Positions 1 to 64,000 of a stretch of DNA of 64,000 bases are shown in pieces. Where the stretch lies: the IMG/VR virus record IMGVR_UViG_3300044633_000899, positions 186,001 through 250,000 of that record; one strand, given 5' to 3'. Positions within the stretch are counted from its first letter, which is position 1; every line of letters begins with the position of its first letter. Below the pieces are notes generated by a model, which saw only the letters and a list, made by a program, of their open reading frames with translations, was not told the DNA's origin and did no database searches. The position numbers and the translations under genes are program-made.

Positions 1-711
1 ATTACCAGTTGTTGATAAATTATCAATCCCCCATTCAATTAAATTCTTAACATATTTAACTTCCTGAATTACATTTGTGACTTTAGTTGAACCACTTTGA
101 ACTTTTTCTAGACCAAACGTTGACACTTGGACAAACGCTCGTTTATCATTAGGTATTGGTAACTCATTATTCCCTTGTACAATTTTACCAGACCTCATCA
201 ATACATAATCCTCACGAACAACAAGATCTGATGTCCCACGTCCAAGTAATGCGTTATCACCTGGTTCTGGATATATCCCAAAAATTTGAGGTTTTGTAAC
301 ACCTGTTTCACGATTTTTTAAATCATCCGTTTGTTTTAAAAATTCACCACTTGCTAACATTGATTGTGAGTTACTATATAACTCAAAAAAATTATTTTGT
401 GGTTTTGTGATTGGTCCTTGAATGTAGAATTTACTATTATCTAAACGCTCTCGTTTATCATAAAACAAAATATTAACATATTCTTGTTCTTTTGGTACTT
501 GATTAATATAATATGGTAAAAGTGGCAAACAGATATATGGGTCTCTGGCGGTCCATTTATCTTTAGTTTCATCCCAATTTTCGGGTAAGCCATCAGTATA
601 CCTTTCAAATGTTGGAACAACACGAATTCTACCCAACATTTTTGGGTCTTTATTGTCATTTACATATCCTTGAAATAATACCTTATTTTGAAACCACGTT
701 TCTAGACTCAT
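1..711 (-). CDS. Baseplate hub/spike (T4 gp5-like OB-fold N-terminus), partial; runs off the left edge
   Basis: Manual translation from the ATG at 711 gives MSLETWFQNKVLFQGYVNDNKDPKMLGRIRVVP...GIYPEPGDNALLGRGTSDLV, open to base 1. The DP-x-x-LGRIRV motif is typical of gp5/VgrG OB folds. Not in the supplied ORF track. Confidence 0.6.
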   Translation of the reverse strand, partial: MSLETWFQNKVLFQGYVNDNKDPKMLGRIRVVPTFERYTDGLPENWDETKDKWTARDPYICLPLLPYYINQVPKEQEYVNILFYDKRERLDNSKFYIQGPITKPQNNFFELYSNSQSMLASGEFLKQTDDLKNRETGVTKPQIFGIYPEPGDNALLGRGTSDLVVREDYVLMRSGKIVQGNNELPIPNDKRAFVQVSTFGLEKVQSGSTKVTNVIQEVKYVKNLIEWGIDNLSTTGN

Positions 712-919
712 ATTCTTTTAATATTGTGTTATATGTTATTTCTAATTTATCTAAATGTTCTGTTAGTTTTATTAAACTTTCTTTGGTTAACTCATAATCT
801 TTTTTCACAAACTCTAACACCAAAATTAAATCTTTATTTGGCCTTGATTTATAATCCTTAATAATTTCAATAACTTTTGTTGATTCTATTTTATCCATAT
901 TATTATATTTTTTTTCCAT
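683..919 (-). CDS. Small coiled-coil hypothetical protein (start may be 900)
   Basis: Co-oriented ORF packed between neighbours, with a heptad-like L/E/K-rich sequence. Confidence 0.6.
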   Translation of the reverse strand: MEKKYNNMDKIESTKVIEIIKDYKSRPNKDLILVLEFVKKDYELTKESLIKLTEHLDKLEITYNTILKEYESRNVVSK

Positions 920-2813
920 AAATAGTCTGACCTTGTGTTATACCAATTGGTAATACGGCTAAAGGTTTAACCGCAATTGCGTACTTACCATTTTGTGCTT
1001 CTTCTTTATCCATTCCGTCCATCATCCCTTTAATTGATGCTAACATTAAGTTTGGACTACCATCCGGCATAGGCCCAGTAGGTAAACCTAATTTCTCAAA
1101 CTCGTCAATAACGTTCAAAAACGCTCTTGTTGATGAATAACCATCCAATAATTCTGAACTCAATAATAATGGGTATGGTATATTATTACCAAAACCTTTA
1201 TTTGCTAATTTTAATAACCCAAGTAATTCATCAATAACACTTTTACATTCTCTAAAATCTTTAATCAAATTTAAAACCGCCAATAACACCTCTGTTAATG
1301 AACGAATAACCTCTAAACGTAATCTTAATTTCTCATTTGTTATGTCAGAAATAATAGATCTTATTAAATTTTTGATATCTTTTTTAATTATATCAACAAG
1401 TATCTCAATAAATAACGCGCTGATTTTAGATGTTAAATTAACTATAAATGACTTAAATTGCTTTACAAAATCCATAAAAGAATTTATTTGGTTATCAACA
1501 TTCTCACCTAACGCTTTAATTGCGATAAATAATGGTAATAAGACTTTTGGTGATAATAATGTCATAACAACCGCCTTTGGAAATTCCTTTAGGAAGGACA
1601 AATCAATATTAATTTTAAGTGGAAACCAACCTGGATTTTCAGTTAAAACATCGGTAATGTTACTTGACTGATCTATCGCGTTATTATTATCGTCACCTTC
1701 AAAATTTAAATTGTTTATCGCCGTTAAAATATCACCAGTATTTACTGGTAATTTAACGGTGTCACATTCTTCAAATTCAACAACACCAAGTTTAATATCT
1801 GATATTGTTTGATCAATAATACGTAAGTCAATTTCAGTAAATTCAAAAAAAGATTCATCAATACTATCACTTTCGGATAATTTAGCGGAACCTGAAACAT
1901 CAATTTCTTTTGTTTTATCAAAACACAAACCGAGAACTCTTTGTAGAATCAGTAACACCTTTTGGAAATCACCAAGGTCTATTTTACCGTCACCCCTTTC
2001 TATTGATATCGCACCACATAACTGGTTCATTAGGTTTGCAAAAAAATTCTTATACTCGATAAATGTTATTGTTGAGTAGTAGTCTTTTAAAAATTCGGTA
2101 ATTTTGTTAACACTAACTCTATTTTTTAGGTCTATTTTAAAAAAACTTCCTTGTATTGTTTGGAGTGTCACTGTGTCAAAATAACTTTCAACATATGTTA
2201 TGTCAAAAAGTTCTTGACCTGATTTTCCTTTATATGATTGTCCCGCAGCAATTGAAAATGGTTGATTAATATTTTGGATTCTGTTATATAATTCTTTATT
2301 CATCGCAAACGGATAGTTAAAAAACTGAACACCATCTTTTTCATATGCTATCTTACCAATATCACTTGCTGGGTCTTCTCGTAATAAATTCTGTAAATCA
2401 ATCGCTTTTACACGAATATATAATGTTTGATTAACATATGTTTGATCCTGAGAACACCCAACTGTTTTAATTACTTCTTGATTTAATAACTCAATTATTT
2501 TTGGTTGTAATTCTTTAATGGCCTTAACAAACGATTTTTTTAAATATTGTTTTGTATTATTACCAGAACCTGTTGATAAAAACTTTAACTCAAGCAAATT
2601 ATCTAATTGGGTTTTTAAATTTTTTTGATATTTCTTTTTTAAATTGGACGCATCAGATAAGGTTGTTGAGGTTTTATCTTTCTTTTTTTCAAACGACGAA
2701 CCCGTTTTCTTTTTTAAGTTATCAACATCATCTTTTATTTTTTTATATTTTTTGTTTGTTGTAACTTTGTTAGAAATTGATTTAAACCCTTCATTAATAT
2801 CTGGTACTGGCAT
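903..2813 (-). CDS. 636-aa hypothetical protein, probably virion structural (baseplate region)
   Basis: Long ORF with no recognised motif, lying next to the gp5-like gene. Confidence 0.6.
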   Translation of the reverse strand: MPVPDINEGFKSISNKVTTNKKYKKIKDDVDNLKKKTGSSFEKKKDKTSTTLSDASNLKKKYQKNLKTQLDNLLELKFLSTGSGNNTKQYLKKSFVKAIKELQPKIIELLNQEVIKTVGCSQDQTYVNQTLYIRVKAIDLQNLLREDPASDIGKIAYEKDGVQFFNYPFAMNKELYNRIQNINQPFSIAAGQSYKGKSGQELFDITYVESYFDTVTLQTIQGSFFKIDLKNRVSVNKITEFLKDYYSTITFIEYKNFFANLMNQLCGAISIERGDGKIDLGDFQKVLLILQRVLGLCFDKTKEIDVSGSAKLSESDSIDESFFEFTEIDLRIIDQTISDIKLGVVEFEECDTVKLPVNTGDILTAINNLNFEGDDNNNAIDQSSNITDVLTENPGWFPLKINIDLSFLKEFPKAVVMTLLSPKVLLPLFIAIKALGENVDNQINSFMDFVKQFKSFIVNLTSKISALFIEILVDIIKKDIKNLIRSIISDITNEKLRLRLEVIRSLTEVLLAVLNLIKDFRECKSVIDELLGLLKLANKGFGNNIPYPLLLSSELLDGYSSTRAFLNVIDEFEKLGLPTGPMPDGSPNLMLASIKGMMDGMDKEEAQNGKYAIAVKPLAVLPIGITQGQTIYGKKI

Positions 2814-2814
2814 T

Positions 2815-3183
2815 TTATTTGTTTAATTTATAATTTGTTGATGTGTCTTTATCTATTAGTGATTTCATTATTTCATCATCTAAATCTAAATCTGATAATG
2901 TGAAATTATCTTCTTCTTTCATTGACGATTTTTGCCAAATTTGTGTTTGTAATTTAGATAACGATAATTTTTTTTCAACACAATCGTTAATAATCTTTTG
3001 TTGTTTTTCAATAACAGGACCAATCAATGTCATATCTTCAGGTTCTTTCATCATTGTTAACATTTTATTTTGTATACGAATTGCTGTATTACGTTGTTCA
3101 ACAAGTTCATTATAAATTTCTTGCATTAACGAGATTATCGATTCTTTTGATGTGTTTATTTCTTTTTTTGCTGGTCTACCCAT
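2815..3183 (-). CDS. Hypothetical coiled-coil protein
   Basis: ORF abuts 903-2813. A TATTTAT motif lies 4 nt upstream of the ATG (3188-3194). Confidence 0.65.
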   Translation of the reverse strand: MGRPAKKEINTSKESIISLMQEIYNELVEQRNTAIRIQNKMLTMMKEPEDMTLIGPVIEKQQKIINDCVEKKLSLSKLQTQIWQKSSMKEEDNFTLSDLDLDDEIMKSLIDKDTSTNYKLNK

Positions 3184-3195
3184 AACAATAAATAG

Positions 3196-3945
3196 TTATT
3201 TATATATTTCGTTAATTATTTTTGTATATATTTTTTTGTATTTTTTAATTGAAACTCTAATTTCTTTTGTTGAAAGATTCGTCATCTCACGTAATTCAAA
3301 TAATATAATGTTTTTATTAAATTTATTATTGTTTGTCGTTTCTTGGAATATACTTGTGTAATTTGAGAATATATCATACAACGCAGCACCTAGTTTTCTT
3401 TCTTCCTCAATCATTGATTCGTCATCTAAAATAGTTTTAAGTTCGTCCAAAAATTTAACGATAACTTGTTCTGTCGTTACATCGTCATTGTCAATGTAAT
3501 AAACCATACTTGGTAACCCATCTAAATCACTAGAAATATCTTCATACGAAATTTTCCTATTTATTTCTTTTTGATCCTTTTGTATTTGACCCATTAAATA
3601 GTTCTTACAAATAGTTCCAAAATATGAATATGCTTTTTTTTCTTTTGACGGTTTGAATTTATCAATTTTAGTCATCAAAAACGAATGAGTATCCATATGG
3701 ACTTCATTGAAGTCCATATCTTTTCTATATAATTTATATCGTCTGATTATTGACGAAATCATTTTATCTAAAGGTTCTTTTAAAAACTCATTGTAAATTT
3801 TATTTTTCTCTTCAATTGAATCTGTTATTAGAAATTCTCTAACAGCGTTTTCTTCTGGTTCGTCAAAATAATTTTTTTGAGTTGGTTTACGACCTTTCTT
3901 TTTCTTTTCAGTTCCTTGTTCTAGTGATTCTTCATTTTCTGACAT
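3196..3945 (-). CDS. Late-transcription sigma factor, T4 gp55-like
   Basis: KFKPSKEKKAYSYFGTICKNYLMGQIQK resembles the gp55/sigma region 2 motif. The likely start MSENEE at 3945 overlaps the upstream stop (TAATG), rather than the track start at 3996. Confidence 0.65.
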   Translation of the reverse strand: MSENEESLEQGTEKKKKGRKPTQKNYFDEPEENAVREFLITDSIEEKNKIYNEFLKEPLDKMISSIIRRYKLYRKDMDFNEVHMDTHSFLMTKIDKFKPSKEKKAYSYFGTICKNYLMGQIQKDQKEINRKISYEDISSDLDGLPSMVYYIDNDDVTTEQVIVKFLDELKTILDDESMIEEERKLGAALYDIFSNYTSIFQETTNNNKFNKNIILFELREMTNLSTKEIRVSIKKYKKIYTKIINEIYK

Positions 3946-4754
3946 TAAACTTCTTGGGGATCGTAATTTATCTCTCGTTGAGTAATAAATAAACATTCCT
4001 TTCTAGCAGAGTCAATCCAAAATTTAACCTCATCCTCAATCAATCTATCTTCACTATACTTATAATTCCAAAATATGGATCCTTCACGCATATTCATATG
4101 TTTATAACCAATTTTTGGTATTGTCATAAAGTTAACAGATGAATTTGTCATTCGTAAAAAGAACTCATAACCAAATGTTAATTTTATATTTGATTTAAAA
4201 CCACCATACTCTAAAAATTTGTCTTTATTGATAACAAGTCCTGATATTTGGAAATTTTGATACGTTTGTAACGTTTCGTTTGTTAAAACACCCATCTCTG
4301 TTGTAAAATTTGCTGCAAATGTTGCTTCGTTTGTAAACCCAGCGAAAACACCTTTTTCATCAACATCAACAACTATAGGTAAAAACGCATCAACAGATTT
4401 ATAAATACCCATATAATTTGTGACATGTTTGAACCAAATATTTGAGTATTCATCGTCAAACTCTAATAACGATACCCAGTTACTTGTTGCTTGTCTTACA
4501 CCTTCATTAACTTGTTCGGCAAAATTAGGACTTTCTGTCCATAAAACACGATTAACCGTTAAACCACTAAAATCAAATTTATCTAAAAAATTAACTAATA
4601 AATCTTCATCTGTGTGAACAATTACTAATTCATTAACATATGATTCTTGATTTTTAACTGACATCACACTTTTTGTAAAGTATTCATCAAATTGTCCTAA
4701 CTTACCACTTTTAATTGGTAGTACTACTGATATTTTATTTTCCATATTATTCAA
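3945..4754 (-). CDS. Glycosyltransferase family 2 (GT-A)
   Basis: N-terminal ISVVLPI strand, LLEFDDEY DxD-like motif, NFAEQVNEGV segment. Confidence 0.8.
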   Translation of the reverse strand: MNNMENKISVVLPIKSGKLGQFDEYFTKSVMSVKNQESYVNELVIVHTDEDLLVNFLDKFDFSGLTVNRVLWTESPNFAEQVNEGVRQATSNWVSLLEFDDEYSNIWFKHVTNYMGIYKSVDAFLPIVVDVDEKGVFAGFTNEATFAANFTTEMGVLTNETLQTYQNFQISGLVINKDKFLEYGGFKSNIKLTFGYEFFLRMTNSSVNFMTIPKIGYKHMNMREGSIFWNYKYSEDRLIEDEVKFWIDSARKECLFITQREINYDPQEV

Positions 4755-5808
4755 TTGTTTCTAATTTATTTAATTGTTCTTCAAAACTACTTAATCTTGT
4801 TGTAATCATTTTATCAAATGTTGATACAACATTTTCTGTGAATGTTTCATTAGTAATTAATGATTCTGTTGTTTTATCCATCTCAGTATGTAATTCAGGA
4901 CTAATATTATCTTCCAACCAATTCTGAATATAATCCGCGATAACGTCAACTAAAATGTTTTTATTATTAATCCAAATACCGTTATTTTCATTCATCCATT
5001 CTGGAATCATATTCGGAACTACACCAATTACTGGAATACCCATTTTAATTGATTCTAAAGGAAATGTACCGTATGCTGAATTATCGTCAACCCAAACAGA
5101 TACAAAACTTTCAGACATTCTTTGTGCAAATTCTTCCTCAGACAACCCTCTTAAATCTCTAAACGTAAACCATCTGTATTGTGGAAATCTAGAATAAAAC
5201 GCTTTGATTGTGTTTGTCGTATCTCTATGATCTCTTGTATGAATATTAATAATTGTTTTAGGTGGTAATTCTTGTTTTACAAAGTTATCAGAAATCATCG
5301 GTTCAACAACGTCAACAGAAACGTTTCTCATTGTTTTTTCTACCCATTCTTTCTGTCTTTCTGATGTTGTGATACATTTTAAAAACCCAAAATTTGACCA
5401 GTTTTCACCTGGTTGTAACGCATCAAAAATATAGTCATATGATTGACAAAGAACAATTTTACCACAAGGTGCATTTTTAATTTGTTCCATAACAAAACCA
5501 TAAATTTCAGGTATTACCAATAGATCTTCTGGTGATATCTCAAGACTAGAACCGTCAATTGGTTTATGTGGTAGTTCAGTCATATATTTTTCACCTAACC
5601 ACTCAGAAACACCTTGGTAGTCTGGTTTTTCGTGTAAAATAATTGAGTTATACCCGGATTCTTTTAAAGACATTGCCATTTGGTAAATGTATCTAACGGA
5701 CGCTTTCGCGTTTCCTTTAGTTTCTTGTACCAAAAAATAAATCCGATTTTGTTTGTTTCGCATGTTCTCAATAGAACGTTCTAATTTTGAAATTTGTTCT
5801 TGATTCAT
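4747..5808 (-). CDS. GT-B fold glycosyltransferase-like protein (GT4-like)
   Basis: C-terminal FGTFPLES-type motif (SAYGTFPLESIKMGIPVIG) typical of GT4. Confidence 0.7.
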   Translation of the reverse strand: MNQEQISKLERSIENMRNKQNRIYFLVQETKGNAKASVRYIYQMAMSLKESGYNSIILHEKPDYQGVSEWLGEKYMTELPHKPIDGSSLEISPEDLLVIPEIYGFVMEQIKNAPCGKIVLCQSYDYIFDALQPGENWSNFGFLKCITTSERQKEWVEKTMRNVSVDVVEPMISDNFVKQELPPKTIINIHTRDHRDTTNTIKAFYSRFPQYRWFTFRDLRGLSEEEFAQRMSESFVSVWVDDNSAYGTFPLESIKMGIPVIGVVPNMIPEWMNENNGIWINNKNILVDVIADYIQNWLEDNISPELHTEMDKTTESLITNETFTENVVSTFDKMITTRLSSFEEQLNKLETIE

Positions 5809-5815
5809 ATTTTTT

Positions 5816-6070
5816 TTATAGTTTATTTATTATACCCTTCATTAATAGGGTGTTGAATGCTAATTTAAATGGTATTGGTACGTTTGTAGACTTAAACCCT
5901 ACTTGTTCATCAATCTCTTCGGGTTCACTAAGGATAATCTCCAACATTAACTTTATTGTTTCATATTTCACAAAATGAACTTGTGTTTCACCCGAAACAG
6001 ATTTTAAACTAGTATAATCTTCAATCTTGTCTAGATCAACGTAGTAATTTTCATTAATAACTTTAAACAT
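5816..6070 (-). CDS. Hypothetical protein
   Basis: Co-oriented ORF overlapping the upstream stop. Confidence 0.6.
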   Translation of the reverse strand: MFKVINENYYVDLDKIEDYTSLKSVSGETQVHFVKYETIKLMLEIILSEPEEIDEQVGFKSTNVPIPFKLAFNTLLMKGIINKL

Positions 6071-6722
6071 ATTGTGTTATTTTTTTAAGTACTCCTTTAA
6101 ACTCAGATAATGAATTTATTTCATATTCTGAATTTATGTGTTTATTATATTTAGTATTAAACTTAATTAAAACTTTATCTACTGGTTTATTTAATAATAG
6201 GTTAGGATTAGCAGTAAGTAAAATGTCAATTTCATCCCAAATGATATTTTTTGTTGATTCACTATAAAAAACTATTTTTTCTAATAAACAACCAAATTTT
6301 GACAAGAAAAATAATGTCGCTGGTTTTGATTTACCAATTTCATCAGATAGTATTGTCAAGTCATAATCGTTTCTTAAATCATAATAAATTTCATTTAATA
6401 AATTAAAAGTACTAAGTTCTGTTGATGGTGCATGACCAAATATCTCCATCGTATAGTCTTCAAAAAGAAAAGAATATAGTTCATCTTGATTCTGAAATGA
6501 AAAGTGTGATTTTAAATCTAATGACGTAACATCACTTAATATTTCATATTTAAAATGTTCTGGTTGTACAATTTCTTCAGTGTTACCAGACATATCAACT
6601 TTAAATGTTTGACCAATAAAATCGTTCTGATTATTATCAATCAAATATTTTTGATAAAGTTGCGTAAATTTTTCAATTGTGTCACGTAAAACACCATTAA
6701 CCTCAATCCCTATTTTCTTCAT
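6063..6722 (-). CDS. HAD-superfamily 5'(3')-nucleotidase-like protein with a degenerate motif I
   Basis: Starts KKIGIEVNGVLRD, at the position of the NT5C-like IGIDxDGVL motif. Confidence 0.55.
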   Translation of the reverse strand: MKKIGIEVNGVLRDTIEKFTQLYQKYLIDNNQNDFIGQTFKVDMSGNTEEIVQPEHFKYEILSDVTSLDLKSHFSFQNQDELYSFLFEDYTMEIFGHAPSTELSTFNLLNEIYYDLRNDYDLTILSDEIGKSKPATLFFLSKFGCLLEKIVFYSESTKNIIWDEIDILLTANPNLLLNKPVDKVLIKFNTKYNKHINSEYEINSLSEFKGVLKKITQYV

Positions 6723-7440
6723 ATTCTTCTAACATTTTACTAATTAATGGATTACGTACATTTTTAGCACCCCTAAAATCATAAATCCCAATGTCATTAA
6801 TATTTTTAAATCTTTGTAATGCGTCGTACAAACCTGATTGTTTTTTATCTTTATATCTATCTGTTTGTTCCAAATCTCCAGATATAAAAAATTTACTATT
6901 AAAACCAATTCTTGTCAATAGTAATTTCATTTGATTTGGTGTTGAGTTTTGTGCTTCTTCAAAAATAAGTATTGAATTATCGATGTTCATACCTCGCATG
7001 TATGCTAATGCAAAAACCTCAATAACCTCAGCGTCCTTTAGTTTTTCCCTCACGTCTTTACCAATAATTTTATTTAAAAGATAATAAGAGGGGAAAATGT
7101 AAGGATCTAATTTTTCTTCAAGATTTCCAGGAAGTGAACCAAGTTTCTCCTCGGCTTCTACCGCGGGTCTTACAATTATTATTTTTTCATAAGAATTATC
7201 CGGATCCAATAGTAAATCAACCGCAGCTTTCATTGCAATATATGATTTACCAACACCGGCTGGTCCTGACGCAATTGTAATTTGATTTGATTTTAATATA
7301 TTATAATAATCTTCTTGATGTTCAGATAAGAATTTATTTCTTTGTCGTTTTTTTATAACCGAATTAATAAACTCTTTTTTTGAGAATGGCTTAGATTCTT
7401 GTTCTTCATTTGTTATTGGTGTTTTTCTTTTACTTGTCAT
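6703..7440 (-). CDS. phoH: PhoH-family ATPase
   Basis: GPAGVGKS Walker A, RPAVEAEEKLGSLPG, AYMRG, EEAQN, LTRIG and GDLEQTD motifs. Confidence 0.95.
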   Translation of the reverse strand: MTSKRKTPITNEEQESKPFSKKEFINSVIKKRQRNKFLSEHQEDYYNILKSNQITIASGPAGVGKSYIAMKAAVDLLLDPDNSYEKIIIVRPAVEAEEKLGSLPGNLEEKLDPYIFPSYYLLNKIIGKDVREKLKDAEVIEVFALAYMRGMNIDNSILIFEEAQNSTPNQMKLLLTRIGFNSKFFISGDLEQTDRYKDKKQSGLYDALQRFKNINDIGIYDFRGAKNVRNPLISKMLEEYEENRD

Positions 7441-7457
7441 AAGTTTTTTTATTTAAA

Positions 7458-7826
7458 TTAAATATAAAACCATCTTATAAATAATAAACACCCGAATAAC
7501 CAAATTATTGGGAATGTCCTATTTTTCCCAATAGTCTTAAATGTCTTTAAACAATTTTCAATAACATCTGTTTTATTAAACATTATGTCATCATCTAATG
7601 TAAAAATAAAACCTTCATCAACCATTGACCCAACTAACCATCTTGGCCAACATTTAAAATTATTTGACGAATTAATTTGAACATCTACATCATAAGATGT
7701 CTTATCCTCAATATTATTATTCCATAACCATATATCAACATCAATTGATTGATCCCGTATGGATTGAATTACTTTAACAATGTTTTCTTGTCGTTTCCAA
7801 TTTAATAATAGTGCAGTTACTTTCAT
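7458..7826 (-). pseudogene. Truncated GT-A glycosyltransferase-like ORF
   Basis: GT-like N-terminus (LLLNWKR...FTLDDDI) but only 122 aa, with an aberrant hydrophobic tail. A one-base shift gives IIGYSGVYYL followed by a stop. Confidence 0.4.
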
Positions 7827-7828
7827 TA

Positions 7829-8590
7829 TTAAAATAATTTACTATCTGTAATATATTCAGGTAATTTAGTTAAGGAGTTTCTCCAGTCATTTAAAATATC
7901 GTTTATTTTTTTTTCGTCTGTCATTGAATACCTGTCTGTTGATTTAGAATATAAATTATTACTAATAATATTATTATTCACCATAATCATAGGACAACAT
8001 TTACCAATATCAATTAAAAAAATATTATCTGAAATTTTATTACCATTTTTATTATGTCTTCCTCCATCCCACGTATAATAACTTTTTAGTACGGTTACTT
8101 TTGAATGGTGTTCATCATCAAAAACACAAAAAGACCTTTGGTTTAAAATTTTATCGTCTTTATTAATAATGTTCTCGGTTATGTCGGGTATTATGACCAC
8201 ACCTTTAGGTGTTATAAAATCCGAATCATTATTAATAATGTAATTACGTAAATCTGTGTGATATAAAATCTCATCAATATCAACATATATTGTAATAAAT
8301 CCTTTTGATATGTAGTGATCAACAAATGAGTTTTGTTTACCTAATAAAATTGGAACACCTATGTGTGAGTTCTTAACCATTTCAAAAGAGTCTTCAGAAA
8401 ACCCTTTAGTTTTTAAATAATCTGAAACCACATCAAAATTTTTATCTAAAATTAAAAAATGAAACTCACTGTAATTAAAAAATTTTAAGTAGTAGTCAAT
8501 AAAAATATCGGAAATAATATTAGATCTATCTATGTAAGTTCCAATTTTTAATTTAACATTATCAATGTGTTTTTTCATAACCCTCTTCAA
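7829..8590 (-). CDS. GT2-like glycosyltransferase
   Basis: YVDIDEILY DxDE motif and WDGGRH. Confidence 0.6.
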   Translation of the reverse strand: MKRVMKKHIDNVKLKIGTYIDRSNIISDIFIDYYLKFFNYSEFHFLILDKNFDVVSDYLKTKGFSEDSFEMVKNSHIGVPILLGKQNSFVDHYISKGFITIYVDIDEILYHTDLRNYIINNDSDFITPKGVVIIPDITENIINKDDKILNQRSFCVFDDEHHSKVTVLKSYYTWDGGRHNKNGNKISDNIFLIDIGKCCPMIMVNNNIISNNLYSKSTDRYSMTDEKKINDILNDWRNSLTKLPEYITDSKLF

Positions 8591-9272
8591 TATGTTTACA
8601 CGTAACTTTATTAACTAAAACACCCTTCAAATTATTATTATTAAAATATTCTCTTATCCTATACCATAAATCGGCATCACCAGGTAATCCTGAAAATCCT
8701 GTTTCTTCAAAGACATTTCTATGTCTAAGTGGTATTTTTTTAAAATTTATACAAGTTGATGAATGTATTAAACCTTCAGGTGTTGGATTAAATTCTACTA
8801 ACTCCAAATCACTATTTATCATTGGATATTCCATAAAATGTTTGTATTCTGATTTAGTACATAACCATAATGAATTTGTTTTTATTATGGCATCGTTTAA
8901 TGATGAAAGATGATTTGGGTACCACTCATCATCATGATCTAAATGGCAAACATATTCATAACCATCTGATATTGATTTATTAATACCATAATTATTTGCA
9001 AAACACCCACCATATTTCCATATTAATGTTTTGTCAGTATATTTATCTCTTTCATGTGCAATAGGTAGATTCTCAAAATATATTTTATCTTTTGGGAATT
9101 CATTAAAAATAGATTCAAACTCTTCATTATTTTCATATTTATCTCCAATAACATAAATTTTAAATAGATGATAATCTTGATCAAATATGCTCTGTAATGC
9201 TCTTTTTAAATATTTTGGGGTGTTACCATCTTTTCTTTGGTAAGTTGTTATAACTATACTAAAATCAATCAT
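8562..9272 (-). CDS. Glycosyltransferase family 2
   Basis: FSIVITTY, YVIGD, NYGIN and HLDHDDEW motifs. Confidence 0.85.
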   Translation of the reverse strand: MIDFSIVITTYQRKDGNTPKYLKRALQSIFDQDYHLFKIYVIGDKYENNEEFESIFNEFPKDKIYFENLPIAHERDKYTDKTLIWKYGGCFANNYGINKSISDGYEYVCHLDHDDEWYPNHLSSLNDAIIKTNSLWLCTKSEYKHFMEYPMINSDLELVEFNPTPEGLIHSSTCINFKKIPLRHRNVFEETGFSGLPGDADLWYRIREYFNNNNLKGVLVNKVTCKHIEEGYEKTH

Positions 9273-10036
9273 TTTGTTGTGGGTTTATAAATGTATGGAT
9301 TAGGAAACCCTCTATCAATAAAATCTTGATCTACCATATTAGTATATCTAAAATGACATGACCATCTTATTGTGTTGTTATAAATATCACCAGATGAGTG
9401 TATTAGAAAAGTTGAAAATATTGCAATATCTCCAATCTCAAGTTCCGGTTGAATGTGGCCTCCACTTATTTCTACAGATGCAAATCCACCAACTGATTTA
9501 TAAGGTAATGGTCCTAATTTATGTGTTTTTGGCCAAATAAGTATAGACCCATTTTCTTTATTAACATCTACCAATGGTACCCACAAAACTATTGAGTCGG
9601 AACTTGATTCCATAGATAACCAATCCTGATGAGGTGGAGTTTTATAATAGTGTTCTTCTTTTGCTAATTTAGGGTGGTTAAAAAATAATACAGGTCTAGT
9701 ACATAAATTAGGGAATGATAAACCTAAACCATTTATCAAACTCAATAACTTATCTTCAACTGGAAGTTTATATAATTCTATTAATCCAGACTGAATTATT
9801 TTGCCGCAATTAATAAAAACTTCTTCGTGGTTCTGAAATAATTTAACCATATTTTCAGTAAAATCACCCGTGTAACCGTATTTATTAAATTGAATTTTAA
9901 ATATTTCCTCCGCCTTATTTCGTAAGGTATTAATATATTCTTTATTAAAGAAATTTTTAATTATTATAAATCCATTTTCATGTAATTCATTCTTTAACTG
10001 CGTAACCAATTCCGGTTTTACCAAATCTATTTCCAT
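9269..10036 (-). CDS. PhyH-family 2-oxoglutarate/Fe(II) dioxygenase
   Basis: PPHQDW (HxD), WVPLVDV..ENG, GDIAIFS..IHSSG and IRWS motifs. Confidence 0.88.
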   Translation of the reverse strand: MEIDLVKPELVTQLKNELHENGFIIIKNFFNKEYINTLRNKAEEIFKIQFNKYGYTGDFTENMVKLFQNHEEVFINCGKIIQSGLIELYKLPVEDKLLSLINGLGLSFPNLCTRPVLFFNHPKLAKEEHYYKTPPHQDWLSMESSSDSIVLWVPLVDVNKENGSILIWPKTHKLGPLPYKSVGGFASVEISGGHIQPELEIGDIAIFSTFLIHSSGDIYNNTIRWSCHFRYTNMVDQDFIDRGFPNPYIYKPTTK

Positions 10037-10883
10037 TATAAAACATTATAAGTTTATTTTTTGTTTTTAAAATATAAGGGTAACATACCATTATATTTTC
10101 CCATTCGTTATTTTCACTAATATCTAATTCAATTGAATTATCTTTAATCCAATTAATCCCATCTTTAGATGTTGATTTTTTTATTCTATATGAATTATTA
10201 ATATTATCCCTATAGTCTAATTTATTACGTATTGAATACCACATTTGATACTCATTATTAATTTTTAAAACTCTTGTTGCGGATATCCCACCTTCATCAC
10301 CATCTAATGGTATGCAAGTTATTCCTGTTGGGTTCCAATCAACTCCATTTGTGGATGTTGCATATTTTATATCGTATGTTGGTTCCATACCATATTCCGA
10401 CTCAACCCAATCTAAACATGAAAGATACCACATACGCCATAACCCATCTTCTATCATTATACTTACGGTTCCGATATAACCAGGTTCTTTATAAGATGTA
10501 CTTAAAACAGGTCCTTTAGAAAATTTTTCCCATGTTTTACCATTATCATCACTTATTGCTAACCCTAAATTGTTATGATACGGAACATCCATTCTTAATG
10601 ACCAACCAATATAATAAAGAAATTTCTTATTACCTACCGTTACTATTTCTGTGGGCATAATACCCGCCCAATCAAAACTACCCTTTTCCCCAAGTTTAAG
10701 GATTGGGTCGTTTGATTTGTTTAAAATTTTATTAGGGTCTTCCTTATCAACATCAACAAACATCGGATTACTTTTCCCTTCGATTCTTGTGGAATAATAA
10801 ATACGATAGAAATTATCATATTCATCAACCACAGGTACTTGAGAATGATGATCGTTAAAAATGTTACCTTTTTTATCCCACAT
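9987..10883 (-). CDS. Five-bladed beta-propeller glycosidase-like protein
   Basis: Repeated blades (RIYYS, LYYIG, MWYLS, MWYS, MFYNGN) with Asp-box-like SDDNGKTW and STNGVDW. Confidence 0.75.
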   Translation of the reverse strand: MWDKKGNIFNDHHSQVPVVDEYDNFYRIYYSTRIEGKSNPMFVDVDKEDPNKILNKSNDPILKLGEKGSFDWAGIMPTEIVTVGNKKFLYYIGWSLRMDVPYHNNLGLAISDDNGKTWEKFSKGPVLSTSYKEPGYIGTVSIMIEDGLWRMWYLSCLDWVESEYGMEPTYDIKYATSTNGVDWNPTGITCIPLDGDEGGISATRVLKINNEYQMWYSIRNKLDYRDNINNSYRIKKSTSKDGINWIKDNSIELDISENNEWENIMVCYPYILKTKNKLIMFYNGNRFGKTGIGYAVKE

Positions 10884-10889
10884 ATTATT

Positions 10890-11597
10890 TTACATTACAT
10901 CTAATGGTGATTTATCTTGTTTTTTTGCTGGTGATCCCATATAAAATCCATTGTCATCTGTGGATTTTGTTATCATACTACCCATTGCGATTAATGAACC
11001 TTCACCTATTGTGACAAAATCTCTGATCGTTGAGTTAACTCCAAACCAAGACCGTTCTTTAACGTGACAATGACCCGATAAAACCACATGAGACGTAAAA
11101 AATACATGATCATCTATTTTACCATGATGACCAATATGGTTACCACTCCACATCATAACATTATTACCAATTTCAGTAAATGGTTGTAACGTATTATCTT
11201 CAAGAATAAAGCAATTTTCACCAATTTTATTATCACATACCGTTGCCTTTGGTGATACATATGAAATAAAATTATATCCTTTACGTTTACCTTCTTCGTA
11301 AATTCTTTTTCTAACCATATTCATTTTTGATCCGGTCATTGGAGCAAATAACAAGTATTCTGATGGGGGGAAAATAGTTTCTAAAGTTTCAAATTCAAAA
11401 ACAGGATAACTAGTTGAGGATCCTCTTGGGGTGAAAAAATCTTTGGTTAAATATTCTTTATTAACCGTAAAACCAATTACTTCGTAATCAGTGTCTTTAG
11501 AAAGGTAATAGTGAGCCAACTCAGCTAAATCTAAAGTTCCAAAAATTATTATTTTATTTGTAGACATATATTGTATATTCATAAAGTTTATAATCAT
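10890..11597 (-). CDS. Sugar O/N-acetyltransferase, hexapeptide-repeat (NeuD/PglD-like); start probably MSTNK
   Basis: IIIFG N-terminal Rossmann strand, left-handed beta-helix hexapeptides, catalytic-type IGHH and C-terminal GSPAK. Confidence 0.88.
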   Translation of the reverse strand: MIINFMNIQYMSTNKIIIFGTLDLAELAHYYLSKDTDYEVIGFTVNKEYLTKDFFTPRGSSTSYPVFEFETLETIFPPSEYLLFAPMTGSKMNMVRKRIYEEGKRKGYNFISYVSPKATVCDNKIGENCFILEDNTLQPFTEIGNNVMMWSGNHIGHHGKIDDHVFFTSHVVLSGHCHVKERSWFGVNSTIRDFVTIGEGSLIAMGSMITKSTDDNGFYMGSPAKKQDKSPLDVM

Positions 11598-12168
11598 TTC
11601 TTATAACGAAATTCTTAGATAAATTATTTTTAAGAAATAAACCAATCTCATCCATTGATACATGAAATAAATCATCTCTTTCCCAGTCAACTAATTTTGA
11701 CATCACATTAAAGGCTATCCCTTTGTTTGTTTTTAACCAAAGAGTTTTTAGAGTATTTGACATAAAATCAAACATTTCTTCATAACTTAAATCTCTTTTT
11801 TCAGTAAAAGTACCATTACAAACAATATAATCAAAATTAGGTATTTCATCGTTAATATTAATATCCTTTAAAAAGAAATTAACTTCAGGGTATTTTTTTA
11901 TACAATGGTCATAAAATTTTTCATTTATATCTAAACCACTATAAACGATTTCGTTTTCTTTTTTTTCGTTTAAAATAAATTTATAAAGATGACCTAAACC
12001 ACACCCAAAATCAAGTAATGATGATTTATTGTTTTCATTTATTAGATCTAACATAACTTTATATCTTGTTAATGTATCTTCATATTTTGGCCAATCAACC
12101 CCCAAGTGATTATCCCCATGATCCTCAAAACACTTTTTATAATGTTCGGCAATTTTTAAATAGTTCAT
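11554..12168 (-). CDS. Class I SAM-dependent methyltransferase
   Basis: LLDFGCGLG motif I, YSGLDIN and FDYIVCNG. Confidence 0.9.
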   Translation of the reverse strand: MNYLKIAEHYKKCFEDHGDNHLGVDWPKYEDTLTRYKVMLDLINENNKSSLLDFGCGLGHLYKFILNEKKENEIVYSGLDINEKFYDHCIKKYPEVNFFLKDININDEIPNFDYIVCNGTFTEKRDLSYEEMFDFMSNTLKTLWLKTNKGIAFNVMSKLVDWERDDLFHVSMDEIGLFLKNNLSKNFVIRNDYKLYEYTIYVYK

Positions 12169-12860
12169 ATTAAAGTGTAATTGTTTAATTCTTTTATTAT
12201 TGTGTTTTTTGGGTATCTAAATAAAATATCTAATATTGAATTGTATGGATTGTCAAAATTAACGTCTCCCATTTTTATAAAATTAAGTTCAATATCGTTT
12301 AAATTAAAATCTTCTTTATTGTAAAGTTTTTGACCCCCGATTGCATTTACGTACTTGTTACCATTAAAATGTTTAACAATATCTTGTAACCCTTCATTTT
12401 TTTTTCTATCTGTGATTCCACAACTAGTTGATATTAAATTACATTTTATGTTCAGATAATTACAAACATATTTAATTGATGTAAAATTAAAATTTGAAAT
12501 ACTGACATTATCACCTATAGATAAAATTTCATTCTTCCATGGATGTATTATGTTATCAATTACATCATTGTAATACTCGTCTTTTTTATAAAGTTGAGAA
12601 AGTTTTTGTTCAAATTTATTAAACCAATCTTCATTTAATAAAACGTTAACTTCTGTACATTTTTTATTTTGACTGCCGTTTATAACAGGAATGTTTATTT
12701 GAGTGTCACTTTTTATTTTATTTCTTACCATATAACTTCTTTTCATAAAACTAACGTGATCTAAATTAACATATAAATTAACCGCATTAATTAATTGAAA
12801 ATACCCAATATAAGGGAAAAAGTAGGGTTGCATTATCCCAATCGTAATGTTATTGTCCAT
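12165..12860 (-). CDS. wbqC: WbqC-family protein
   Basis: IMQPYFFPYIGYFQLI N-terminus, YVNAIGGQKLY and SILDILF. Confidence 0.9.
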   Translation of the reverse strand: MDNNITIGIMQPYFFPYIGYFQLINAVNLYVNLDHVSFMKRSYMVRNKIKSDTQINIPVINGSQNKKCTEVNVLLNEDWFNKFEQKLSQLYKKDEYYNDVIDNIIHPWKNEILSIGDNVSISNFNFTSIKYVCNYLNIKCNLISTSCGITDRKKNEGLQDIVKHFNGNKYVNAIGGQKLYNKEDFNLNDIELNFIKMGDVNFDNPYNSILDILFRYPKNTIIKELNNYTLI

Positions 12861-13491
12861 ACACTTTAAATTTTGAAAGATCGGGATAAGATAATTCTAA
12901 ATCATCATTTTCTTTAGGTTTACCTGTTTTTGTTTCGTAAAATTGAGTTATCAATAGCAGCCCTCTTGCGGATATCTCCGGCATCATATAAAAGTTCCAC
13001 CCAACAACTGGGTTGTTGTCAAAATCATCATCGTGATAACTACATTCGTCTCTACCACTAAACCTTGCTTTTTTGAACCATTTATATGCTTGTTCATCGT
13101 CAGTTAGAATTGCACCTCCCTTACCTAATTTTAAGTGTTTATAAGGACCGGTAAAGGACAAACACATATGTGTATTAGGGACATACATATTAGATGTAAA
13201 TCTTAAAGCACTATCCCATACTTTTGTTGGGTATAATTGATAAGCACCTTTTATTGTGTCACCCTCAACAGGTGTAAATTTAACTTTACCACCCGCATGA
13301 ATAATCTCACAAGGTACCGAAGGGTATGTTCTTGACGGAATCTCAATGGTCATTCCTTTTATTTTTTCATAAGTTAATGCCAAGAATAACGCATTACTTT
13401 GGTTGTCAACGGTAACAACATACTTTGCTCCCGTATAGTGAGATAATTTCTTTTCAAAATCTTCTGTTATTTTATAAACACCATTAGCCAT
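12850..13491 (-). CDS. Short DegT/DnrJ/EryC1/StrS-type PLP sugar aminotransferase
   Basis: FEKKLSHYTGAKYVV, SNALFLAL, WDSA, SFTGPYKHLKLGKGGAI (PLP lysine) and GWNFYM. Confidence 0.8.
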   Translation of the reverse strand: MANGVYKITEDFEKKLSHYTGAKYVVTVDNQSNALFLALTYEKIKGMTIEIPSRTYPSVPCEIIHAGGKVKFTPVEGDTIKGAYQLYPTKVWDSALRFTSNMYVPNTHMCLSFTGPYKHLKLGKGGAILTDDEQAYKWFKKARFSGRDECSYHDDDFDNNPVVGWNFYMMPEISARGLLLITQFYETKTGKPKENDDLELSYPDLSKFKVYGQ

Positions 13492-13493
13492 AA

Positions 13494-15005
13494 TTATTTT
13501 ATTAAAACTTTATTTTTTATTTGTTCCCATTTTTGACTAATAATAGGAAACAAATAATTTTTGTAATCATTATTTAATTTTATCATATCTTCAGAATCTT
13601 CTTTTCTTGTTTGTGATTCATAATGATATGCAACACAATCACCACATACATAATTCGTAAAACCATTAGATTTAATAATTACATTTAACTCAACATCTTC
13701 AAAACAAGTTGTGTAGTTTTCGTTAAACATATTGGACTTAATAAATAAATTTTTACGAACCATCATTAAACCACCAGTATTCCCAATAACATCTTTTAAT
13801 TGATTATAATAGTTGTAGTAGTTTTTTAAATTTAAGTGTCCAACGTGTATTCTGTTGTGTTGTTTTTCTAGTAGTATTAACATACCGTCGTGTTGGATTG
13901 TATTATCGTCAAAATGTAACCTTGCGCCAACAGTACCCGTTTTTTTATCTTTTTCAAAAACACCTAACATCCCACTAATAATATCATTTAATAATTTAAT
14001 GTCATTATTACAAAATAATAAAAACTCATATTCATCAGTTATATGATTTTTAATAACATCATTATTTATCTTGGCAAAATTATAGTAATCATACTCAATT
14101 AATTTTATATTATCATATTTTGATGTGTTATCACGAATTTCTTTTTTTTCATCTTCTGATGAACCTGTGTCGGCAATAAATAAATTAAAAACATTAGTAT
14201 CACAATGATCATAAAATGAATTAACACAATCTAATAACATATCAACCTTACCTTTTGTTGGTATAATAACCGCAACTTTACCAAATTTTTTAAAAGTTTT
14301 TCTTTTTATTTCTGGAACATATGGTTCAGTTGGTTTTAAATCCAAAGGTAGGTGTTGTTTCCATTTTTCCAAGAATTTTTCTTTTGATTCGTAGAACTCC
14401 TCATTCGGTCTTCCAACAGATTCGTGTGTTATTTCAAACGAAGATGTTACACCAATTTTAACACCATCAACGTAATTTGGAATACAAAATCCGTGATCAT
14501 AAAAATGAAATTTACCGTATGATTCATCAAAGGTGTGTTTAACTTTTGTCTTATTAAAAGAAATGAATAATCCATCAATTGTAACGACTGGGACAATAAA
14601 TGGTAATTTTGGCGAAAAACGACTTAAAAACTTTTTCTCACCTGGGGGATGGTGATAAACTTGACCAACCATTGTTTGTGTTAATTTTTCCCAATAAACA
14701 CCTGACTCTGGAAAATAACAGGATCCTGCTTTACCAATAATACCAAACTCTGGGTTGTTGTTAAAATCTTCAAGTAATTTAACACCCCACCCTTTCTCAA
14801 GTTTTATATCATTATGACAACACACTATGATGTCATATTTAGCATTACCAATACCTTTATTGTAAAGTTCTGATAATGAATATTGATTATGGTTTTCGTA
14901 AGGTATTACTTGTACGTGTTGAAGTCCTGATGTTAATACAAGATGATCGTTAAATTTATCGTTGTATTCTTTATCTCTATGTGTTGAGTAAATTATTGTT
15001 ATCAT
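13494..15005 (-). CDS. Two-domain GT-A glycosyltransferase
   Basis: Domain 1: VCCHNDI, FHFYD. Domain 2: VAVIIPTK, FCNNDI, FEDVE, YHYESQTR. Confidence 0.85.
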   Translation of the reverse strand: MITIIYSTHRDKEYNDKFNDHLVLTSGLQHVQVIPYENHNQYSLSELYNKGIGNAKYDIIVCCHNDIKLEKGWGVKLLEDFNNNPEFGIIGKAGSCYFPESGVYWEKLTQTMVGQVYHHPPGEKKFLSRFSPKLPFIVPVVTIDGLFISFNKTKVKHTFDESYGKFHFYDHGFCIPNYVDGVKIGVTSSFEITHESVGRPNEEFYESKEKFLEKWKQHLPLDLKPTEPYVPEIKRKTFKKFGKVAVIIPTKGKVDMLLDCVNSFYDHCDTNVFNLFIADTGSSEDEKKEIRDNTSKYDNIKLIEYDYYNFAKINNDVIKNHITDEYEFLLFCNNDIKLLNDIISGMLGVFEKDKKTGTVGARLHFDDNTIQHDGMLILLEKQHNRIHVGHLNLKNYYNYYNQLKDVIGNTGGLMMVRKNLFIKSNMFNENYTTCFEDVELNVIIKSNGFTNYVCGDCVAYHYESQTRKEDSEDMIKLNNDYKNYLFPIISQKWEQIKNKVLIK

Positions 15006-15751
15006 AAAAAAGAATTAAAAATTTGGTTGTAATGTGTGTACGCATTTTTATTTCGCATATGTAAATTTCTTAAAACCCCAACACTATTTATGTCGTTTTC
15101 GCACGTAATCTCATAGGGTTTTGGTCCGTGAAAATGTATGATATTAACATCATCGTTAATACCCCAATATGGTTTCCAATTAAAAATTATTGGTAATTTA
15201 GTTAAATCTTTAATAAATAAATTATTATACATACTTTGATCCCAAATATCTAAATTCTCAAAATTTTCAGTTATATAATTTAGTATAAATTCATCATTTT
15301 GATTAAAATAATTAAAATTACCGACCATAACACCAGCATTTACGTATGACCAATCGTTAATGTTAGACTCTGGTGATGCTGCAAAAATTTTTGGTTTTAG
15401 TGTTTCTATTTGAGAATAATCCCCACTCTGGAAAACAACGTCATAATCGGTATATAAAAAATAATCATCAATAATATTATTTTTTTTCATTAAAAATGGG
15501 ATTTCAGTTCTTAAAAACGTACCTGAAGAGGTTGTTAAATCCCTATTAGAATTTTTAAATGTTTCATAACATCTGTGTCTATGTTCAATTATTGTAACTT
15601 CTTTTGGTAAATTTAAAACGTTTTTATTACCATCAAAAATAACATAAACATCAAAATTCGTATTTTTAAGTGCTGATTTTACCGCAACCTCTAACATTTT
15701 TATTTTATTGGTGTTTGCGGTGTTTTCATTTGTTGATAAAAAAAGTTTCAT
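15002..15751 (-). CDS. Glycosyltransferase family 8-like
   Basis: LYTDYDVVF, VNAGVM, DQSMYN, FNWKPYWG and IIHFHGPKP motifs. Probable start MKLFL at 15751, just after the dut stop. Confidence 0.8.
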   Translation of the reverse strand: MKLFLSTNENTANTNKIKMLEVAVKSALKNTNFDVYVIFDGNKNVLNLPKEVTIIEHRHRCYETFKNSNRDLTTSSGTFLRTEIPFLMKKNNIIDDYFLYTDYDVVFQSGDYSQIETLKPKIFAASPESNINDWSYVNAGVMVGNFNYFNQNDEFILNYITENFENLDIWDQSMYNNLFIKDLTKLPIIFNWKPYWGINDDVNIIHFHGPKPYEITCENDINSVGVLRNLHMRNKNAYTHYNQIFNSFL

Positions 15752-15755
15752 ATTA

Positions 15756-16331
15756 CTAAAATCCTGTTGAGCCGAAACCATTATTATTACGATCTTTATC
15801 GTCAATCTTATCTGTTTTAACTAAGTTAACCCATTTACCACACACAACTGGACAAAGTACCGCTTGTGCGATTTTTTGACCAAGATTAATTACAACATCT
15901 TCTTTACTAGTATTAAAAATAATAACTTTAACTTCTGAATTATAACCAAAATCTACAGTTCCGGGAGAATTTAACACCATTAAACCTTGTTTTAATGCCA
16001 ACCCACTTTTACTTCTAACTTGGATTTCATATCCGTCTGGAATATCAAAACTTAATCCAGTCCCAATTAGAACTCGTTCACCGGCTTTAATTATCAGTTC
16101 TTCTGTTGACCTCAAATCAAATCCTGAATCCGTAATGTACGCGTATTCTGGTTGGGGTAGTGTTTCATTAGTGTTAGTGTAATATAACCCAATCTTTGGT
16201 TGATACTCATCTAAAGTTTTTTCTAATTCATTAAAATCAATCCCTAGTTCTCCAACAATACTGTTAATATCAATATCATCAAAATCTGTATTCAAAACGT
16301 TTTTTAACTCGTCAAATTTATTATCATTCAT
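15756..16331 (-). CDS. dut: Trimeric dUTPase with an acidic N-terminal extension
   Basis: SGFDL, QVRSKSGLA, GTVDFGY, IAQAV and RNNNGFGSTG motifs. Confidence 0.95.
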   Translation of the reverse strand: MNDNKFDELKNVLNTDFDDIDINSIVGELGIDFNELEKTLDEYQPKIGLYYTNTNETLPQPEYAYITDSGFDLRSTEELIIKAGERVLIGTGLSFDIPDGYEIQVRSKSGLALKQGLMVLNSPGTVDFGYNSEVKVIIFNTSKEDVVINLGQKIAQAVLCPVVCGKWVNLVKTDKIDDKDRNNNGFGSTGF

Positions 16332-17050
16332 TATTCTAAACTTTTTAATTTCATTATTGCCTCAACTAATACGTCAACATCTCTTTCACAATATTCACCA
16401 ATCTCTTTTAATTTTTGATCTTCCCAATATGCTTTATGAACAGTTGCACCGGTAACCTCACCACCTTTTGGTGTTGGTATGTCTAAACAAGAACATAATA
16501 AATCTAAAGATCCGATTGAGGTGTATGCACCATATTGCCAAATTTCTTTTGTGTCAATCGCTTTAATTTCCCAAGGTTTGGTATCGTATGATGGTAAGAT
16601 TTTTGATGGTCTAATACCGTTAATAATCATTCTTTTTGCCATCATCGGTATGTCAAAGTTTTTTAAATTGTGACCACATAAAAAGAATCCAAGTTTTTCA
16701 CATCTATCTAATAGTGATCTAACATCTTTTAACAAAACTTTCTCATCGTCACCAACAAAAGATTGTTTTTTTGTTTCACCATTCTCAAGAACAAACGCAA
16801 CAGAAACACACACAATTTTGGCAAACTCTGGAACTAACGCAGTTCTTGTTGAGAATATAATGTTTTTTGTTTCGTTTTCATTAGATCCTTTTGTCGCGTC
16901 TTCAGGAAAACGTTTTAAGAACCAGTCATAATATTTATCAAACTGTTCAGCAATGATAGGACTAAATTTTTGACACGCATCATAGTTAGGGTAACCACCA
17001 ACTGTTTCAATATCTAAAAATAAAATTTTTGTTATAGGTATATTTATCAT
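16331..17050 (-). CDS. Stand-alone DEDD 3'-5' exonuclease (PolB-exo-like)
   Basis: FLDIET (ExoI), GHNLKNFDIP (ExoII) and YCERDV (ExoIII). Confidence 0.85.
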   Translation of the reverse strand: MINIPITKILFLDIETVGGYPNYDACQKFSPIIAEQFDKYYDWFLKRFPEDATKGSNENETKNIIFSTRTALVPEFAKIVCVSVAFVLENGETKKQSFVGDDEKVLLKDVRSLLDRCEKLGFFLCGHNLKNFDIPMMAKRMIINGIRPSKILPSYDTKPWEIKAIDTKEIWQYGAYTSIGSLDLLCSCLDIPTPKGGEVTGATVHKAYWEDQKLKEIGEYCERDVDVLVEAIMKLKSLE

Positions 17051-17053
17051 AAA

Positions 17054-18268
17054 TTATTTAATTAAGGATTTGTAAAATGAATATCTATTTGATGTTACAA
17101 CGTTTAAATTGTATGTATCTTTAACGGTTTCGTATAACCTCTCACCAATATCGGTAATAAAGTTTGGATTGTCAACTAATTTTTTAACGTATTTAGCCCA
17201 GTCACTATGATTGTTGTTTTCATTTACAAGTAATGCGTTTCCATCTGTAAATTGACCTTTATCTAATGCGTGTTTTAAATCAATCGTATATGGACCAACA
17301 TTTGATGCAATTAATGCTTTTTTATAAAAACCGGCTTCAATAACCTTTAATTGAGATTTCATTCTGTTAAAAATGTGGTTTTGAATTGGTGCTAAAGATA
17401 TGTCAAACTTTGAGTAATTTTTGGCGTAACTATTTACGGGTCTTGTCCAAACTCTAACATAATTTTCTTTATCAACATTAGGGTAATAACCCTCAACAAA
17501 TGTGTCCAAATATTCTTTATAGTTTGGTGTTATAATTTTATATTTGTTTGTGAAAATTTCTTCATACTTAACCCACACTGTTTCACTAGGGGTAATCGGT
17601 CGTTGTGTTTTTTGACCCGTTTGTTGGTTGATTTCCGTAACAGAACCACGAGTATCAAAACCACAAACATAATATTGTAATTTATCTTGTATAGGTGATA
17701 ACTTTGATACCATACCATCTAATAATTTTAAATCGTGTAAATGTGATGATCCACCCAACCAACCAACACGAATTTTTTCTGACGGTAATGTTGGTTCATT
17801 AAACTGACCTTCATTCGGATCAATAGCGTTTGGTAATACAATAACGTTTTTATTGTATTTTCTAATCTCGTTTGCAAAAATCTCAGTTGTTGTTGTTATA
17901 TAATCTGAAACTTTTATGTTTGCTATAATTTTTTCGTGAATTTTGTTTTGTAATATAATTTGTTGTATTGGATGTTCTTTTGTTGGTAACCAATAGTCAT
18001 CAATATCCATAATAACAACAATACCGATTGATTGTAAATATTTTATAAATTCTGGACAACTTTCATAATCGTTCCCAATATTACGATGAAAGTGTATGAT
18101 TTGATATTTTTTCCAAAAATTTATATTAGTTGTATCAACACTATACTCAATATCCACATGGAATTCATTTGGATACATATTTTGTAGTTTAACGTGTGGA
18201 TCAACTGTACGAAATTTTGATACCCCCGAGGTATCTGATGCGATTGCTAAGACATTAATTTTTTCCAT
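17054..18268 (-). CDS. GT-B glycosyltransferase (GT4-like)
   Basis: DIDDYW, VLPNAID, GWLGGSSH, DISLAP, KSQLKVIEAG and IASNVGPY motifs. Confidence 0.85.
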   Translation of the reverse strand: MEKINVLAIASDTSGVSKFRTVDPHVKLQNMYPNEFHVDIEYSVDTTNINFWKKYQIIHFHRNIGNDYESCPEFIKYLQSIGIVVIMDIDDYWLPTKEHPIQQIILQNKIHEKIIANIKVSDYITTTTEIFANEIRKYNKNVIVLPNAIDPNEGQFNEPTLPSEKIRVGWLGGSSHLHDLKLLDGMVSKLSPIQDKLQYYVCGFDTRGSVTEINQQTGQKTQRPITPSETVWVKYEEIFTNKYKIITPNYKEYLDTFVEGYYPNVDKENYVRVWTRPVNSYAKNYSKFDISLAPIQNHIFNRMKSQLKVIEAGFYKKALIASNVGPYTIDLKHALDKGQFTDGNALLVNENNNHSDWAKYVKKLVDNPNFITDIGERLYETVKDTYNLNVVTSNRYSFYKSLIK

Positions 18269-18309
18269 ACGTTAATTATAAATAAAAATTTAAAAATAAT
18301 CAACAATAA

Positions 18310-18340
18310 AAAATCCCCCCTAAAAATTAGAGAGGATTTT
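18310..18340 (-). terminator. Intrinsic terminator after the 18364-21277 gene run
   Basis: Minus-strand hairpin AAAATCCTCTCTAA/TTAGGGGGGATTTT (G-U pairs) followed by a T-tract. Confidence 0.7.
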
Positions 18341-18363
18341 ACTTTAATTTGATGATACGCAAA

Positions 18364-18939
18364 TTATTTTACAACTTTCTTTACATTTGTTAACCGACCT
18401 TCAAAGATGTGTTGACCAACTCTAAATTTAAATAAATCATTTGATTTTGATTCAGACTCAACAAGTAATCCATTTTCTCTTAAAACTTCTTCAACAGTTT
18501 CTTTAACGATTTGTTTAATGTCGTTTGTTTGTGGTATTACGGTTTGTTTTACATTAGGTTGTGATGTTTGTTCTTTAACCACATTAGTACCCATTAATCT
18601 GGCTGCTTTTTCAATTAATTCGTCACTTAGTCCAACCCCAGTATTAACACCCATTGTAGGTTTGTCAATCGGATGTTCAATCATAAGTTGTTTTATTTCG
18701 TCAGGTAACCTTGAGTTTTTTATACGATCTTCTGTTGGCATTTCTGTAGTATAAGTTCTTGGTTTTGTTTCCTCCATAAGGTTATCTGGTAAATTATACG
18801 TCGCATTTACTGGTTGAAATTCCTCAACCATTGGTGCTGTTGGTAATTCACTTGCTTGACCTCTACCCATTGTATTGTGTTTCTCCATTATTTTTTTGGA
18901 GATTAATAATTTATTAAGTAAATCTTGTTCTGAGTTCAT
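18364..18939 (-). CDS. Hypothetical protein
   Basis: Co-oriented ORF with no recognised motif. Confidence 0.6.
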   Translation of the reverse strand: MNSEQDLLNKLLISKKIMEKHNTMGRGQASELPTAPMVEEFQPVNATYNLPDNLMEETKPRTYTTEMPTEDRIKNSRLPDEIKQLMIEHPIDKPTMGVNTGVGLSDELIEKAARLMGTNVVKEQTSQPNVKQTVIPQTNDIKQIVKETVEEVLRENGLLVESESKSNDLFKFRVGQHIFEGRLTNVKKVVK

Positions 18940-18942
18940 ATG

Positions 18943-19548
18943 TTATTGTTTTTGTAGTATTTTATTACTAATAATAGACTTTAATGCCGATTTCTCAACA
19001 CTACTTAGTTCTTTATTTGTTTCTTTTTCAATTTCTTGATAAATTCTTCTGTACGCGTCGGCCGCTTTTGATAACTCAAAGTTGTCTCCATAATTTGTTC
19101 TGTACTCATCTAATAGAGTATCAATCATTCTATCAATAATTGCGTCTTGTGATATTGGTGATTGTTGGTCAAATACCGCGTTAATAATAACCCTTGTCAT
19201 ACTTTTGTCACCATTTGGGTTATACCCTGGTCGCATTTCATTAAAATCCTCTAATGTTGGTTTATAGTTTATTATTTTATCAATTCTAAACATTCTCCAA
19301 CTCGGTAATGGTTTTTCACCAAGGTACGCTCTATGTGACGCACCCTCAACATCCCAAGCACGTAATACTGGATTTCCCGCTTTACTATAACCATAACAAA
19401 CGGGTTCAACAATCCTTAAACCTTTTCCCCCAGGTTCATCACCATCATAATAAATAATAACACGTTTACGTTGTTTGATTGTTCTAACAATTTCATCAAT
19501 TGACGCAGCCTCAACTATAAGTTTTTTATATGTGTTAAATAACTTCAT
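18943..19548 (-). CDS. WYL-domain protein without an HTH
   Basis: IIYY...RIVEPVCYG......LRAW...WRMFRIDKI matches the WYL pattern. Confidence 0.75.
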   Translation of the reverse strand: MKLFNTYKKLIVEAASIDEIVRTIKQRKRVIIYYDGDEPGGKGLRIVEPVCYGYSKAGNPVLRAWDVEGASHRAYLGEKPLPSWRMFRIDKIINYKPTLEDFNEMRPGYNPNGDKSMTRVIINAVFDQQSPISQDAIIDRMIDTLLDEYRTNYGDNFELSKAADAYRRIYQEIEKETNKELSSVEKSALKSIISNKILQKQ

Positions 19549-19835
19549 TATGCACTAGGTGTTGTATATGGTTTTTCTTTTTGGTATTGATTAATTTTTA
19601 TTTCGCTAATTCGCTCAACATTGTCAATTGATGAACCACCATTGGTTGTATCAAGAAACGAACCCGTACCTTTACCTTTTTCATCACCATCGGCAATCGC
19701 GTCTTTATTAGTTGATGAATATTCATTTGTTGGTTTATAATCGTTTTTTGGGAACAATCTATTTCTTTGTTGTTCACCAACTTCACCTAATTGATTCATA
19801 GGTTGACTAAAATCTAATCTTTCACTTACTGGCAT
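19548..19835 (-). CDS. Hypothetical protein
   Basis: ORF coupled to its neighbours with 1-nt overlap or spacing. Confidence 0.6.
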   Translation of the reverse strand: MPVSERLDFSQPMNQLGEVGEQQRNRLFPKNDYKPTNEYSSTNKDAIADGDEKGKGTGSFLDTTNGGSSIDNVERISEIKINQYQKEKPYTTPSA

Positions 19836-19836
19836 C

Positions 19837-20307
19837 TTAAATTATTTTTTTTATTATTTCGTTTATCCTATTTAGACTTTCTGTTATTTTTAAATCATCA
19901 ATAGGTCCTTTATGTGGATCTGTTTGGTTTGGTAAATTTGCCAACCAACCAAGATCTTTTGTTAAACGTGGATCCAACTCTTGATCCGCATATTCTTTTT
20001 TTATCGTTTGATCTAACTTATCACCATTTCTTAACGAGTCTAACGTATTGTTAACCCATGCTAACATTGTGTCTGACCCATTTAAAATATAAGGTGCGTC
20101 TGTTTTATCACCACCGTAATTATCAAAATAGTTTTTAATTCTACCCAATTGTTGGTAGGTTGCATAACCATTAGTTCGTAAATCTAAATTACGATTGTGA
20201 CCTTCGGTGTTTGCATCGGAACTCGGTATCTTAATAAAACAAAGATAAAGGTGATCCAATATTTCTTTCGGTATTTGTATTTGTTTATCGTATAAATTAC
20301 TGTTCAT
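19837..20307 (-). CDS. Hypothetical protein
   Basis: Co-oriented ORF overlapping the upstream stop. Confidence 0.6.
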   Translation of the reverse strand: MNSNLYDKQIQIPKEILDHLYLCFIKIPSSDANTEGHNRNLDLRTNGYATYQQLGRIKNYFDNYGGDKTDAPYILNGSDTMLAWVNNTLDSLRNGDKLDQTIKKEYADQELDPRLTKDLGWLANLPNQTDPHKGPIDDLKITESLNRINEIIKKII

Positions 20308-21277
20308 TGTTTTTTAACTTTTTAAATAAGTTATTTATATTAATCCCCTCTTTATCCGCAATCTTTTTTACTGATTCTAAATTCCTAACCAATATTTTTT
20401 CAATTGGGCTATTTTCATTTTCACCCTCTTTATCAACAATATCTGAATCCTTTTTCTTTTTTGATAATAGAATTTCGTCAATCATTGATGTCATCTTTTC
20501 TTTTTCCAATTCGGTTAATCTTTTTTTTGTAAAACAATTTTTACATTGTCCATTCTTTTTTTGATTAATTAATTGTTTATCTAATGTTTTATCAAAACCA
20601 AATGTTTTACATCTCTCATCTCTTTCAGTAAAATCATCAACACCCAATTGTTCCATTGTTTCCATACATTCTTTGTATGTTTTGTCGTTTTCTGTTTCTT
20701 CATCACCAAACGCCCCCGACATATCTTCTTCATCAAGAACATTACCTTCTTTTTCTTCTGATTCACCATAATAAACCCTAACAAATGGAAACTGACTTAC
20801 TCTAGTCATTCTAACTGTTTGGTCTGTTGTTTTATGGGGTGTCATATTCTGTTGAACGATTGGTGTAAAAGAACCTGAAAATGACCCATCTGCCCCAACC
20901 AATTCTTCAATTTCACCACTTTGTTTTTCAACCTCTTTATGTTTTTCGGGTAACTCACTTGTAAGTTTAATACCCAATTTTTTACCTAACATAACTAAAA
21001 ATGGCGTTGCCAATGTTGACCCTGGAAATATCTGGATAACAATTAATGGTATTAATTTTAACACATCTTTTGATTGATCCTTGATAAATTGTTTTTCTTC
21101 ATCATCTAACACAATAGTCTTGTTTTTTAAATATTGTTTCGCAGCCGAAATAATAAGTTTAACAAGTAATCTCGTTTCTTTAAACTCCTTTACCGCAGTG
21201 TCTTTATACTGTTTAATTTGCGAAGTCACTTCGTCAACCTTAGTATTTTTTATTTGTGTAAAATTTTTCTTTTCCAT
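20297..21277 (-). CDS. Protein with a LETM1-like N-terminal segment
   Basis: FIKDQSKDVLKLIPLIVIQIFPGSTLATPFL resembles the LETM1 helix-Pro motif. TATTTAT lies upstream (21309-21315). Confidence 0.45.
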   Translation of the reverse strand: MEKKNFTQIKNTKVDEVTSQIKQYKDTAVKEFKETRLLVKLIISAAKQYLKNKTIVLDDEEKQFIKDQSKDVLKLIPLIVIQIFPGSTLATPFLVMLGKKLGIKLTSELPEKHKEVEKQSGEIEELVGADGSFSGSFTPIVQQNMTPHKTTDQTVRMTRVSQFPFVRVYYGESEEKEGNVLDEEDMSGAFGDEETENDKTYKECMETMEQLGVDDFTERDERCKTFGFDKTLDKQLINQKKNGQCKNCFTKKRLTELEKEKMTSMIDEILLSKKKKDSDIVDKEGENENSPIEKILVRNLESVKKIADKEGININNLFKKLKNNEQ

Positions 21278-21346
21278 TTTATCGTGAGTTCTATTTTGAA
21301 TTTTTTATATAAATACTTTGGTTTGTAGTATTTATCTATAAAAGAA

Positions 21347-24300
21347 ATGGCACAACAGAATATTAATCAATATGCTTATCAAAAATCTAGATTAAACCTA
21401 GAATATGATAGTATGGATATGTCATTAACTTCAGATGAAAGAGATTATAGTGAAGAAGTTGTTTTCTCGCCTTTTCTTATCGCACAAACATATGGTAAAA
21501 AATTACCAATTAATATTGATATTGATAATTTTTTAACAACACAACCTTTAAATCTTACATATAAAAATTATAACCAAAATAATATTTTTGTATCACAAAA
21601 TTATTACAACCCAAACAATGAGGTTTTAAATTGTTTAACCGCCGATACTGTTTGTGATATTGGTTTAACAGGTATTGATAATGGTTTAGTCAATAAAATG
21701 ACAGGTGAAACGTTAAATTTTACTGAGGGTATATTTGAGGATTCAGTTAAGTTTGATAGATTACATTATGACAGACGATTTAAAATGATTCAAGTCACAG
21801 GATATACTGGAATGTATGAACAATTTTCAGGTGTAACTGGTCAAACATTATACGAGGTTGTTAGTAAAAATGATCCAACTATTGGTAGATACCACGAATT
21901 ATATGGTGGCTTTTACCAAGGATTTTATAAATTATTTGGGTATGATTATGAGATATTACCTGAAAGGGTAACAAAAGGTTGGACCATTGAAATGGTTTTA
22001 AAACCTAGGTTGGAAAACGAATATCAACCAAATTCGGGTGAAACAACATTGAATATGTTATACCCCCAAAATAAAAATATGTTTTTTTACTTGGGTACTA
22101 GAGCAGAAAATAAATTTTATCATTATGCTGATGGTTCACCAAAATGTTTTACTGGTTACACAAGAACAACAACACCATTAGCAAATTGTGTTCAAACTTG
22201 CGCTTGTTGTGATAGAAACATAACAAATAGTAGATGTGTTTATTTATATCCACCAAGATCAAAAGATAACCAACACGACCCCCATTTAAACTATGGTTGT
22301 AACACTTGTAACGGTGATAATGAAAAAAAATTAACTTGTGGTTGTGGATGTGGTGAATCACCTTGTGACACTTGTGGTTGGGAATGTCAAACACATAATT
22401 GTCCTATAATTATTGAACCAACACCGACACCAACACCCGTACCGACCTCAACACCGACTTGTGAGAACACAACACCCGTTTGTACACCAAGTTGTACCAC
22501 TTGTGAAACGTGTACCGATTGTGTTGGTTGTAACACAAATGGTTTTACATCAATTGAGGACACTTGTGAGAAAGATCCATTATTTGATTTAATGTCAAAT
22601 AATATTGCGTTTAAATTATGTGGTGACCCAAAGAACCCATCAATTGGTGTTAAAGTTTTACGTTTTACTGGTGGTTGTGAAACAACTGGGACTTGTACAT
22701 CAGGACAAACATATTTAACCGGTTACACAATTGATGAGTATTGTTCACCACCAATTTATCCAAGATGTCAAAAAGAAAATCCGTCTTGGTTAAATTTGGA
22801 ACATTGGTTTCAAGTGGACGTTACTTGGTCACGTTATACCGATTTTGATTATTGCGACTTAAAATACTTTGGTGGTTTAAGCGATATTACAACAATCACC
22901 CCGTTGGATTCATTAGCAAATAACACCGTTAATTTAATACAACCACCATTGACACATATAAATGAGTTTGGTGAGACAATTGAGATTGTTAATTTAAATC
23001 AAAAATGGTTAGAAGAAAAAAAATATAGATTAGGTAGATTAAAAATTTATGTTAATGGTAAACCGATTTACACCTTAGAAAATTTTGAGGAAGTAATACC
23101 AAGAGCGTTAAACACAGATAAAGAAAAACAATTAGGTGTACCATTTAACATTTCTTGGGGTGGTGGAACACAGGGACTTCACGAGAATTTAACATTTTCA
23201 TCTTGTTCTGGATTAACAAGTGGTTACACACAAGATCCAGAATTGTTTCCAACATCAACATTAAGTGGGACAACATTCTCAGGGTTGACAACAAATATCT
23301 TATTGGAAAAAGAATTTGGTGGAACATTTGAAGGTGCAATATCACAATTTAGAATGTATGTTGAACCATTAAGTGGGGATGAGGTTAAACATAATTTTAA
23401 TATTTTAAAAAATAAATTTGGGATGTTTGATCCAGATTGTCCAGATTGTGGTGATGATTTCTGTGAGGTAGATGATTTCACTTTTGAGATAGTTACAACA
23501 ACAACCACACAACTTCCAACGCCAACACCTAGTGTTACTCCAACTGTTACACCAACTGTTACACCAACACCAACGCCGTCAATGCCAATGTTTGAATTAG
23601 ACCTTACAATTGACGTGACAATAACATCAGGTAGTGTTATTGCTAATGTTGTCGTAACAAATAATACACCAGTAATTCGTGATACAACCGTTAGTTTTGT
23701 GAAGAACTTAGTGTTTGAAGATGATAGGATTGTACCTATTAATATTACAGTATTAATACCACAAGGACAAACATCAATAACGAAACAAATCATTATTGAT
23801 GAAGATTATGATAAATTAACAGAAGATACAAATATTGATATACCAGTAATTGATGTCCACGGTATTGATAATGAACAAATTGTTATTACTGAGACTAGAC
23901 AAATACATTATGAGATACCTGTTAAACCTGGTAAGGTAACCCCAACCCCAACACCGACTAATACACCAACCCCAACACCAACAAGTACACCGACAAGTAC
24001 ACCAATACCGACAAACACACCAACACCAACAAGCACATCTGTTGTTGTGTTACCAACTGTTTATTATGGTAAATATTTAAAACAAAATTTTGATGTTGAT
24101 GATTTAAATTTGTTGGGTACGATTGAAACAAACGAGATTGTGAATAATTATTTAATGTACGCGGCAGTTAACGGTTATTGTTATATGTTAATACCAAATA
24201 CAATGCAACAACCAACAATATTTAGAAATAGTAATGATGGTTGTAGTGGATTTATTATACCGTTCGTAAAAGTTGATGAAATAACAATCATTGATTCTCA

Positions 24301-24379
24301 CGGACAAAATATTATATATTATGTATATAGATCTTTTGTATCAACAAAAGCAAATGTTGATGTATGGATCTGTGATTGA
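21347..24379 (+). CDS. 1010-aa Cys-rich, Pro/Thr-tract virion protein with LamG/concanavalin-like segments
   Basis: WTIEMVLKP, LKIYVNG and FEGAISQFRMY (LamG-like), CxxC clusters and three (PT)n tracts. Confidence 0.6.
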   Translation: MAQQNINQYAYQKSRLNLEYDSMDMSLTSDERDYSEEVVFSPFLIAQTYGKKLPINIDIDNFLTTQPLNLTYKNYNQNNIFVSQNYYNPNNEVLNCLTADTVCDIGLTGIDNGLVNKMTGETLNFTEGIFEDSVKFDRLHYDRRFKMIQVTGYTGMYEQFSGVTGQTLYEVVSKNDPTIGRYHELYGGFYQGFYKLFGYDYEILPERVTKGWTIEMVLKPRLENEYQPNSGETTLNMLYPQNKNMFFYLGTRAENKFYHYADGSPKCFTGYTRTTTPLANCVQTCACCDRNITNSRCVYLYPPRSKDNQHDPHLNYGCNTCNGDNEKKLTCGCGCGESPCDTCGWECQTHNCPIIIEPTPTPTPVPTSTPTCENTTPVCTPSCTTCETCTDCVGCNTNGFTSIEDTCEKDPLFDLMSNNIAFKLCGDPKNPSIGVKVLRFTGGCETTGTCTSGQTYLTGYTIDEYCSPPIYPRCQKENPSWLNLEHWFQVDVTWSRYTDFDYCDLKYFGGLSDITTITPLDSLANNTVNLIQPPLTHINEFGETIEIVNLNQKWLEEKKYRLGRLKIYVNGKPIYTLENFEEVIPRALNTDKEKQLGVPFNISWGGGTQGLHENLTFSSCSGLTSGYTQDPELFPTSTLSGTTFSGLTTNILLEKEFGGTFEGAISQFRMYVEPLSGDEVKHNFNILKNKFGMFDPDCPDCGDDFCEVDDFTFEIVTTTTTQLPTPTPSVTPTVTPTVTPTPTPSMPMFELDLTIDVTITSGSVIANVVVTNNTPVIRDTTVSFVKNLVFEDDRIVPINITVLIPQGQTSITKQIIIDEDYDKLTEDTNIDIPVIDVHGIDNEQIVITETRQIHYEIPVKPGKVTPTPTPTNTPTPTPTSTPTSTPIPTNTPTPTSTSVVVLPTVYYGKYLKQNFDVDDLNLLGTIETNEIVNNYLMYAAVNGYCYMLIPNTMQQPTIFRNSNDGCSGFIIPFVKVDEITIIDSHGQNIIYYVYRSFVSTKANVDVWICD

Positions 24380-24399
24380 TAAAAAAAAATTATATGTAA

Positions 24400-24891
24400 A
24401 TGTCAAATTTTGAACTAATAGGTGGTATTGGTATTATGGGTTTTATAAGTCCTATGAACACAGAAGATACCTATGCTGTTATAGACCCAATATATGGTGT
24501 TGATGGATTGAGAAATGTGTCAGCGGTTGAGGATTTGAATTTAATTTCCGTTGAGAGAAGACGACCAGGGATGATTGTTGGTGTAAATGGGGGTGATGTT
24601 TATTATAAATTAAAAAGTTTGGACGATTGGTCGTTTGATATTGGTGATTGGTTAGAGTTAGATTTATCAAAAATAACACACATTGACAAAGAAAAACCGA
24701 ATGGTATTATTGATGGTATAAACAACAGTTTTATTCTAAATAATAACCCAATACCAGGATCCGAACATATCTATTTAAATGGGTTATTACAAGATGATGA
24801 AGATGATTATCAAATTGAATATAACACAATAATTTTTAATGAACCACCAAGTATTGGTATGAAAATTAAATGCTCATATAGAACATCATAA
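24400..24891 (+). CDS. Tail-fibre module protein
   Basis: The N-terminus (RRRPGMIVGV) is homologous to that of 35382. The C-terminus (IDGINNSF...IYLNGLLQ..DDY) is homologous to the end of 25423. Confidence 0.65.
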   Translation: MSNFELIGGIGIMGFISPMNTEDTYAVIDPIYGVDGLRNVSAVEDLNLISVERRRPGMIVGVNGGDVYYKLKSLDDWSFDIGDWLELDLSKITHIDKEKPNGIIDGINNSFILNNNPIPGSEHIYLNGLLQDDEDDYQIEYNTIIFNEPPSIGMKIKCSYRTS

Positions 24892-24956
24892 AAAAAAATA
24901 AAAAAAATGTTGTTTTTAAGAAACAACGATATTTATCTAATAAAAGGAAAAATAAA

Positions 24957-25187
24957 ATGGAACAAGAAAAATATACAACATCAGATTTATATTTAGCGGC
25001 GTTTTTACGATTAAAAGGGAATAAAATGTTGGTTGAGAAAAATAAAAGTAAAGCAATCTTTGTTTTTGAAAAAACTGATGATTTGATGGTATTAATTAAC
25101 GATTATTTAAATGAAAATGGTTCTTGTTCACCATTACTTTATACTAATTCTATTAAAAATTTAAAAAATTTAATATATAATTTATAA
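24957..25187 (+). CDS. Small DUF5659-like protein
   Basis: YTTSDLYLAAFL...F.F pattern recalled for DUF5659. TATTTAT lies upstream (24930-24936). Confidence 0.55.
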   Translation: MEQEKYTTSDLYLAAFLRLKGNKMLVEKNKSKAIFVFEKTDDLMVLINDYLNENGSCSPLLYTNSIKNLKNLIYNL

Positions 25188-25422
25188 TTTTTTTGAACTT
25201 TACTAAAGTTCGTGATATTTATATATAACAAACTGGTTAAATCCAGTATATATTAATATCTTATATTTATCATCTTATTTACATTTGTCTATTATTACGT
25301 GATTTAGTTTCTTTAAATCAGGTCTAAATTTGTATTTAAATTTATCGGTCAAAATAAAAAATCAAATTGATTTTTATCGGTGTAACGAACACATATAATA
25401 AACAAAAAAAAATAATTTTTTT

Positions 25423-27975
25423 ATGTCTACAACTAAAATTGTATTAAATAGACAGTCCGATTTAATTTTGGACAACGCACAAATAACAGCACCAGTTGGT
25501 ATCGTTGTTGCCGATATTGATGGTTTACAATCAGCAATTACGTCAATCGACACAAACATTTCAACTGAAACATCTCGTGAAGTTTCTAGTCGTATTTCTG
25601 GTGATGAATCAGTAGATACTAAATTATCAACAGAAATCAGTGATAGAACTGCTGCCGTATCTACTGAAGCATCTGCAAGAGTTGCTGGTGATGAGTCACT
25701 TGCTGCAAATTTATCTTCTGAAGTTGTTAATAGAGAAGCTGATGTTGATGCTGAAGAATCTCGTTCAATCGTTGCTGAAACTTCATTACAAAACAACATT
25801 ACTGCTGAAGCATCTTTAAGAGTTGTTGGTGATGAAAGTTTGGAAGCGGCAATGGAAGCTGCTGATGAAGCAATTATTAGTGATTTAGAAGGTGAAGCAT
25901 CAACTCGTTTGGCTGCTGACCAGTCTTTAAACACTAAGATTGATTACGTTATCTCTAACACTGACCCAGCTGCTTTGGATTCATTAACAGAAATCGTTAA
26001 TGCTTTTCAATCAATGGATGGTGATTTAGAAAATACCATTAGTGAACTTGCAACTAACGCATCTATCGCAACATCTGCTGAAGCGTCAATCCGTTTGGCT
26101 GCTGACCAGTCTTTAGCGTCTGATTTATCAACTGAAATCGTTGATAGAGTTGCTGGTGTATCTTTAGAGGAGGCTGCTAGAATTTCTGGTGATGCTTCTG
26201 TTGTTGCTGATTTGTCAACTGAAACTTACAACAGAGAAGTTGCTGTAAGTGCTGAGGCTTCTGCAAGAGTATCTGGTGATGCTTCTTTAGCTTCTGATTT
26301 ATCAACTGAAACTGTTAATCGTGAGAGTGCAGTATCTGCTGAAGAATCTGCTCGTATTTCTGGTGATGTTTCTTTGGATGCTAAAATTTCTACTGACTTG
26401 TCAACTGCTAACGCATCTGTTGAGGCTGCTTTATCAACTGAAATTTCTGAAAGAACTGCTGATGTTGATGCTGAAGAATCTCGTGCAATGAGTGCTGAGG
26501 CTGTATTAACTGCTGACTTATCTGCTGAAGTTTCTAACAGAACTGCTGATGTTGACGCTGAAGAAAGTAGAGCGACAAGTGCTGAATTAGTATTAACTAA
26601 TGATTTAAGTGCTGAAGTTTCTAACCGTATTGCTGATGTTAATGCTGAAGAAAGTAGAGCAATGAGTGCTGAATTAGTATTGACTAATGACTTATCTACT
26701 GAAGTTTCTAACCGTATTGCTGATGTTGATGCTGAAGAAAGTAGAGCAATGAGTGCTGAGTTAGTATTGACTAACGCTGTAAGTGCTGAAGTTTCTAACA
26801 GAACTGCTGATGTTGATGCTGAAGAGTCAAGAGCAATGAGTGCTGAGGCTGTATTGGCTAATGACTTAATTGCTGAAATTTCTGATAGAGGTGTTGCCGT
26901 ATCTAATGAAGCGTCAACTCGTTTGGCTGCTGACCAATCTTTGGCTGCTAATATTTCTGCTGAAGCGTCTCGTATTGATGTTATCCTTGATGGTTCTGAT
27001 GTTGATTTAGACCAATTTGCTGAAATCGTTGAATTCGTTAACGGAATTGATTTAGAAAATGATAACGCATTGTTGTCTGCAATGACATCTTTCGGTGCTG
27101 ATTTAGACGCTGAAGAATCTCGTGCAATGAGTGCTGAATTAGTATTAACTAATGACCTTTCTGCTGAAGTTTCTAACAGAACCGCTGACGTTGATGCTGA
27201 AGAATCTCGTGCAATGAGTGCTGAATTAGTATTGACTAATGATTTAAGTGCTGAAGTATCTAACAGAGAAGTTGGTGTATCTACTGAAGAGTCTGCTAGA
27301 ATTTCTGGTGATGCTTCTATCGCAGCTAATTTAAGTGCTGAAGAATCTGCTCGTATTGCTGCTGACGCTTCAATCGCTGCTGATTTATCTTCTGAAATTG
27401 AAGGTTTGGCTGATACTGATGAATTAACAATTGAACTTAATACTGTAACGAATAAAATCCAAATGAAGGATGTTGTTGCTGCTGGTTCTGAAGGTTTAAG
27501 AACTTTTGAAGGTGACATTGAAGTAAATGGTATTCTTACTGTTGATGGTGTTGATGTAATGGCTGAAATTTCTTCTGAAATTTCTCGTGCTGAAGCTGCT
27601 GAAGATTCAATCGCTACAGAATTGTCAACTCAAGTTTCTTACTTAATCTCAAACATTGATGTAACTGAAATCGATTCATTCAGTGAAATCGTTGAAAACT
27701 TATCAAATGAAGTTGTAAGAGCTGAAAGTGCTGAATTAAGTTTGGCTGATGATTTTGAAAACATTTATTTCAAGAAAGTTGCTGTTGCTGGAACGGTTGA
27801 TGGTACAAATGACGAGTTTACACTTGCAAGTGCTGTTAGAACTGATTCAGAGGTAATTTACTTGAACGGTTTGTTACAAGTTATTGGTGATGATTACACT
27901 ATTGATGGTGCAACATTAACTTTTGTTGCTGCACCTGAAACTGGTGATAAAGTTGCTGCTTATGGTATGTACTAA
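25423..27975 (+). CDS. Long coiled-coil tail fibre/shaft protein with 29-aa repeats
   Basis: Repeats of LSAEVSNRTADVDAEESRAMSAELVLTND, three LDSLTEIV-type interruptions and a C-terminal beta domain. Confidence 0.7.
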   Translation: MSTTKIVLNRQSDLILDNAQITAPVGIVVADIDGLQSAITSIDTNISTETSREVSSRISGDESVDTKLSTEISDRTAAVSTEASARVAGDESLAANLSSEVVNREADVDAEESRSIVAETSLQNNITAEASLRVVGDESLEAAMEAADEAIISDLEGEASTRLAADQSLNTKIDYVISNTDPAALDSLTEIVNAFQSMDGDLENTISELATNASIATSAEASIRLAADQSLASDLSTEIVDRVAGVSLEEAARISGDASVVADLSTETYNREVAVSAEASARVSGDASLASDLSTETVNRESAVSAEESARISGDVSLDAKISTDLSTANASVEAALSTEISERTADVDAEESRAMSAEAVLTADLSAEVSNRTADVDAEESRATSAELVLTNDLSAEVSNRIADVNAEESRAMSAELVLTNDLSTEVSNRIADVDAEESRAMSAELVLTNAVSAEVSNRTADVDAEESRAMSAEAVLANDLIAEISDRGVAVSNEASTRLAADQSLAANISAEASRIDVILDGSDVDLDQFAEIVEFVNGIDLENDNALLSAMTSFGADLDAEESRAMSAELVLTNDLSAEVSNRTADVDAEESRAMSAELVLTNDLSAEVSNREVGVSTEESARISGDASIAANLSAEESARIAADASIAADLSSEIEGLADTDELTIELNTVTNKIQMKDVVAAGSEGLRTFEGDIEVNGILTVDGVDVMAEISSEISRAEAAEDSIATELSTQVSYLISNIDVTEIDSFSEIVENLSNEVVRAESAELSLADDFENIYFKKVAVAGTVDGTNDEFTLASAVRTDSEVIYLNGLLQVIGDDYTIDGATLTFVAAPETGDKVAAYGMY

Positions 27976-27997
27976 ACATTAAAAAGTAAGTATATTT

Positions 27998-28033
27998 AAA
28001 AGGTTGGGAGAGTAAAACCTCTCAACCTTTTTT
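27998..28033 (+). terminator. Intrinsic terminator after the fibre gene
   Basis: AAAAGGTTGGGAG / CTCTCAACCTTTT stem with one G-U pair, followed by Ts. Confidence 0.8.
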
Positions 28034-28074
28034 AATAATTAACAAAATAACAACTTAAAAAAAAAATAAAAATT

Positions 28075-30774
28075 ATGGCAACATTTATAACATCCAAATC
28101 GGTTGGACAAACAATTATTATTGGTGTTAACACATCAACTGGATATTGGAAATATAATCATAATGGAACTGATTCAGGTGTATTTTCTAGTAGTCCACAA
28201 ACAATTACTGTAGCAAATGTAAATGGTGAATTCACAATTATATCTTGTCAAGGTAATGGTACGGTTAGTGGAAATATCACTGATTTGCATTTAGGTAATA
28301 ACCAATTAACATCATTTGATGGAACAGATTTAACAAGTTTAACTACTTTGGGTTTAGATAATAATGGACTAACATCATTAGATAATTTTATATTTCCAGC
28401 GAGTTTAACTCAATTGATTTTAAACAATAATGGACTAATATCATTTGATGGAGTAGATTTAGTTAATTTAACTCAATTGTTTTTAAACAATAATGGACTA
28501 ATATCGTTAGATAATTTTATATTTCCAGCGAGTTTAACTAATTTGGGTTTAGGTAGTAACCAATTAACATCATTTGATGGAACTGGATTATCTAGTTTAA
28601 ATAATTTAGATTTATCTAGTAATCCTCTAACTACTTTTATTGGTGGTGATATGGGTTTAATTACTGAATTAGATTTTAATAGCTCTAGTAAGAGAAGTTG
28701 GGATATAACCACATTAGAAACATTTGATGGAACTGGATTATCTGGTTTAACTGTGTTGTATTTACAAAATAACCAATTAACATCATTTGATGGAACTGGA
28801 TTATCTGGTTTAACTAGTTTAGATTTGACTGATAATCAACTAACAGAATTTGATGGAACTGGATTATCTGGTTTAACTAGTTTAGATTTGACTGATAATC
28901 AACTAACAGAATTTGATGGAACTGGATTATCTGGTTTAACTAGTTTAGATTTGACTGATAATCAACTAACAGAATTTGATGGAACTGGATTATCTGGTTT
29001 AACTAGTTTAGATTTGACTGATAACCCCCTAACTACTTTTATTGGTGGTGATATGGGTTTAATTACATCTTTGAATTTTAATGATTGGAGTATTACAACA
29101 TTAACATCATTTGACGGAACTGGATTATCTGGTTTAACTAATTTAAGTTTACTTAATAATGGATTAACATCATTTGATGGAACTGGATTATCTGGTTTAA
29201 CTAGTTTAGATTTGACTGATAACCCCCTAACTACTTTTATTGGTGGTGATATGGGTTTAATTACTGAATTAGATTTTAATAGCTCTAGTAGGGGAAGTTG
29301 GGGTATTACAACATTAACATCATTTGATGGAACTGGATTATCTAGTTTAACTTTTTTGATTTTAGATGCTAACCAACTAACAGAATTTGATGGAACTGGA
29401 TTATCTAGTTTAACTTATTTGGGATTAGGTGATAATCAAATAACATCATTTAATGGAGTTGACTTATCTAGTTTAACTACTTTGAAGTTATATAATAACC
29501 CTTTAACTACTTTCATTGGTGGTGATATGGGTTTGATTACAACATTAAAGTTTGGTGTTGATGGTTGGAATATTACAACATTAGAAACATTTAATGGAAC
29601 TGGATTATCTAGTTTACAACAGTTAACTTTAAATAATAACCAAATTGTGTTATTGGATGTTACACCAATAACAAATTTGTCACAATTAGAATTAACTGAC
29701 AATCCAATCACACCACAAAACTGGGATTCAATATTATCAGGTTTAGTTGGTCTTGGGAATGAAGATGGTAACCTAAAAGTTGGCACTACTCAAAGAACTA
29801 ACGCTAGTACATCTGATTATGATACTTTAATTAGTAGAAATTGGGTTATTGATGGTACATTTGAAATTTACACTCCAACAACATTTATAACGTCCAAATT
29901 AACTGGTGAAACAATTAACATTACTGTTAATACAACAACTGGTTATTGGAAATATAATCATAATGGGGTTGATTTTGGCCCATTTAATCAAGATGATGGT
30001 CAACAATCACCTGAAGTCCTAAATGAAAATGGTGAATTCATAATTATATCTTGTGATGATGAAGGTACTATTAGTGGTGATATAACTAATTTGGACTTAC
30101 ACGATAATCAACTAACAACATTTGATGGAACTGGGTTATCTGGGTTAACTTATTTGGCATTGTATACTAACCAATTAACAGAATTTGATGGAACTGGATT
30201 ATCCAGTTTAATTGACTTGACTTTAGAAGATAATCAACTAACAACATTTGATGGAACTGGGTTATCTGGGTTAACTAGTTTGGCATTGTATACTAACCAA
30301 TTAACAGAATTTGATGGAACTGGATTATCCAGTTTAATTGACTTGACTTTAGAAGATAATCAACTAACAACATTTGATGGAACTGGGTTATCCAGTTTAA
30401 TTGAGTTGAGTTTAGACGATAATCAACTAACAACATTTGATGGAACTGGGTTATCTAATTTAACACAATTGCGTTTATCTAATAATCAACTAACAGGTTT
30501 GGATATTTCCTCAATGGTAAATTTAACTGATTTGTATTTCGTTAGTAAAGACGGTAGTAACCCACTAACAGCATCAGCAAATGATTCTATATTAAACCAA
30601 TTCGTCACAAATGGTTTAGAAAATGGTACTTTTCAAACAACAGGTGGAAGAACGTCAGCTGGAACAGGTGACTATGATACTTTAATATCTAGAGGTTGGA
30701 CAATTGATGGTGCTGATTTGGCATCTGCGGTTAGAAAACTAAGAGTTAAAGGTGTTGGTCAGTTGAATCAATAA
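28075..30774 (+). CDS. Leucine-rich-repeat protein (21-aa LRR) with two tandem N-cap/LRR/C-cap units
   Basis: Repeat LTSLDLTDNQLTEFDGTGLSG. TFITSK...GYWKYNHNG and DYDTLISR.W.IDG each occur twice. Confidence 0.85.
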   Translation: MATFITSKSVGQTIIIGVNTSTGYWKYNHNGTDSGVFSSSPQTITVANVNGEFTIISCQGNGTVSGNITDLHLGNNQLTSFDGTDLTSLTTLGLDNNGLTSLDNFIFPASLTQLILNNNGLISFDGVDLVNLTQLFLNNNGLISLDNFIFPASLTNLGLGSNQLTSFDGTGLSSLNNLDLSSNPLTTFIGGDMGLITELDFNSSSKRSWDITTLETFDGTGLSGLTVLYLQNNQLTSFDGTGLSGLTSLDLTDNQLTEFDGTGLSGLTSLDLTDNQLTEFDGTGLSGLTSLDLTDNQLTEFDGTGLSGLTSLDLTDNPLTTFIGGDMGLITSLNFNDWSITTLTSFDGTGLSGLTNLSLLNNGLTSFDGTGLSGLTSLDLTDNPLTTFIGGDMGLITELDFNSSSRGSWGITTLTSFDGTGLSSLTFLILDANQLTEFDGTGLSSLTYLGLGDNQITSFNGVDLSSLTTLKLYNNPLTTFIGGDMGLITTLKFGVDGWNITTLETFNGTGLSSLQQLTLNNNQIVLLDVTPITNLSQLELTDNPITPQNWDSILSGLVGLGNEDGNLKVGTTQRTNASTSDYDTLISRNWVIDGTFEIYTPTTFITSKLTGETINITVNTTTGYWKYNHNGVDFGPFNQDDGQQSPEVLNENGEFIIISCDDEGTISGDITNLDLHDNQLTTFDGTGLSGLTYLALYTNQLTEFDGTGLSSLIDLTLEDNQLTTFDGTGLSGLTSLALYTNQLTEFDGTGLSSLIDLTLEDNQLTTFDGTGLSSLIELSLDDNQLTTFDGTGLSNLTQLRLSNNQLTGLDISSMVNLTDLYFVSKDGSNPLTASANDSILNQFVTNGLENGTFQTTGGRTSAGTGDYDTLISRGWTIDGADLASAVRKLRVKGVGQLNQ
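28786..29025 (+). repeat. About four near-identical 63-nt tandem repeats
   Basis: The unit tttgatggaactggattatctggtttaactagtttagatttgactgataa starts at 28786, 28849, 28912 and 28975. Confidence 0.9.
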
Positions 30775-30808
30775 TTAACAAAATAACAATTTAAAAAAAA
30801 TAAAAATT

Positions 30809-32107
30809 ATGCCAATTAACGCAAACGGAAAATTAAGAGTTAAAGGTGTTGGACAAATAGGTCCAATATTAACAGACTTTATCTCAGTATGGGATACAAC
30901 ATTAGGTGATGGAAATCCTTCCATTATACTTCCATTAGTTGCTTCTGGTAACTACAACTTTGATGTAAACTGGGGTGATGGAAACACTGATACAATCACA
31001 GCATATGATCAAGCAGAAACAACTCACACTTATGCAACAGGAGGAATATACACAATTACAATCACAGGAACAATTGAAGGATGGTCATTTGCTGGTGGTC
31101 AAGATTATGGAAAATTAACTTCAATCACAAACATCGGACAACTTAAATTAGGAAATGAAGGTGGTGGATTTGCAGGATGTTCAAACTTAACCACAATTGG
31201 GGGTACATTTGATTTAACAGGAACTACAAATTTTACTAATATGTTTGCGGAGTGTAGCTCATTAATATCAGTAAATGGAATTAGTGGGTGGGATGTTTCT
31301 TCAGTAAATGATATGAGTTATATGTTCTATGGTACATCATTTAACCAATCATTAAATTCGTGGGACACTTCAGCTGTAACAACTATGAGTGGTATGTTTG
31401 CTAATACAACATCATTCAACCAACCATTAAATTCATGGAATGTTTCTACTGTAACTGACATGTATTATATGTTTGGTGGTGCAACATCATTCAACCAACC
31501 ATTAAATTCATGGGATACTTCAGCTGTAACTAATATGGAAAGTATGTTTGAAGGTACAACAGCATTTAACCAAGATATTAGTTCATGGGATGTATCTGCT
31601 GTAACTAATATGGGTTATATGTTCTATGGTACAATATTCAACCAACCATTAAATTCGTGGAACACATCAGCTGTAACTAATATGAATTATATGTTTGGGG
31701 ATACAGCAGCATTCAACCAACCATTAAATTCATGGGATGTATCTTCTGTAACCGATATGTCCGATATGTTTGGAGGTGCAACATCATTCAACCAATCATT
31801 AAATTCATGGGATGTATCTTCTGTAACTAATATGAATAGTATGTTTAAGAATGCAACATCATTTAATCAAGATATTAGTGGATGGGATGTATCTGCTGTA
31901 ACTGAGATGGGTGGTTTTATGTATGGTAAATCAACAGCAAATTATGATCATTATGATGATCTCCTAAATGCTTGGTCATTGTTAACTCTACAAGGTGATA
32001 TAAATTGGGGTATGGGTACAATTGAATATACTAGTGCCGGGGCTGCTGCTAGAACAAGTATTATTTCAAATTATTCATGGACAATTACTGATGGTGGAGA
32101 AATTTAA
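30809..32107 (+). CDS. BspA-family (DUF285) LRR protein with a PKD-like N-terminal domain
   Basis: Repeats [20 protein letters not shown]. N-terminal VNWGDG..HTYA..G.YTITITG. Confidence 0.9.
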
Positions 32108-32136
32108 TCAACTGATTTAATTAACAACCAAAAAAG

Positions 32137-32163
32137 AAAGGAGACTCAAGAGGTCTCCTTTTT
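32137..32163. terminator. Bidirectional intrinsic terminator
   Basis: AAAGGAGAC-TCAAGAG-GTCTCCTTT flanked by A- and T-tracts, between convergent genes. Confidence 0.85.
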
Positions 32164-32184
32164 CATTTAAAAACATAATAAATT

Positions 32185-33369
32185 TTAAAAATACAAATTG
32201 GTTTTAGGGTTATAAACCAATTCACCATTCCCCCCATTAAATAAACCCTCAATTAACATATCATACGTTTTAATAACGTCTTCGTTACTTATATGATATC
32301 TTTGTAAAACCTTATCGTTTCGTTGATTATAACGGTCAATATCAGCGTCATGCTCAACCAATACTTGATTTAATAATTTAGCCGCCTCAACGGTATCAGA
32401 ACCCTCATAATAATAACCCAAATCTTTACACATAGGAGCGTTATGTAATACAGGATAACCCAAATAAACAGCGTCCAAATATAAATAATTTAATGGGTTT
32501 AATAATTGGTGACATATTAATATATCCAAATGTTGTGTTAACATAAATGCTGTTTGATATCTTGATTCAGCACTAATCTTTCCTTCTTTATATAAATCAA
32601 AGGTTTCAATGATTGACATAAATTCCCTATGTTTTGATACGGTGGTAGCATTTGTTATTCTTAATTTTTCAATACGTTTTCTACCTTCAGATGTTCTATA
32701 TGATTCTTCAGCAATCATCGCTGGAATTAAACAAAATTTAACAATATTTAAGTTTGGTTCCATAATACCCAAAATCTTTTTTTCTTTGGTATTATCATAT
32801 TGCCAATCCTTTTTATATTTCCCATCTTTAAAACCTTTATGTATTTCAACAACAGATTCGTGTAGATATTTTTCAGACCAAATAAATGGTACTGGTATTG
32901 CATTAACACGATATAGTGTTTTATATAATCCAGAATTTACCTCGTGTTGTTGTGGTACATACCATACTTCATCATATTGTTTTTCGTATTGGAATTTTTT
33001 ACTCTCACTTTGTTTAAATAAAATATTTTCCATATGGATTACATAGTTATTTCCACACTTATAAGATACAACCTTTTTATTTTTTCCAGATTTTTTAAAG
33101 GTTTCAAGTTGATGGTCAAATATTTGGGCACCCATACAAATAATCAAATCCATTTCCATAAAAACATCATTGAAGTAATGTACATCAATATCTGTTAAAT
33201 AAGATGGTTTTTCTGTAAAATCAACATTCGTAGAGTTTAATATGCAGACATCATAATTTTTGGTTGATTTTTTTAATAGTTCAACCAACATCAATACATT
33301 TTGTTTAATACCATTTGTCCAGATGGATTCTTTGTTGTCTTTAAGACCTAATGTAATACCTATTTTCAT
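32185..33369 (-). CDS. DUF2827-family protein (putative GT-B glycosyltransferase)
   Basis: IWTNGIKQN, YKCGNNY, IMEPNLNIVK and HQLLNPLNYLYLDAVYLGYPVLHNA motifs. Confidence 0.8.
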   Translation of the reverse strand: MKIGITLGLKDNKESIWTNGIKQNVLMLVELLKKSTKNYDVCILNSTNVDFTEKPSYLTDIDVHYFNDVFMEMDLIICMGAQIFDHQLETFKKSGKNKKVVSYKCGNNYVIHMENILFKQSESKKFQYEKQYDEVWYVPQQHEVNSGLYKTLYRVNAIPVPFIWSEKYLHESVVEIHKGFKDGKYKKDWQYDNTKEKKILGIMEPNLNIVKFCLIPAMIAEESYRTSEGRKRIEKLRITNATTVSKHREFMSIIETFDLYKEGKISAESRYQTAFMLTQHLDILICHQLLNPLNYLYLDAVYLGYPVLHNAPMCKDLGYYYEGSDTVEAAKLLNQVLVEHDADIDRYNQRNDKVLQRYHISNEDVIKTYDMLIEGLFNGGNGELVYNPKTNLYF

Positions 33370-33923
33370 TTTTTATTATGTTTATTTAAAAATTGGTTTA
33401 TAAGTTGATCTTTCTTTTCTTGTGTGTCGGAATTTACCCATAACCACAAAAATGAGGTCTCAACTGATTTTAATTGTTTCTTTTTGTCTTCCACAATTTT
33501 TTCTAATAATGTAATTGTATTAATACTTATTTCAATTTCAATATTTAGTTTTTTTGCGATCTTATATAACACCAACAAATTGTTTTCGTCATATGCAATT
33601 TGTGCTTCATCATATAATTTATTTTTATATTGGTTTGGTGTTTTGTCTGGATGTGATGCTTTTGCTATTGATCTAAAAATATTTTTAATCAACTTCTTAT
33701 CGTCATCGTTAACATCAATGATATTTTTTTGTGAGTTTTTTATATTGTGATTATTTGTTTCACCCGTTGGTGTTTGGGCGACGTATCCGTTATTGGATAA
33801 CTCTTCCATAAATGTTGGTGAATGATATGTTGTAAATTCATCAATATAGTCTTTTTCCGAATCTAACAATTTCAATTCTTTAAGTAAAAGGTCTAATTTT
33901 AGATTTTTTAATTTTTCGCTCAC
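33366..33923 (-). CDS. J-domain (DnaJ-like) protein; probable GTG start at 33923
   Basis: IFRSIAKASHPDK...LYDEAQIAY (HPD motif). TATTTAT lies 4 nt upstream of the GTG. Confidence 0.65.
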   Translation of the reverse strand: MSEKLKNLKLDLLLKELKLLDSEKDYIDEFTTYHSPTFMEELSNNGYVAQTPTGETNNHNIKNSQKNIIDVNDDDKKLIKNIFRSIAKASHPDKTPNQYKNKLYDEAQIAYDENNLLVLYKIAKKLNIEIEISINTITLLEKIVEDKKKQLKSVETSFLWLWVNSDTQEKKDQLINQFLNKHNKK

Positions 33924-33971
33924 GTATATAAATAGTTTAAATCTTGTGATATTTATAAATAAAAATAGATT

Positions 33972-34169
33972 ATGAAAAATTTTGGTACACATATAACATC
34001 TTGGATTGCAATACTTTTATTATTGACTGGATCAATATTATACCCATATTGGGTTGTTAAGGGTTATTTAGAAAATTGGTATTTAATTATTTCTGTTTTT
34101 ATCGCTTGTTATGGTGGTTTAATTGGAAATATTGTTTGGTATAAAAATTTTATTAAAAACAATAAATGA
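33972..34169 (+). CDS. Small two-TM membrane protein
   Basis: Two hydrophobic stretches; ATGA overlap with the next gene. Confidence 0.55.
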   Translation: MKNFGTHITSWIAILLLLTGSILYPYWVVKGYLENWYLIISVFIACYGGLIGNIVWYKNFIKNNK

Positions 34170-34549
34170 TATATCTCGGTTTTTTATTGTTCATACTATC
34201 GGGGATGTTTGAGGCGGTAATGGATAAGTTACAATTTCATTATGATTTGTCTATATTTAAAAATTTTAAAAATCAATTGTTCTGGAATCCAGATGTTTCC
34301 TGGAAGAATAAGTATGAGGATGGTGATCCAATGAAAGGTGAACGATTTTTTTTATCAAAATCATTATTTGTTGGTTTTACTGACGCTTGGCATTTATTTA
34401 AGTTATTTAGAACCTTAACAATATTCGCCGGTATTTATTTTCTATTTATCCCTTGTGCTACCAAATATATGTGTTTAATGTTTGTTATTATCGCTAGAAT
34501 TTTGTTTGGTCTTTCTTTTACTTTGTTTTTTAAATTATTTGAAGATTAA
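34166..34549 (+). CDS. Membrane protein
   Basis: Hydrophobic N- and C-terminal helices; WKNKY and FTDAWHLFK motifs. Confidence 0.6.
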   Translation: MIYLGFLLFILSGMFEAVMDKLQFHYDLSIFKNFKNQLFWNPDVSWKNKYEDGDPMKGERFFLSKSLFVGFTDAWHLFKLFRTLTIFAGIYFLFIPCATKYMCLMFVIIARILFGLSFTLFFKLFED

Positions 34550-34583
34550 TAGTCTTTTGTTGTATTTATAAGATAAAACGTAG

Positions 34584-35372
34584 ATGAGTCAATTAATAAC
34601 AATAAATAGTGTATCATATGATGGTGAATTGGCAACAATTTTATTTAAACCAGACAATTCAAATGATGTTATTAATTTTGGTGTTGTTACATTACCGTTT
34701 GTATTTAATTCGGGTTTATTAACACCCCCAAGGGATGTTTATGGTAGTTATACAATATTGGTTGATGGTTCAGATTGTTCAAAAATTATGAATGTACCTA
34801 GACCAACACCCACACCAACACCAACGGTAACACCCACTCGGACTGTTACCCCAACACCTACGACAACACCGACACCAACACCAACAAACGATCCGTGTCC
34901 AACAAAGACACCGACACCAACACCGACCTCAACACCACAACCAACAAGAACCCCCACAAGGACACCAACACCGACACCAACGTCAAGTCCGTGTAAAACA
35001 CCTACGCCAACACCGACACCAACAACAAGTTTGTTGCCGTCATCGTCTGGTATTTATTTTGGTAAATTTAGTGGTTCAACAATAACAAGTGGTAATGTGT
35101 CAACGTTTACTTTTGTTTTAACAAACAACCCGACAAATTCATATGTTACATTTCAAACTGGAAGTGCGTATGGATATATTTTAATACCAATATCATTATC
35201 ACAACCAACAGGATTTAGAGATAGTGATGCTGGTTGTAGTGGATTTAATATACCAATAAATAATATTGGGACAATAATTATAATAGACGGAAATGGTTTC
35301 CCAATAACATATAATATATATAGAACATTCTATCCATTCTTTGGTGATACAGATTGTTGGTTATGTAATTAA
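34584..35372 (+). CDS. Pro/Thr-tract (mucin-like) virion protein
   Basis: About 75-aa (PT)n tract with interspersed Cys. The C-terminal domain is homologous to the end of 21347. Confidence 0.75.
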
Positions 35373-35381
35373 AAAATAGAT

Positions 35382-36785
35382 ATGATGAGTTTTTCTTTTT
35401 CTGGTGGAGTTGAGGTGTATGGTTTTATATCACCAACCGATATTACAGATGAATATCCGGTAATAGATCCACTATATGGTATTGACGGATTTAGAAACGT
35501 TAACACATTATCTGATTTAAATTCAATACCAAATCTAAGAAGACGTGCGGGTATGGTCGTCGGAGTTAGTGGTGGTACTACGTATTACAAACTAAACCCC
35601 TCTCCTTGGAATGGTTCAATTTCAGATTGGTCTCTATTTCAAACTGGTGGTGGTAGTGGTGCGTTTACTGGTGGAACCGTAACTGGTGATACAATTTTCA
35701 CACAAGGTGTTACAGCGACAACATTAAACGTTAATGGTATTAACATTACTGGTGATACATATGTTACTGGGGGTACTTACTATACTGGTGGTACTATTGT
35801 GTTTGATTATAACACAATTGGTAATTTTCCTGTAACAGGTTTAACCGAAGATCTTAACAACGCAATTGCCGGACTTGCTGAGACCGATGAATTGACAATT
35901 GAGTTAGACGTTTTAACAAATAAAATAAGATTAAAAGATATTGTCGCAGCAGGTAGTGGTGGTACTAGAACGTTTCAAGGTGATATTGTTGTTGATGGTT
36001 TATTAAACATAAACACAATTGGTTCTGGAATACCTATAATTAATTTAGGTTTAGATAATACAAATCAAGTTGTAACTGGTGCTACAGATCAAATTGTAAC
36101 GATAACTGGGGGTACAAATATAGAAATTAATGGGTCTTATCCAAATTTCGGTATTGATTATACTGGTCAAACAACATTTGATTATTTACCAATAAGTGGT
36201 GGTACTGTAACTGGTGATACAATATTTACAAGTGGTTTAACTGCAACAACATTAAATGTAAACGGTATTATCATTACTGGTGATACATATGTTACTGGTG
36301 GAACATATTACACTGGTGGTACAATTATTTTTGACTATAACACAGGGGGTGATTTTCCTGTATCAGGTTTAACTGAAGATCTTAATATCGCAATCGCTGG
36401 TCTTGCCGAAACCGATGAACTAACAATTGAGTTAGATATTACAACAAATAAAATAAGATTAAAGGATGTTGTTGCACCAGGTAGTGGTAACACAAGAACT
36501 TTTCAAGGTGACATTATTATTGAGAGTGGATTAACGGCAACAACAGCATTTATTATATACACACAATGGACGTTGGATTTTATGGATTCATTGGATCTTG
36601 AGATTTACGCACCTAACGATATTTCAATTGATAGTATTATTAATTTGGTTAATAGTCCAACAACAACAATATTAGTTAATAATTTACCATACACACCAAC
36701 AACATTAATTACTAGTGGTGATAAAATTAATGTAACAACCGATATTAACTCGGTTATTCAATTTAATATAACAAACTATTTATAA
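35382..36785 (+). CDS. Tail-fibre protein with an internally duplicated module
   Basis: GGTVTGDTIFT...GLAETDELTIELD..TNKIRLKD...RTFQGDI occurs twice. Confidence 0.7.
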   Translation: MMSFSFSGGVEVYGFISPTDITDEYPVIDPLYGIDGFRNVNTLSDLNSIPNLRRRAGMVVGVSGGTTYYKLNPSPWNGSISDWSLFQTGGGSGAFTGGTVTGDTIFTQGVTATTLNVNGINITGDTYVTGGTYYTGGTIVFDYNTIGNFPVTGLTEDLNNAIAGLAETDELTIELDVLTNKIRLKDIVAAGSGGTRTFQGDIVVDGLLNINTIGSGIPIINLGLDNTNQVVTGATDQIVTITGGTNIEINGSYPNFGIDYTGQTTFDYLPISGGTVTGDTIFTSGLTATTLNVNGIIITGDTYVTGGTYYTGGTIIFDYNTGGDFPVSGLTEDLNIAIAGLAETDELTIELDITTNKIRLKDVVAPGSGNTRTFQGDIIIESGLTATTAFIIYTQWTLDFMDSLDLEIYAPNDISIDSIINLVNSPTTTILVNNLPYTPTTLITSGDKINVTTDINSVIQFNITNYL

Positions 36786-36788
36786 TAT

Positions 36789-37583
36789 ATGTCAACAAGA
36801 ACAATACATTGGACGGAGGATACTAAAACGATGAAAATAAGGACAGATGTTCCGGGTTTTTTTATTGAGTTTGGACAACAAATGGTGATTAGAGTTAAAA
36901 ATGATACAGAAAATTTAATCCCACCTAGTACTGTTGTTTATTTAAATGGGTCTCAAACATTCCCCACTTTGGAAATCGCCGATTACTCTTCCTATCTAAC
37001 ATCTGAAGGAACGTTAGGATTTGTTGCACATAATATGAATGGTAATACCGATGGTTACGTTGTAACAAAAGGGATCTTGAGAAATGTTGATTTAAGTGAT
37101 TTTTCAGATGGTAATGAAATTTACTTGTATACAGGTGGAACATTTACGACAACTAAACCAATTGCGCCACTTCCAGAGGTTTACCTTGGAACTGTAATTA
37201 AATCTGGTGTTAATGGTATTTTAAATGTTGATATTAATCTTGGTTTTGAACTTGAAGAATTGCATAACATAAAAATAACCAACCCAACTAATGGTGATGT
37301 ATTAACTTGGGACACCGATGAGTCTGTTTGGACAAATAAAACTGTCGGTAGTGTTAGTGGTAGTACTAGTTGGACAATAGATTTTATGGACTCAAATAGT
37401 ATTGATATTTATACCACAACAAATTTTAGAATCACATCAATTAACAATATTAAAAACACACCAATTATTAATATTTTAGTTAATGATAATAATTATACAT
37501 TAGACCAACAAATATCAAGTGGTGATAAAATCACAATAACATCGGATATAAATTCGGTTGTATTATTAAACATAGAGGAATAA
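36789..37583 (+). CDS. Tail-fibre-associated protein
   Basis: GYVVTKG and LEELHNIKITNPTNGDVLTWD..VWTN motifs. The C-terminal WTIDFMDS domain is homologous to the end of 35382. Confidence 0.65.
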   Translation: MSTRTIHWTEDTKTMKIRTDVPGFFIEFGQQMVIRVKNDTENLIPPSTVVYLNGSQTFPTLEIADYSSYLTSEGTLGFVAHNMNGNTDGYVVTKGILRNVDLSDFSDGNEIYLYTGGTFTTTKPIAPLPEVYLGTVIKSGVNGILNVDINLGFELEELHNIKITNPTNGDVLTWDTDESVWTNKTVGSVSGSTSWTIDFMDSNSIDIYTTTNFRITSINNIKNTPIINILVNDNNYTLDQQISSGDKITITSDINSVVLLNIEE

Positions 37584-38002
37584 TGAATAATTTATATTTT
37601 AAAGCAAAACCACAAGTTACACCTTTTACTGGGGGTACAATCGCAAATTTAACGGTAACCGGTAATACAATTGTTGATGGATTAACAGCCAACACACTAA
37701 ATGTTAACGGTATTAATATTACTGGTGATACGTATGTTACTGGTGGGACATATAATTTTACTGGAGACACATTAATATTAGAAAGAAATGATGGTAATAA
37801 TGTACCAATAACTGGATTTACATATGAAAGACAAAGTGATTATGTTTATCCGTATCATTATTCAGGTACAGCACCACTATATACCTTAACTTCAACATCA
37901 AATTGGATAATAAAAAGAGTTAATTTTACAACACCAGGTTCACCAATAACTCAATCTGCTATTGGTTCATGGGATAATAGATATACATTAACATATTCAT
38001 AA
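37583..38002 (+). CDS. Small fibre-module protein
   Basis: Shares TANTLNVNGINITGDTYVTGGTY with 35382 and 44676. Confidence 0.65.
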   Translation: MNNLYFKAKPQVTPFTGGTIANLTVTGNTIVDGLTANTLNVNGINITGDTYVTGGTYNFTGDTLILERNDGNNVPITGFTYERQSDYVYPYHYSGTAPLYTLTSTSNWIIKRVNFTTPGSPITQSAIGSWDNRYTLTYS

Positions 38003-38015
38003 AAAATAAAATAAA

Positions 38016-38198
38016 ATGGAAAGAAAATTTAGTTTTGTAATAAATTGTACTGACGGTGATAATTATGCACTTGTTATGTCGTGTTGGAAATTAGATGAGG
38101 ATGGGAATCGTCTTGACCGACAATCTGAAACCAAAACACAAATCAGTTTAGAAAACTGTTTTATTGAACAAAAAATATTCGTTGACAAATGGCTTTAA
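38016..38198 (+). CDS. 60-aa protein, copy 1 (possible fibre chaperone/adaptor)
   Basis: Close paralog of 39335-39517. Confidence 0.75.
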   Translation: MERKFSFVINCTDGDNYALVMSCWKLDEDGNRLDRQSETKTQISLENCFIEQKIFVDKWL

Positions 38199-39307
38199 AA
38201 TATCCCTTAGCGAGTGGAGTATGGTCTAATGCTCTTAACTGGAATGGTGGTACAGTACCTATTGCTGGTGATGATGTAAGGGCAAATGGTTTTACAGTCA
38301 CAATAGATGTAGATATAAATGTATTACAGATATCTAATAATCAATTATTGCCAGCTGCTGCTAATGGTTCTTTTGTTGTTAGTACAAATAGAACTTTGAC
38401 TTGTGATATTATTGCTGGGGGTGTTACTTGTTTATCATCAACAGTTGGTAATACGGTAAATATTATTGGTAATATATCTCAAGGTTCTTCCTTTGGTGTA
38501 TTTGGAGTATATTTTACTAATGCGGGTTCTATCTTAAATGTAACAGGAAATATTGTTGCACCATCGGGAGGTGGTGGTTCACCATGTAGTTTAAATTCAA
38601 GTGGTAGAGTTAACTTTGTTGGTAATGCAAATGCGGGTCCAGGTACTCCTAGTAATGGTGTTGCTATTAATATAACAGCAAGTGGTATTTTAACATTTAC
38701 TGGAAATGCTACAGGGGGTGGTTCAACGGCTGGTTCTTTTGGGATTTTGTGTGTTGGTAACTCAACGTTAAATGGAACTATAAATGGTGGTACTAACGCC
38801 CTTTCATTTGGTGTTAGGTTAACTGGTGGTGTTCATACCGTAAATTCCGATTGTTTTGGTGGTGGTGTCGCTGGTTCAAATGCTTGTGTCGTATCAACAT
38901 CTACCGCAACATTTAACGGTAATATATTTGGTTCAACATCATCAACATCTTTTGGTTTACAAGTTCTTGACACAGCATCAAATGTTGTAATTTCAACAAT
39001 GACATTCAGTACAAATGGTGGTTCACCAGTTAATGGATTCGTTAAGTTTAAGAACACAGCGCCAACAATTACAGTAAGAAAACAAAATAACACAAATCAA
39101 ACACTTGTTGATCCCTCAACAACTGATATTCCAGTAATTGGTGATGTTAGAGACGGAGTAAGTTATGCAAGTGGGTCATTAACTGGTACTTTGAAAGTAC
39201 CTTCACCTCTAAATGTTGCTCTTGGAGTACCTACTGATAACACAGTAGGCTCTGCGGTTATTACAGTTGGTGATATGGGTACGTTATTAGCGTCATTTCA
39301 AATATAA
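38189..39307 (+). CDS. Gly/Thr/Asn-rich beta-helix adhesin-like protein, copy 1
   Basis: WSNALNWNGGTVP N-terminus and G/N/T-rich repeats. Paralog of 39508. Confidence 0.7.
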   Translation: MALKYPLASGVWSNALNWNGGTVPIAGDDVRANGFTVTIDVDINVLQISNNQLLPAAANGSFVVSTNRTLTCDIIAGGVTCLSSTVGNTVNIIGNISQGSSFGVFGVYFTNAGSILNVTGNIVAPSGGGGSPCSLNSSGRVNFVGNANAGPGTPSNGVAINITASGILTFTGNATGGGSTAGSFGILCVGNSTLNGTINGGTNALSFGVRLTGGVHTVNSDCFGGGVAGSNACVVSTSTATFNGNIFGSTSSTSFGLQVLDTASNVVISTMTFSTNGGSPVNGFVKFKNTAPTITVRKQNNTNQTLVDPSTTDIPVIGDVRDGVSYASGSLTGTLKVPSPLNVALGVPTDNTVGSAVITVGDMGTLLASFQI

Positions 39308-39334
39308 AAATAAAATTAATACATATAAAATAAA

Positions 39335-39517
39335 ATGGAAAGAAAATTTAGTTTTGTAATTAACTGCACGGATGTTGACAATTACGCTTTAGTATGTTCA
39401 AGTTGGAAATTAGATAATGAGGGAAACCGAATTGACCAACAATCTGAAACCAAAACACAAATTAGTCTTGAAGAGACATTTATTGAACAAAAAATATTTA
39501 CAGAAAAATGGCTTTAA
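39335..39517 (+). CDS. 60-aa protein, copy 2
   Basis: MERKFSFVINCTD...QSETKTQISLE, as in copy 1. Confidence 0.75.
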   Translation: MERKFSFVINCTDVDNYALVCSSWKLDNEGNRIDQQSETKTQISLEETFIEQKIFTEKWL

Positions 39518-40692
39518 AATATCCTTTAGCAAATGGTGTATGGTCTAACGCTGCAAATTGGAATGGTGGAACTTTACCAGTTCCTGGTGACGATGTAAGG
39601 GCTAATGGTTTTACCGTTACAATTGACGTTGATATAGATGTTTTACAAATTGCCACCGTCGCATTAGCACCCGCTGTTGCTGGTGGTACATTTACTGTGA
39701 GTACTAATCGTAATATAACAGCCAACATTAATGCTGGAAGTAGTAGTTGTTTAACATCAGCGAGTGGTGTCATTGTAAATGTTATTGGTAACATAAATGC
39801 TGGTAGTGGGAATGTAATACATGGTATAAATTTTACTAATGCGGGTTCTATATTAAATGTAACAGGAAACGTTACCGCTGGTAGTTCTGTAAATAATCAG
39901 TCTGGAATTAATTCATCTGGTACTGTTAACTTTATTGGAAACGCTACAGGTTCTGCTGTTGGTTTTGGTTCTTCAGCAATTAATATAGGTACAAGTGGAA
40001 TATTAAATTTTACAGGAACCGCTACAGGTGGAAATGCTGGTAATACATCTTACGCTATTTTAACTGCTGGTAATGGTACATATAATGGAACTATAACTGG
40101 TGGTGGTGCTGGAGGTTCAGTTGGTGTTAGAATAACTGCTGGTGTTCATACTATTAATTCTGATTGTTTTGGTGGTACTGGTGCCCTTTCACATGGTGTT
40201 CAAATGTTAACATCTACAGCAACATTCAACGGTAATATATTTGCTGGTAGTGTTACTAATTCACAAGCCGTTTTAATATCAACATCTACCGCAACATTTA
40301 ATGGTAATATATTTGGTTCAACATCATCATTATCTTTAGGTCTTAGTGTGTCTGATACCGCATCAAATGTTGTTATTTCAACGATGACACTCAGTACAAA
40401 TGGTGGTTTACCAGTTAATGGATTCGTTAAGTTTAAAAATACAGCACCTACAATTACGGTAAGAAAAGCAAACAATACAAACCAAACACTTGTTGACCCC
40501 TCAACAACTGATATACCAGTAATTGGTGATGTTAGAGATGGTATAGTTTACGCAAGCGGCTCATTAACAGGAACATTAAAAGTTCCACCAGTCAATGCTG
40601 TAAGTGTGGGTGTTCCAAATGATAATACGGTAGGTACTGCGGTTATTGATATAAATGATATGGGAGCATTACTGGCTAGTTATGTTGCGTGA
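39508..40692 (+). CDS. Gly/Thr/Asn-rich beta-helix adhesin-like protein, copy 2
   Basis: Termini nearly identical to 38189, with a divergent and longer centre. Confidence 0.7.
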   Translation: MALKYPLANGVWSNAANWNGGTLPVPGDDVRANGFTVTIDVDIDVLQIATVALAPAVAGGTFTVSTNRNITANINAGSSSCLTSASGVIVNVIGNINAGSGNVIHGINFTNAGSILNVTGNVTAGSSVNNQSGINSSGTVNFIGNATGSAVGFGSSAINIGTSGILNFTGTATGGNAGNTSYAILTAGNGTYNGTITGGGAGGSVGVRITAGVHTINSDCFGGTGALSHGVQMLTSTATFNGNIFAGSVTNSQAVLISTSTATFNGNIFGSTSSLSLGLSVSDTASNVVISTMTLSTNGGLPVNGFVKFKNTAPTITVRKANNTNQTLVDPSTTDIPVIGDVRDGIVYASGSLTGTLKVPPVNAVSVGVPNDNTVGTAVIDINDMGALLASYVA

Positions 40693-41198
40693 TGATGATA
40701 ACGATAACAGGATCAACAGGAATAGGACCATACCAAGTTCAAGTTTGTGATATAACAAACACAACTTGTATTATTGTAACTGGTTCAACAACAATACCCC
40801 CCAGTTTTACATTTGATGTTCCATCACCATTAGATGGTGTGTCGTCATTGTTAGTTAAAATTATTGATTCAAATGGGTGTGAGGTGTTCCAAGTTTATTC
40901 TTGTCCCCCAACACCGACACCAACACCAAGTGTTACCCCCACACCTACCCCAACACCTACAAACTTATGTTATTGTATCACAGTTCAAAACAGTGGTGTT
41001 ACAGATGGTTATTTTGATTATGTTGATTGTAATAGTAATCAACAAACAAATGTTTTAGTTCAAGGTGGTGTAACGTATTATACTTGTGGTGTCAATCCTA
41101 CAAATGAAATAAATGTTATAACAACTGTTGGTGGTTTATGTGATTCAAACCAATCTTGTCCGACACCAACTTGTACACCAACACCATCAACAACTTAA
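40689..41198 (+). CDS. Small Cys- and Pro/Thr-rich virion protein
   Basis: [20 protein letters not shown] and CPTPTCTPTPSTT tracts. Confidence 0.7.
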   Translation: MMMITITGSTGIGPYQVQVCDITNTTCIIVTGSTTIPPSFTFDVPSPLDGVSSLLVKIIDSNGCEVFQVYSCPPTPTPTPSVTPTPTPTPTNLCYCITVQNSGVTDGYFDYVDCNSNQQTNVLVQGGVTYYTCGVNPTNEINVITTVGGLCDSNQSCPTPTCTPTPSTT

Positions 41199-41241
41199 TT
41201 ATTCACAAACAAATATTATTTTTTATATTTTAAAATAAAAA

Positions 41242-42486
41242 ATGTCAACAATATTTGTTCAGATAGCATCGTATAGAGATCCCCAACTTAAAATAACAGT
41301 TGAGGATATGATTAATCAATCAAAACACCCAGAAAATTTACGTATTGGTATTTGTAATCAGTATTCACCAGATGATGAATTTAACATTGACCAATATCAA
41401 GATGACCCAAGGTTTAGAATTGATAATGTTCTTTATACCGAATCAAAAGGTGTTTGTTGGGCTCGTCATATGGTACAACAAAGGTATAGTGGTGAAACGT
41501 ATACGTTACAGATTGATTCACATATGCGTTTTGAGAAAAACTGGGATGAGGAATTAATTAATATGATTGTTGGTTTACAAAACAAAGGTGTTAAAAAACC
41601 ATTGTTAACTGGTTATGTATCATCTTTTGATCCAGATAATGACCCAAAGGGTAGAGTTGTGGATCCGTGGAGAATGGTATTTGATAGATTCACACCAGAG
41701 GGTTGTGTTTTCTTTTTACCAGAAGTTATTCCAAACTGGAAGGAATTAAAAGAACCAATACCCGCAAGATTTTATTCGGCACATTTTTGTTTTACATTAG
41801 GTAAATTTTCAGAGGAAGTTCAACACGATTCGGAATACTACTTTCACGGTGAGGAGATTTCAATTGCGGTTAGAGCGTTTACTTATGGGTATGATTTATA
41901 CCATCCGCATAAAGTTTTGGTTTGGCATGAATATCTCAGATCTAACAGAGTAAAATGTTGGGATGATGATAAGGTGTGGTACAAAAAGAATGACGCGTCA
42001 CACAAAAGAAATAGAGAATTATTTGGTATTGATGGTGAAAAGTTTTCTGGTGATACGTCACAATATTTTGGTACAGAAAGAACTTTAAGTGATTATGAAA
42101 AATACGCGGGAATTTTATTTGAGAAACGTGCGGTACAACAATATACATTAGACAAACAATATCCACCAAATCCATATAATTTCAATAATGATGATGAATG
42201 GAAAAATTCTTTTTTAAGAATATTTAAACATTGTATTGATTTATCTTTTGATCTTGTTAAAGAAACCGATTATGATTTTTGGGTTGTTGCGTTTCATAAT
42301 GAAAAAGACGAAACATTATTTAGACAAGACGCACAAACGGATGAGATTAATAGAATGATGAAAGATAAAGATGGGTATTGTAAAATTTGGAGAGAATTTA
42401 ATGCAACAGAAAAACCTAAATATTGGGTGGTTTGGCCACATAGTACATCAAAAGGTTGGTGCGATAGAATAACAGGAAATTTATGA
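41242..42486 (+). CDS. GT60 (Pfam GlcNAc) polypeptide alpha-GlcNAc transferase-like, with a C-terminal extension
   Basis: TIFVQIASYRD, GVCWARH, YTLQIDSHMRF..NWD, FHGEEI and GYDLYHP..LVWHEY match the Gnt1/OGNT family. Confidence 0.88.
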   Translation: MSTIFVQIASYRDPQLKITVEDMINQSKHPENLRIGICNQYSPDDEFNIDQYQDDPRFRIDNVLYTESKGVCWARHMVQQRYSGETYTLQIDSHMRFEKNWDEELINMIVGLQNKGVKKPLLTGYVSSFDPDNDPKGRVVDPWRMVFDRFTPEGCVFFLPEVIPNWKELKEPIPARFYSAHFCFTLGKFSEEVQHDSEYYFHGEEISIAVRAFTYGYDLYHPHKVLVWHEYLRSNRVKCWDDDKVWYKKNDASHKRNRELFGIDGEKFSGDTSQYFGTERTLSDYEKYAGILFEKRAVQQYTLDKQYPPNPYNFNNDDEWKNSFLRIFKHCIDLSFDLVKETDYDFWVVAFHNEKDETLFRQDAQTDEINRMMKDKDGYCKIWREFNATEKPKYWVVWPHSTSKGWCDRITGNL

Positions 42487-44141
42487 TCACATTAGTAACA
42501 GGTTTATGGGATATAGGTAGAGGTGAGTTATCAGAAGGTTGGTCTCGTTCATACGAACATTACCTTGATAAGTTTTCACAATTATTAAAAGTGGAAAATG
42601 ATATGATAATCTTTGGTGATCACAAATTAAAAGAATTTGTTTTCCAACACAGAGAAGAATATAACACACAATTTATTTTAAGAGAATTATCTTGGTTTAA
42701 AAATAATGAATTTTACGACCCCATCCAAAGAATAAGAACAAACCCTTCTTGGTATAATCAGGTTGGTTGGTTAAAGGATTCCACTCAAGCAAAACTTGAG
42801 ATGTATAACCCGTTGGTTATGTCAAAAATGTTTTTATTAAATGACGCAAAACTTTTGGATAAATTTAATTCTGATCGTTTATTTTGGGTTGACGCGGGAA
42901 TAACAAACACCGTTAACCCAGGATATTTTACACACGATAAAGTTTTAGATAAAATATCATTTGATAAGTTTACATTTGTGTGTTTCCCATATGATGCGAA
43001 TACGGAAGTTCACGGGTTTGATTATAAAAAAATGTGTGAGTTATCTGGTACTAAAACCAAAGTTGTTGCTCGTGGTGGATTTTTTGGTGGTGACAAGGAT
43101 TCAATATCACAGATGAATGTTTTGTATTATAATTTATTGGTTGAAACATTGAACTCTGGGTATATGGGTACTGAAGAATCGTTATTTACAATTCTTTTAT
43201 ATCAACACCCTTCACTTATTGATTATTGTGAAATTGAATCAAATGGGTTGGTGTTTAAATTTTTTGAGGATTTAAAGAATGATAAGGTTGTTTTGAAAAA
43301 TGAAGGGAAGAAGATTGTTCCAAACCATAATGGGGATGTTGGTTTATATGTAATTACATTTAATTCACCAAAACAATTTGAGACATTAATAAAATCAATG
43401 TTGGATTATGATCCGAACTTTATTCATAAAACAAAAAAGTTTTTGCTTGATAACTCAACAGATTTAACTACAACACCAAGATATAGAGAATTATGTGATG
43501 AATATGATTTTATTCATATTAAAAAGAATAACATCGGAATAACGGGTGGAAGAGTTTTTATTGCGGAACATTTTAACGACCAAGAAAACCTATCACATTA
43601 TTATTTTTTTGAGGATGATATGGAATTTTATAGTGGGAAAGATGTTACTTGTAAAAATGGATTTGTGAGAAATATTGATAATTTATTTGATAAGTCAATT
43701 GAGATTATTAAAAAAGAAAACTTTGATTATTTGAAGTTAAACTTCACCGAGTTCTATGGATCACACAACAAACAGTGGTCTTGGTATAATGTAAGTCAGG
43801 AATTTAGGGAAAAACATTGGCCAAATAATCCGAAACTTCCAAAACAAGGTCTTGATCCATATTCTCCAAATCTTGAATTTAAACATATCAAATCACATAA
43901 AGGACTGGCGTATGTTTCTGGTGAAATCTATTTATCCAATTGGCCAATAGTAATGACAAAAGAAGGAAACTATAATTGTTATATTAAAACAAAATTCCAA
44001 CACCCATATGAACAGGTCCTAATGTCACATTGTTATCAAGAAACAATCAAAGGAAATATTAAACCAGGATTACTTCTTGCAACACCAACGGAACACCACC
44101 GATTTGATTTCTATGAAGGTTCATTAAGAAAAGAATATTAA
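42483..44141 (+). CDS. WlaTC/HtrL(YibB)-family glycosyltransferase fused to a GT-A-like domain
   Basis: ITLVTGLWDIGR, FWVDAG, GGFFGG and GTEESLFT in domain 1. VITFNSP, LDNST and YFFEDDM in domain 2. Confidence 0.8.
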   Translation: MITLVTGLWDIGRGELSEGWSRSYEHYLDKFSQLLKVENDMIIFGDHKLKEFVFQHREEYNTQFILRELSWFKNNEFYDPIQRIRTNPSWYNQVGWLKDSTQAKLEMYNPLVMSKMFLLNDAKLLDKFNSDRLFWVDAGITNTVNPGYFTHDKVLDKISFDKFTFVCFPYDANTEVHGFDYKKMCELSGTKTKVVARGGFFGGDKDSISQMNVLYYNLLVETLNSGYMGTEESLFTILLYQHPSLIDYCEIESNGLVFKFFEDLKNDKVVLKNEGKKIVPNHNGDVGLYVITFNSPKQFETLIKSMLDYDPNFIHKTKKFLLDNSTDLTTTPRYRELCDEYDFIHIKKNNIGITGGRVFIAEHFNDQENLSHYYFFEDDMEFYSGKDVTCKNGFVRNIDNLFDKSIEIIKKENFDYLKLNFTEFYGSHNKQWSWYNVSQEFREKHWPNNPKLPKQGLDPYSPNLEFKHIKSHKGLAYVSGEIYLSNWPIVMTKEGNYNCYIKTKFQHPYEQVLMSHCYQETIKGNIKPGLLLATPTEHHRFDFYEGSLRKEY

Positions 44142-44196
44142 ACCGATTTCTTAATTAATTTTTTGAATTAAGAACTATTTATTAATAAAAAAATAA

Positions 44197-44661
44197 ATGG
44201 AGTGGTTCATAAAAAAAGGTGCGACATTACCCTTGTTAAAATTGTCGGTTGTGAAAGACGGTCGCAGCGACTATAATAATTTTATGGATTTTATTGAGGA
44301 ATCGTCAATCTTTTTTTCAATGGTTGACCTTGAAACTGGTATTCCAAAAATTATGACGAAACCAGCGGGGTTTGTTAAGAAAGATCTTATGGATCCAAAC
44401 GCACCAACAGAATATTATATTTATTACCAATTCACATCACAAGATACAAAAAAAACTGGAAGATATGAAGGTCAGTTTTTATTTAGAAATGAAGAAGGTA
44501 CATTAATTCTACCAATTAGAGATCGGTTATTTATTAACATACAAGAAAGTTTTATCGCCGATGATTTACCATATGAGAGTTGTTACGTATCAGAATTTCC
44601 TTGTTGTGTTAAAACACCAATCATTCCAATAACAACAACCACAACAACAATAATCTTTTAA
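44197..44661 (+). CDS. BppU-like baseplate/fibre adaptor Ig-fold protein
   Basis: FIKKGATLPLL..V and YQFTSQDT...G.YEGQF pattern; Thr-tract at the C-terminus. Confidence 0.55.
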   Translation: MEWFIKKGATLPLLKLSVVKDGRSDYNNFMDFIEESSIFFSMVDLETGIPKIMTKPAGFVKKDLMDPNAPTEYYIYYQFTSQDTKKTGRYEGQFLFRNEEGTLILPIRDRLFINIQESFIADDLPYESCYVSEFPCCVKTPIIPITTTTTTIIF

Positions 44662-44675
44662 ATTAAAAATAAATT

Positions 44676-46859
44676 ATGTCAAATTCACCATTACCAATAT
44701 CACTTTTACCAAACGCACAATCAAATGAATTAACACCAACTGACCTTTTGGTTGTTGTTAACTATGATGTACCGTCTGGTACAACAAAAAACATCACGAC
44801 CAATGATTTTAAAACATATATCACATCAGGAATTACTGGATCTTTTACTGGTGGTACTGTAAGTGGGTCAACAGAATTTACAGACGGGTTAACCGCTAAT
44901 ACACTAAATGTTAATGGTGTTAACATTACTGGTGACACTTACGTAACTGGTGGGACTTATGTAACTGGTGGGACAATTATTTTTGATTATAACACGGGTA
45001 GTAATTTTGAAGTTAGTGGTTTAACAGAAGATCTTAATAATACAATCGCTGGACTCGCAGAAGCCGATGAAGAAACAATAGAACTTAATTTAACAACAAA
45101 TAAAATCCAACTAAAAGAAATTGTTGCTGAAGCGACTGGTGGGACAAGAACATTCCAGGGTAATTTCGCAATAAGTGGTGGTACATTGAATTTAGACACA
45201 ATTGGATCTGGGTCACCCATTATTAATTTGGGGTTAGATTCAAGTGGTGAAGTTGTAACAGGAACAACAGGTCAGGCTGTGACAATAACTGGCGGAACAA
45301 ATATTGAAATTGTTGGTTCATATCCAGATTTTGGTGTTAATTTTACTGGTGATACATTTACAGGATTAACCGTTGGTGTGACACAAATAACATCAGGAAC
45401 ATCTGGATCTATATTGTTTGAGGGTAGTGGAAACGTTTTACAAGAAAGTACAAGTTTAGTTTGGGACAATACGAATTCAACATTAGGTATTGGTGCTTCA
45501 CCGTCAAGTGCAACAACGCTTGACGTTAGATCAAAAGATGTTTTAACAACATCAATACCGTTTAGAGTTAGAAATAACGCAAACACAGTGAATTTCTTAA
45601 CCGTTAACAACTATGGTGAAGTATTTAGTAATGGTTTAGTTGGTACAACATCAAATACATTTTTTGGTGAAGGTAATGGTAGAAGTATCACAACTGGAGG
45701 TAGTAACACCTCGTTTGGGTATAATACATTTTTTTCAAATAACACAGGTGCTGGAAATAGTGTTTTTGGGACTAGTAGTTTATTAAATAATCTTAGTGGT
45801 AGCTTCAATTCCGCATTTGGGTCAAACGCATTACAAGTTAACATTATTGGTGATAATAACTCTGCATTTGGTTCAAATGCTTTATTAAATAATACAAACA
45901 GTGATAATTCCGCATTTGGTTTTGACGCATTAAAAAATAATACAACTGGTCAAAAAAATACTGCGGTTGGTCAGGGTAGTTTAGTTGCAAACATTTCAGG
46001 TATTAATAATACCGCCGTGGGTGCTAACTCACTACAAAGTAACACTACAGGTATTGAGAACATTTCAGTTGGTAGAAATAGTTTGTTTTCAAATATAACA
46101 GGTAGTAGTAATACTTCCGTTGGTGTAAGTTCATTAGCACACATTACAATTGGTAGTAATAATATTGCATTAGGTAATGATGCTGGTAGGCGAAAATCAA
46201 ATAGTAGTAATTTAGGTGATACCACAAGTTCAATTTTTATTGGTGTTGATACAAAGGCAAGTGGTGAAAGTCAAACTAACCAAATTGTAATTGGACATAA
46301 TGCCGTCGGGTTAGGTAGTAACACAACAGTTATCGGTAATACATCAACAACATTATTTAGACCATACGGAAATGTTTTGGTTGACGGAGCATTAAGTGTA
46401 ACAACAATCTCAGCAACAACATATCAAAACTTACCAGTTAGTGGTTTAACAGAAGGATCAAACATAAGTTTAACAAACAATAGTGGAAACTATACTGTGG
46501 CCGTTACTGGTATTACAAACCCAATCAATAGTTATTTTAGTGCTGGTAGTGGAACAACAGTAAACTGGGATGTTTCGGGTCAAAGTACCAATTACGAAAT
46601 TACTTTAACTGGTACAACAACATTAAATTTAACAAACGTTAGAAATGGTGATTTCGGAACTATCATAATTAGACAAGACGGTGTTGGTGGAAGGACATTA
46701 ACTTTGGGAACAATAAATGGACCATTAGGAACACATATAGTTGCGAATGGTGGTGGTGGTTCTATAATATTAACATCAAATGCTAGTGCTATTGATGTTC
46801 TAACATTCACATATAATGGTTCAATAATGTTTTGGACAGTTGGAAATGATTACACCTAA
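44676..46859 (+). CDS. Tail fibre with YadA/Hep_Hag-like 14-aa repeats
   Basis: NTAVGANSLQSNTTG-type repeats, a shared ADEETIEL module and a C-terminal IIIRQDGVGGRTL domain. Confidence 0.75.
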   Translation: MSNSPLPISLLPNAQSNELTPTDLLVVVNYDVPSGTTKNITTNDFKTYITSGITGSFTGGTVSGSTEFTDGLTANTLNVNGVNITGDTYVTGGTYVTGGTIIFDYNTGSNFEVSGLTEDLNNTIAGLAEADEETIELNLTTNKIQLKEIVAEATGGTRTFQGNFAISGGTLNLDTIGSGSPIINLGLDSSGEVVTGTTGQAVTITGGTNIEIVGSYPDFGVNFTGDTFTGLTVGVTQITSGTSGSILFEGSGNVLQESTSLVWDNTNSTLGIGASPSSATTLDVRSKDVLTTSIPFRVRNNANTVNFLTVNNYGEVFSNGLVGTTSNTFFGEGNGRSITTGGSNTSFGYNTFFSNNTGAGNSVFGTSSLLNNLSGSFNSAFGSNALQVNIIGDNNSAFGSNALLNNTNSDNSAFGFDALKNNTTGQKNTAVGQGSLVANISGINNTAVGANSLQSNTTGIENISVGRNSLFSNITGSSNTSVGVSSLAHITIGSNNIALGNDAGRRKSNSSNLGDTTSSIFIGVDTKASGESQTNQIVIGHNAVGLGSNTTVIGNTSTTLFRPYGNVLVDGALSVTTISATTYQNLPVSGLTEGSNISLTNNSGNYTVAVTGITNPINSYFSAGSGTTVNWDVSGQSTNYEITLTGTTTLNLTNVRNGDFGTIIIRQDGVGGRTLTLGTINGPLGTHIVANGGGGSIILTSNASAIDVLTFTYNGSIMFWTVGNDYT

Positions 46860-46869
46860 AAACTAAAAT

Positions 46870-48177
46870 ATGAGTAGACAACAATTTACGGCAAGAAATA
46901 ATATTGGTAGTGTGTTAACATTTCAAAAGAGTGGTGCGACCGCGTCTTTTGATCCTTTTGTTTCATTTAGTAGTGGTTCACGACGTGTTTCTTGGAAATT
47001 AGATAATGGTACAAATGTTACTCAAACCGCAGGTAATGGTATTACTTATACTGGATTTACTTCAGATACTGGAATTAGGACAATACAAATGAAAGGTAAT
47101 AGTTTTAGGGATATAAACTTTTTTAGATTAGATAATGATAATTTATATGGTCATTTAGATCTAACCCAATTATCAGAGTTGAGTAATGTTTTTAGGGTGG
47201 ATGGTAATATAAATTTAACCGGTATTACACACGCGCCGTCATCACAAAATTTCTTACAATACCAAGCTAATAATTGTAAACTGACAGGAAATTTAGATTT
47301 AACACCATTATCTGGGTTAGGTGGTAGCTTTCAGGTTTCTAGTAATATAAATTTAACCGGTATTACACACGCGCCGTCATCACAAAATTTCTCACAATAC
47401 ATTGCTAATAATTGTAACCTAACCGGAAATTTAGATTTAACACCATTGTCTGGGTTAGGTGGTGGGTTTTGGTTATATACAAACCCAAAATTAACTGGAA
47501 TAACACACACACAATCATCACAAATTTTTAGTAATTATTACGCACAGTTTTGTAATCTAATAGGAATTTTAGATTTAACACCATTGTCTGGATTAGGTGG
47601 TGATATTAGAATTAATTCTAATACTGGTTTAACCAATGTAAACTTTACTATAAGTACACAAAACATAACAGCGTTAGCCTTGGACGGGTGTGACATAACG
47701 GGAGAAATAGATTTATCACCATTAACAAAATTAGGCGCATCAAGCAGTGGTGTCACATTTAGTTGGGTGAGTTTACATACAAACCCAAACTTAACTAGTG
47801 TTATTTTCCCAAATACCAATCAGTTTTTTAAAAATGGTGTAGGGGGTGCCGAAGTGGTTAGCGTTTTTAGGTTATATGGTTGTAACTTAGATTACGTTGA
47901 CTTTACCCCACTATCAGGTGCAACATTAGTGTCTGGTACAACACAAGGAAGACCAAGAATATCATTACGAGATAACAATATGTTAGCAGCAGATGTTAAC
48001 CATATATTAGTTGATTTCAGTGGAAACACAACATATAACCCAACAGGGTGGTCAAATGTAAATTTAAATATTGGAGGAACAAACGATCCCCCAGACTCAT
48101 TTTCGGGTGGATATGATGGTTTAGCTGCAATAAGTTTTTTAACGGGTTCACCGTATAATTGGATAATAACAACGTAA
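46870..48177 (+). CDS. LRR protein with ~37-aa repeats
   Basis: Repeats of LTGITHAPSSQNF..Y.ANNC.LTGNLDLTPLSGLGG. Confidence 0.75.
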   Translation: MSRQQFTARNNIGSVLTFQKSGATASFDPFVSFSSGSRRVSWKLDNGTNVTQTAGNGITYTGFTSDTGIRTIQMKGNSFRDINFFRLDNDNLYGHLDLTQLSELSNVFRVDGNINLTGITHAPSSQNFLQYQANNCKLTGNLDLTPLSGLGGSFQVSSNINLTGITHAPSSQNFSQYIANNCNLTGNLDLTPLSGLGGGFWLYTNPKLTGITHTQSSQIFSNYYAQFCNLIGILDLTPLSGLGGDIRINSNTGLTNVNFTISTQNITALALDGCDITGEIDLSPLTKLGASSSGVTFSWVSLHTNPNLTSVIFPNTNQFFKNGVGGAEVVSVFRLYGCNLDYVDFTPLSGATLVSGTTQGRPRISLRDNNMLAADVNHILVDFSGNTTYNPTGWSNVNLNIGGTNDPPDSFSGGYDGLAAISFLTGSPYNWIITT

Positions 48178-48183
48178 TAAACA

Positions 48184-48215
48184 TTTGACAATTATTAATT
48201 AATATCGTATGTTTT
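48184..48215 (+). promoter_or_regulatory. Host-type promoter for polB
   Basis: TTGACA (48185-48190), 17-nt spacer, TATGTT. The site also reads TTTG-N20-TATGTTTT, close to the Bacteroidota consensus. Confidence 0.55.
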
Positions 48216-48276
48216 TATTGTAAAGGTAAATGTCGTTAGAACACACGGCAGCGAATAAACCAAATAAAAACATATT

Positions 48277-51216
48277 ATGATATCAGCAGAAGAAATTAAA
48301 TCCTTCCTAGAAGGGAATGATCCAGAAGAACACATAGTCGCAATTGAGTTTGATTACCAAAAGGACTGTATATATAAAATCAAAGAAATCCCAGATAAGG
48401 GAAAATCTATCGTTAAAGATAGTTTAATAGCATTCGCTTGGGTTGGTGACCTACGTGGGTTAAATTTTTACCAAGGTTCAAAAGCATTACAAAAAGAAGC
48501 AATGTCCAAATATGGTATTGTTATTGATAAATTACGAACCGATGGAAACGAACAATTAGAAAAAGGTTTAACATTCTTAGTTAAATCAATGAAAGGTTAT
48601 AGATCATTAACACAATTCTTTAAAGATGGTGGTATTGATCCGTGGGGTGAAAAAGCAAAAGATAAATTCATAATGTTAACCCCCACAGAACAATTCCTAG
48701 TATCAAAAGAAAAAAGATTGTTTAAAGGTTTTGAGGATTATAACACTGTTACCAGACTTGTATTTGACCTTGAGACAACCTCTTTAGAACCAAAAGATGG
48801 TAGGATATTTATGATTGGTATCAAAACCAATAAAGGATACAGAAAGGTTATTGAGTGTACAAACGATGATGAAGAAAGAAAAGGTATTACCGAATTTTTT
48901 AAAATCATTGACGAATTAAAACCATCAATAATATCTGGTTACAATTCATTTAACTTTGACTGGAAATGGATTTATGAAAGATGTGAAATCTTAAACATTG
49001 ACATAAAAAGAATCGCAAAAACATTAAACAGTCAACGTCCAATATCACAAAAAGATTCAATGTTAAAATTGGGTAACGAAGTTGAGAGGTTTGTTCAAAC
49101 TCAAATGTGGGGTTATAACAATATTGATATTATCCATTCTGTACGTAGAGCACAAGCAATTAATTCATCAATAAAAGAAGCGGGTCTTAAATACATAACA
49201 AAACATATTAACGCAGAAGCAAAAGATCGTGTGTATATTGATCATAATAAAATTGGGTCAATGTATAGAGATAAGGAAGAACATTGGTTAAATATTGAGA
49301 ATGGTAATTATAAAAAGATTGGTGTTGACCCAAAGATTGATGAGATTTGTGAACGAAGAAACGATATCTATATTAAAACAACAGGTGATGATATTGTTGA
49401 GAGATACCTTGACGATGACCTTGAAGAAACGTTATTAGTTGACGAACAGTTTAATCAAGGATCATTTCTATTAGCGTCATTACTTCCAACAACTTATGAG
49501 AGAGTATCAACAATGGGTACTGCGACAATCTGGAAATTGGTAATGTTGGCGTGGTCATATAAAAATGGTTTGGCAATTCCTGCGAAAAAAGAAAAACGAA
49601 ACTTTGTTGGTGGATTGTCACGATTGTTAAAGGTGGGTTACTCAAGAGACGTTTTAAAATTAGACTACTCGTCACTTTACCCATCAATCCAACTTACACA
49701 CGATGTGTTTCCAGAATCAGATATAACTGGTGTTATGAAAGGTTTATTATCTTACTTTAGGGATACTCGTATTATGTATAAGAATTTATCCGCCGAATGG
49801 AAATCAAAAGATGTTAAAATATCACAGAAGTATGATAATTTCCAATTACCTGTAAAAATATTTATTAATTCACTTTTTGGTGCGTTATCAGCACCACAAG
49901 TATTTCCGTGGGGTGATATGGACAGAGGTGAAATGATAACCTGTACCGGTCGTCAGTATTTAAGAATGATGATAAATTTTTTTACAGAAAGGGGTTACAA
50001 TGCGAGCGTGATGGACACTGACGGCATTAATTTCTCTGTTCCAAGTGGTGTTGAAAATAGAAGGTATGTTGGTAAAGGTCTTAACTGGTTGGTGGAAGAA
50101 GGTAAAGAATATGTTGGGGCTGACGCTGATGTTGCGGAATTTAACGATATGTGTATGAGGGGAACGATGGGCCTCGATACTGACGGGAGTTGGCCAGCAT
50201 GTATTAATCTTGCTCGTAAAAATTATGCGTTATTAACAGATAAAGGTAAAGTCAAGTTAACGGGTAACTCAATTAAGTCCAAAAAAATGCCAAAATATAT
50301 TGAGGTGTTTTTAGATAAAGGAATTAAAATGTTATTAAATGGTTATGGTCAAGATTTTGTTGAGTGGTATTATGATTATTTACATAGAATTTTTGACCAA
50401 GATATCCCCCTAATGGAAATTGCGAATAAAGCCAAGATTAAACAAAGTGTTGGTGATTACATTAAAAGAAGTAAAACAACAACCAAATCTGGTGCGTTAA
50501 TGTCAAGACAAGCACATATGGAGTTGGCGATTTTAGAGAACTTAAACGTCAATCTCGGTGATGTCATCTATTATGTAAACAACGGAACAAAGGCAACACA
50601 CGGAGATGTACAAAAAGTTAATAAACCAAAGGCGGGTTGGAACGATGAACAAATAAAATTATTTTTTTCCGATTCTACAACATCTAAAGTTACTTACAAA
50701 GAAAAAGAAAGTTTCCTGCTTGAAAATGGTTGGGAAAAGTCTTGGTCAGAAGATAATTGGGTACGTAGTAATTCTAAAAATAAAGAGGCAAATACTGGTA
50801 TACCAACAGATACCGCTTATAAAGTTGCTAATTCAGATTCCGTTATCCAATTAAATTGTTATAGAATTGACCCCCAGGAATTAGAGAGTAACCCTAATCT
50901 AAGAGGTGAATATAATGTTCAAAGGGCAATCGCAACATTTAATAAAAGGGTTGAACCATTATTGGTATGTTTTAAAGAAGAAGTTAGAAATGGATTGTTA
51001 GTTAAAAATCCAGAAGAAAGACCTTACTTTACAAAAGATCAGTGTGAACTAATCAATGGCGTTCCTTTTGATGATGAAGATCAGGATAAATTGGAGGACG
51101 TTATGGAAATGTCAGACGATGAGGTTGTGTTTTGGGAAAAGGTTGGTGTTTCACCATATCATATGTATGATAACATTGACCCATATATGGTCAAATTCAT
51201 ACCTCAAGAAGTTTAA
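48277..51216 (+). CDS. polB: Family B DNA polymerase
   Basis: Exonuclease motifs FDLET, GYNSFNFD and YLDDD. Polymerase motifs LDYSSLYPSI, KIFINSLFG and DTDG. Confidence 0.96.
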   Translation: MISAEEIKSFLEGNDPEEHIVAIEFDYQKDCIYKIKEIPDKGKSIVKDSLIAFAWVGDLRGLNFYQGSKALQKEAMSKYGIVIDKLRTDGNEQLEKGLTFLVKSMKGYRSLTQFFKDGGIDPWGEKAKDKFIMLTPTEQFLVSKEKRLFKGFEDYNTVTRLVFDLETTSLEPKDGRIFMIGIKTNKGYRKVIECTNDDEERKGITEFFKIIDELKPSIISGYNSFNFDWKWIYERCEILNIDIKRIAKTLNSQRPISQKDSMLKLGNEVERFVQTQMWGYNNIDIIHSVRRAQAINSSIKEAGLKYITKHINAEAKDRVYIDHNKIGSMYRDKEEHWLNIENGNYKKIGVDPKIDEICERRNDIYIKTTGDDIVERYLDDDLEETLLVDEQFNQGSFLLASLLPTTYERVSTMGTATIWKLVMLAWSYKNGLAIPAKKEKRNFVGGLSRLLKVGYSRDVLKLDYSSLYPSIQLTHDVFPESDITGVMKGLLSYFRDTRIMYKNLSAEWKSKDVKISQKYDNFQLPVKIFINSLFGALSAPQVFPWGDMDRGEMITCTGRQYLRMMINFFTERGYNASVMDTDGINFSVPSGVENRRYVGKGLNWLVEEGKEYVGADADVAEFNDMCMRGTMGLDTDGSWPACINLARKNYALLTDKGKVKLTGNSIKSKKMPKYIEVFLDKGIKMLLNGYGQDFVEWYYDYLHRIFDQDIPLMEIANKAKIKQSVGDYIKRSKTTTKSGALMSRQAHMELAILENLNVNLGDVIYYVNNGTKATHGDVQKVNKPKAGWNDEQIKLFFSDSTTSKVTYKEKESFLLENGWEKSWSEDNWVRSNSKNKEANTGIPTDTAYKVANSDSVIQLNCYRIDPQELESNPNLRGEYNVQRAIATFNKRVEPLLVCFKEEVRNGLLVKNPEERPYFTKDQCELINGVPFDDEDQDKLEDVMEMSDDEVVFWEKVGVSPYHMYDNIDPYMVKFIPQEV

Positions 51217-51590
51217 TTAAATTTAACACCATCACTTGCGATAACATACCAATTACCTTCAAGAAACTGGAACTGAACACAGGCACCCTTCTCTAAAAGA
51301 AGTTCGTCCCATTCTTCATCTATAGAACCAACATCAGTTTTAATTAAAACATTTGTTAGTGATTTAATTGTTATTTTATTTGTTTTTCCCGATTTTAAAG
51401 TAACTTCAGAATATTCAACGTCTTTAACAATTAAAAATGACTCATCGTTAATTATGTAATTATCAACAGAAATTATTTTTTGTATTTCCGTTGGTTTTTC
51501 AACAACTACTTTTGGTTCAACAACCGTTTGTGTGTGATATCTAACAACATTTTTTCGTTGTGTGATATTTTCTACTCTTAATCCACCCAT
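51213..51590 (-). CDS. Hypothetical beta-rich virion protein
   Basis: Coupled to the upstream neck gene; ends CVQFQFLEGNWYVIASDG. Confidence 0.6.
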   Translation of the reverse strand: MGGLRVENITQRKNVVRYHTQTVVEPKVVVEKPTEIQKIISVDNYIINDESFLIVKDVEYSEVTLKSGKTNKITIKSLTNVLIKTDVGSIDEEWDELLLEKGACVQFQFLEGNWYVIASDGVKFN

Positions 51591-52717
51591 TATATTACGT
51601 ATATTTGTCTTGGCATCGCCCTAAATTTTAGGGATTTATTTAAATTTTCAGCAAGTAATGCTTCTCTTTCAATTACTTTGTCTGGTTTCAATCTTGTTAA
51701 TCTTCCTTCAGCACCAATTAACTCATCAATTAATTTTGTTTTTTCATCTTTCGCTTCAGTTGCAAGTGATGTGTAATCCATTGTTAAGTCACCGTCTGGT
51801 GTTTTTAAGTTACCACTGAATTTTCCACGTACTCTAGAAAGTGTTTCTTTACAGTAAGCAATAAACCATCGTCTAACCCAAATTTGAGAGGGGTTATTTA
51901 AGTCCACCCAACTCATTTTATCAAATGGTACATCAGAAGGTAATTTAATAATGTCTGGGTTGTCTTTTAAACATTTGTCTCTATCGGCAGGACCAACATC
52001 ATAATACCAATACCAGACCTTTCCTTTTGTTAGTGTTCCATTACCAAAGTCAAATTTACCACCAGGTGTGTTCATTAAGTGTATCGCTTTTTTACCATCG
52101 GGTAACGCTGTTACTCTATATGTTAAATCACCTGCGATAATTCTTCTTTGTATGTTTATTTCTTGCATTCTTAATAACATATCAAACGCCGGCATCATAA
52201 AATAACTTCCGGCCATATTACCCATTTGTGCAAGACCTCCGCCACCACCAAGACCACCTCCGGCACCTAACGCACCAAAAGACCAAGGGTCAAACATTGT
52301 ATTATTTAATGTCGCTGGGGTAAACCATAGTAATTCGTTTAATTCACGATTGGCAGGTATTTCATATATTTGTTGGTTTGGTGCTAATTGAATGTAGTCT
52401 TTTTTTAAGACACTCTCACCGCCTGCTTGTAACCCAACAATTTTTGAGTAAGCATAAGTATATCTTGTTTCATAATCTAAACTTCTTGTCGTAAACGCTT
52501 TTGATAAAGATTGTGTGTCTAAGTTTAAATTGTTTAATGCAGTCCATTGTGACTCAATTAACCAATCTTGTACATATTGTGAATATTCATCAATTGAGAA
52601 CTCTAAAAGTGTATCCATTTGTTCGTCCTCTAACTCAACACTTCTCTGTGGAGCACCTAATAAATGTCTAACTTTTTTATATAAGTTACTTCTTTCTGGT
52701 TCGTCAATTATTCCCAT
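51590..52717 (-). CDS. Neck protein, T4 gp13-like
   Basis: VRHLLGAPQRSVELEDEQ N-terminus and WVRRWFIAYCKETL..VRGKF. Confidence 0.75.
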   Translation of the reverse strand: MGIIDEPERSNLYKKVRHLLGAPQRSVELEDEQMDTLLEFSIDEYSQYVQDWLIESQWTALNNLNLDTQSLSKAFTTRSLDYETRYTYAYSKIVGLQAGGESVLKKDYIQLAPNQQIYEIPANRELNELLWFTPATLNNTMFDPWSFGALGAGGGLGGGGGLAQMGNMAGSYFMMPAFDMLLRMQEINIQRRIIAGDLTYRVTALPDGKKAIHLMNTPGGKFDFGNGTLTKGKVWYWYYDVGPADRDKCLKDNPDIIKLPSDVPFDKMSWVDLNNPSQIWVRRWFIAYCKETLSRVRGKFSGNLKTPDGDLTMDYTSLATEAKDEKTKLIDELIGAEGRLTRLKPDKVIEREALLAENLNKSLKFRAMPRQIYVI

Positions 52718-52753
52718 AGTGATTTTTTATATAAATATCAACAAGTTTAAATT

Positions 52754-53200
52754 TTAACCGATTACCATTAATTTTGGGTTGTAGTTTCTAACTGGGTTTG
52801 CGTCACTTATGTTAAACGTTTTGTCTAACCACACTTTTATAATTGATTCTGTTTGTTCTGGTGTTAATTTAAAAAAATTTTCTAACACCATCCAAAATTC
52901 AGAATTGTTAATAAACATTTTTTTTGTCAATAGATTAAAAACTATCAAATTGTCATTTGGTTTTTTGCGAAACAACATTAAATTAGATGATGTTTTACTT
53001 ATAACCGTTTCTAAATCGTTATACAAATTTAAAAACTCAAACGGATTGTTGTCAAACCCTTTTGATATGATTGTGTCAATACTATTAAAATATATTAATT
53101 TATTCCACCCCTCATTTTTAATCTTATTTTGGATGATTTCTTTTTCACTTAAAGATTCATTTAATCTTTTGTACTGACTTTCGGATATAATAATTTTCAT
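52754..53200 (-). CDS. Array paralog 6 (most divergent)
   Basis: MKIIISESQYK leader; FEFLNLYNDLE and WLDKTFNI. Confidence 0.75.
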   Translation of the reverse strand: MKIIISESQYKRLNESLSEKEIIQNKIKNEGWNKLIYFNSIDTIISKGFDNNPFEFLNLYNDLETVISKTSSNLMLFRKKPNDNLIVFNLLTKKMFINNSEFWMVLENFFKLTPEQTESIIKVWLDKTFNISDANPVRNYNPKLMVIG

Positions 53201-53204
53201 ATTG

Positions 53205-53211
53205 ATAAATA
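53205..53211 (-). promoter_or_regulatory. TATTTAT putative late-promoter motif (representative copy)
   Basis: Also found at 3188, 18278, 21309, 21329, 24930, 34563, 44176, 52731, 53676, 54162, 55721, 56205, 56676, 60103, 61903 and 61946, each shortly upstream of a start codon on the coding strand. Confidence 0.7.
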
Positions 53212-53221
53212 TTCTATTTTT

Positions 53222-53671
53222 TCAATTTGTAGACCTCATCCAATTGTCATCAACACCAATTATCAATGGTATGACATCCCTTAAATTGTGGGTCAACCAT
53301 TTCTGTATAAGTTTCTGTATATTAGTGTAGTTAAGACCAAAGTTACCTTCCAAAACTGACCAAATTTCATTATAATTAATATAAACCTCATCACTTTCTC
53401 TATCGTGAATGATAAAATTATGACCTTTTTTAAAACGATATAATGTCCAATATTCTTCTTCTTCACTCTGAACCGATTCCAGATCATTAAATAAGTTTAA
53501 GAAATCCATTGGTTCTTTAATGTCAAAAATTTCAAGAGTTTTATCCAAGGACCCAACAATCTTTGTTACAGATTCAAAACCAACCTTTTTTATTAAACCC
53601 AATAATTTTTCTTTTAAAGAAACGTTTTCTTTAATTAGTTTGTATTGACTTTCGGTGATGATAATTTTCAT
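53222..53671 (-). CDS. Array paralog 5
   Basis: MKIIITESQYK...PMDFLNLFNDLE...IW.VLE..F. Confidence 0.85.
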   Translation of the reverse strand: MKIIITESQYKLIKENVSLKEKLLGLIKKVGFESVTKIVGSLDKTLEIFDIKEPMDFLNLFNDLESVQSEEEEYWTLYRFKKGHNFIIHDRESDEVYINYNEIWSVLEGNFGLNYTNIQKLIQKWLTHNLRDVIPLIIGVDDNWMRSTN

Positions 53672-53707
53672 ATTGATAAATATTCTAATTTTTTTAAATT
53701 GTAGATA

Positions 53708-54157
53708 TCATTCAATTTTTCCAATTACTTCCGTGCTGTTTGCGTAGATTCTGACTCCCCTTAAATTGTAGACCTCACCCAACCATATCTCTATAATTTT
53801 CTGTCTTTCAGAAAATTTAAGACCAAATTTATCTTCCAATACTGACCAAATTTCATCAGAATTGATATAAACAGAATCATTTTTTCTATCGTAAACCATA
53901 AAGTTATGACCTTTTCTATAACGATACAATGTCCAATTTTCATCTTCCTCACTCTGAACCGATTCCAAATCATTAAATAAATTTAAGAAATCCATCGGTT
54001 CTTTGACATCAAAGATTTCAAATGTTTTATCCAAAGATCCAACAATCTTTGTTACAGATTTAAAACCAACTTTTTTTATTAAACCCAACAATTTTTCCTT
54101 TAAAGAAACGTTTTCTTTGATTAGTTTGTATTGACTTTCGGATATAATAATTTTCAT
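53708..54157 (-). CDS. Array paralog 4
   Basis: Same family; WLGEVYNLRGV. Confidence 0.85.
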   Translation of the reverse strand: MKIIISESQYKLIKENVSLKEKLLGLIKKVGFKSVTKIVGSLDKTFEIFDVKEPMDFLNLFNDLESVQSEEDENWTLYRYRKGHNFMVYDRKNDSVYINSDEIWSVLEDKFGLKFSERQKIIEIWLGEVYNLRGVRIYANSTEVIGKIE

Positions 54158-54178
54158 ATTGATAAATATTCTAATTTT

Positions 54179-54266
54179 TTAAATTGTAGACCTCATCCAG
54201 TAAAGAAATCCATTGGCATAAATACAAATTTAGGTGTGACTCCCCTTAAATTGTAGACCTCATCCA
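54179..54266. repeat. Perfect 21-nt direct repeat flanking a 46-nt unique segment
   Basis: TTAAATTGTAGACCTCATCCA at 54179-54199 and 54246-54266. Degenerate pairs occur at 53694/53761, 55754/55822, 53222/53281 and 56222/56275. Confidence 0.9.
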
Positions 54267-55716
54267 ACCACCTCTCTGTAAGTTTTTGTATTTCAGAGTA
54301 GTTAAGACCAAATTTATCTTCCAAAACTGACCAAATTTCATCATAATTGATATAAACATAATCCTTTTTTCTATCGTAAATCATTATATTATGATCTTTT
54401 TTATAACGAAATAATATCCAATTTTCTTTTTCTTCAGATTGGGTACCTTTCAAATCATTAAATAGATGTAAGAAATCCATCGGTTCTTTAATGTCAAAAA
54501 TTTTAAATAAATTATCCAAGGATCCAACAATTTTTGTTACAGATTCAAAACCAACTTTTTTGATTAAACCCAATAATTTTTCTTTTAAAGATATTGATTC
54601 ATTTAATGGTTTTTTATTATCCTCTTTTTTTGTTTTTGAGATATATAAATCATTAACAAATTCCCAATTAACACAATTCCAAAAGTTTTTAATATATTCG
54701 TCACGTTTATTTTGATATTTTAAATAATACGCGTGTTCCCAGACATCCAACCCCAACAATGGATAACCACCATCTTTAATGATATTCATTAATGGATTAT
54801 CTTGATTTGGTGTGGACATAATTTTAAGTCTATTTGTTTTTGTTAAGACAAGCCAAACCCAACCAGAACCAAATCTATCTTTTGCAATTTGGTTAAACTC
54901 ATCTTTCATCTTTTTTATATTACCATATTGTTTGGTAATTTTATCAAAAATTTCACCCTTTGGTATTTGTTTCTTTGGTGACAACATCTTCCAAAACAAA
55001 GCGTGGTTAAAAGCACCCCCAGCGTTGTTTCGTACTTTCTCATCAAATTTACTAATTGATTTTATAATATCTTCTAATTCAAGATCTTTATGTTTTTTTT
55101 CAGATAAAGCATCATTTAATTTTTTAACATAACCTTTATAATGTTTGTTGTAATGAATATCCATCGTTTTTGGATCAACAAATTGTTTTAATGCGGAATA
55201 TGAATATGGTAATTTTTCAATACCAATTTTTTTCATTTCCATAATAAACTCTTCTTTGATGTTTTCTTTTTCCGTTAAGAGAATTTGTTCTGAGATAAGA
55301 TTAATTTTATTAACTATTTTTTCTGAACACTCAAAAACCAATTGATTATAATCTGGGTATTCTTTTTCAAACATTTTTATTAATCTACCAGCAAAAGCGT
55401 TTGCCTCATCTTCATTTTGACCACCAATATCTGGTCCTCGTTCTCTACCTAAAGAAAAACGTTGGTGTGCGTGAACCCACTCGTGAGCCAAGGTTCTCAT
55501 AATGTCACGATTTAATCTATTTTTTGATAAAATTTTTAATGTACCGTCCATACTCTGACTACCAGTTGACATTTGACCCATTTTATCACCCAAAAACAAA
55601 ATTGTTAAATCTTGATTAACAGGATAATGATTACCTAAAAACTTGATAAAATCATTGTACATTTTTTTATCGTTAGCATCAAGTCCAGAATCATTATGTT
55701 TAATTGTGATTTTCAT
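54193..55716 (-). CDS. Three-part fusion: HExxH metallopeptidase-like domain, Fe/Mn superoxide dismutase, and array domain (paralog 3)
   Basis: RTLAHEWVH; LPYSYSAL, HYNKHY, FNHALFW, FGSGWVWL and DVWEHAYY; then SLKEKLLGLIKK...WLDEVYNL. Confidence 0.9.
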   Translation of the reverse strand: MKITIKHNDSGLDANDKKMYNDFIKFLGNHYPVNQDLTILFLGDKMGQMSTGSQSMDGTLKILSKNRLNRDIMRTLAHEWVHAHQRFSLGRERGPDIGGQNEDEANAFAGRLIKMFEKEYPDYNQLVFECSEKIVNKINLISEQILLTEKENIKEEFIMEMKKIGIEKLPYSYSALKQFVDPKTMDIHYNKHYKGYVKKLNDALSEKKHKDLELEDIIKSISKFDEKVRNNAGGAFNHALFWKMLSPKKQIPKGEIFDKITKQYGNIKKMKDEFNQIAKDRFGSGWVWLVLTKTNRLKIMSTPNQDNPLMNIIKDGGYPLLGLDVWEHAYYLKYQNKRDEYIKNFWNCVNWEFVNDLYISKTKKEDNKKPLNESISLKEKLLGLIKKVGFESVTKIVGSLDNLFKIFDIKEPMDFLHLFNDLKGTQSEEKENWILFRYKKDHNIMIYDRKKDYVYINYDEIWSVLEDKFGLNYSEIQKLTERWLDEVYNLRGVTPKFVFMPMDFFTG

Positions 55717-55753
55717 AATTATAAATATCTAATGATTGTAAAATATAGTTTTA

Positions 55754-56200
55754 TTAAATCATAGATATCATCCAATCCCAATTCTGAAAGTTCTCAAAAA
55801 CCCAAGTCGGTCTGGTTCTCTTTAAATTGTAGGTATCATCCAACCAATCCTTAATAAGGTTACTTATATCATAATAGTTTGTTAAATGTTTCTGTTCTAA
55901 AACTGACCAAATGTCACCATAATTGATATAAACAGCATCACTTCTTCTGTCGTGAATCATAATGTTATAACCTTTTTTATAACGATATAATGTCCAAGAT
56001 GGTCTTTCCTCACTCTGAATTACATCCAATTCATTAAATAAATTTAAGAAATCCATCGGTTCTTTGATATCCAAAATTTCAAGTGTTTTATCCAAGGATC
56101 CAACAATTTTTGTTGTGGACTTAAAACCAATTTTTTTAACTAAACCTAGTAATTTTTCTTTAATCGATTTATATTGATTTTCGGTTATAATAATTTTCAT
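55754..56200 (-). CDS. Array paralog 2
   Basis: Same family; WLDDTYNL. Confidence 0.85.
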   Translation of the reverse strand: MKIIITENQYKSIKEKLLGLVKKIGFKSTTKIVGSLDKTLEILDIKEPMDFLNLFNELDVIQSEERPSWTLYRYKKGYNIMIHDRRSDAVYINYGDIWSVLEQKHLTNYYDISNLIKDWLDDTYNLKRTRPTWVFENFQNWDWMISMI

Positions 56201-56221
56201 ATTGATAAATATTTCACTTTT

Positions 56222-56671
56222 TTAAATTGTGGTGTTGTGTATACCAACAATATGGTTATACGTTGTGATTCCCTTTAAATCATAGACCTCATCCAACCAC
56301 GTTTCTACAAGGGTTGTAATGTCACCAAAGTTAATATCAAAATTATCTTCCAAAATTGTCCATATTTCGTCATAATTAATGAAAACATATTTAATTTTTC
56401 TATCGTAAATCATAAAATTATGACCTTTTTTATATCTATACAATACCCAATTTGGTTCTTCTTCACTCTGAACAACATCCAAATCATTAAATAAGTTCAA
56501 GAAATCCATTGGTTCTTTAATATCAAAGATATCAAAAGTTTTATCCAAAGACCCAACAACTCTTATCGTTGATTCAAATCCAACCTTTTTGATTAAACTC
56601 AATAATTTTTCTTTTAAAGAAACGTTTTCTTTGATTAGTTTGTATTGACTTTCGGTTATTATTATTCGCAT
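56222..56671 (-). CDS. Array paralog 1
   Basis: Same family; WLDEVYDL. Confidence 0.85.
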   Translation of the reverse strand: MRIIITESQYKLIKENVSLKEKLLSLIKKVGFESTIRVVGSLDKTFDIFDIKEPMDFLNLFNDLDVVQSEEEPNWVLYRYKKGHNFMIYDRKIKYVFINYDEIWTILEDNFDINFGDITTLVETWLDEVYDLKGITTYNHIVGIHNTTI

Positions 56672-56682
56672 AATAATAAATA

Positions 56683-58440
56683 TTACATTTTTTGATTAAT
56701 TGATTTTAAAATTTCTTCAACGGTATCACCAGGGTCTGAACTAACATCACCCATAACAGTACCAATTATTTTTTTCTTATTGTTTAATATGTCATAAATA
56801 GCACCCTCAATTGTGTTGATAAACAAAGGATAATAAACCAATACATTATTTTTTTGACCATATCTGTACGCCCTATCTTCGGCTTGTGCGTGTTCCGCTG
56901 GGACAAAAGATAAGTCATTCATTATTACCGCTTCAGCCTTTGTTAGTGTTAAACCAACCCCCGCCGCTTTTAGATTTCCAACAAATACTTTTATCTTGTC
57001 GTTTTCTTGAAACTGGTCAACAGCATATTGTCTTTGTGTTTTATTACAACTACCATCCAAATAGACAGATTGTTTACCGAAGTGATTATGAATCATTTGT
57101 AACGTTTCCGTAAAGTTTGTAAAAATAATAACTTTCTTATCTTGATCAATTATATTTTGGGCAAATTCAATTGTTTCTTTAACCTTTTCATTAGCAATCA
57201 ATTTTCTAATTTGCATAAGTTTTGAAAATTGTACCGTTAACGACGACGACCCTTCTTCTTTATCCAACCACACATAATATTCACCCATAAGGTCTTTATA
57301 CTCTTTTGATGTTGTTTTTAAATAAATTGGTGTTATTATCTTATCTGGTAAATCTAAAACCTCATCTTTTAACCTACGAAGAATTTGACCCGAAGTTCTT
57401 TCCCTTAGTTCTTCCAAGTTTGATGCACCATTAACATTCCAAACCTTTCTATTGCCAGCCCTAAATTGATAACCTTCACAATAACGAATAGCATATGCCA
57501 TCCAGTTTTGTGCAACAGGACTTTCAATCAAGTTTAATAAATTATAATAATTGATTGGTCTGTTTGTCATTGGTGTTCCCGTTAATAACCACAAATATTT
57601 GGCCTTTTTTGTAAAACTATTAATTATTTTTGTTCTGGCCGCCTGACTATTACTTACCATATGTGCCTCATCCAATATGATCAAATCAAAATTAATTTGA
57701 CCTATAACCGAATCGTGGGGGTTTTTAATGTCATAAAAATTTTTTAAGATGTCATAATTAACAATTACAATGTCGTGTTCCGTTGAGAATTTTTTACCTT
57801 CCGCAATAAAAACAGATTTATCTGAATATATTGCAATCTCTCGTTGCCAATTTATTTTAAGAGACGCGGGACAAACAACTAAAATCTTTTTCGCTTTGGT
57901 CTCAAGTGCTGCAATAATTGTGGAGCATGACTTGCCAACGCCCATGTCATCCGCCAAAATAAACCTTTTTGACCCCACCAATTTCTCAATCGCTTCTTTT
58001 TGATGTGGTAATGGGGGTCTGTTGTCATACTTTGAGTAATCAACCTCAACCTTTTCAATTGTATGTGATTTTATTAATGATGATTTTGGAATCCAAAATT
58101 CGGATAATTGATCCTTCTCAAAGAACTTACCCCAAATATGGTAGGACTTATCTTTTTCAACTAATAATTTCTCAATGTAAATTTGTTTTGGTGTTTCAAG
58201 AAAATACCTTTCTTTAGCGAATTTTTCAGCAAAATACGTATCAAGGTCAACCCACTTTCTAGCGACTTTTGGGTTCGTACTATAATAATTTACAATATAT
58301 TCCGCTTGAGTTCTAGTTGGGTAAAACTTTTTATTTGTTTGTTTTTTGACTTTCATATATAATATATGATTGTTCGCACCATCATATGTGTCCAATAATT
58401 CTAAAGCCTTATGTTCTATTAGTTGTTTTTGATTTTCCAA
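56683..58440 (-). CDS. SNF2-family helicase (SMARCAL1/ZRANB3-like), TTG start
   Basis: ADDMGVGKS, ILDEAH, LLTGTP, GVGLTLT and QAEDRAYRYGQ motifs. Confidence 0.9.
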   Translation of the reverse strand: MENQKQLIEHKALELLDTYDGANNHILYMKVKKQTNKKFYPTRTQAEYIVNYYSTNPKVARKWVDLDTYFAEKFAKERYFLETPKQIYIEKLLVEKDKSYHIWGKFFEKDQLSEFWIPKSSLIKSHTIEKVEVDYSKYDNRPPLPHQKEAIEKLVGSKRFILADDMGVGKSCSTIIAALETKAKKILVVCPASLKINWQREIAIYSDKSVFIAEGKKFSTEHDIVIVNYDILKNFYDIKNPHDSVIGQINFDLIILDEAHMVSNSQAARTKIINSFTKKAKYLWLLTGTPMTNRPINYYNLLNLIESPVAQNWMAYAIRYCEGYQFRAGNRKVWNVNGASNLEELRERTSGQILRRLKDEVLDLPDKIITPIYLKTTSKEYKDLMGEYYVWLDKEEGSSSLTVQFSKLMQIRKLIANEKVKETIEFAQNIIDQDKKVIIFTNFTETLQMIHNHFGKQSVYLDGSCNKTQRQYAVDQFQENDKIKVFVGNLKAAGVGLTLTKAEAVIMNDLSFVPAEHAQAEDRAYRYGQKNNVLVYYPLFINTIEGAIYDILNNKKKIIGTVMGDVSSDPGDTVEEILKSINQKM

Positions 58441-58504
58441 AATTACCCGTTAATAAATAAAAATAATTATAAATTTGATATTTATAAATACAAAACAATT
58501 TAAA

Positions 58505-59020
58505 ATGAATACACCAAGAGTTCCAATAACAAGATTAGGTAAGTTTTTTGGCTCAAATGATTTTGATTTAGAGGTCTCACTTTCCGAGGAATGGTTGATT
58601 GGCGATATGAATTACACTTGTGTGTTGTACCGTGTTGATAAAACCAAAACCAAAACTGACGATGTTTACGGTGAAACGGTACCTGATGGTATTAAGTTTT
58701 TACCCCCAGTTGAGTTTAACGCACAGGTTACAATTGCGTCACCAGAAAATAAACTTATGGGTTCAACAAAATTAGATCAACTTGAACCTGGTAATATAAC
58801 TGTTTCGGTATTTTTAAAGACTTTGGACGATCTTAATATTGATATTGAGTTTGGTGATTATATTGGGTATTACGACACAGAAAGTTTTGTAAGATATTAT
58901 ACCGTTGTTAACGATGGTCGTATAACGTCTGATACAAAACATACATATAAAGGATATCGTCCTTTTTATAGAACAATAACTGGAGCACCTGTTGGTCCTA
59001 ACGAATTTAGGGGTTTATAA
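58505..59020 (+). CDS. Head-closure/neck protein, T4 gp14-like (probable start MNTPR)
   Basis: DDVYGE...F..PVE...A motif, and neighbouring the gp15-like gene. Confidence 0.6.
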   Translation: MNTPRVPITRLGKFFGSNDFDLEVSLSEEWLIGDMNYTCVLYRVDKTKTKTDDVYGETVPDGIKFLPPVEFNAQVTIASPENKLMGSTKLDQLEPGNITVSVFLKTLDDLNIDIEFGDYIGYYDTESFVRYYTVVNDGRITSDTKHTYKGYRPFYRTITGAPVGPNEFRGL

Positions 59021-59023
59021 TTT

Positions 59024-60064
59024 ATGGCACTACCAAAAAAAATAAAAAAAGATATTAATCTAATAGAGAGTAAAACTTTATTACCTAGACGGCATGAGAT
59101 GGCAGATATGATTTCACAAGATGGAACGTATTTACCCAAATCATTATTACATTCCGATTTAGATAGGGGGTTTATGGATTTTGTTCGTGACGATTTAAAA
59201 TGTGTTGTTGATGGAAAAATAATACCAACAATTGATGTGTTGATAACAACTCAAAACTGGGCACAATTTACGGAAACTTGGGATTTTCAAAACATTGATA
59301 AAAACGCGGAACCACCATTTATTGGTATTGTTAGATCACCAGAAGTAACGTTTGGTAATAACCCATCAATTATGTTGTCAAATATTCCAAATAGAAGACA
59401 ATATTTCTATATGAAAGTACCGACTTGGGACGGTCAAAGAAATGGTTACGATATATATAAAATACCTCAACCAATACCTGTTGACATCAAATATACCGTT
59501 ATTATCGTTTGTAATAGAATGCGTGAATTAAATAAATTAAACCAAATTATTATTACAAAATTCGCATCAAAACAAGCGTATCATATTATTAAGGGTCATT
59601 ATATTCCTATTATTATGGGGAATATTTCCGACGAATCAAGTATGGATTTGGAAAAAAGAAAGGTTTATTTACAAAAATACGAATTTACGTTACAAGGGTT
59701 TTTGATGGATGAAGATGAATTTGAGATAACCCCAGCGATTACAAGAACGTTTCAGATTTATGAAACCGACACTAAAATAAAAACTAGAAAACCAAAAAAA
59801 CAAATTCCTGAAATACCACAAACGTATACTGAAAAATATTCTATTGGTAATGTTGTATCTGTTTATAAGTTTAATTACACAACAAATCTTAAATTATCAT
59901 CAAATCAAAACATCACTCAATTTGAGGTGTATATTAATGATGATTTTTACGGTAATGATTTAACGGAAATACAAATAAATACTGGTGATGAATTAAGAAT
60001 CACCGTAACAAAGGATAATATTGGTCAGGTTTCTGAGATTGTGTTTTTACAAGAGATTATTTAA
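59024..60064 (+). CDS. Tail terminator/sheath completion protein, T4 gp15-like
   Basis: PIPVDIKYTV..V....ELN...QIII..F pattern, and its position between neck and sheath genes. Confidence 0.55.
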   Translation: MALPKKIKKDINLIESKTLLPRRHEMADMISQDGTYLPKSLLHSDLDRGFMDFVRDDLKCVVDGKIIPTIDVLITTQNWAQFTETWDFQNIDKNAEPPFIGIVRSPEVTFGNNPSIMLSNIPNRRQYFYMKVPTWDGQRNGYDIYKIPQPIPVDIKYTVIIVCNRMRELNKLNQIIITKFASKQAYHIIKGHYIPIIMGNISDESSMDLEKRKVYLQKYEFTLQGFLMDEDEFEITPAITRTFQIYETDTKIKTRKPKKQIPEIPQTYTEKYSIGNVVSVYKFNYTTNLKLSSNQNITQFEVYINDDFYGNDLTEIQINTGDELRITVTKDNIGQVSEIVFLQEII

Positions 60065-60124
60065 TATTTTTTATTAAAAAATCGTTTTTTTTTTTTTTGA
60101 TATATTTATAATAAAAAACATATT

Positions 60125-60541
60125 ATGAAAAAAATTTTAAGACTAACAGAAAACGATTTAACCCGTATCGTTAAACGAGTTATTCGTGAACAAGATGGTG
60201 AATCACATAATAAAATATCAGATGAAGATTTTGATTCTTTTTTAGATGTTTTATCACAATATGAATCAGGTGACATTACTTGGGATGACTTTTTAGAAAA
60301 AAGTGAAGCTATTGGTTCAAAATATGTGGTTGGACCAAAACCAAAATCAAACGTTTTTATTGGGTTGTCTAATCAAGTTGAAGAGTTTAATCAAAAGTTG
60401 TCAAACCATTATGATGACCTAATTAGAAATTCTACGTTATTTGGTAATATTTATGATGCTTACGAATCTGGTGAATTAACTAACGATGAAGGGTTCACTC
60501 TATTGAAAATGATCCGTACGGTAGAATATAACGACCGTTAA
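60125..60541 (+). CDS. Hypothetical protein with an MKKILRLTENDLTRIVKRVIRE leader
   Basis: The leader resembles that of the array genes. TATTTAT lies upstream (60103-60109). Confidence 0.65.
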   Translation: MKKILRLTENDLTRIVKRVIREQDGESHNKISDEDFDSFLDVLSQYESGDITWDDFLEKSEAIGSKYVVGPKPKSNVFIGLSNQVEEFNQKLSNHYDDLIRNSTLFGNIYDAYESGELTNDEGFTLLKMIRTVEYNDR

Positions 60542-60656
60542 TGTTTAAAATCGTCCGATAAAGGTGATCCTATTGAAGTAATTAAAGAAGTTTCAGAACG
60601 AAGTGAAAGGGGTTTACAGTAAATTTTTATAAAGTAATCACTAATGTTATCATATT

Positions 60657-61586
60657 TTAAAAATTTAATAGTTTCAATGTATGGTTAACATTGTTCCCAT
60701 TAAGATATGTTGTGTAATATTGTCTTGCGTTTTTTGTTATAAATTTTAAAAATTCTAAATCATCTTTTACATTTAAAAATTTTTTTTCAATTAGTTTAGC
60801 GTGTTTTTCTAAACCTAACCTATCAGTTGATAGTCCATTATGTCTTGGTATGTCGTCTGGTCTATCAACTGATATATAGTGATAATTTGGTATGAGTTTT
60901 GGGTTCAATTCACTTAGATATTCAAACCTTAAAAAAGGTATACCTAAACACATATATTCAATGTCTCTATAACATAATTCCCCAACTCCAGCTACTGATA
61001 GTCCAATTTTATATTTTATAATATCGTCAAAATAATTTGGAACTGGTTGAAACCCTTCAACATATTTTTTATCAAAAAATTGGGTTATTGGTCTTTCACT
61101 TACAGTACCCCTAAAGCACATCTTATCAATATAAGATTTAAATGTTTCTCTTTTTTCATAAAACATTTCATAATCAAAGACATCTTGAGGAAAATAAATC
61201 CAAGGACTATATTTTTCAATACTATCACCAACATGTTGTTTTAGATAATTATAATTAAATTGTGACAATAAAACTTTTTTTAAAAACGGATTATTATGTT
61301 CATTTAAAATTGCTGTAGATAATCTATCTGAAACTGATAAAACATAAAATTCACCAGTATCATCAAATTCAATCACATATTCACATTCGTGTAATACGAA
61401 ATATTTTGAGTTACCTTTTTTTAATTTTATTGGAAACTGATGTGAATTTGCAAATTCAAAAAACCTATTTTCCACAACAACAAAACGTTTTTTTAATTCA
61501 TCTGTTAATTTATCCCAAAATAAATTATAGTTTCTATAGTATCTTGTGTTTTCATTACACGGATTGTGTACGATAATTTTTCTCAT
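60657..61586 (-). CDS. GT-B glycosyltransferase-like (GT90/CgeB-type C-terminus)
   Basis: FRG, KYKIGLSVAGVGELCYRDIEYMCLGIP and LIPNYHYI. Confidence 0.65.
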   Translation of the reverse strand: MRKIIVHNPCNENTRYYRNYNLFWDKLTDELKKRFVVVENRFFEFANSHQFPIKLKKGNSKYFVLHECEYVIEFDDTGEFYVLSVSDRLSTAILNEHNNPFLKKVLLSQFNYNYLKQHVGDSIEKYSPWIYFPQDVFDYEMFYEKRETFKSYIDKMCFRGTVSERPITQFFDKKYVEGFQPVPNYFDDIIKYKIGLSVAGVGELCYRDIEYMCLGIPFLRFEYLSELNPKLIPNYHYISVDRPDDIPRHNGLSTDRLGLEKHAKLIEKKFLNVKDDLEFLKFITKNARQYYTTYLNGNNVNHTLKLLNF

Positions 61587-61701
61587 AATTATATATTATT
61601 ATGAATTTATTTTAAAAAAAAATATAGTGATTTTTAATTATAAAATAAATAATACTTATTATGAAAGTCATTCCATAATAATACGAAAACGTTAAAAATT
61701 T

Positions 61702-61866
61702 TTAATCATCCCCGTAAATATCTCTTTTTTCCTTACATTTTTCAATTATTAGACTCTCAAGAAATTTATACATTTTAATCCCTCGTTTATCACAATATTT
61801 CTTTAAAACATCGTGAACGTCCTTATCAATCTTTAAATTTTTAATTTTTTTTTCGTTTGGTTCCAT
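61702..61866 (-). CDS. 54-aa ribbon-helix-helix-like DNA-binding protein
   Basis: Manual translation MEPNEKKIKNLKIDKDVHDVLKKYCDKRGLKMYKFLESLIIEKCKEKRDIYGDD shows a beta-strand/helix/G/helix pattern. Below the track length cutoff. Confidence 0.6.
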   Translation of the reverse strand: MEPNEKKIKNLKIDKDVHDVLKKYCDKRGIKMYKFLESLIIEKCKEKRDIYGDD

Positions 61867-61986
61867 AAGTAGAAAAAAGGTAGAAAAAAAACCTACCTAT
61901 CTATAAATACTTTTAAGTATGTAAAGTTTTTGATAAAAACGTGAATATTTATTAATAAAATAAAATTATAAATAAAATTAAAATCT

Positions 61987-64000
61987 ATGGCAACTAACAG
62001 TAAAATATTTGTATCACCAGGTGTTTATACTTCAGAAGTGGATTTAAGTTTTGTCGCGCAGAGTGTTGGTGTTACAACACTTGGTATTGCGGGGGAAACT
62101 TTAAAAGGTCCGGCTTTTGAACCAATTTTCATTAAAAACTTTGACGAATTCCAAAATTATTTTGGGGGTACGTCACCGGAAAAATTTGTTAATACACAAA
62201 TTCCGAAATATGAAGCGTCGTACATCGCAAAAGCGTATCTACAACAATCTAATCAATTATTTGTAACTAGAATCCTTGGATTATCTGGTTATGATGCGGG
62301 ACCATCTTGGTCAATTGTAACTAAAGCAAACGTTGATCCAACAACCGTTGATTTTATGTGTGAAAGTGGTCAAACGATTGATTGTGAATTTGTTTGTCAA
62401 GAACCAAGTGGTAACACGTTTAGTTTTGGATTTGTCGGTTGTACAAATTCGTCTGAAACAATTGAATATTCTGAAACTTCATTACCAATTCAAATTGAAA
62501 GTATGTTGACCACACAATATGAAACATTTAATGGGTCTGTATCAACATTGGATGCAAACATTAGAAGTTTGATTAGTGGTGTTATGGCCGAACCATCAAC
62601 ATCAGCAGATACTATTAGTTATTTCGGTTCAATTTGGGGTGACGATTATAGTACTTTATCAACATTGTTTACAAACGAAAATAATGTGTTTAATGTTCCC
62701 TCACCATCAAGTGAGTTAACAGACTACACATCACCATTTAACGATCCTTGGTATTACGCTCAATTTGAAAACATTGGTAATGGTTTATACTCAGGTTTTT
62801 CATTCTTCTTATATGTTGACGAATTATCTGAAATTATACCAGTAACAACAACAACAACAACGTTACCACCAACTCCAACTCCAACACCAGATCCGTGTAA
62901 TCCAACACCAACTACAACAACAACGACAACAACACAACCAGAGGTTATTACTTGTTATTCAGGTAATGTTGTTGGTAAAATTTATTACTATTCAGGTATT
63001 TCTTATACGGAATATGATAATTTAGTTGTTGGAACATTAAGATCTAGAGGTATCGCAACATACGCTGACGGTAATAATCCAGTATTTGAGGTTTCAGCAA
63101 CAACAAATGTTACTTTAAATATGGGTGGTCAGTATAGTCCTGTTCTTAAAGATCCGTATATGCCGTTTGCGATAAATGTAACAAATAACACTGGTACTAA
63201 CTTTGTTTTTGAAGCGTCATTTTCTCAATCCGATTCACAATATATTGCTAAAGTATTTGGTGGTACAAATTTTGGGAAACCAAGAACCTCAACACCATTG
63301 TTTTTAGAAGAGAATTTCCAATCAATATTAAATTACGGATGGAAAAAAGGTTATATTAGAGGTTTAAGTTCTGATTTAATTGCGTTGGATTCGGCTCAAA
63401 GTAACGATTCATCATCAATTGGTTGGTATTTAGATAAATATCAAACACCATCTTCACCTTGGGTTGTTTCTGAATTAAGAGGTAATAAAACATTTAACCT
63501 ATTTAAATTCTATACAATATCTGATGGTAATTCAGCAAACAGCGAGGTTAAAGTTTCATTTATTAATATGTCATTCAATAACAGAACTTTTGATGTTTTA
63601 GTTAGAGATTATTATGATGTTGACGCAAATCCAGTTGTACTTGAGAAATTTACAAACTGTACAATGGATCCGTCACAAAATAATTTTATCGCGAAAAAAA
63701 TCGGTACACTAGATGGTGAATACCAGTTAAATTCAAAATATATAATGGTTGAAATGAATGAGGACGCACCTACAGATGCTTTACCTTGTGGTTTTGATGG
63801 TTATGTGTTTAGAGAATACGCTGACGCTAAATCACCATTCCCAGTTTATAAAACAAAATATGATTTCCCTGGTGAGGTTGTTTATAACCCCCCATTTGGT
63901 TTCTCAAGCGGAAATGACGATGCAATAATTTCTGGTGGTGATAATGTTAGAAAAACATATTTAGGATTTTCTAATAACATCGGATTTGATACTAGTTTCT
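61987..64000 (+). CDS. Contractile tail sheath protein, partial; runs off the right edge
   Basis: Manual translation MATNSKIFVSPGVYTSEVDLSFVAQSVGVTTLGIAGETLKGPAFEP..FDEF...FGG...LFVTRILG. Confidence 0.92.
   Translation, partial: MATNSKIFVSPGVYTSEVDLSFVAQSVGVTTLGIAGETLKGPAFEPIFIKNFDEFQNYFGGTSPEKFVNTQIPKYEASYIAKAYLQQSNQLFVTRILGLSGYDAGPSWSIVTKANVDPTTVDFMCESGQTIDCEFVCQEPSGNTFSFGFVGCTNSSETIEYSETSLPIQIESMLTTQYETFNGSVSTLDANIRSLISGVMAEPSTSADTISYFGSIWGDDYSTLSTLFTNENNVFNVPSPSSELTDYTSPFNDPWYYAQFENIGNGLYSGFSFFLYVDELSEIIPVTTTTTTLPPTPTPTPDPCNPTPTTTTTTTTQPEVITCYSGNVVGKIYYYSGISYTEYDNLVVGTLRSRGIATYADGNNPVFEVSATTNVTLNMGGQYSPVLKDPYMPFAINVTNNTGTNFVFEASFSQSDSQYIAKVFGGTNFGKPRTSTPLFLEENFQSILNYGWKKGYIRGLSSDLIALDSAQSNDSSSIGWYLDKYQTPSSPWVVSELRGNKTFNLFKFYTISDGNSANSEVKVSFINMSFNNRTFDVLVRDYYDVDANPVVLEKFTNCTMDPSQNNFIAKKIGTLDGEYQLNSKYIMVEMNEDAPTDALPCGFDGYVFREYADAKSPFPVYKTKYDFPGEVVYNPPFGFSSGNDDAIISGGDNVRKTYLGFSNNIGFDTSF

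What the first reader, a model, noticed from the sequence alone, without database searches (positions are those of the whole stretch)
3945..18268. 14-kb phage glycan-biosynthesis island
Seen: about eight GT-like ORFs (GT2, GT4, GT8) and sugar-tailoring enzymes interleaved with core phage genes (phoH, dut, exonuclease). Further GT-like genes lie at 32185, 41242, 42483 and 60657, giving about 12 in 64 kb. Inference: the phage builds a complex glycan on the virion, its DNA or the host surface, which is far beyond the 1-3 GTs of typical phages.
Basis: partly seen in the sequence, partly recalled or inferred. Interest (0 to 1): 0.6.

Follow-up and report, generated by a model that had tools for sequence, protein, structure and literature searches.

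The report
Jumbo-phage glycan locus with swappable cassette
A 296-kb lake-water jumbo phage carries about a dozen sugar-transferase genes: a conserved set plus a 6-kb sugar-modifying cassette that differs from phage to phage and was recently swapped between distant relatives, so these phages appear to vary a glycan the way bacteria vary their O-antigens.

Summary
In window 3945-18268, on the minus strand, there are 5 well-supported glycosyltransferase (GT) genes carrying 6 GT domains, 2-3 weaker GT leads and 6 sugar-tailoring genes. They are interleaved with PhoH, dUTPase and a PolB-type exonuclease. Three more GT genes are well supported at 32185, 41242 and 42483. The gene at 60657 is a lead only. 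The GT8 label was not confirmed.

The window belongs to a complete 296,330-bp tailed phage from lake water. It fits the recently described "moraphages", whose predicted hosts are Bacteroidota.

New here: the island has two tiers. A GT backbone is conserved in 80 or more related viral contigs. It brackets two hypervariable slots holding 176 protein clusters, mostly nucleotide-sugar tailoring enzymes. The window's slot-1 cassette (about 7563-13462) is 99.3% identical in DNA to a relative whose flanks are only about 72-74% identical. That indicates recent lateral exchange.

Homologous gene modules sit in Bacteroidota polysaccharide loci beside ABC-2 transporter and polysaccharide-export genes. 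The phage has no initiating transferase and no export genes.

The acceptor is unproven. I favour threonine/proline-rich, mucin-like phage proteins encoded beside the GT genes. Host-surface remodelling and DNA glycosylation remain rivals.

Phages rich in GT genes are already known, so this is a new variant of a known kind.

The parts
3196..3945 (-). Conserved backbone gene of unknown function. The true start is Met18 of the listed 3196-3996 ORF.
   Evidence: Homologues in 37 of 80 loci at about 68% identity. Stops in the relatives lie only upstream of M18. The sigma-70 lead is weak, E=0.0011, and a PDB profile search did not support it.
3945..4754 (-). Backbone GT2-family (GT-A) glycosyltransferase.
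   Evidence: PF00535 at 25.3 bits against a cut-off of 23.3. Conserved in 46-49 of 80 loci at about 64% identity.
4747..5808 (-). Backbone GT-B glycosyltransferase related to the Agt/AmGGT retaining glucosyltransferases (GT4).
   Evidence: Profile A2 hits PDB 8xsg at E=1.5e-13. Family function is taken from PMC12159676. Conserved in 51-57 of 80 loci.
5816..6722 (-). Two conserved backbone genes of unknown function (5816-6070 and 6063-6722).
   Evidence: Found in 58-64 of 80 loci. No Pfam, NCBIfam or PDB match.
6703..7440 (-). PhoH-like ATPase, the conserved left flank of variable slot 1.
   Evidence: PF02562 at 210 bits. Found in 66-69 of 80 loci at 74% identity.
7563..13462 (.). Slot-1 cassette, recently exchanged between diverged phages.
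   Evidence: 41 mismatches in 5.9 kb (99.3% identity) to L051, L053 and L114, whose flanks are about 72-74% identical. The edges are sharp.
7458..7826 (-). Truncated remnant of a GT-A-like gene at the cassette edge.
   Evidence: Weak GT64 hit. The homologue L114:17179-17844 is 221 aa, and there is a 330-bp indel at about 7488.
7829..8590 (-). Cassette gene, GT-A-like (lead only).
   Evidence: No Pfam or PDB hit. Atlas feature hits at 0.97 to viral 'GT2-like'/GT92 clusters.
8562..9272 (-). Cassette GT2 glycosyltransferase.
   Evidence: PF00535 at 39.7 bits. Weak PglI/WcaA-type hits.
9269..10036 (-). Cassette 2OG-Fe(II) oxygenase (PhyH type).
   Evidence: PF05721 at 56 bits. Syntenic with WbqC in bacterial loci.
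9987..10883 (-). Cassette GH130-like / beta-mannoside-phosphorylase-like protein.
   Evidence: NF052550 at 35.8 bits and PF04041 at 19 bits, both weak. Syntenic in bacteria at 43-54% identity.
10890..11597 (-). Cassette sugar N-acetyltransferase of the NeuD/PglB/VioB type.
   Evidence: Hexapep at 54 bits. TIGR03570 at 146 bits, just under its cut-off of 160.8.
11554..12168 (-). Cassette SAM-dependent methyltransferase.
   Evidence: Several class-I methyltransferase Pfam families.
12165..12860 (-). Cassette WbqC-family protein. The family is associated with O-antigen clusters; its chemistry is unknown.
   Evidence: PF08889 at 152.6 bits.
12850..13491 (-). Short (213 aa) DegT-like protein. Its conserved 5' end is the right-hand recombination junction.
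   Evidence: PF01041 at 58.6 bits in two stretches. The lysine of the SF..K motif is retained, but about 150 aa are missing compared with solved DegT enzymes. Found in 19 of 80 loci, with a paralogue at contig 83087-83734.
13494..15005 (-). Backbone two-domain GT-A glycosyltransferase, the anchor between the two variable slots.
   Evidence: PF13712 at 80.5 bits plus PF00535 at 49 bits. 204 viral-contig relatives were found; the 80 kept are 61-76% identical.
15002..15805 (-). Occupant of variable slot 2, function unknown.
   Evidence: Found in only 5 of 80 loci at about 37% identity. No family or PDB hit.
15756..17050 (-). Backbone dUTPase (15756-16331) and PolB-exo2-like 3'-5' exonuclease (16331-17050).
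   Evidence: PF00692 at 82 bits and PF10108 at 45 bits. Conserved in 71-75 of 80 loci.
17054..18268 (-). Backbone GT-B (GT4-like) glycosyltransferase.
   Evidence: AF2 model with pLDDT 83. Foldseek hits to MshA, GlgM, PglA and BshA at E 5.6e-12 to 1e-9. Conserved in 70 of 80 loci at 70% identity.
32185..33369 (-). DUF2827 protein with a GT-B fold, core to the lineage.
   Evidence: PF10933 at 340 bits. Found in 34 loci at 54-98% identity. Model pLDDT 69.7, with all top Foldseek hits GT-B transferases at E about 1e-7 to 1e-6.
41242..44141 (+). GT60-type GlcNAc transferase (41242-42486) and an HtrL/YibB-family protein (42483-44141).
   Evidence: PF11397 at 230 bits and PF09612 at 74 bits. The two travel together and lie next to DUF2827 in L002 and L022. 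GT60 homologues at 43-48% identity occur in cultured jumbo phages XacN1, Xoo-sp13, CM1 and RAS14.
60657..61586 (-). Possible GT (lead only).
   Evidence: No Pfam, NCBIfam or PDB hit. Atlas hits at 0.95-0.96 to clusters with Glyco_trans_1_2, GT90 or RXYLT1_C.
21347..24379 (+). 1010-aa protein with three Thr/Pro-rich mucin-like linkers, a candidate glycan acceptor.
   Evidence: Linker scan; shuffled proteins gave none. Weak PHROG virion-protein hits, possibly caused by the low-complexity linkers.
34584..35372 (+). 262-aa protein made largely of Thr/Pro repeats with no signal peptide, a candidate acceptor.
   Evidence: The homologue in L002 is 578 aa with ten repeat blocks.
40689..41198 (+). 169-aa protein with a Thr/Pro linker, directly upstream of the GT60 gene; a candidate acceptor.
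   Evidence: It is co-inherited with GT60 and HtrL in L002.
61987..63999 (+). Start of a 1107-aa protein with a Thr-run/Thr-Pro linker, next to the 60657 GT lead.

Best explanation
SHOWN. The island is a two-tier glycan-biosynthesis locus of a complete freshwater jumbo phage.
- A set of soluble glycosyltransferases is conserved across the lineage: GT2 at 3945, Agt-like GT-B at 4747, the two-domain GT-A at 13494 and the GT4-like gene at 17054. Elsewhere in the window are DUF2827 (GT-B fold) and GT60/HtrL.
- This backbone brackets two slots that hold different sugar-tailoring genes in different phages.
- The window's 5.9-kb slot-1 cassette contains a short DegT-like gene, WbqC, a methyltransferase, a PglD/VioB-type N-acetyltransferase, a GH130-like gene, a 2OG oxygenase and GT-A genes.
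- It is related to modules found in polysaccharide loci, mostly of Bacteroidota.
- It was exchanged recently by recombination with a phage that is about 72-74% identical in the flanks.

INFERRED.
- The conserved GTs build a common core oligosaccharide in the infected cell's cytoplasm from host nucleotide-sugars.
- The cassette enzymes add strain-specific amino, acetyl or methyl sugars. Relatives would therefore make different 'glycotypes'.
- The phage has no lipid-carrier initiating enzyme, no flippase or polymerase and no ABC exporter. It does carry a GT60-family gene (a protein Thr/Hyp GlcNAc-transferase family) and an Agt-like GT next to Thr/Pro-rich mucin-like proteins that lack signal peptides.
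- The most likely acceptors are therefore the phage's own exposed proteins (fibres or decorations), glycosylated before assembly.
For: Gene identities.

The element is a phage and is complete:
- Portal and major head protein genes.
- 175-bp direct terminal repeat.
- CheckV completeness 100%.

Backbone versus slots:
- Backbone genes occur in 46-80 of 80 loci; cassette genes in only 3-19.
- Slot lengths run from 15 bp to 9.5 kb and from 0 to 3.9 kb.
- The slots hold 176 protein clusters, with 35 gene orders in 55 loci for slot 1 and 25 in 46 loci for slot 2.
- Pfam tally of slot genes: methyltransferases, GDP-mannose dehydratase, epimerases, DegT, hexapeptide and GNAT acetyltransferases, GT2, GT11, WbqC.

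Recent exchange: 99.3% identity inside the cassette against about 72-74% outside, with sharp edges.

Bacterial source:
- The WbqC / acetyltransferase / GH130-like / PhyH order is syntenic in bacterial contigs: three Bacteroidota genomes or MAGs (Arcicella, Emticicia, Cytophagaceae) and a contig binned as Roseiflexaceae; Winogradskyella keeps part of the order.
- The Bacteroidota loci scanned also carry full-length DegT, ABC-2 transporter and Poly_export genes.

No initiation or export genes in the phage.

Protein-acceptor lead:
- GT60 family match at 230 bits.
- The closest solved relative of the 4747 gene belongs to a family that elongates glucose on cytoplasmically glycosylated adhesins.
- Six proteins carry Thr/Pro linkers, four of them in this window and beside GT genes; shuffled proteins gave none.

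The cassette is present in at least 13 lake or freshwater studies beyond the two possible source samples, and as short contigs in two freshwater RNA libraries.
Against: - No glycan, glycoprotein or acceptor has been observed. Every link to a target is circumstantial.
- Thr/Pro linkers are common spacers and need not be glycosylated.
- O-antigen GTs are often soluble. Missing export genes are therefore equally compatible with hijacking the host's lipid carrier and exporter.
- AmGGT itself uses free oligosaccharides, not glycopeptides.
- The transmembrane scan was a crude hydropathy scan.
- The genome has no 4,6-dehydratase or SDR epimerase, and its DegT-like protein is truncated. The amino-sugar branch may depend on host enzymes or do something else.
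- The RNA-library contigs may be DNA carry-over.
- Interleaving with dUTPase, an exonuclease and PhoH could instead hint at a DNA-related role.
Confidence: 0.45

Rival explanations
1. Host-surface remodelling. The phage GTs and tailoring enzymes act on the host's undecaprenyl-linked O-antigen or capsule intermediates. They use the host's initiating transferase and ABC or Wza export machinery. The infected cell's surface glycan changes, which could give superinfection exclusion, stop progeny re-adsorbing to infected cells or debris, or affect grazers.
For: - The cassette genes are homologous and syntenic with modules in bacterial, mostly Bacteroidota, ABC-transporter-type polysaccharide loci.
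- The hypervariability mirrors O-antigen loci.
- This role has been proposed for the large 'cell wall/LPS' gene sets of cyanomyoviruses (PMC12801897).
- The lack of phage export genes is expected if host machinery is used.
Against: - A multi-GT backbone conserved across phages whose hosts presumably differ in O-antigen is hard to fit to host-specific lipid-linked acceptors.
- GT60 and Agt-type families are known from cytoplasmic protein or oligosaccharide glycosylation.
- No GtrA/B/C-like or other membrane-embedded modifying enzyme was seen.
- Thr/Pro-linker proteins lie beside the GT genes.
Confidence: 0.27
2. DNA hypermodification. The GTs attach mono- or oligosaccharides to modified bases of the phage DNA to block restriction, and cassette variation diversifies the DNA glycan.
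For: - The GT genes are interleaved with nucleotide-metabolism genes: dUTPase, an exonuclease and PhoH.
- DNA glycans made by several phage GTs are documented (Pyle et al. 2024, as cited in PMC12619734).
- T4 alpha-glucosyltransferase appears among the GT-B fold hits, at low rank.
- An arms race with restriction systems could also drive hypervariability.
Against: - The only thymidylate-synthase-family gene scores as a canonical ThyA equivalog, 269 bits against a cut-off of 108. No hydroxymethylase-type enzyme was identified.
- Aminotransferase-like genes, N-acetyltransferases, O-methyltransferases, GDP-mannose dehydratases and GT11 fucosyltransferase-family genes are typical of surface glycans. 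From my own knowledge, they are not typical of the known DNA glycans.
- The T4 alpha-GT similarity is only the generic GT-B fold.
Confidence: 0.13
3. A loose collection of auxiliary metabolic genes. The GTs and sugar enzymes are independently acquired and act on assorted small molecules or host pathways, with no single glycan product.
For: - Several ORFs are only leads or unknowns.
- One cassette GT is truncated.
- The DegT-like protein is shortened.
- No dehydratase is present to feed an amino-sugar pathway.
Against: - The backbone order is strictly conserved in 80 or more contigs.
- The cassette moved as one 5.9-kb unit.
- The same four-gene order is kept in bacterial polysaccharide loci.
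- Slot contents are overwhelmingly nucleotide-sugar enzymes.
All four points argue for one co-selected pathway.
Confidence: 0.1

Closest known systems
Moraphages (Perez-Hernandez et al. 2025, Arch Virol, PMC12619734)
   Same: - Aquatic, mostly freshwater, jumbo phages of 200-307 kb.
- PolB-type replication.
- An H1/Hc1-like histone gene.
- Predicted Bacteroidota hosts.
- Four core orthogroups annotated as glycosyltransferases.
The window genome is 296 kb, comes from lake water, has PF07432 and has several lineage-conserved GTs.
   Different: In the sections I read, the paper only lists the GT orthogroups and cites general roles. It does not describe a backbone-and-slot architecture, cassette diversity, cassette exchange, a bacterial source or candidate acceptors. 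Membership could not be tested by phylogeny because its genomes are not in my collections.
'Cell wall/LPS' gene clusters of large cyanomyoviruses (P-SSM2, S-SCSM1, S-SCSM2R; PMC12801897)
   Same: Lytic phages over 200 kb with 13 GTs and about 22 sugar genes, including epimerases and a GH130 mannoside phosphorylase. The target is unknown, and host-surface or DNA roles have been proposed.
   Different: The phage lineage and host phylum differ. Here there are no epimerase or Kds-type genes in the genome. Here there is a demonstrated hypervariable slot and a 99.3% identical cassette shared between diverged genomes.
Bacterial O-antigen / capsule loci (ABC-transporter-dependent type) of Bacteroidota
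   Same: - The WbqC / acetyltransferase / GH130-like / PhyH module is homologous and syntenic, alongside GT2 and methyltransferase genes.
- Gene content is hypervariable between conserved flanks.
   Different: The phage copy lacks the initiating transferase, the ABC-2 transporter, Wza-type export and a full-length DegT. It is embedded among phage replication and structural genes.
Virion glycosylation in mycobacteriophages (Freeman et al. 2023, as cited in PMC12619734) and the clade-specific fibril glycosylation clusters of giant viruses (from my own knowledge)
   Same: Virus-encoded GTs, and in giant viruses amino-sugar tailoring enzymes such as aminotransferases and N-acetyltransferases, glycosylate the virus's own surface proteins in the cytoplasm. 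Gene sets differ between clades.
   Different: Mycobacteriophages use 1-4 GTs and no tailoring cassette. Giant viruses infect eukaryotes. Here nothing shows that the virion is glycosylated.
Cytoplasmic protein glycosylation systems: GT60 (Skp1 hydroxyproline and mucin-type Thr GlcNAc transferases; my own knowledge of the family) and NGT/Agt of Actinobacillus (PMC12159676)
   Same: 41242-42486 matches PF11397 at 230 bits. 4747-5808 is homologous to AmGGT/Agt at E=1.5e-13. Both families work in the cytoplasm on soluble acceptors.
   Different: No NGT/HMW1C homologue or prolyl hydroxylase was identified. The acceptor specificity of the phage enzymes is unknown, and AmGGT does not accept glycopeptides.

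Membership tests
Moraphage lineage (PMC12619734) | Aquatic jumbo genome of 200-307 kb | tested here: met
   296,330 bp with a 175-bp terminal repeat. The cassette occurs in lake and freshwater metagenomes.
Moraphage lineage (PMC12619734) | Histone H1/Hc1-like protein (PF07432), reported in all four complete genomes | tested here: met
   PF07432 at 72.7 bits at contig 33778-33945.
Moraphage lineage (PMC12619734) | Several core glycosyltransferase orthogroups | tested here: met
   GT genes at 3945, 4747, 13494 and 17054 are conserved in 46-80 of 80 related loci. The DUF2827 GT-B gene occurs in 34 loci.
Moraphage lineage (PMC12619734) | Clusters with moraphages in MCP, TerL and PolB trees | not testable with these tools
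   The moraphage sequences are not in the collections I could search. PolB has only 23-31% matches to cultured phages.
Moraphage lineage (PMC12619734) | Bacteroidota host signal | tested here: inconclusive
   Hc1 matched only Bacteroides among the 14 control genomes. Bacterial relatives of the cassette are mostly Bacteroidota. No CRISPR-spacer or tRNA evidence was sought.
Self-sufficient bacterial O-antigen/CPS locus | GTs plus nucleotide-sugar tailoring enzymes | tested here: met
Self-sufficient bacterial O-antigen/CPS locus | Initiating phosphoglycosyl transferase (WecA/MraY type or WbaP type) | tested here: not met
   No PF00953 or PF02397 match in the whole genome at E<=0.1. The control genomes gave matches.
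Self-sufficient bacterial O-antigen/CPS locus | Export and polymerisation machinery (Wzx/Wzy or ABC-2 transporter, Wza) | tested here: not met
   The hydropathy scan found no protein with the 10-12 membrane spans expected of Wzx or Wzy; at most 4-5 spans were seen, and only in small proteins or the 1812-aa ORF. The bacterial homologous loci do carry ABC-2 and Poly_export genes. This was a crude test; no Pfam scan for Wzx/Wzy was run.
Phage DNA glycosylation system (T4-type and relatives) | Enzyme making a hydroxymethyl-pyrimidine (a divergent thymidylate-synthase homologue) | tested here: inconclusive
   There is one PF00303 gene, and it scores as a canonical thymidylate synthase (TIGR03284, 269 bits against 108). 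Substrate-specificity residues were not examined.
Phage DNA glycosylation system (T4-type and relatives) | Specific homology to DNA alpha/beta-glucosyltransferases | tested here: not met
   T4 alpha-GT appears only at rank 32-47 among generic GT-B fold hits. There is no sequence-level hit.
Virion protein glycosylation (mycobacteriophage type) | Glycans attached to capsid or tail proteins | not testable with these tools
   This needs purified virions and mass spectrometry.
Virion protein glycosylation (mycobacteriophage type) | GT genes adjacent to virion-protein genes | tested here: inconclusive
   The island lies between the portal/MCP module and large Thr/Pro-linker, LRR, BspA-like and tail-spike-like proteins. 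Most of those neighbours are not proven virion proteins.
CAZy GT60 / Pfam PF11397 GlcNAc transferases | Match to the family profile above its gathering score | tested here: met
   230.4 bits against a cut-off of 21, in two stretches. Catalytic residues were not checked.
GT4-type GT-B transferases (gene 17054-18268) | Two-Rossmann-domain GT-B fold matching solved GT4 enzymes | tested here: met
   pLDDT 83. Foldseek probability 1.00 and TM 0.54-0.64 to MshA, GlgM, PglA and BshA. The Pfam sequence hit is below its cut-off.
Seroconverting Gtr-type phage modules | GtrA flippase, GtrB and a polytopic GtrC | tested here: inconclusive
   The crude hydropathy scan showed no such set of membrane proteins in or near the island. 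No Gtr family profile was searched, so the Gtr genes were not looked for directly. No integrase was looked for.

The most novel reading that the evidence does not exclude
These freshwater jumbo phages may run a phage-owned 'serotype' system. A conserved GT core, plus cassettes captured from host polysaccharide loci and traded among phages by recombination, would decorate mucin-like Thr/Pro-repeat proteins on the virion with strain-specific glycans. These virion glycotypes would be under the kind of diversifying selection known for bacterial O-antigens. One possible driver is that glycan-foraging Bacteroidota hosts bind, or fail to bind, the virion through its sugars.
Probability: 0.3. Interest if true: 0.75.

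Novelty: new variant of a known kind. Interest (0 to 1): 0.55.

Why it matters
Phage genomes rich in GT genes have been reported, but nobody knows what the glycans are for.

This lineage offers a natural experiment. The same backbone carries at least 35 different slot-1 gene sets. At least one cassette moved recently between phages that otherwise differ by about a quarter of their DNA letters. That pattern implies strong, changing selection on the exact sugar structure. It also shows that phages shuffle polysaccharide genes among themselves as well as taking them from hosts.

The analysis yields concrete, cheap tests:
- GT60 together with the neighbouring Thr/Pro-linker proteins.
- Cultured jumbo phages XacN1, Xoo-sp13, CM1 and RAS14, which carry the GT60 homologue.

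If virion glycotypes are confirmed, that would change how host range, grazing, particle stickiness and antibody or lectin recognition of environmental phages are thought about.

Tried and rejected
- Near-identity DNA search of the island against 50,697 phage records: no match. There is no cultured close relative. PolB reaches only 23-31% identity to Salinibacter and Nostoc phages.
- PDB profile searches found nothing usable for 17054-18268, 6063-6722, DUF2827 and 3196-3945. The same held for single sequences 7829-8590, 60657-61586 and 15002-15805. Two of these were then resolved by fold prediction.
- Sigma-factor idea for 3196-3945: a single weak NCBIfam hit, not supported by the PDB profile search. 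It remains only a lead.
- Suspected stop-codon recoding, because homologues of 3196-3996 showed in-frame stops: rejected. All the stops lie upstream of the true start, Met18, and are a mix of TAA, TAG and TGA. No alternative genetic code was used anywhere.
- A conserved junction motif or promoter-like element at the slot edges: none. New genes begin 1-20 nt after the two-domain GT stop codon. The right-hand junction lies within the conserved first 40 nt or so of the DegT-like gene.
- A search for other pairs of loci sharing a cassette across diverged backbones found only the window together with L051, L053 and L114.
- PHROG scans of the large neighbours on the minus strand and of the first five large genes of the genome gave nothing.
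- Not used: the two large protein searches (search for homologous proteins, the search of protein representatives), because the family scans and loci sufficed; and complex prediction, because no binding claim is made.
- Read laying was given exactly 6,000 letters.

Full report
**1. What the window is**

The 64-kb window is bases 186,001-250,000 of a 296,330-bp IMG/VR virus record that CheckV rates 100% complete. The first 175 bases recur at the very end, so the genome has a direct terminal repeat and is complete. G+C is about 30% throughout, including the island.

It is a tailed phage. A portal gene (with an HNH-endonuclease-like insertion) and a major head protein gene lie at contig 162.9-172.3 kb, just upstream of the window. 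The window itself holds a family-B DNA polymerase, a helicase and a tail-spike-like virion protein. No tRNA gene lies in the window.

There is no close cultured relative:
- Megablast of the island against 50,697 phage records finds nothing.
- PolB is only 23-31% identical to Salinibacter and Nostoc phage polymerases.
- The best PhoH match is a 735-kb uncultured phage, at 43.5%.

**2. Checking the observation**

All genes of 3945-18268 lie on the minus strand and mostly abut or overlap. Pfam, NCBIfam, PDB-profile and fold evidence are listed gene by gene in the parts table.

- Five genes with six GT domains are well supported: 3945, 4747, 8562, 13494 (two domains) and 17054.
- Two are leads: 7829 from Atlas features, and 7458, a truncated remnant.
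- One slot gene, 15002, is unannotated.
- Six tailoring genes are present: a 2OG oxygenase, a GH130-like protein, a PglD/VioB-type N-acetyltransferase, a SAM methyltransferase, WbqC and a short DegT-like protein.

Outside the island:
- 32185 is DUF2827 at 340 bits. Its AF2 model (pLDDT 69.7) matches only GT-B transferases.
- 41242 is a strong PF11397 (GT60-type) match, and 42483 belongs to the HtrL/YibB family.
- 60657 has only an Atlas lead.
- No GT8 was found.

Elsewhere in the genome there are at least two more GT2 genes, at contig 134.0-136.9 kb. There is also a second small tailoring cluster at contig 81.7-83.7 kb, containing a paralogue of the short DegT-like gene.

**3. A large family of relatives, and a two-tier architecture**

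The two-domain GT (13494-15005) has 204 relatives in IMG/VR contigs. The 80 kept are 61-76% identical, and the longest of those contigs are 270-322 kb. DUF2827 occurs in 34 further loci.

I ran tblastn of every window ORF against the 80 loci.

- Conserved backbone: 2815-7440 (including the GT2, the Agt-like GT-B and PhoH), 13494-15005, and 15756-21277 (dUTPase, exonuclease, GT4-like gene and five further genes of unknown function). These are present in most loci that reach that far.
- Variable genes: those of 7458-13491 occur in only 3-19 loci, and 15002-15805 in 5.

The distance between the two-domain GT and PhoH ranges from 15 bp to 9.5 kb. The distance between dUTPase and the two-domain GT ranges from 0 to 3.9 kb.

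ORFs in these two slots fall into 176 clusters at 50% identity or more, and 81 of them are seen in a single locus. There are 35 different gene orders among 55 loci for slot 1 and 25 among 46 for slot 2.

A Pfam scan of 150 cluster representatives shows what fills the slots:
- Methyltransf_24 (13 members) and FkbM (11)
- GT2 (10)
- GDP-mannose 4,6-dehydratase and SDR epimerases (9 each)
- RmlD-like (6)
- Hexapeptide acyltransferases (5)
- DegT (4) and TylF (4)
- WbqC, GT11, GNAT and CmcI (3 each)
- C-methyltransferases (2)

This is the gene repertoire of an O-antigen-type hypervariable locus, held between conserved phage genes.

**4. Recent exchange of the window's cassette**

Three near-identical contigs (L051, L053, L114) carry the window's nine cassette genes at 95-100% amino-acid identity. 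Their flanking backbone genes are only 53-81% identical.

A base-level alignment shows 41 mismatches in 5.9 kb (99.3% identity) from about 7563 to 13462. Identity falls within one 100-bp bin to 63-82% on the right and about 71-78% on the left. The two-domain GT is 74.4% identical in DNA between the same contigs.

- The right junction falls in the first 40 nt or so of the DegT-like gene. Many cassettes share that 5' end.
- The left junction coincides with a 330-bp indel that truncates a GT-A-like gene in the window.
- No dedicated junction motif was found.

The simplest reading is homologous recombination during co-infection, which moved a whole cassette between phages that have otherwise diverged by about a quarter of their nucleotides.

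The cassette DNA is found at 0.8 k-mer share or more in 13 further lake or freshwater metagenome studies, released between 2017 and 2024. Short 150-590-nt contigs at 95-100% identity occur in two freshwater metatranscriptome libraries. The RNA result is compatible with expression but does not prove it, because RNA libraries can carry DNA.

**5. Where the cassette genes come from**

Those kept are 32-51% identical and mostly from Bacteroidota, with some Clostridia and others. Bacteroidota genera include Dyadobacter, Emticicia, Arcicella, Flectobacillus, Winogradskyella, Flavobacterium and Chryseobacterium.

In several of these loci the order WbqC, hexapeptide acetyltransferase, GH130-like, PhyH oxygenase matches the phage order, at 38-73% identity. 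Some also have the methyltransferase.

The gene just upstream of WbqC in three of the bacterial loci is about 356-361 aa; the one scanned individually (L130) is a full-length DegT. The neighbourhoods hold ABC-2 transporter pairs, Poly_export/SLBB (Wza-type) proteins and GT2, GT1 and WbsX transferases. The phage cassette is therefore the cytoplasmic part of a module found in bacterial surface-polysaccharide loci, without the membrane and export part.

**6. What the phage lacks**

Whole-genome searches found:
- No WecA/MraY-type or WbaP-type initiating transferase.
- No SDR epimerase or dehydratase (phmmer with the relatives' enzymes also found none).
- By a crude hydropathy scan, no protein with the 10-12 membrane spans expected of a flippase, polymerase or ligase.
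- No membrane helix in any island GT.

The only thymidylate-synthase-family gene scores as a canonical ThyA equivalog. Nothing therefore points to hydroxymethyl-pyrimidine synthesis, the usual prerequisite for DNA glycosylation.

The DegT-like protein is 213 aa where solved enzymes are 370-400 aa. It keeps the lysine of the SF..K motif but lacks about 40 aa of the large domain and most of the C-terminal domain. It is nevertheless conserved in 19 loci and duplicated in this genome.

**7. Candidate acceptors**

Two of the GT families are known from cytoplasmic glycosylation of soluble acceptors.
- PF11397/GT60: Skp1 hydroxyproline and mucin-type threonine GlcNAc transferases. This rests on my own knowledge of the family; Pfam's own name for it is 'Glycosyltransferase (GlcNAc)'.
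- The Agt/AmGGT family: these enzymes extend glucose on cytoplasmically N-glucosylated adhesins or on free oligosaccharides (PMC12159676).

A scan for Thr/Ser/Pro-rich linkers finds six proteins in the genome and none in shuffled controls. Four are in this window, each near a GT gene:
- 21347-24379: three linkers; the first gene after the island block.
- 34584-35372: about 80 residues of TP repeats. Its homologue in L002 is 578 aa with ten repeat blocks.
- 40689-41198: immediately upstream of GT60, and inherited together with GT60 and HtrL in L002.
- 61987 onward: next to the 60657 GT lead.

(Supporting calls: 18, 106-108.)

The two small proteins have no signal peptide. In the relatives L002 and L022, DUF2827, GT60 and HtrL sit side by side, and DUF2827 is duplicated in L022.

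This is circumstantial evidence, because such linkers are also plain spacers. It does give a specific, testable acceptor hypothesis.

**8. Comparison with what is known**

The genome fits the 'moraphages' described in November 2025. These are freshwater jumbo phages up to 307 kb, with PolB, an H1/Hc1-like histone, predicted Bacteroidota hosts and four core GT orthogroups. The window genome matches on size, habitat, the PF07432 gene and conserved GTs. Tree-based membership could not be tested.

Large cyanomyoviruses carry comparable numbers: 13 GTs and 22 sugar genes in S-SCSM2R, which its authors call possibly the highest count in a marine phage. GT richness as such is therefore not new.

In the papers I searched and read I did not find any of the following:
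- a conserved backbone with hypervariable slots;
- the breadth of cassette diversity;
- a near-identical cassette shared by diverged phages;
- a source in bacterial ABC-type polysaccharide loci;
- the association with mucin-like linker proteins.

(Searches.)

My search was limited to open-access text, so a prior description elsewhere cannot be excluded.

**9. Verdict**

The architecture and the exchange are shown directly by sequence, and I hold them at about 0.85 confidence. The bacterial origin is well supported.

The acceptor is inferred. My odds are:
- virion or phage proteins, about 0.45
- host surface glycan, about 0.27
- DNA, about 0.13
- no single product, about 0.1

Novelty: a new variant of a known kind. 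Interest: 0.55.

No step needed to be referred.

Noticed in passing
window 52754-56671, and contig-wide (for example C1:30782, 49859, 77055, 78974, 116808, 166712, 283644): A ~149-aa protein family is present in 14 copies across the genome. Six lie in tandem here at 61-77% identity, plus one more divergent copy. Some copies are fused into larger proteins of 365 and 507 aa. Function is unknown. It may relate to the multi-copy homing-endonuclease or antitoxin modules reported for moraphages.
   Followed up: partly
window 12850-13491, and contig C1:83087-83734: A 'mini' DegT-like protein of 213 aa. It keeps the PLP-lysine motif but lacks about 150 residues of the normal fold. It is conserved in 19 related loci and duplicated in this genome, so it could be a minimal aminotransferase or a repurposed domain.
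   Followed up: partly
contig C1:162873-165968 (L043:2873-5968) and C1:172474-176465: The portal gene carries an HNH-endonuclease-like insertion at residues ~229-412. Two large homing-endonuclease genes (574 and 538 aa, phrog_3339) sit directly after the major head protein gene.
   Followed up: no
window 28075-32107: An 899-aa leucine-rich-repeat protein and a 432-aa DUF285 (BspA-like) repeat protein lie side by side. This region and 38189-41198 (pectate-lyase-like proteins) vary among relatives, so they are probable host-recognition modules.
   Followed up: partly
window 3196-3945: A very highly conserved backbone protein, with long invariant stretches, has a weak sigma-70/ECF-type hit (E=0.0011). 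It could be a phage transcription factor for this gene block. A PDB profile search did not support this.
   Followed up: partly
contig C1:33778-33945: A histone H1/Hc1-like gene (PF07432, 72.7 bits). Among the 14 control genomes, only Bacteroides has this family.
   Followed up: partly
window 33972-34549: Two small membrane proteins (65 aa with 2 predicted helices, 127 aa with 3) lie between a weak DnaJ-like gene (33366-33992) and the Thr/Pro-repeat protein. They may be holin-like.
   Followed up: no
L022:1413-3808: In one relative the DUF2827 GT-B gene is tandemly duplicated, and the copies are about 60% identical to the window's. The duplicates are directly followed by the GT60 and HtrL-like genes.
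   Followed up: no
L128 (JBMTAN010000037.1, a 32-kb contig binned as a Roseiflexaceae MAG): This contig carries the closest non-viral copies of four cassette genes, at 51-73% identity and in the same order. It may be a mis-binned phage or a recent transfer.
   Followed up: no
window 25423-27975: An 850-aa ORF lies in a locally G+C-richer stretch (0.38 against about 0.30) and has a 430-aa antisense ORF. This suggests biased or repetitive composition. It is conserved in 24 of the 34 DUF2827 loci, and no family hit was found.
   Followed up: no

What the first reader, a model, noticed from the sequence alone, without database searches (positions are those of the whole stretch)
41242..44141. Candidate mucin-type O-glycosylation system for the phage virion
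Seen: a GT60-family enzyme translationally coupled to an HtrL/GT-A double glycosyltransferase sits inside the structural region, directly after a PT-rich gene (40689). Pro/Thr or poly-Thr tracts occur in 21347 (three), 34584, 40689, 44197 and the tail sheath (62839-62940). Known: GT60 members are polypeptide alpha-GlcNAc transferases (Dictyostelium Gnt1 on Skp1 hydroxyproline, Trypanosoma cruzi OGNT on mucin Thr), related to GT27 GalNAc-Ts. Inference: GT60 primes Thr in the PT tracts, and the other ~11 GTs and tailoring enzymes extend and decorate the glycan. The result would be a mucin-like glycan coat that could shield against proteases, mimic host glycans or aid adhesion.
Basis: partly seen in the sequence, partly recalled or inferred. 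Interest (0 to 1): 0.85.

Follow-up and report, generated by a model that had tools for sequence, protein, structure and literature searches.

The report
Jumbo-phage GT60 protein-glycosylation gene module
A large environmental phage carries a conserved pair of sugar-adding enzyme genes whose first member looks like the enzymes that start mucin-type sugar coats on proteins in eukaryotes. It sits among proteins with proline/threonine-rich stretches, so the phage probably sugar-coats its own particle proteins, though no experiment has shown this.

Summary
ORF 41242-42486 is a strong PF11397 (GT60) match. Its AlphaFold model (pLDDT 96) best matches polypeptide GalNAc-transferases. ORF 42483-44141 overlaps it by ATGA and has an HtrL_YibB domain plus a GT2-like GT-A domain with an invariant EDD motif. 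All listed Pro/Thr tracts exist.

- The GT60 and HtrL/GT-A genes occur together in 82 of 85 related loci; 561 viral contigs encode a GT60 relative. Swappable sugar-tailoring genes lie between them.
- In some bacteria all three domains are fused into one protein.
- PT-rich genes cluster beside GT60 homologues in bacterial genomes: 17 of 43 lineages within four genes, 1 of 37 further away.
- Distant cultured relative CM1 has about 14 PT-tract proteins. XacN1, which has the module, has stained virion glycoproteins and restriction-cuttable DNA.

Not shown:
- the acceptor, the sugar, and virion location;
- any link to the distant glycosyltransferase block;
- the "tail sheath" call, which has only weak support.

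The module's conserved anchor is next to the DNA polymerase, and the fibre-like genes around it vary. PT tracts are also common linkers. This is a new variant of known phage virion glycosylation, and the mechanism is inferred.

The parts
41242..42486 (+). GT60-family (PF11397) GT-A glycosyltransferase, the predicted initiating enzyme. It is soluble, with invariant D92-x-H94 and H229, and has a conserved C-terminal alpha/beta domain of about 110 aa (roughly residues 300-414) of unknown role.
   Evidence: Pfam 5.5e-68. phrog_24687 1e-158. AF2 pLDDT 96, pTM 0.90. Top 32 PDB Foldseek hits are ppGalNAc-T enzymes. Invariant residues from alignment A2. No TM segment.
42483..44141 (+). Two-domain glycosyltransferase, the predicted extension enzyme. 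The N-terminal domain is HtrL_YibB-type (WxDAG, MGTEES motifs). The C-terminal domain is GT2-like GT-A (VITFN, DNSTD, NxGIxxGR, E377-D378-D379).
   Evidence: PF09612 1.9e-20. Below the YibB equivalog cutoff. Motifs conserved to XacN1, RAS14 and the bacterial fusions. Atlas look-alikes are HtrL+GT2. ATGA overlap with the upstream gene.
40689..41198 (+). Small Cys-containing two-domain protein with an internal PT linker and a PT-rich C-terminus; a candidate acceptor.
   Evidence: Translation and tracts. A homologue lies within the locus in 46 of 85 related loci, often directly upstream of GT60. The only look-alikes are viral hypothetical proteins, with weak SprB / Ig-like leads.
44197..44661 (+). 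T154-family protein: a conserved N-domain of about 130 aa ending in ...FPCC, followed by a poly-Thr tail. It is a candidate acceptor and virion fibre anchor.
   Evidence: Present downstream of HtrL in 72 of 85 loci. The C-terminus varies: none, poly-Thr, or a PT linker plus large variable domains. BppU_N-like by Atlas, a lead only.
34584..35372 (+). 262-aa protein with a PT-rich region of about 75 aa (aa 74-148); a candidate acceptor.
   Evidence: Weak phrog_15511 match. Homologues in 29 of 85 loci.
21347..24379 (+). 1010-aa protein with three PT-rich regions; a candidate acceptor, probably a virion fibre or decoration protein.
   Evidence: Weak hits to virion-structural phrog_8510 and to phrog_15511.
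61972..64000 (+). ORF running off the window end, with a poly-Thr / PT tract at nt 62845-62934; possibly the tail sheath.
   Evidence: Tract. No Pfam or PHROG hit. Marginal N-terminal match to sheath protein 9ezm_A, E 0.0038.
3945..18268 (-). Sugar-biosynthesis and tailoring block: two single-domain GT2 proteins, one protein with two GT2-type domains, two weak GT1/GT4-like hits, PhyH-type 2OG oxygenase, hexapeptide acyltransferase, SAM methyltransferase, WbqC, and a short DegT-like ORF. PhoH, dUTPase and an exonuclease are interspersed. It may supply or extend the same glycan; the link is untested.
   Evidence: Pfam scans. The PhyH protein weakly resembles a carbohydrate-cluster 2OG oxygenase.
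32185..33369 (-). DUF2827 protein. It is a neighbour of the module in the close relatives L001-L003; its function is unknown.
   Evidence: PF10933 2.2e-101. Two copies lie upstream of GT60 in L001-L003. A homologue was found in only 6 of 85 loci.

Best explanation
The two genes form the conserved core of a phage-encoded, cytoplasmic protein O-glycosylation pathway.

**Shown**
- ORF A is a soluble GT-A enzyme of the PF11397/GT60 family. It has the DxH...H signature, and its fold is closest to the polypeptide GalNAc-transferases.
- ORF B is a two-domain glycosyltransferase (HtrL-type plus GT2-like).
- The two genes are linked across hundreds of jumbo-phage contigs. In some bacteria all three domains are fused into one polypeptide.
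- In relatives, the space between the two genes holds interchangeable sugar-tailoring genes.

**Inferred**
- ORF A transfers a first HexNAc, probably GlcNAc from host UDP-GlcNAc, onto Thr in the Pro/Thr-rich linkers and tails of phage proteins. Hydroxyproline is a less likely acceptor.
- Candidate acceptors are fibre- or decoration-like virion proteins made in the same cytoplasm, including the flanking genes at 40689 and 44197.
- ORF B then adds the next one or two sugars.
- Lineage-specific methyl-, carbamoyl- and glycosyl-transferases finish a glycan that differs between related phages.
- The outcome would be glycosylated, extended PT spacers on exposed virion parts.
For: **Enzyme identity**
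- PF11397 match; AF2 pLDDT 96.
- All top-32 PDB neighbours are mucin-type initiating ppGalNAc-T enzymes. Polysaccharide and teichoic-acid GT-A enzymes rank below them.
- Invariant D92, H94 and H229.
- No TM segment in either protein.
- The literature defines GT60 as the polypeptide alpha-GlcNAc transferases that start mucin-type O-glycosylation on Ser/Thr-rich domains, plus Gnt1 on Skp1 hydroxyproline.

**Coupling of the two genes**
- HtrL lies in the same locus in 82 of 85 loci.
- P0184 and P0200 fuse GT60, HtrL and the GT-A domain in one chain.
- An HtrL homologue lies within four genes, or is fused, in 27 of 75 bacterial loci.

**Protein acceptor**
- PT-rich genes lie within four genes of GT60 homologues in 17 of 43 bacterial lineages, against 1 of 37 at ranks 5-8. 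By gene slots this is 22/523 against 1/366, Fisher p = 1.2e-4.
- Pfam domain hits confirm seven of ten of these neighbours as real proteins. They include a VgrG spike, a crAss-type muzzle protein, a PqqD-domain protein with a PT tail (PqqD domains bind peptides in RiPP pathways; my recall), and CBM/fn3 proteins.
- GT60 domains are fused to P4H-type oxygenase domains (PF13640), not TET/JBP-type.
- 3 of 119 viral loci chosen only for a PT tract contain GT60, against a base rate near 0.02%.
- 69 of 83 low-GC related loci have PT tracts.
- CM1 has about 14 PT-tract ORFs.

**Virion location**
- XacN1, whose ORF334 is 47.6% identical to ORF A, has two Schiff-positive virion bands.
- The neighbour at 44676 hits virion and tail-spike PHROGs.
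- T154 is BppU_N-like (a lead).

**GlcNAc hint**
- In L297, GT60 is followed by a GT7 / beta4-GalT-family gene. Terminal GlcNAc as that family's usual acceptor is my recall.

**Variable glycan**
- The slot between the two genes holds CmcI-like and FkbM methyltransferases, GT25, GT10, GT1 or a carbamoyltransferase.
Against: - No biochemical or proteomic data exist for this phage.
- Acceptor specificity cannot be read from a GT-A fold.
- PT tracts are common flexible linkers: 116 of 119 PT-selected viral loci show no GT60 nearby.
- A sub-clade keeps GT60 and HtrL although its T154 protein ends at ...CC with no Thr tail.
- The XacN1 and RAS14 loci have no PT tract within 9 kb of the module.
- The module's conserved anchor is beside replication genes: PolB here, DNA polymerase and RNase H in XacN1, DnaB and a DNA methyltransferase in L296.
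- HtrL is named after a gene of the E. coli LPS-core cluster.
- No prolyl hydroxylase was found in the window.
- The rank-enrichment test used crude ORF calling and could not be repeated after the script machine was lost. PT-rich surface proteins and glycosyltransferases could share islands for indirect reasons.
- The XacN1 glycoprotein bands were never identified or tied to ORF334.
Confidence: 0.45

Rival explanations
1. The module does glycosylate phage (virion) proteins, but the PT tracts are merely flexible linkers. The real sites lie elsewhere, for example on folded capsid, sheath or fibre domains, or on C-terminal extensions as in mycobacteriophages.
For: - XacN1 has virion glycoproteins but no PT tract near its module.
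- Tail-less T154 proteins coexist with GT60 and HtrL.
- PT linkers are widespread without GT60.
- Mycobacteriophage glycans sit on capsid and tail-tube C-termini (summarised in PMC12619734).
Against: - PT-rich genes are enriched next to GT60 homologues in unrelated bacteria.
- CM1, a close relative of RAS14, has many PT-tract proteins elsewhere in its genome.
- Characterised GT60 and GT27 enzymes prefer Thr/Ser/Pro-rich unstructured acceptors.
Confidence: 0.2
2. The enzymes act on a non-protein acceptor. They would build or alter an oligo- or polysaccharide or glycolipid, for example remodelling the host envelope (LPS/LOS core, capsule) during infection or making a free phage glycan. The PT association would then be incidental.
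For: - The HtrL_YibB family takes its name from an LPS-core-cluster gene.
- The window carries a large amino-sugar and glycosyltransferase block typical of O-antigen-like pathways.
- GT-A enzymes change acceptors readily in evolution.
- Foldseek also finds GlfT2, TarS and K4CP at E about 1e-8.
Against: - No Wzx/Wzy, ABC exporter, polyprenyl-phosphate transferase or Gtr-type membrane component was detected in the 64-kb window or in the sampled contexts.
- Both proteins are soluble.
- Polypeptide transferases outrank all polysaccharide enzymes structurally.
- PT-gene enrichment and P4H fusions point to protein.
- The HtrL part scores far below the YibB equivalog cutoff.
Confidence: 0.18
3. The module hypermodifies phage DNA. 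It would glycosylate (and in relatives carbamoylate) hydroxymethylated bases to evade restriction, as T-even phages and the recently described 5hmC-glycan phages do.
For: - It recurs next to replication genes.
- A dUTPase/dCTP-deaminase-like gene lies in the sugar block.
- Phage GT-A and GT-B enzymes are known to put diverse glycans on DNA.
Against: - Known DNA GT-A enzymes are JGT-like, with R...DDD...EDY/F motifs, and are linked to 5mYOX or ThyS. ORF A has DxH...H and is GT27-like.
- No thymidylate-synthase-like hydroxymethylase or TET/JBP domain was found in the window.
- XacN1 DNA is cut by BssHII, NaeI and SpeI.
- Homologues sit in bacterial chromosomes beside PT-rich proteins and are fused to P4H-type domains.
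Confidence: 0.07

Closest known systems
CAZy GT60 polypeptide alpha-GlcNAc transferases (Dictyostelium pp-alphaGlcNAcT2, Trypanosoma cruzi OGNT) and cytosolic Gnt1 of the Skp1 pathway
   Same: - Same Pfam family (PF11397), GT-A fold, DxH...H signature, and no ricin lectin domain.
- Gnt1 is likewise soluble and cytoplasmic.
- Gnt1 is followed in its pathway by PgtA, a two-domain bifunctional glycosyltransferase. This parallels GT60 followed by HtrL/GT-A here.
   Different: - Phage-encoded and prokaryotic, with an extra conserved C-terminal domain of about 110 aa.
- The partner is HtrL+GT2-like, not GT74+GT2.
- No prolyl hydroxylase was found in the window.
- Donor, linkage and acceptor are untested.
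GT27 polypeptide GalNAc-transferases (animal mucin-type O-glycosylation initiation)
   Same: Closest solved structures (E 7e-12 to 5e-9, the top 32 hits). The spacing between the DxH motif and the distal His is similar (spacing comparison from my recall of GalNAc-T2). Their preferred acceptors are Thr/Ser/Pro-rich unstructured tracts.
   Different: Only 10-17% sequence identity. No ricin-type lectin domain. Not a Golgi membrane protein. No sequence-level PDB hit.
Mycobacteriophage virion glycosylation (Freeman et al. 2023) and XacN1 virion glycoproteins (Yoshikawa et al. 2018)
   Same: Phage-encoded glycosyltransferases are thought to decorate virion proteins in the host cytoplasm. XacN1 carries the orthologous GT60, carbamoyltransferase and HtrL module and has Schiff-positive virion bands.
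   Different: The Freeman paper was not held, so its enzyme families could not be compared. In XacN1 the bands were not identified and no enzyme-substrate link was made. The PT-tract acceptor idea and the GT60 assignment are new here.
Serine-rich-repeat adhesin glycosylation in Gram-positive bacteria (GtfA/GtfB plus extension GTs); recalled from general knowledge, not tested here
   Same: It works in a similar way: cytoplasmic priming with GlcNAc on long Ser/Thr-rich repeats of a surface fibre protein, followed by strain-variable extension glycosyltransferases encoded beside the substrate gene.
   Different: The priming enzyme there is a GT-B (GT4) enzyme, unrelated to GT60. The substrate is exported by an accessory Sec system, and the repeats are Ser-rich rather than Pro/Thr.
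Giant-virus autonomous glycosylation (chlorovirus capsid glycans, mimivirus fibrils)
   Same: The virus encodes sugar-nucleotide, transferase and tailoring genes to decorate its own particle. PF11397-like proteins occur in Megaviridae and Pandoravirus.
   Different: Those are eukaryotic viruses with different linkages and enzymes. No PT-tract logic has been described for them.

Membership tests
Pfam PF11397 'GlcNAc' / CAZy GT60 | Profile match above the curated gathering score | tested here: met
   230.4 bits against a cutoff of 21, E 5.5e-68.
Pfam PF11397 'GlcNAc' / CAZy GT60 | GT-A fold related to GT27, with a DxH...H metal-site signature | tested here: met
   AF2 pLDDT 96. Top 32 PDB Foldseek hits are GT27. 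D92, H94 and H229 are invariant in 44 diverse sequences. Their assignment to metal binding is by analogy.
Pfam PF11397 'GlcNAc' / CAZy GT60 | Lacks the C-terminal ricin-type lectin domain of GT27 | tested here: met
   No ricin or other second Pfam domain. A different conserved alpha/beta domain of about 110 aa is present instead. Criterion taken from PMC8724618.
Pfam PF11397 'GlcNAc' / CAZy GT60 | Transfers alpha-GlcNAc from UDP-GlcNAc to Thr/Ser or Hyp of a polypeptide | not testable with these tools
   Indirect hints only: PT-gene neighbourhood enrichment, P4H fusions, a GT7 neighbour in L297.
HtrL_YibB (PF09612 / TIGR02192) | Domain-level profile match | tested here: met
   PF09612, 74.1 bits against a cutoff of 24.1, residues 2-248.
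HtrL_YibB (PF09612 / TIGR02192) | Equivalog of E. coli YibB (NCBIfam trusted cutoff) | tested here: not met
   75.7 bits against a cutoff of 264.9, and 45.5 against 342. Same domain family, not the same protein.
GT2-like GT-A (C-terminal half of ORF B) | GT2 profile match, or the canonical motif series with DxD | tested here: inconclusive
   No Pfam hit. VITFN / DNSTD / NxGIxxGR / EDD are conserved in 10 divergent homologues. Atlas neighbours are HtrL+GT2 and GT2-like folds. The single-sequence AF2 model was unusable.
Phage virion glycosylation systems | Phage-encoded glycosyltransferases plus demonstrated glycans on virion proteins | not testable with these tools
   The GTs are present. Glycoproteins are shown only for the relative XacN1, by Schiff staining of unidentified bands.
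Phage DNA sugar hypermodification | GT linked to a 5hmC/5hmU-generating enzyme (ThyA-like hydroxymethylase or 5mYOX/TET) | tested here: not met
   No such domain in the 64-kb window. The rest of the 296-kb genome was not seen. XacN1 DNA is restriction-digestible.
Phage DNA sugar hypermodification | JGT-like GT-A with R...DDD...EDY/F motifs, or a T4-type GT-B | tested here: not met
   ORF A has DxH...H and is GT27-like. Criterion taken.
Skp1-type hydroxyproline glycosylation | Partner prolyl 4-hydroxylase | tested here: not met
   No P4H-like ORF in the window by phmmer with the P0122 and P0123 oxygenase regions. The window's PhyH protein resembles carbohydrate-cluster oxygenases. P4H fusions do exist in bacterial homologues.

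The most novel reading that the evidence does not exclude
PF11397 enzymes, together with HtrL/GT2 partners and PT-rich substrate proteins, form a widespread prokaryotic and phage 'mucin-type' O-glycosylation system. It would be a cytoplasmic, lipid-carrier-independent pathway related to the eukaryotic GT60/GT27 initiating enzymes, and possibly ancestral to them. In aquatic jumbo phages it would sit in a hypervariable island that gives each lineage a different glycan on the extended PT spacers of its fibres. In bacteria it would decorate VgrG spikes, secreted enzymes and peptide products.
Probability: 0.3. Interest if true: 0.85.

Novelty: new variant of a known kind. Interest (0 to 1): 0.62.

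Why it matters
Mucin-type initiation by GT27/GT60-type polypeptide HexNAc-transferases is treated as a eukaryotic trait. Phage virion glycosylation is known from only a few cases.

If the inference holds, several things follow.
- A very abundant group of environmental jumbo phages decorates Pro/Thr-rich spacers of its particle proteins with lineage-specific glycans. The group spans 561 viral contigs and thousands of metagenomic proteins.
- This would affect how we think about phage adsorption, stability, recognition by hosts and grazers, and phage 'serotypes'.
- It would give PT linkers in phage and bacterial proteins a testable second role.
- It would place the origin of the GT60/GT27 lineage among prokaryotes and their viruses.
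- The natural three-domain fusions and the public XacN1 proteomics data make the question directly testable.

Tried and rejected
- **DNA search.** A near-identity DNA search of the phage collection found nothing.
- **PDB by sequence.** Sequence and profile searches of the PDB found no solved relative of ORF A.
- **ORF B structure.** Single-sequence AF2 of ORF B gave pLDDT 31 and was discarded.
- I rebuilt the alignment without it.
- **Literature.** Searches for GT60 or PF11397 in phages found nothing relevant. The Freeman 2023 paper is not held.
- **Hydroxyproline route.** I considered a Pro hydroxylation step because bacterial homologues are fused to P4H domains. I found no P4H in the window, and the PhyH gene looks sugar-directed. 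For this phage I therefore keep it only as a minor alternative.
- **T154 tail as sole substrate.** I considered the 44197-family tail as the dedicated substrate. I rejected it as the sole substrate because one sub-clade lacks the tail.
- **Whole-genome PT scan.** Fetching the annotated RAS14 record was too bulky after one call. I replaced it with the unannotated sister genome CM1.
- **Reverse co-occurrence test.** The planned tblastn test failed when the script machine was lost. I replaced it with a degenerate DNA motif scan.
- **Promoters.** Promoter-like matches were no more frequent than in shuffled sequence, so I drew no operon inference from them.
- **Matched negative control.** A comparison with whole genomes of jumbo phages lacking GT60 was not done.

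Full report
**What is there**

The window is part of a 296-kb IMG/VR viral contig: L006 is identical DNA. GC content is about 30%. At the reported coordinates there are two same-strand ORFs, 41242-42486 (414 aa) and 42483-44141 (552 aa). They overlap by ATGA.

- **First ORF.**
  - It matches Pfam PF11397 'GlcNAc', the GT60 family, at E 5.5e-68. It matches a phage glycosyltransferase PHROG over its full length.
  - An AlphaFold2 model built from 44 diverse homologues is very confident, with pLDDT 96 and pTM 0.90.
  - Its 32 best PDB neighbours are all polypeptide GalNAc-transferases. GlfT2, TarS and chondroitin polymerase rank below them.
  - D92, H94 and H229 are invariant, which fits the DxH...H metal site of that enzyme class.
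  - No solved structure is detectable by sequence.
- **Second ORF.**
  - It has an HtrL_YibB domain at residues 2-248, well below the YibB equivalog cutoff.
  - Its C-terminal half has no Pfam hit. It carries the GT2 motif series VITFN, DNSTD, NxGIxxGR and an invariant EDD, conserved out to XacN1, RAS14 and bacterial fusion proteins. Its Atlas look-alikes are HtrL+GT2 architectures.
- **Solubility and tracts.**
  - Neither protein has a membrane segment.

**Surroundings**

- The flanking genes are repeat-rich with few family matches.
  - The ORF at 44676 hits virion-structural and tail-spike PHROGs.
  - The 44197 protein resembles the BppU_N anchor domain of baseplate fibres (a lead only).
  - The ORF at 61972 has only a marginal N-terminal match to a solved tail sheath protein.
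  - A family-B DNA polymerase lies at 48277.
- A minus-strand block at 3945-18268 encodes several GT2 and GT1-like enzymes, a PhyH-type oxygenase, an acyltransferase, a methyltransferase, WbqC and a short DegT-like ORF.
- No terminator-like site separates 40689, the two GT genes and 44197. Promoter-like matches are at chance level.

**Relatives**

- The family is abundant.
  - 6,690 proteins match in the large database, and the best 120 are at least 70% identical.
  - There are 4,417 representatives at the 50% clustering level.
  - 561 viral contigs encode a relative, many of them 100-300 kb long.
  - Among cultured phages, only XacN1, Xoo-sp13 and the Stenotrophomonas phages CM1 and RAS14 have it, at 43-48% identity.
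- Across 85 loci the order is GT60, a variable insert of 0-6 kb, HtrL/GT-A (82 of 85), a 44197-family gene (72 of 85), then PolB (60 of 85). A homologue of the PT gene at 40689 lies within 46 of 85 loci, often directly upstream.
- The insert holds interchangeable sugar-tailoring genes: a CmcI-like rhamnosyl O-methyltransferase, an FkbM methyltransferase, GT25, a GT10-like protein, a GT1-like protein or a carbamoyltransferase. The two window genes are therefore the conserved ends of a hypervariable glycan island. Their 4-bp coupling is the special case with no insert.
- The 44197 family has a conserved N-domain of about 130 aa ending in ...PCC. What follows is nothing, a poly-Thr tail, or PT linkers leading to large variable domains. 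This is the layout of an anchored fibre with a variable distal part.

**Evidence that the two genes work together**

Two bacterial proteins, P0184 and P0200, carry GT60, HtrL and the GT-A domain in one chain. An HtrL homologue lies within four genes of the GT60 homologue, or is fused to it, in 27 of 75 bacterial loci.

**Evidence on the acceptor**

1. Giant bacterial proteins fuse several GT60 domains to P4H-type 2OG oxygenase domains (PF13640), not TET/JBP-type. This echoes the Skp1 pathway, in which a prolyl hydroxylase precedes Gnt1.
2. In 75 loci from species-representative bacterial genomes, PT-rich ORFs lie within four genes of the GT60 homologue.
   - By gene slots the counts are 22 of 523 near the homologue against 1 of 366 at ranks 5-8 (Fisher p = 1.2e-4).
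   - After collapsing to 43 lineages at 60% identity, the counts are 17 of 43 against 1 of 37.
   - Seven of ten of these neighbours were confirmed as real proteins by Pfam domain hits: a VgrG spike with a PT-rich C-terminus, a crAss-type muzzle protein, a PqqD-domain protein with a PT tail, a sedolisin-type peptidase, and CBM96/fn3, fn3/BNR and laminin-G proteins.
   - In L086, a PT linker of about 150 aa lies in the gene immediately upstream of a GT60-HtrL fusion.
3. PT tracts occur in 69 of 83 low-GC viral loci. The distant cultured phage CM1 has about 14 large PT-tract ORFs.
4. Of 119 viral loci chosen only for encoding (TP)4, three contain the GT60 motif, against a base rate near 0.02% of contigs. 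One of them, L202, shows the same PT-gene, GT60, HtrL layout. These three may belong to the same clade.
5. XacN1 has two Schiff-positive virion bands, which its authors tentatively ascribed to ORF328 and ORF334. ORF334 is the GT60 orthologue, followed by a carbamoyltransferase and the HtrL homologue.
6. In one phage-like contig, GT60 is followed by a GT7 (beta4-GalT family) gene. That family's usual acceptor is terminal GlcNAc, which I state from recall.

**Rivals**

- **DNA hypermodification.** The recurrent proximity to replication genes suggests it. Four points argue against it.
  - Known DNA-directed GT-A enzymes are JGT-like with DDD motifs and are tied to 5mYOX or ThyS.
  - No such partner gene is in the window.
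  - XacN1 DNA is cut by BssHII, NaeI and SpeI.
  - The bacterial contexts are not about DNA.
- **Polysaccharide or envelope acceptor.** The HtrL name and the sugar block suggest it. No flippase, polymerase, lipid-carrier transferase or membrane GT was seen in the window or the sampled contexts, and both enzymes are soluble.
- **Protein glycosylation at non-PT sites.** This remains the strongest rival, for three reasons. PT tracts are generic linkers. A sub-clade keeps the enzymes without the Thr tail on the 44197 homologue. The XacN1 and RAS14 modules have no PT gene nearby.

**Verdict**

The acceptor, the sugar, the virion location and the biological role remain inferred. The link between this module and the distant glycosyltransferase block is untested.

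Phage virion glycosylation and GT60 are each known. New here are their combination, the conserved three-domain module with its variable island, and the PT-protein association across phages and bacteria. I therefore rate it a new variant of a known kind, with moderately high interest.

**Limits**

- The script machine was lost, so the rank analysis could not be refined.
- There is no matched GT60-negative control.
- Only 64 kb of the 296-kb genome was visible.
- Atlas results are leads only.

Noticed in passing
window 38016-40692 (+): A two-gene cassette is tandemly duplicated. A 60-aa ORF (MERKFSFVINCTD...) is followed by a Gly/Asn/Thr-rich protein of about 380 aa that looks beta-helix-like (MALKYPLA.GVWSNA...). 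The copies lie at 38016-39307 and 39335-40692 and are clearly paralogous in the translations. Only L006, which is the same DNA as the window, gave a hit for the 394-aa protein among 85 loci.
   Followed up: partly
window 52754-56671 (-): Five ORFs of about 148 aa flank a 507-aa protein with a central Fe/Mn superoxide dismutase domain. One pair compared is 35% identical (E 3e-24). The SOD fusion is conserved in relatives, where it is 733 aa in L001.
   Followed up: partly
window 12850-13491 (-): The DegT/DnrJ aminotransferase-like ORF is only 213 aa, and its best stretch covers profile positions 24-98 of 360. It may be truncated, split or degenerate inside the amino-sugar block.
   Followed up: no
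window 28075-32107 (+): An 899-aa leucine-rich-repeat protein and a 432-aa DUF285 (BspA-like) repeat protein lie side by side. Such repeats are typical of cell-surface proteins of Bacteroidota and Firmicutes. DUF285-like ends also appear as variable C-termini of the 44197 family in relatives.
   Followed up: no
L143 12270-15131 (-), also L135, L140, L111, L158: In Ralstonia, Achromobacter, Paraburkholderia and Paraherbaspirillum genomes, a large ORF with a Pro/Thr-rich C-terminus lies three genes from the GT60 homologue. In L143 it is a type VI secretion VgrG spike (Phage_GPD, Gp5_trimer_C, Phage_base_V). The others were judged similar from their N-terminal sequences only. A glycosylated spike linker would be unexpected.
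   Followed up: partly
L104 9230-9952 (+), L100: In Gemmatimonadaceae, a 241-aa protein with a PqqD domain and a PT-rich tail sits immediately upstream of the GT60 and HtrL genes. PqqD domains recognise peptides in RiPP pathways (my recall), which hints at peptide glycosylation.
   Followed up: partly
L087 10001-17386 (P0122); P0123: Giant bacterial chromosomal proteins (2,461 and 1,641 aa) combine about four GT60 domains with P4H-type 2OG oxygenase domains; P0122 also has a peroxiredoxin domain. In L087 a sulfotransferase gene lies next door. Their function is unknown.
   Followed up: partly
L089-L093 (genome contigs): The closest hits in 'cellular' genomes (63-66% identity) are contigs binned into Saprospiraceae, Bacteroidia and Melainabacteria MAGs, one of them 230 kb long. 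They are probably phage contigs binned with their host. Together with the SprB / Por_Secre_tail-like leads for the 40689 protein, this hints at a Bacteroidota host.
   Followed up: no
L202 2500-3078 (+) and 7675-8220 (-): Two HNH-type endonuclease-like genes bracket the glycosylation module in this relative. One is inserted between the PT gene and GT60, which suggests mobile-element traffic in the island.
   Followed up: no
L297 9185-10771 (+): A phage-like contig encodes a GT7 (beta-1,4-galactosyltransferase family) protein directly after its GT60 homologue, with a PTPS/QueD-like gene nearby. As far as I recall, GT7 is a mainly eukaryotic family.
   Followed up: no

What the first reader, a model, noticed from the sequence alone, without database searches (positions are those of the whole stretch)
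62839..62940. Mucin-like insertion inside the contractile tail sheath protein
Seen: the in-frame sequence PVTTTTTTLPPTPTPTPDPCNPTPTTTTTTTTQP lies within a Cys-containing insertion of the sheath. Known: sheath proteins are high-copy and their inserted domains face outward. Inference: O-glycosylation here would coat the whole tail with glycan, which is the strongest structural hint for the GT60 system.
Basis: partly seen in the sequence, partly recalled or inferred. Interest (0 to 1): 0.6.

Follow-up and report, generated by a model that had tools for sequence, protein, structure and literature searches.

The report
Threonine-proline loop on phage tail sheath
The tail sheath of this uncultured 296-kb jumbo phage carries a conserved, cysteine-pinned threonine/proline-rich surface loop, one of about sixteen such tracts in the genome. 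It is a plausible but unproven target for the phage's own eukaryote-type (GT60) sugar-adding enzyme, which would coat the tail in glycan.

Summary
Window 62839-62940 encodes residues 285-318 of a 1107-aa contractile tail sheath, and 28 of those 34 residues are Thr or Pro (chance about 5e-22).

A confident domain model places the tract as a disordered loop between two long strands. Those strands belong to a PAS-like module nested inside the sheath's outer domain.

The tract is kept in 49 of 52 non-redundant relatives. It is 35-44 aa long, with about 19 Ser/Thr, about 8 Pro and almost no charge. Its sequence flips between poly-Thr and (Thr-Pro)n. A central (D/N)PC cysteine and the C-terminal cysteine covary with cysteines in the domain body, which suggests disulfide pinning.

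It is one of 16 such tracts in 10 ORFs of the genome.

A genuine GT60 gene (PF11397, 230 bits) lies 20 kb upstream. Only 4 of 50,697 cultured phage records encode a relative, all of them jumbo phages. The three I scanned have many in-frame Thr/Pro runs, while nine GT60-negative large phages have none. One of the GT60 carriers, XacN1, has stained virion glycoproteins.

No direct evidence shows that the sheath is glycosylated. One relative keeps GT60 but lacks the sheath tract, and XacN1's sheath has no such run.

The parts
61987..64000 (+). 5' two-thirds of the tail sheath gene. The full ORF is 1107 aa and ends at G000:C1:251310, which is 1310 bases beyond the window end.
   Evidence: PF17482 1e-8, PF04984 7e-6, phrog_23 5e-55, PDB sheaths 8e-35.
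62278..63411 (+). Outer inserted domain of the sheath (residues 98-475). It is a sheath outer-domain scaffold with a nested PAS-like alpha/beta module at about residues 140-337.
   Evidence: AF2 domain model with pLDDT 86.8 and pTM 0.77. The best VIA matches are sheath outer domains: 9ezm_A Z 7.4, 8jaj_a Z 5.6, 9gb1_1 Z 5.4, T4 gp18PR Z 4.0. PAS domains match the nested part at Z 3-5.
62836..62952 (+). Thr/Pro-rich tract (residues 284-322; the finding covers 285-318). It is modelled as a low-confidence loop between strands 267-283 and 323-339.
   Evidence: Conserved in 49 of 52 non-redundant relatives at 35-44 aa, with a mean of 19 Ser/Thr, 8 Pro and 1.2 charged residues.
62896..62898 (+). Cys304 codon, the centre of the tract, in the conserved (D/N)PC motif.
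   Evidence: Present in all 50 aligned relatives that have a tract and absent from the 3 that lack it. Co-occurs with Cys137.
62953..62955 (+). Cys323 codon at the C-terminal end of the tract.
   Evidence: Covaries perfectly with Cys152: 47 sequences have both, 6 have neither, none is mixed.
62440..62442 (+). Cys152 codon, the inferred disulfide partner of Cys323.
41242..42486 (+). GT60-family glycosyltransferase gene (414 aa).
   Evidence: PF11397 5.5e-68, 230 bits against a cut-off of 21. phrog_24687 1e-158. Invariant D92-S93-H94 in 39 homologues. 6690 metagenomic relatives.
42483..44141 (+). HtrL/YibB-like ORF (552 aa) immediately downstream of GT60. It is a candidate second glycosyltransferase.
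   Evidence: PF09612 1.9e-20 and TIGR02192 4.8e-21, which is below its equivalog cut-off. The function is inferred.
40689..41198 (+). 169-aa ORF with a cysteine-bracketed (Thr-Pro)n tract, immediately upstream of GT60.
   Evidence: The same arrangement occurs in 3 of 6 GT60 loci examined.
34584..35372 (+). 262-aa ORF with an 83-residue Thr/Pro tract interrupted by cysteines.
21347..24379 (+). 1010-aa cysteine-rich ORF with three Thr/Pro tracts.
   Evidence: Weak match to a virion structural protein family, phrog_8510 3e-4.
44197..44661 (+). 154-aa ORF with a C-terminal Thr run.

Best explanation
Shown: the tract is a 35-44 residue Thr/Pro-rich, uncharged, disordered loop. It joins the last two strands of a PAS-like module nested inside the outer domain of the tail sheath, in a widespread clade of uncultured jumbo phages. 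Its composition, its length and a central (D/N)PC motif are conserved, while its sequence is free to change.

Inferred from cysteine covariation: the middle of the loop (C304) and its end (C323) are tied to the domain body by disulfides (with C137 and C152). This would give two short Thr-rich sub-loops displayed on every sheath subunit.

Inferred function: the hydroxyl-rich loops, together with the about 15 similar tracts in other ORFs (one with an adhesin-type SprB repeat, one weakly like a virion structural protein), are acceptor sites for cytoplasmic O-glycosylation. The phage's GT60 enzyme, a homologue of the UDP-GlcNAc:polypeptide alpha-GlcNAc transferases that start mucin-type glycans on Thr-rich domains in Dictyostelium and Trypanosoma cruzi, would start the glycan. 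The phage's other glycosyltransferases (HtrL-like, at least 5 GT2) may extend it. The assembled tail would then carry a glycan coat.
For: - Sheath identity.
- Loop placement and outer-domain fold.
- Conservation of length and composition across relatives of 40-92% identity in this domain (60-95% over the whole sheath).
- Depletion of Lys and Arg (0.7% together), although both are single-base neighbours of the commonest Thr codon.
- Cysteine covariation with no mixed cases for three pairs.
- GT60 assignment with the metal-binding D-x-H motif intact.
- GT60 enzymes act on Ser/Thr-rich mucin domains: PMC8724618.
- A Thr/Pro-tract ORF lies directly upstream of GT60 in 3 of 6 loci.
- GT60 is present in 5 of 5 large contigs of relatives.
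- Only 4 of 50,697 cultured phage records encode GT60. XacN1, RAS14 and Xoo-sp13 have 16, 10 and 26 raw hits for 8 or more consecutive Thr/Pro codons. The hits checked for XacN1 and RAS14 are in frame in large ORFs. Nine GT60-negative large phages (2.86 Mb) have none.
- XacN1 virions contain at least 2 Schiff-stained glycoproteins, which the authors attribute to ORF328/ORF334. ORF334 is the GT60 homologue.
- Xoo-sp13 annotators named one such ORF 'mucin-16-like'.
- At least 5 GT2 genes offer capacity to extend a glycan.
Against: - There is no direct chemical evidence for any glycan on this or any related sheath.
- GT60 is retained in a relative (G005) whose sheath lacks the tract, and the XacN1 sheath has no Thr/Pro run. 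The sheath tract is therefore at most one of several substrates.
- The association test has few independent lineages, effectively two, and I chose the controls myself. Part of the Xoo-sp13 signal is noise: its reversed-pattern control gave 9 hits, and the 5 overlapping matches at one site lie on the strand opposite the annotated gene.
- Thr/Pro linkers work without glycans in many proteins (own knowledge).
- GT60 lies about 6 kb from a DNA polymerase gene in both G000 and XacN1, so another substrate is conceivable.
- No solved GT60 structure was found to check acceptor-site geometry.
Confidence: 0.45

Rival explanations
1. The tract is an unglycosylated Pro/Thr spacer. It would be a stiff, extended, protease-resistant, uncharged loop that only spaces or hydrates the surface of the outer sheath domain, or lets it flex during contraction. 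GT60 would serve some other purpose.
For: Pro/Thr linkers are common interdomain spacers (own knowledge). The tract is modelled as disordered. Length is conserved more tightly than sequence. Three relatives do without it. GT60 persists without the sheath tract.
Against: It does not connect two domains: it is a hairpin loop inside one module. Ser/Thr content stays very high, at a mean of 19 of about 40 residues, whether or not Pro is present, and in many relatives the tract is nearly pure poly-Thr. Genome-wide co-occurrence of such runs with GT60, and their absence from nine other large phages, is not explained.
Confidence: 0.3
2. The tract is glycosylated, but a transferase other than GT60 starts the glycan (one of the at least 5 GT2 enzymes, the HtrL-like protein, or a host enzyme). 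GT60 would act on a different target such as other virion proteins, host envelope or DNA.
For: Many other glycosyltransferase genes are present. GT60 is not tied to the sheath tract in G005 or XacN1. GT60 lies near a DNA polymerase gene in two lineages.
Against: GT60 is the only family here with a documented Thr-rich polypeptide acceptor. The genome's ThyA-like gene scores as an ordinary thymidylate synthase (TIGR03284, 269 bits), so nothing points to hydroxymethylated bases that a DNA glycosyltransferase would need.
Confidence: 0.12
3. The tract is neutral low-complexity DNA, an ACA/CCA-rich repeat that grew by replication slippage in a tolerant surface loop, with no function of its own.
For: The DNA is a simple codon repeat. 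The sequence turns over quickly even between sheaths that are 94-95% identical overall. The tract is dispensable in three relatives, and two others replaced part of it with poly-Gly.
Against: Length stays within 35-44 aa in 49 relatives of 40-92% identity in this domain. The central (D/N)PC is invariant. Charged residues are nearly excluded. The flanking cysteines covary with partners in the domain body. Cysteine-bracketed tracts of the same style recur in about 10 ORFs.
Confidence: 0.06
4. The tract is an adhesive bristle. The Thr/Pro loops, glycosylated or not, would bind host or environmental polysaccharide, much as Ig-like decoration domains do on other phages, and raise the encounter rate.
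For: The tract is exposed on a high-copy surface. Another Thr/Pro-tract ORF carries SprB adhesin repeats.
Against: No binding fold or motif was identified. This reading is compatible with, rather than an alternative to, the glycosylation reading.
Confidence: 0.07

Closest known systems
T4 gp18-type contractile tail sheath with nested outer domains (solved sheaths of T4, phiKZ gp29, P1, phiCD508 and a Halogeometricum borinquense tailed virus)
   Same: The conserved N-terminal segment and the C-terminal about 320 residues match at up to 8e-35. Residues 98-475 superpose on the protruding domains of solved sheaths (Z 7.4-4.0).
   Different: The insert is about 690 residues, far larger than in those sheaths. 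It contains a PAS-like module, several covarying cysteine pairs and the Thr/Pro loop. I found none of these features in the solved sheaths or in the closest cultured relative by sheath similarity, Microcystis phage Mel-JY01.
Eukaryotic GT60 polypeptide alpha-GlcNAc transferases and their mucin-type acceptors (Dictyostelium, Trypanosoma cruzi; PMC8724618)
   Same: The enzyme family is the same (PF11397, 230 bits) and the D-x-H motif is kept. The candidate acceptors are Thr runs and Thr-Pro repeats, as in the protist substrates.
   Different: Here the enzyme is phage-encoded and presumably cytosolic in a bacterium. The acceptors are short loops of 12-83 residues bracketed by cysteines in virion proteins, not long secretory mucin domains. 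The activity, the donor sugar and the linkage are untested.
Mycobacteriophage virion glycosylation (Freeman et al. 2023, as summarised in PMC12619734)
   Same: Phage-encoded glycosyltransferases decorate high-copy virion proteins with glycans.
   Different: In that system the glycans sit on the C-termini of capsid and tail-tube subunits of siphoviruses, and this has been shown experimentally. Here the candidate site is an internal loop of the contractile sheath, the enzyme family is GT60, and nothing has been shown experimentally.
Xanthomonas jumbo phage XacN1 and its relatives Xoo-sp13 and Stenotrophomonas phages RAS14/CM1
   Same: They encode the only GT60 homologues among cultured phages (42-48% identity). 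The three scanned carry many Thr/Pro runs in large ORFs. XacN1 virions stain for glycoprotein.
   Different: They belong to a different lineage. The XacN1 sheath gene (ORF367) has no Thr/Pro run; its runs sit in giant ORFs next to baseplate genes. GT60 is followed there by a carbamoyltransferase rather than an HtrL-like gene.
Pro/Thr-box linkers of bacterial glycoside hydrolases (own knowledge)
   Same: The (Pro-Thr)n composition is the same, and some of these linkers are O-glycosylated in the native host.
   Different: Those linkers connect two folded domains of secreted enzymes. This tract is a hairpin loop within one module of a cytoplasmically assembled virion protein.

Membership tests
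Contractile tail sheath (Phage_sheath_1 / gp18-like) | C-terminal sheath domain (PF17482) | tested here: met
   E 1.1e-8, 35.5 bits against a cut-off of 26.9, residues 1002-1098.
Contractile tail sheath (Phage_sheath_1 / gp18-like) | Subtilisin-like core domain (PF04984) and similarity to solved sheaths | tested here: met
   PF04984 scores 26.4 bits, below Pfam's 31.4 cut-off. However, phrog_23 matches at 5e-55 and PDB sheaths match at 8e-35 to 3e-31 over residues about 790-1106.
Contractile tail sheath (Phage_sheath_1 / gp18-like) | Extra domains inserted between the N-terminal segment and the core, protruding outward | tested here: met
   The domain model of residues 98-475 superposes best on the protruding domains of solved sheaths (Z 7.4, 5.6, 5.4; T4 gp18PR Z 4.0). 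The Z values are modest, and the outward orientation rests on that homology.
Contractile tail sheath (Phage_sheath_1 / gp18-like) | Adjacent tail tube gene | not tested
   The ORFs downstream of the sheath (C1:251458-253225) lie outside the window and were not scanned.
CAZy GT60 / Pfam PF11397 polypeptide alpha-GlcNAc transferase | Profile match above the curated threshold over the catalytic domain | tested here: met
   230.4 bits against a cut-off of 21, covering profile positions 1-45 and 100-350 of 352.
CAZy GT60 / Pfam PF11397 polypeptide alpha-GlcNAc transferase | GT-A metal-binding D-x-H/D-x-D motif | tested here: met
   D92-S93-H94 is invariant in 39 homologues. That this is the catalytic motif of the family is my own knowledge and was not checked against a structure; none was found in the PDB.
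CAZy GT60 / Pfam PF11397 polypeptide alpha-GlcNAc transferase | Transfers GlcNAc from UDP-GlcNAc to Thr/Ser (or Hyp) of a polypeptide | not testable with these tools
   This needs an enzyme assay. No prolyl hydroxylase-type gene (PF13640) was found, which favours Thr/Ser over Hyp as the acceptor if the enzyme acts on protein.
Mucin-like (Pro/Thr/Ser) domain | Strong Pro/Thr/Ser bias and predicted disorder | tested here: met
   28 of 34 residues are Thr or Pro, and pLDDT is 50-56 inside an otherwise confident model.
Mucin-like (Pro/Thr/Ser) domain | Long tandem-repeat array of hundreds of residues | tested here: not met
   The tract is 35-44 residues, split by a conserved cysteine, and is not a long repeat array. 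'Mucin-like' describes its composition only.
Mucin-like (Pro/Thr/Ser) domain | Dense O-glycosylation | not testable with these tools
   This needs mass spectrometry or glycan staining.
Phage virion glycosylation system (mycobacteriophage type) | Phage-encoded glycosyltransferases together with Ser/Thr-rich acceptor segments on high-copy virion proteins | tested here: inconclusive
   Both components are present. The enzyme family and the site type (internal loop rather than C-terminal tail) differ, and no glycan has been shown.

The most novel reading that the evidence does not exclude
A clade of jumbo phages runs a mucin-type O-GlcNAc glycosylation system of the eukaryotic GT60 kind inside bacteria. 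The system would decorate disulfide-pinned Thr/Pro loops on the contractile sheath and on other virion proteins, sheathing the whole tail in glycan. This would be the first glycosylated tail sheath and the first functional GT60 outside eukaryotes. It would also bear on where the protist enzymes came from.
Probability: 0.35. Interest if true: 0.75.

Novelty: new variant of a known kind. Interest (0 to 1): 0.55.

Why it matters
Glycosylation of phage virions has so far been shown for very few phages, and on capsid and tail-tube termini. A glycan coat on a contractile sheath, built on dedicated Thr/Pro loops by a GT60 enzyme, would be a new way for phages to shield or functionalise their most abundant tail protein. 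Possible effects include protease and defence evasion, colloidal stability and adhesion.

It would give a function to a glycosyltransferase family with thousands of unnamed metagenomic members (6690 relatives). It would also extend GT60 biochemistry from protists to bacterial viruses.

The inferred disulfide pinning also suggests that the outer sheath domain matures oxidatively after release from the cell.

The hypothesis can be tested directly by heterologous co-expression, and genetically in cultured phages (XacN1, Xoo-sp13, RAS14).

Tried and rejected
- **Complex prediction.** A prediction of GT60 with the sheath hairpin plus tract gave no verdict (score 0.00, controls not run). It counts neither for nor against binding.
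- **Full-length sheath fold.** The full-length model was poor (mean pLDDT 48) and its fold search only recovered the C-terminal sheath domain. I replaced it with a domain model.
- **Foldseek on the domain model.** It gave nothing below E 0.1 against the PDB.
- **PDB searches with GT60.** The single sequence and a 39-sequence profile found no solved relative.
- **The 309-aa ORF next to the sheath as a dedicated sheath glycosyltransferase.** I rejected this as a conserved partner. It sits in a 1.6-kb insertion private to this genome. Its glycosyltransferase nature rests only on Atlas neighbours and was not confirmed with PF13524, Pfam, PHROGs or NCBIfam.
- **Hydroxyproline route.** No PF13640 prolyl hydroxylase gene was found.
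- **Viral sulfhydryl oxidase to form the disulfides.** No Erv1/Alr gene was found.
- **DNA hypermodification as the GT60 role.** The only ThyA-like gene scores as an ordinary thymidylate synthase. This route is not supported, but it is not excluded either.
- **Assignment to the published 'moraphage' lineage.** Class II LysRS and glutamine synthetase are absent, so I do not claim membership.
- **Mel-JY01 sheath as a comparator for the insert.** It shows no similarity to residues 98-475.
- I did not use read laying or the look-up of sequencing runs.
Full report
**Observation**

Window 62839-62940 (+) lies in frame in an ORF that starts at 61987 and runs off the window end. The window is G000:C1:186001-250000 of a 296,330-bp virus record with 30.3% G+C, rated complete by CheckV. 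In the full record the ORF is 1107 aa long.

The ORF is a contractile tail sheath. PF17482 matches at 1e-8, PF04984 at 7e-6 and phrog_23 at 5e-55. Solved sheaths of T4-like phages match residues about 790-1106 at 8e-35 to 3e-31.

The tract is residues 285-318, and 28 of its 34 residues are Thr or Pro. The proteome frequency of Thr plus Pro is 10.7%, so the probability of this composition is about 5e-22.

**Where the tract sits**

The conserved sheath parts are the N-terminal about 100 residues and the C-terminal about 320. About 690 residues are inserted between them.

A full-length model was poor. A model of residues 98-475, built on 53 non-redundant homologues, is confident (pLDDT 86.8, pTM 0.77). 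Its best structural matches are the protruding domains of solved sheaths: 9ezm_A at Z 7.4, phage P1 at Z 5.6, phiCD508 at Z 5.4, plus T4 gp18PR and phiKZ gp29PR at about Z 4. A nested part, at about residues 140-337, resembles PAS-like alpha/beta modules at Z 3-5.

The tract is the only low-confidence stretch in this model (pLDDT 50-56). It connects two long strands, 267-283 and 323-339. It is therefore a loop at the most deeply nested level of insertion. By homology with solved sheaths, that places it on the outside of the tail. This last step is an inference, and the Z values are modest.

**Conservation**

More than 600 IMG/VR contigs encode relatives of this sheath, and the best 80 are 60-95% identical to it. 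Of 52 non-redundant homologues, 49 keep the tract. It is 35-44 residues long, with a mean of 19 Ser/Thr, 8 Pro and 1.2 charged residues. A (D/N)PC motif is invariant in the middle.

The sequence flips freely between poly-Thr and (Thr-Pro)n, even between sheaths that are 94-95% identical overall. Lys and Arg together make up only 0.7% of tract residues. Composition and length are therefore constrained, while sequence is not.

The three most divergent relatives lack the tract. Two others replace part of it with poly-Gly.

**Cysteines**

Cysteine columns covary with no mixed cases:
- C152 with C323: 47 sequences have both, 6 have neither.
- Positions 379 with 462: 19 have both, 34 have neither.
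- Positions 118 with 248: 7 have both.
- C304 co-occurs with C137 in every sequence that has a tract, and both are lost together with the tract.

I infer disulfides that pin the middle and the end of the tract to the domain body. No viral sulfhydryl oxidase gene was found, so any oxidation would presumably happen after release from the cell.

**Genome context**

The tract is not unique. The genome has 16 Thr/Pro tracts in 10 ORFs. Most cluster at C1 7-13 kb and 207-251 kb, and most are bracketed by cysteines. One of these ORFs carries SprB adhesin repeats, and one weakly resembles a virion structural protein.

A genuine GT60 gene lies at window 41242-42486. PF11397 scores 230 bits against a cut-off of 21, phrog_24687 matches at 1e-158, and the D-S-H motif is invariant. 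Its neighbours are:
- directly upstream, a 169-aa cysteine-bracketed Thr/Pro ORF; the same pairing occurs in 3 of 6 GT60 loci examined;
- directly downstream, an HtrL/YibB-like ORF.

The genome also has at least five GT2 genes.

**Is GT60 linked to the tracts?**

Within the clade the test cannot discriminate. GT60 is present in 5 of 5 large contigs of relatives. One of these (G005) has a sheath without the tract, and that contig still has another Thr/Pro-tract ORF.

Across phages the result is more telling. Only 4 of 50,697 cultured phage records encode a GT60 relative: XacN1, Xoo-sp13, CM1 and RAS14, all jumbo phages, at 42-48% identity.

I scanned for 8 or more consecutive Thr/Pro codons:

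| Genome | GT60 | Raw hits |
|---|---|---|
| G000 | yes | 20 |
| XacN1 | yes | 16 |
| RAS14 | yes | 10 |
| Xoo-sp13 | yes | 26 |
| Nine other large phages, 2.86 Mb in total | no | 0 in each |

The nine GT60-negative phages include XacN1's nearest relatives Atu_ph07, SCTP-2 and RaK2. The XacN1 and RAS14 hits that I checked are in frame in large ORFs.

Taken at face value, four of four against none of nine gives a Fisher probability of about 0.0014 (my arithmetic). Three caveats apply:
- The GT60 carriers represent only about two independent lineages.
- I chose the controls myself.
- Xoo-sp13 is noisy. Its reversed-pattern control gave 9 hits, and the 5 overlapping matches at one site lie on the strand opposite the annotated gene.

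Published data add weight. GT60 enzymes start mucin-type O-glycans on Ser/Thr-rich domains in Dictyostelium and T. cruzi (PMC8724618). XacN1 virions contain at least two Schiff-stained glycoproteins, which the authors attribute to ORF328/ORF334; ORF334 is the GT60 homologue (PMC5852040). One Xoo-sp13 run-bearing ORF was annotated 'mucin-16-like protein'.

**Evidence against, and limits**

- No chemistry has been done on this sheath or any related one.
- The XacN1 sheath gene has no Thr/Pro run, and G005 keeps GT60 without the sheath tract. The sheath loop can therefore be only one substrate among several.
- GT60 lies about 6 kb from a DNA polymerase gene both here and in XacN1. The only ThyA-like gene, however, is an ordinary thymidylate synthase, so a DNA-modification role has no positive support.
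- The complex prediction gave no verdict.
- The 309-aa ORF beside the sheath, which the Atlas places near glycosyltransferase clusters, lies in a 1.6-kb insertion private to this genome. It is not part of the conserved system.

**Verdict**

The best explanation is a conserved, probably disulfide-pinned Thr/Pro display loop on the outer sheath surface that serves as an O-glycosylation site for the phage's GT60-led glycosylation toolkit (confidence about 0.45). The main rival is an unglycosylated spacer loop (about 0.3).

Literature searches for GT60 in phages, and for O-glycosylation of tail sheaths, found nothing relevant. If the explanation is true, this would be a new variant of phage virion glycosylation.

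Noticed in passing
window 60067-61701: This 1.6-kb insertion is private to this genome. Relatives of 93-100% DNA identity, and all other sheath loci, join 60066 directly to 61702. It carries a 138-aa ORF (60125-60541 +) and a 309-aa ORF (60657-61586 -). The Atlas neighbours of the 309-aa ORF include Glyco_trans_1_2, GT90 and RXYLT1_C clusters, but no HMM library confirmed this.
   Followed up: partly
window 62278-63411 (sheath residues 98-475): Three cysteine pairs covary perfectly across 53 homologues: 152/323, 379/462 and 118/248. This implies disulfide bonds in the outer domain of a protein assembled in the cytoplasm. No Erv1/Alr oxidase gene was found.
   Followed up: partly
window 4380-4685, 8859-9260, 13743-14912; also G000:C1:134034-136228: At least five GT2-family (PF00535) glycosyltransferase ORFs are present, two of them with two GT2 domains. 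This is an unusually large glycosyltransferase complement.
   Followed up: no
G000:C1:7013-8695 (outside the window; L148:514-2193): A 560-aa Thr/Pro-tract ORF carries SprB repeats (PF13573, 9e-11), a repeat typical of Bacteroidota gliding adhesins. This hints at the host phylum and at an adhesin role.
   Followed up: no
window 52754-56671 (- strand): Five paralogous 148/149-aa ORFs lie in two tandem groups flanking a 507-aa ORF. Their function is unknown.
   Followed up: no
window 48277-51216 and 41242-42486: GT60 lies about 6 kb from a DNA polymerase gene (phrog_262, 5e-52). It is similarly close to the DNA polymerase and RNase H genes in XacN1 and RAS14. This may be remnant synteny or a hint of another role.
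   Followed up: partly
L077 and L079 (sheath relatives), tract region: In these two relatives the second half of the tract begins with a run of 6-7 glycines, and both C323 and C152 are lost. The loop therefore tolerates a different low-complexity filler.
   Followed up: no
G000 whole record: No class II lysyl-tRNA synthetase or glutamine synthetase gene was found, so the phage is probably not one of the published 'moraphages', despite its similar size and aquatic (metagenomic) source. The closest cultured sheath, Microcystis phage Mel-JY01, shares only the sheath core.
   Followed up: partly
XacN1 AP018399.1 203370-213311 (ORF325) and Xoo-sp13 MN047793.1 108649-111639: The Thr/Pro runs in XacN1's 3313-aa ORF325, which lies next to the baseplate wedge genes, are also bracketed by cysteines. 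The Xoo-sp13 run-bearing ORF is annotated 'mucin-16-like protein'.
   Followed up: partly
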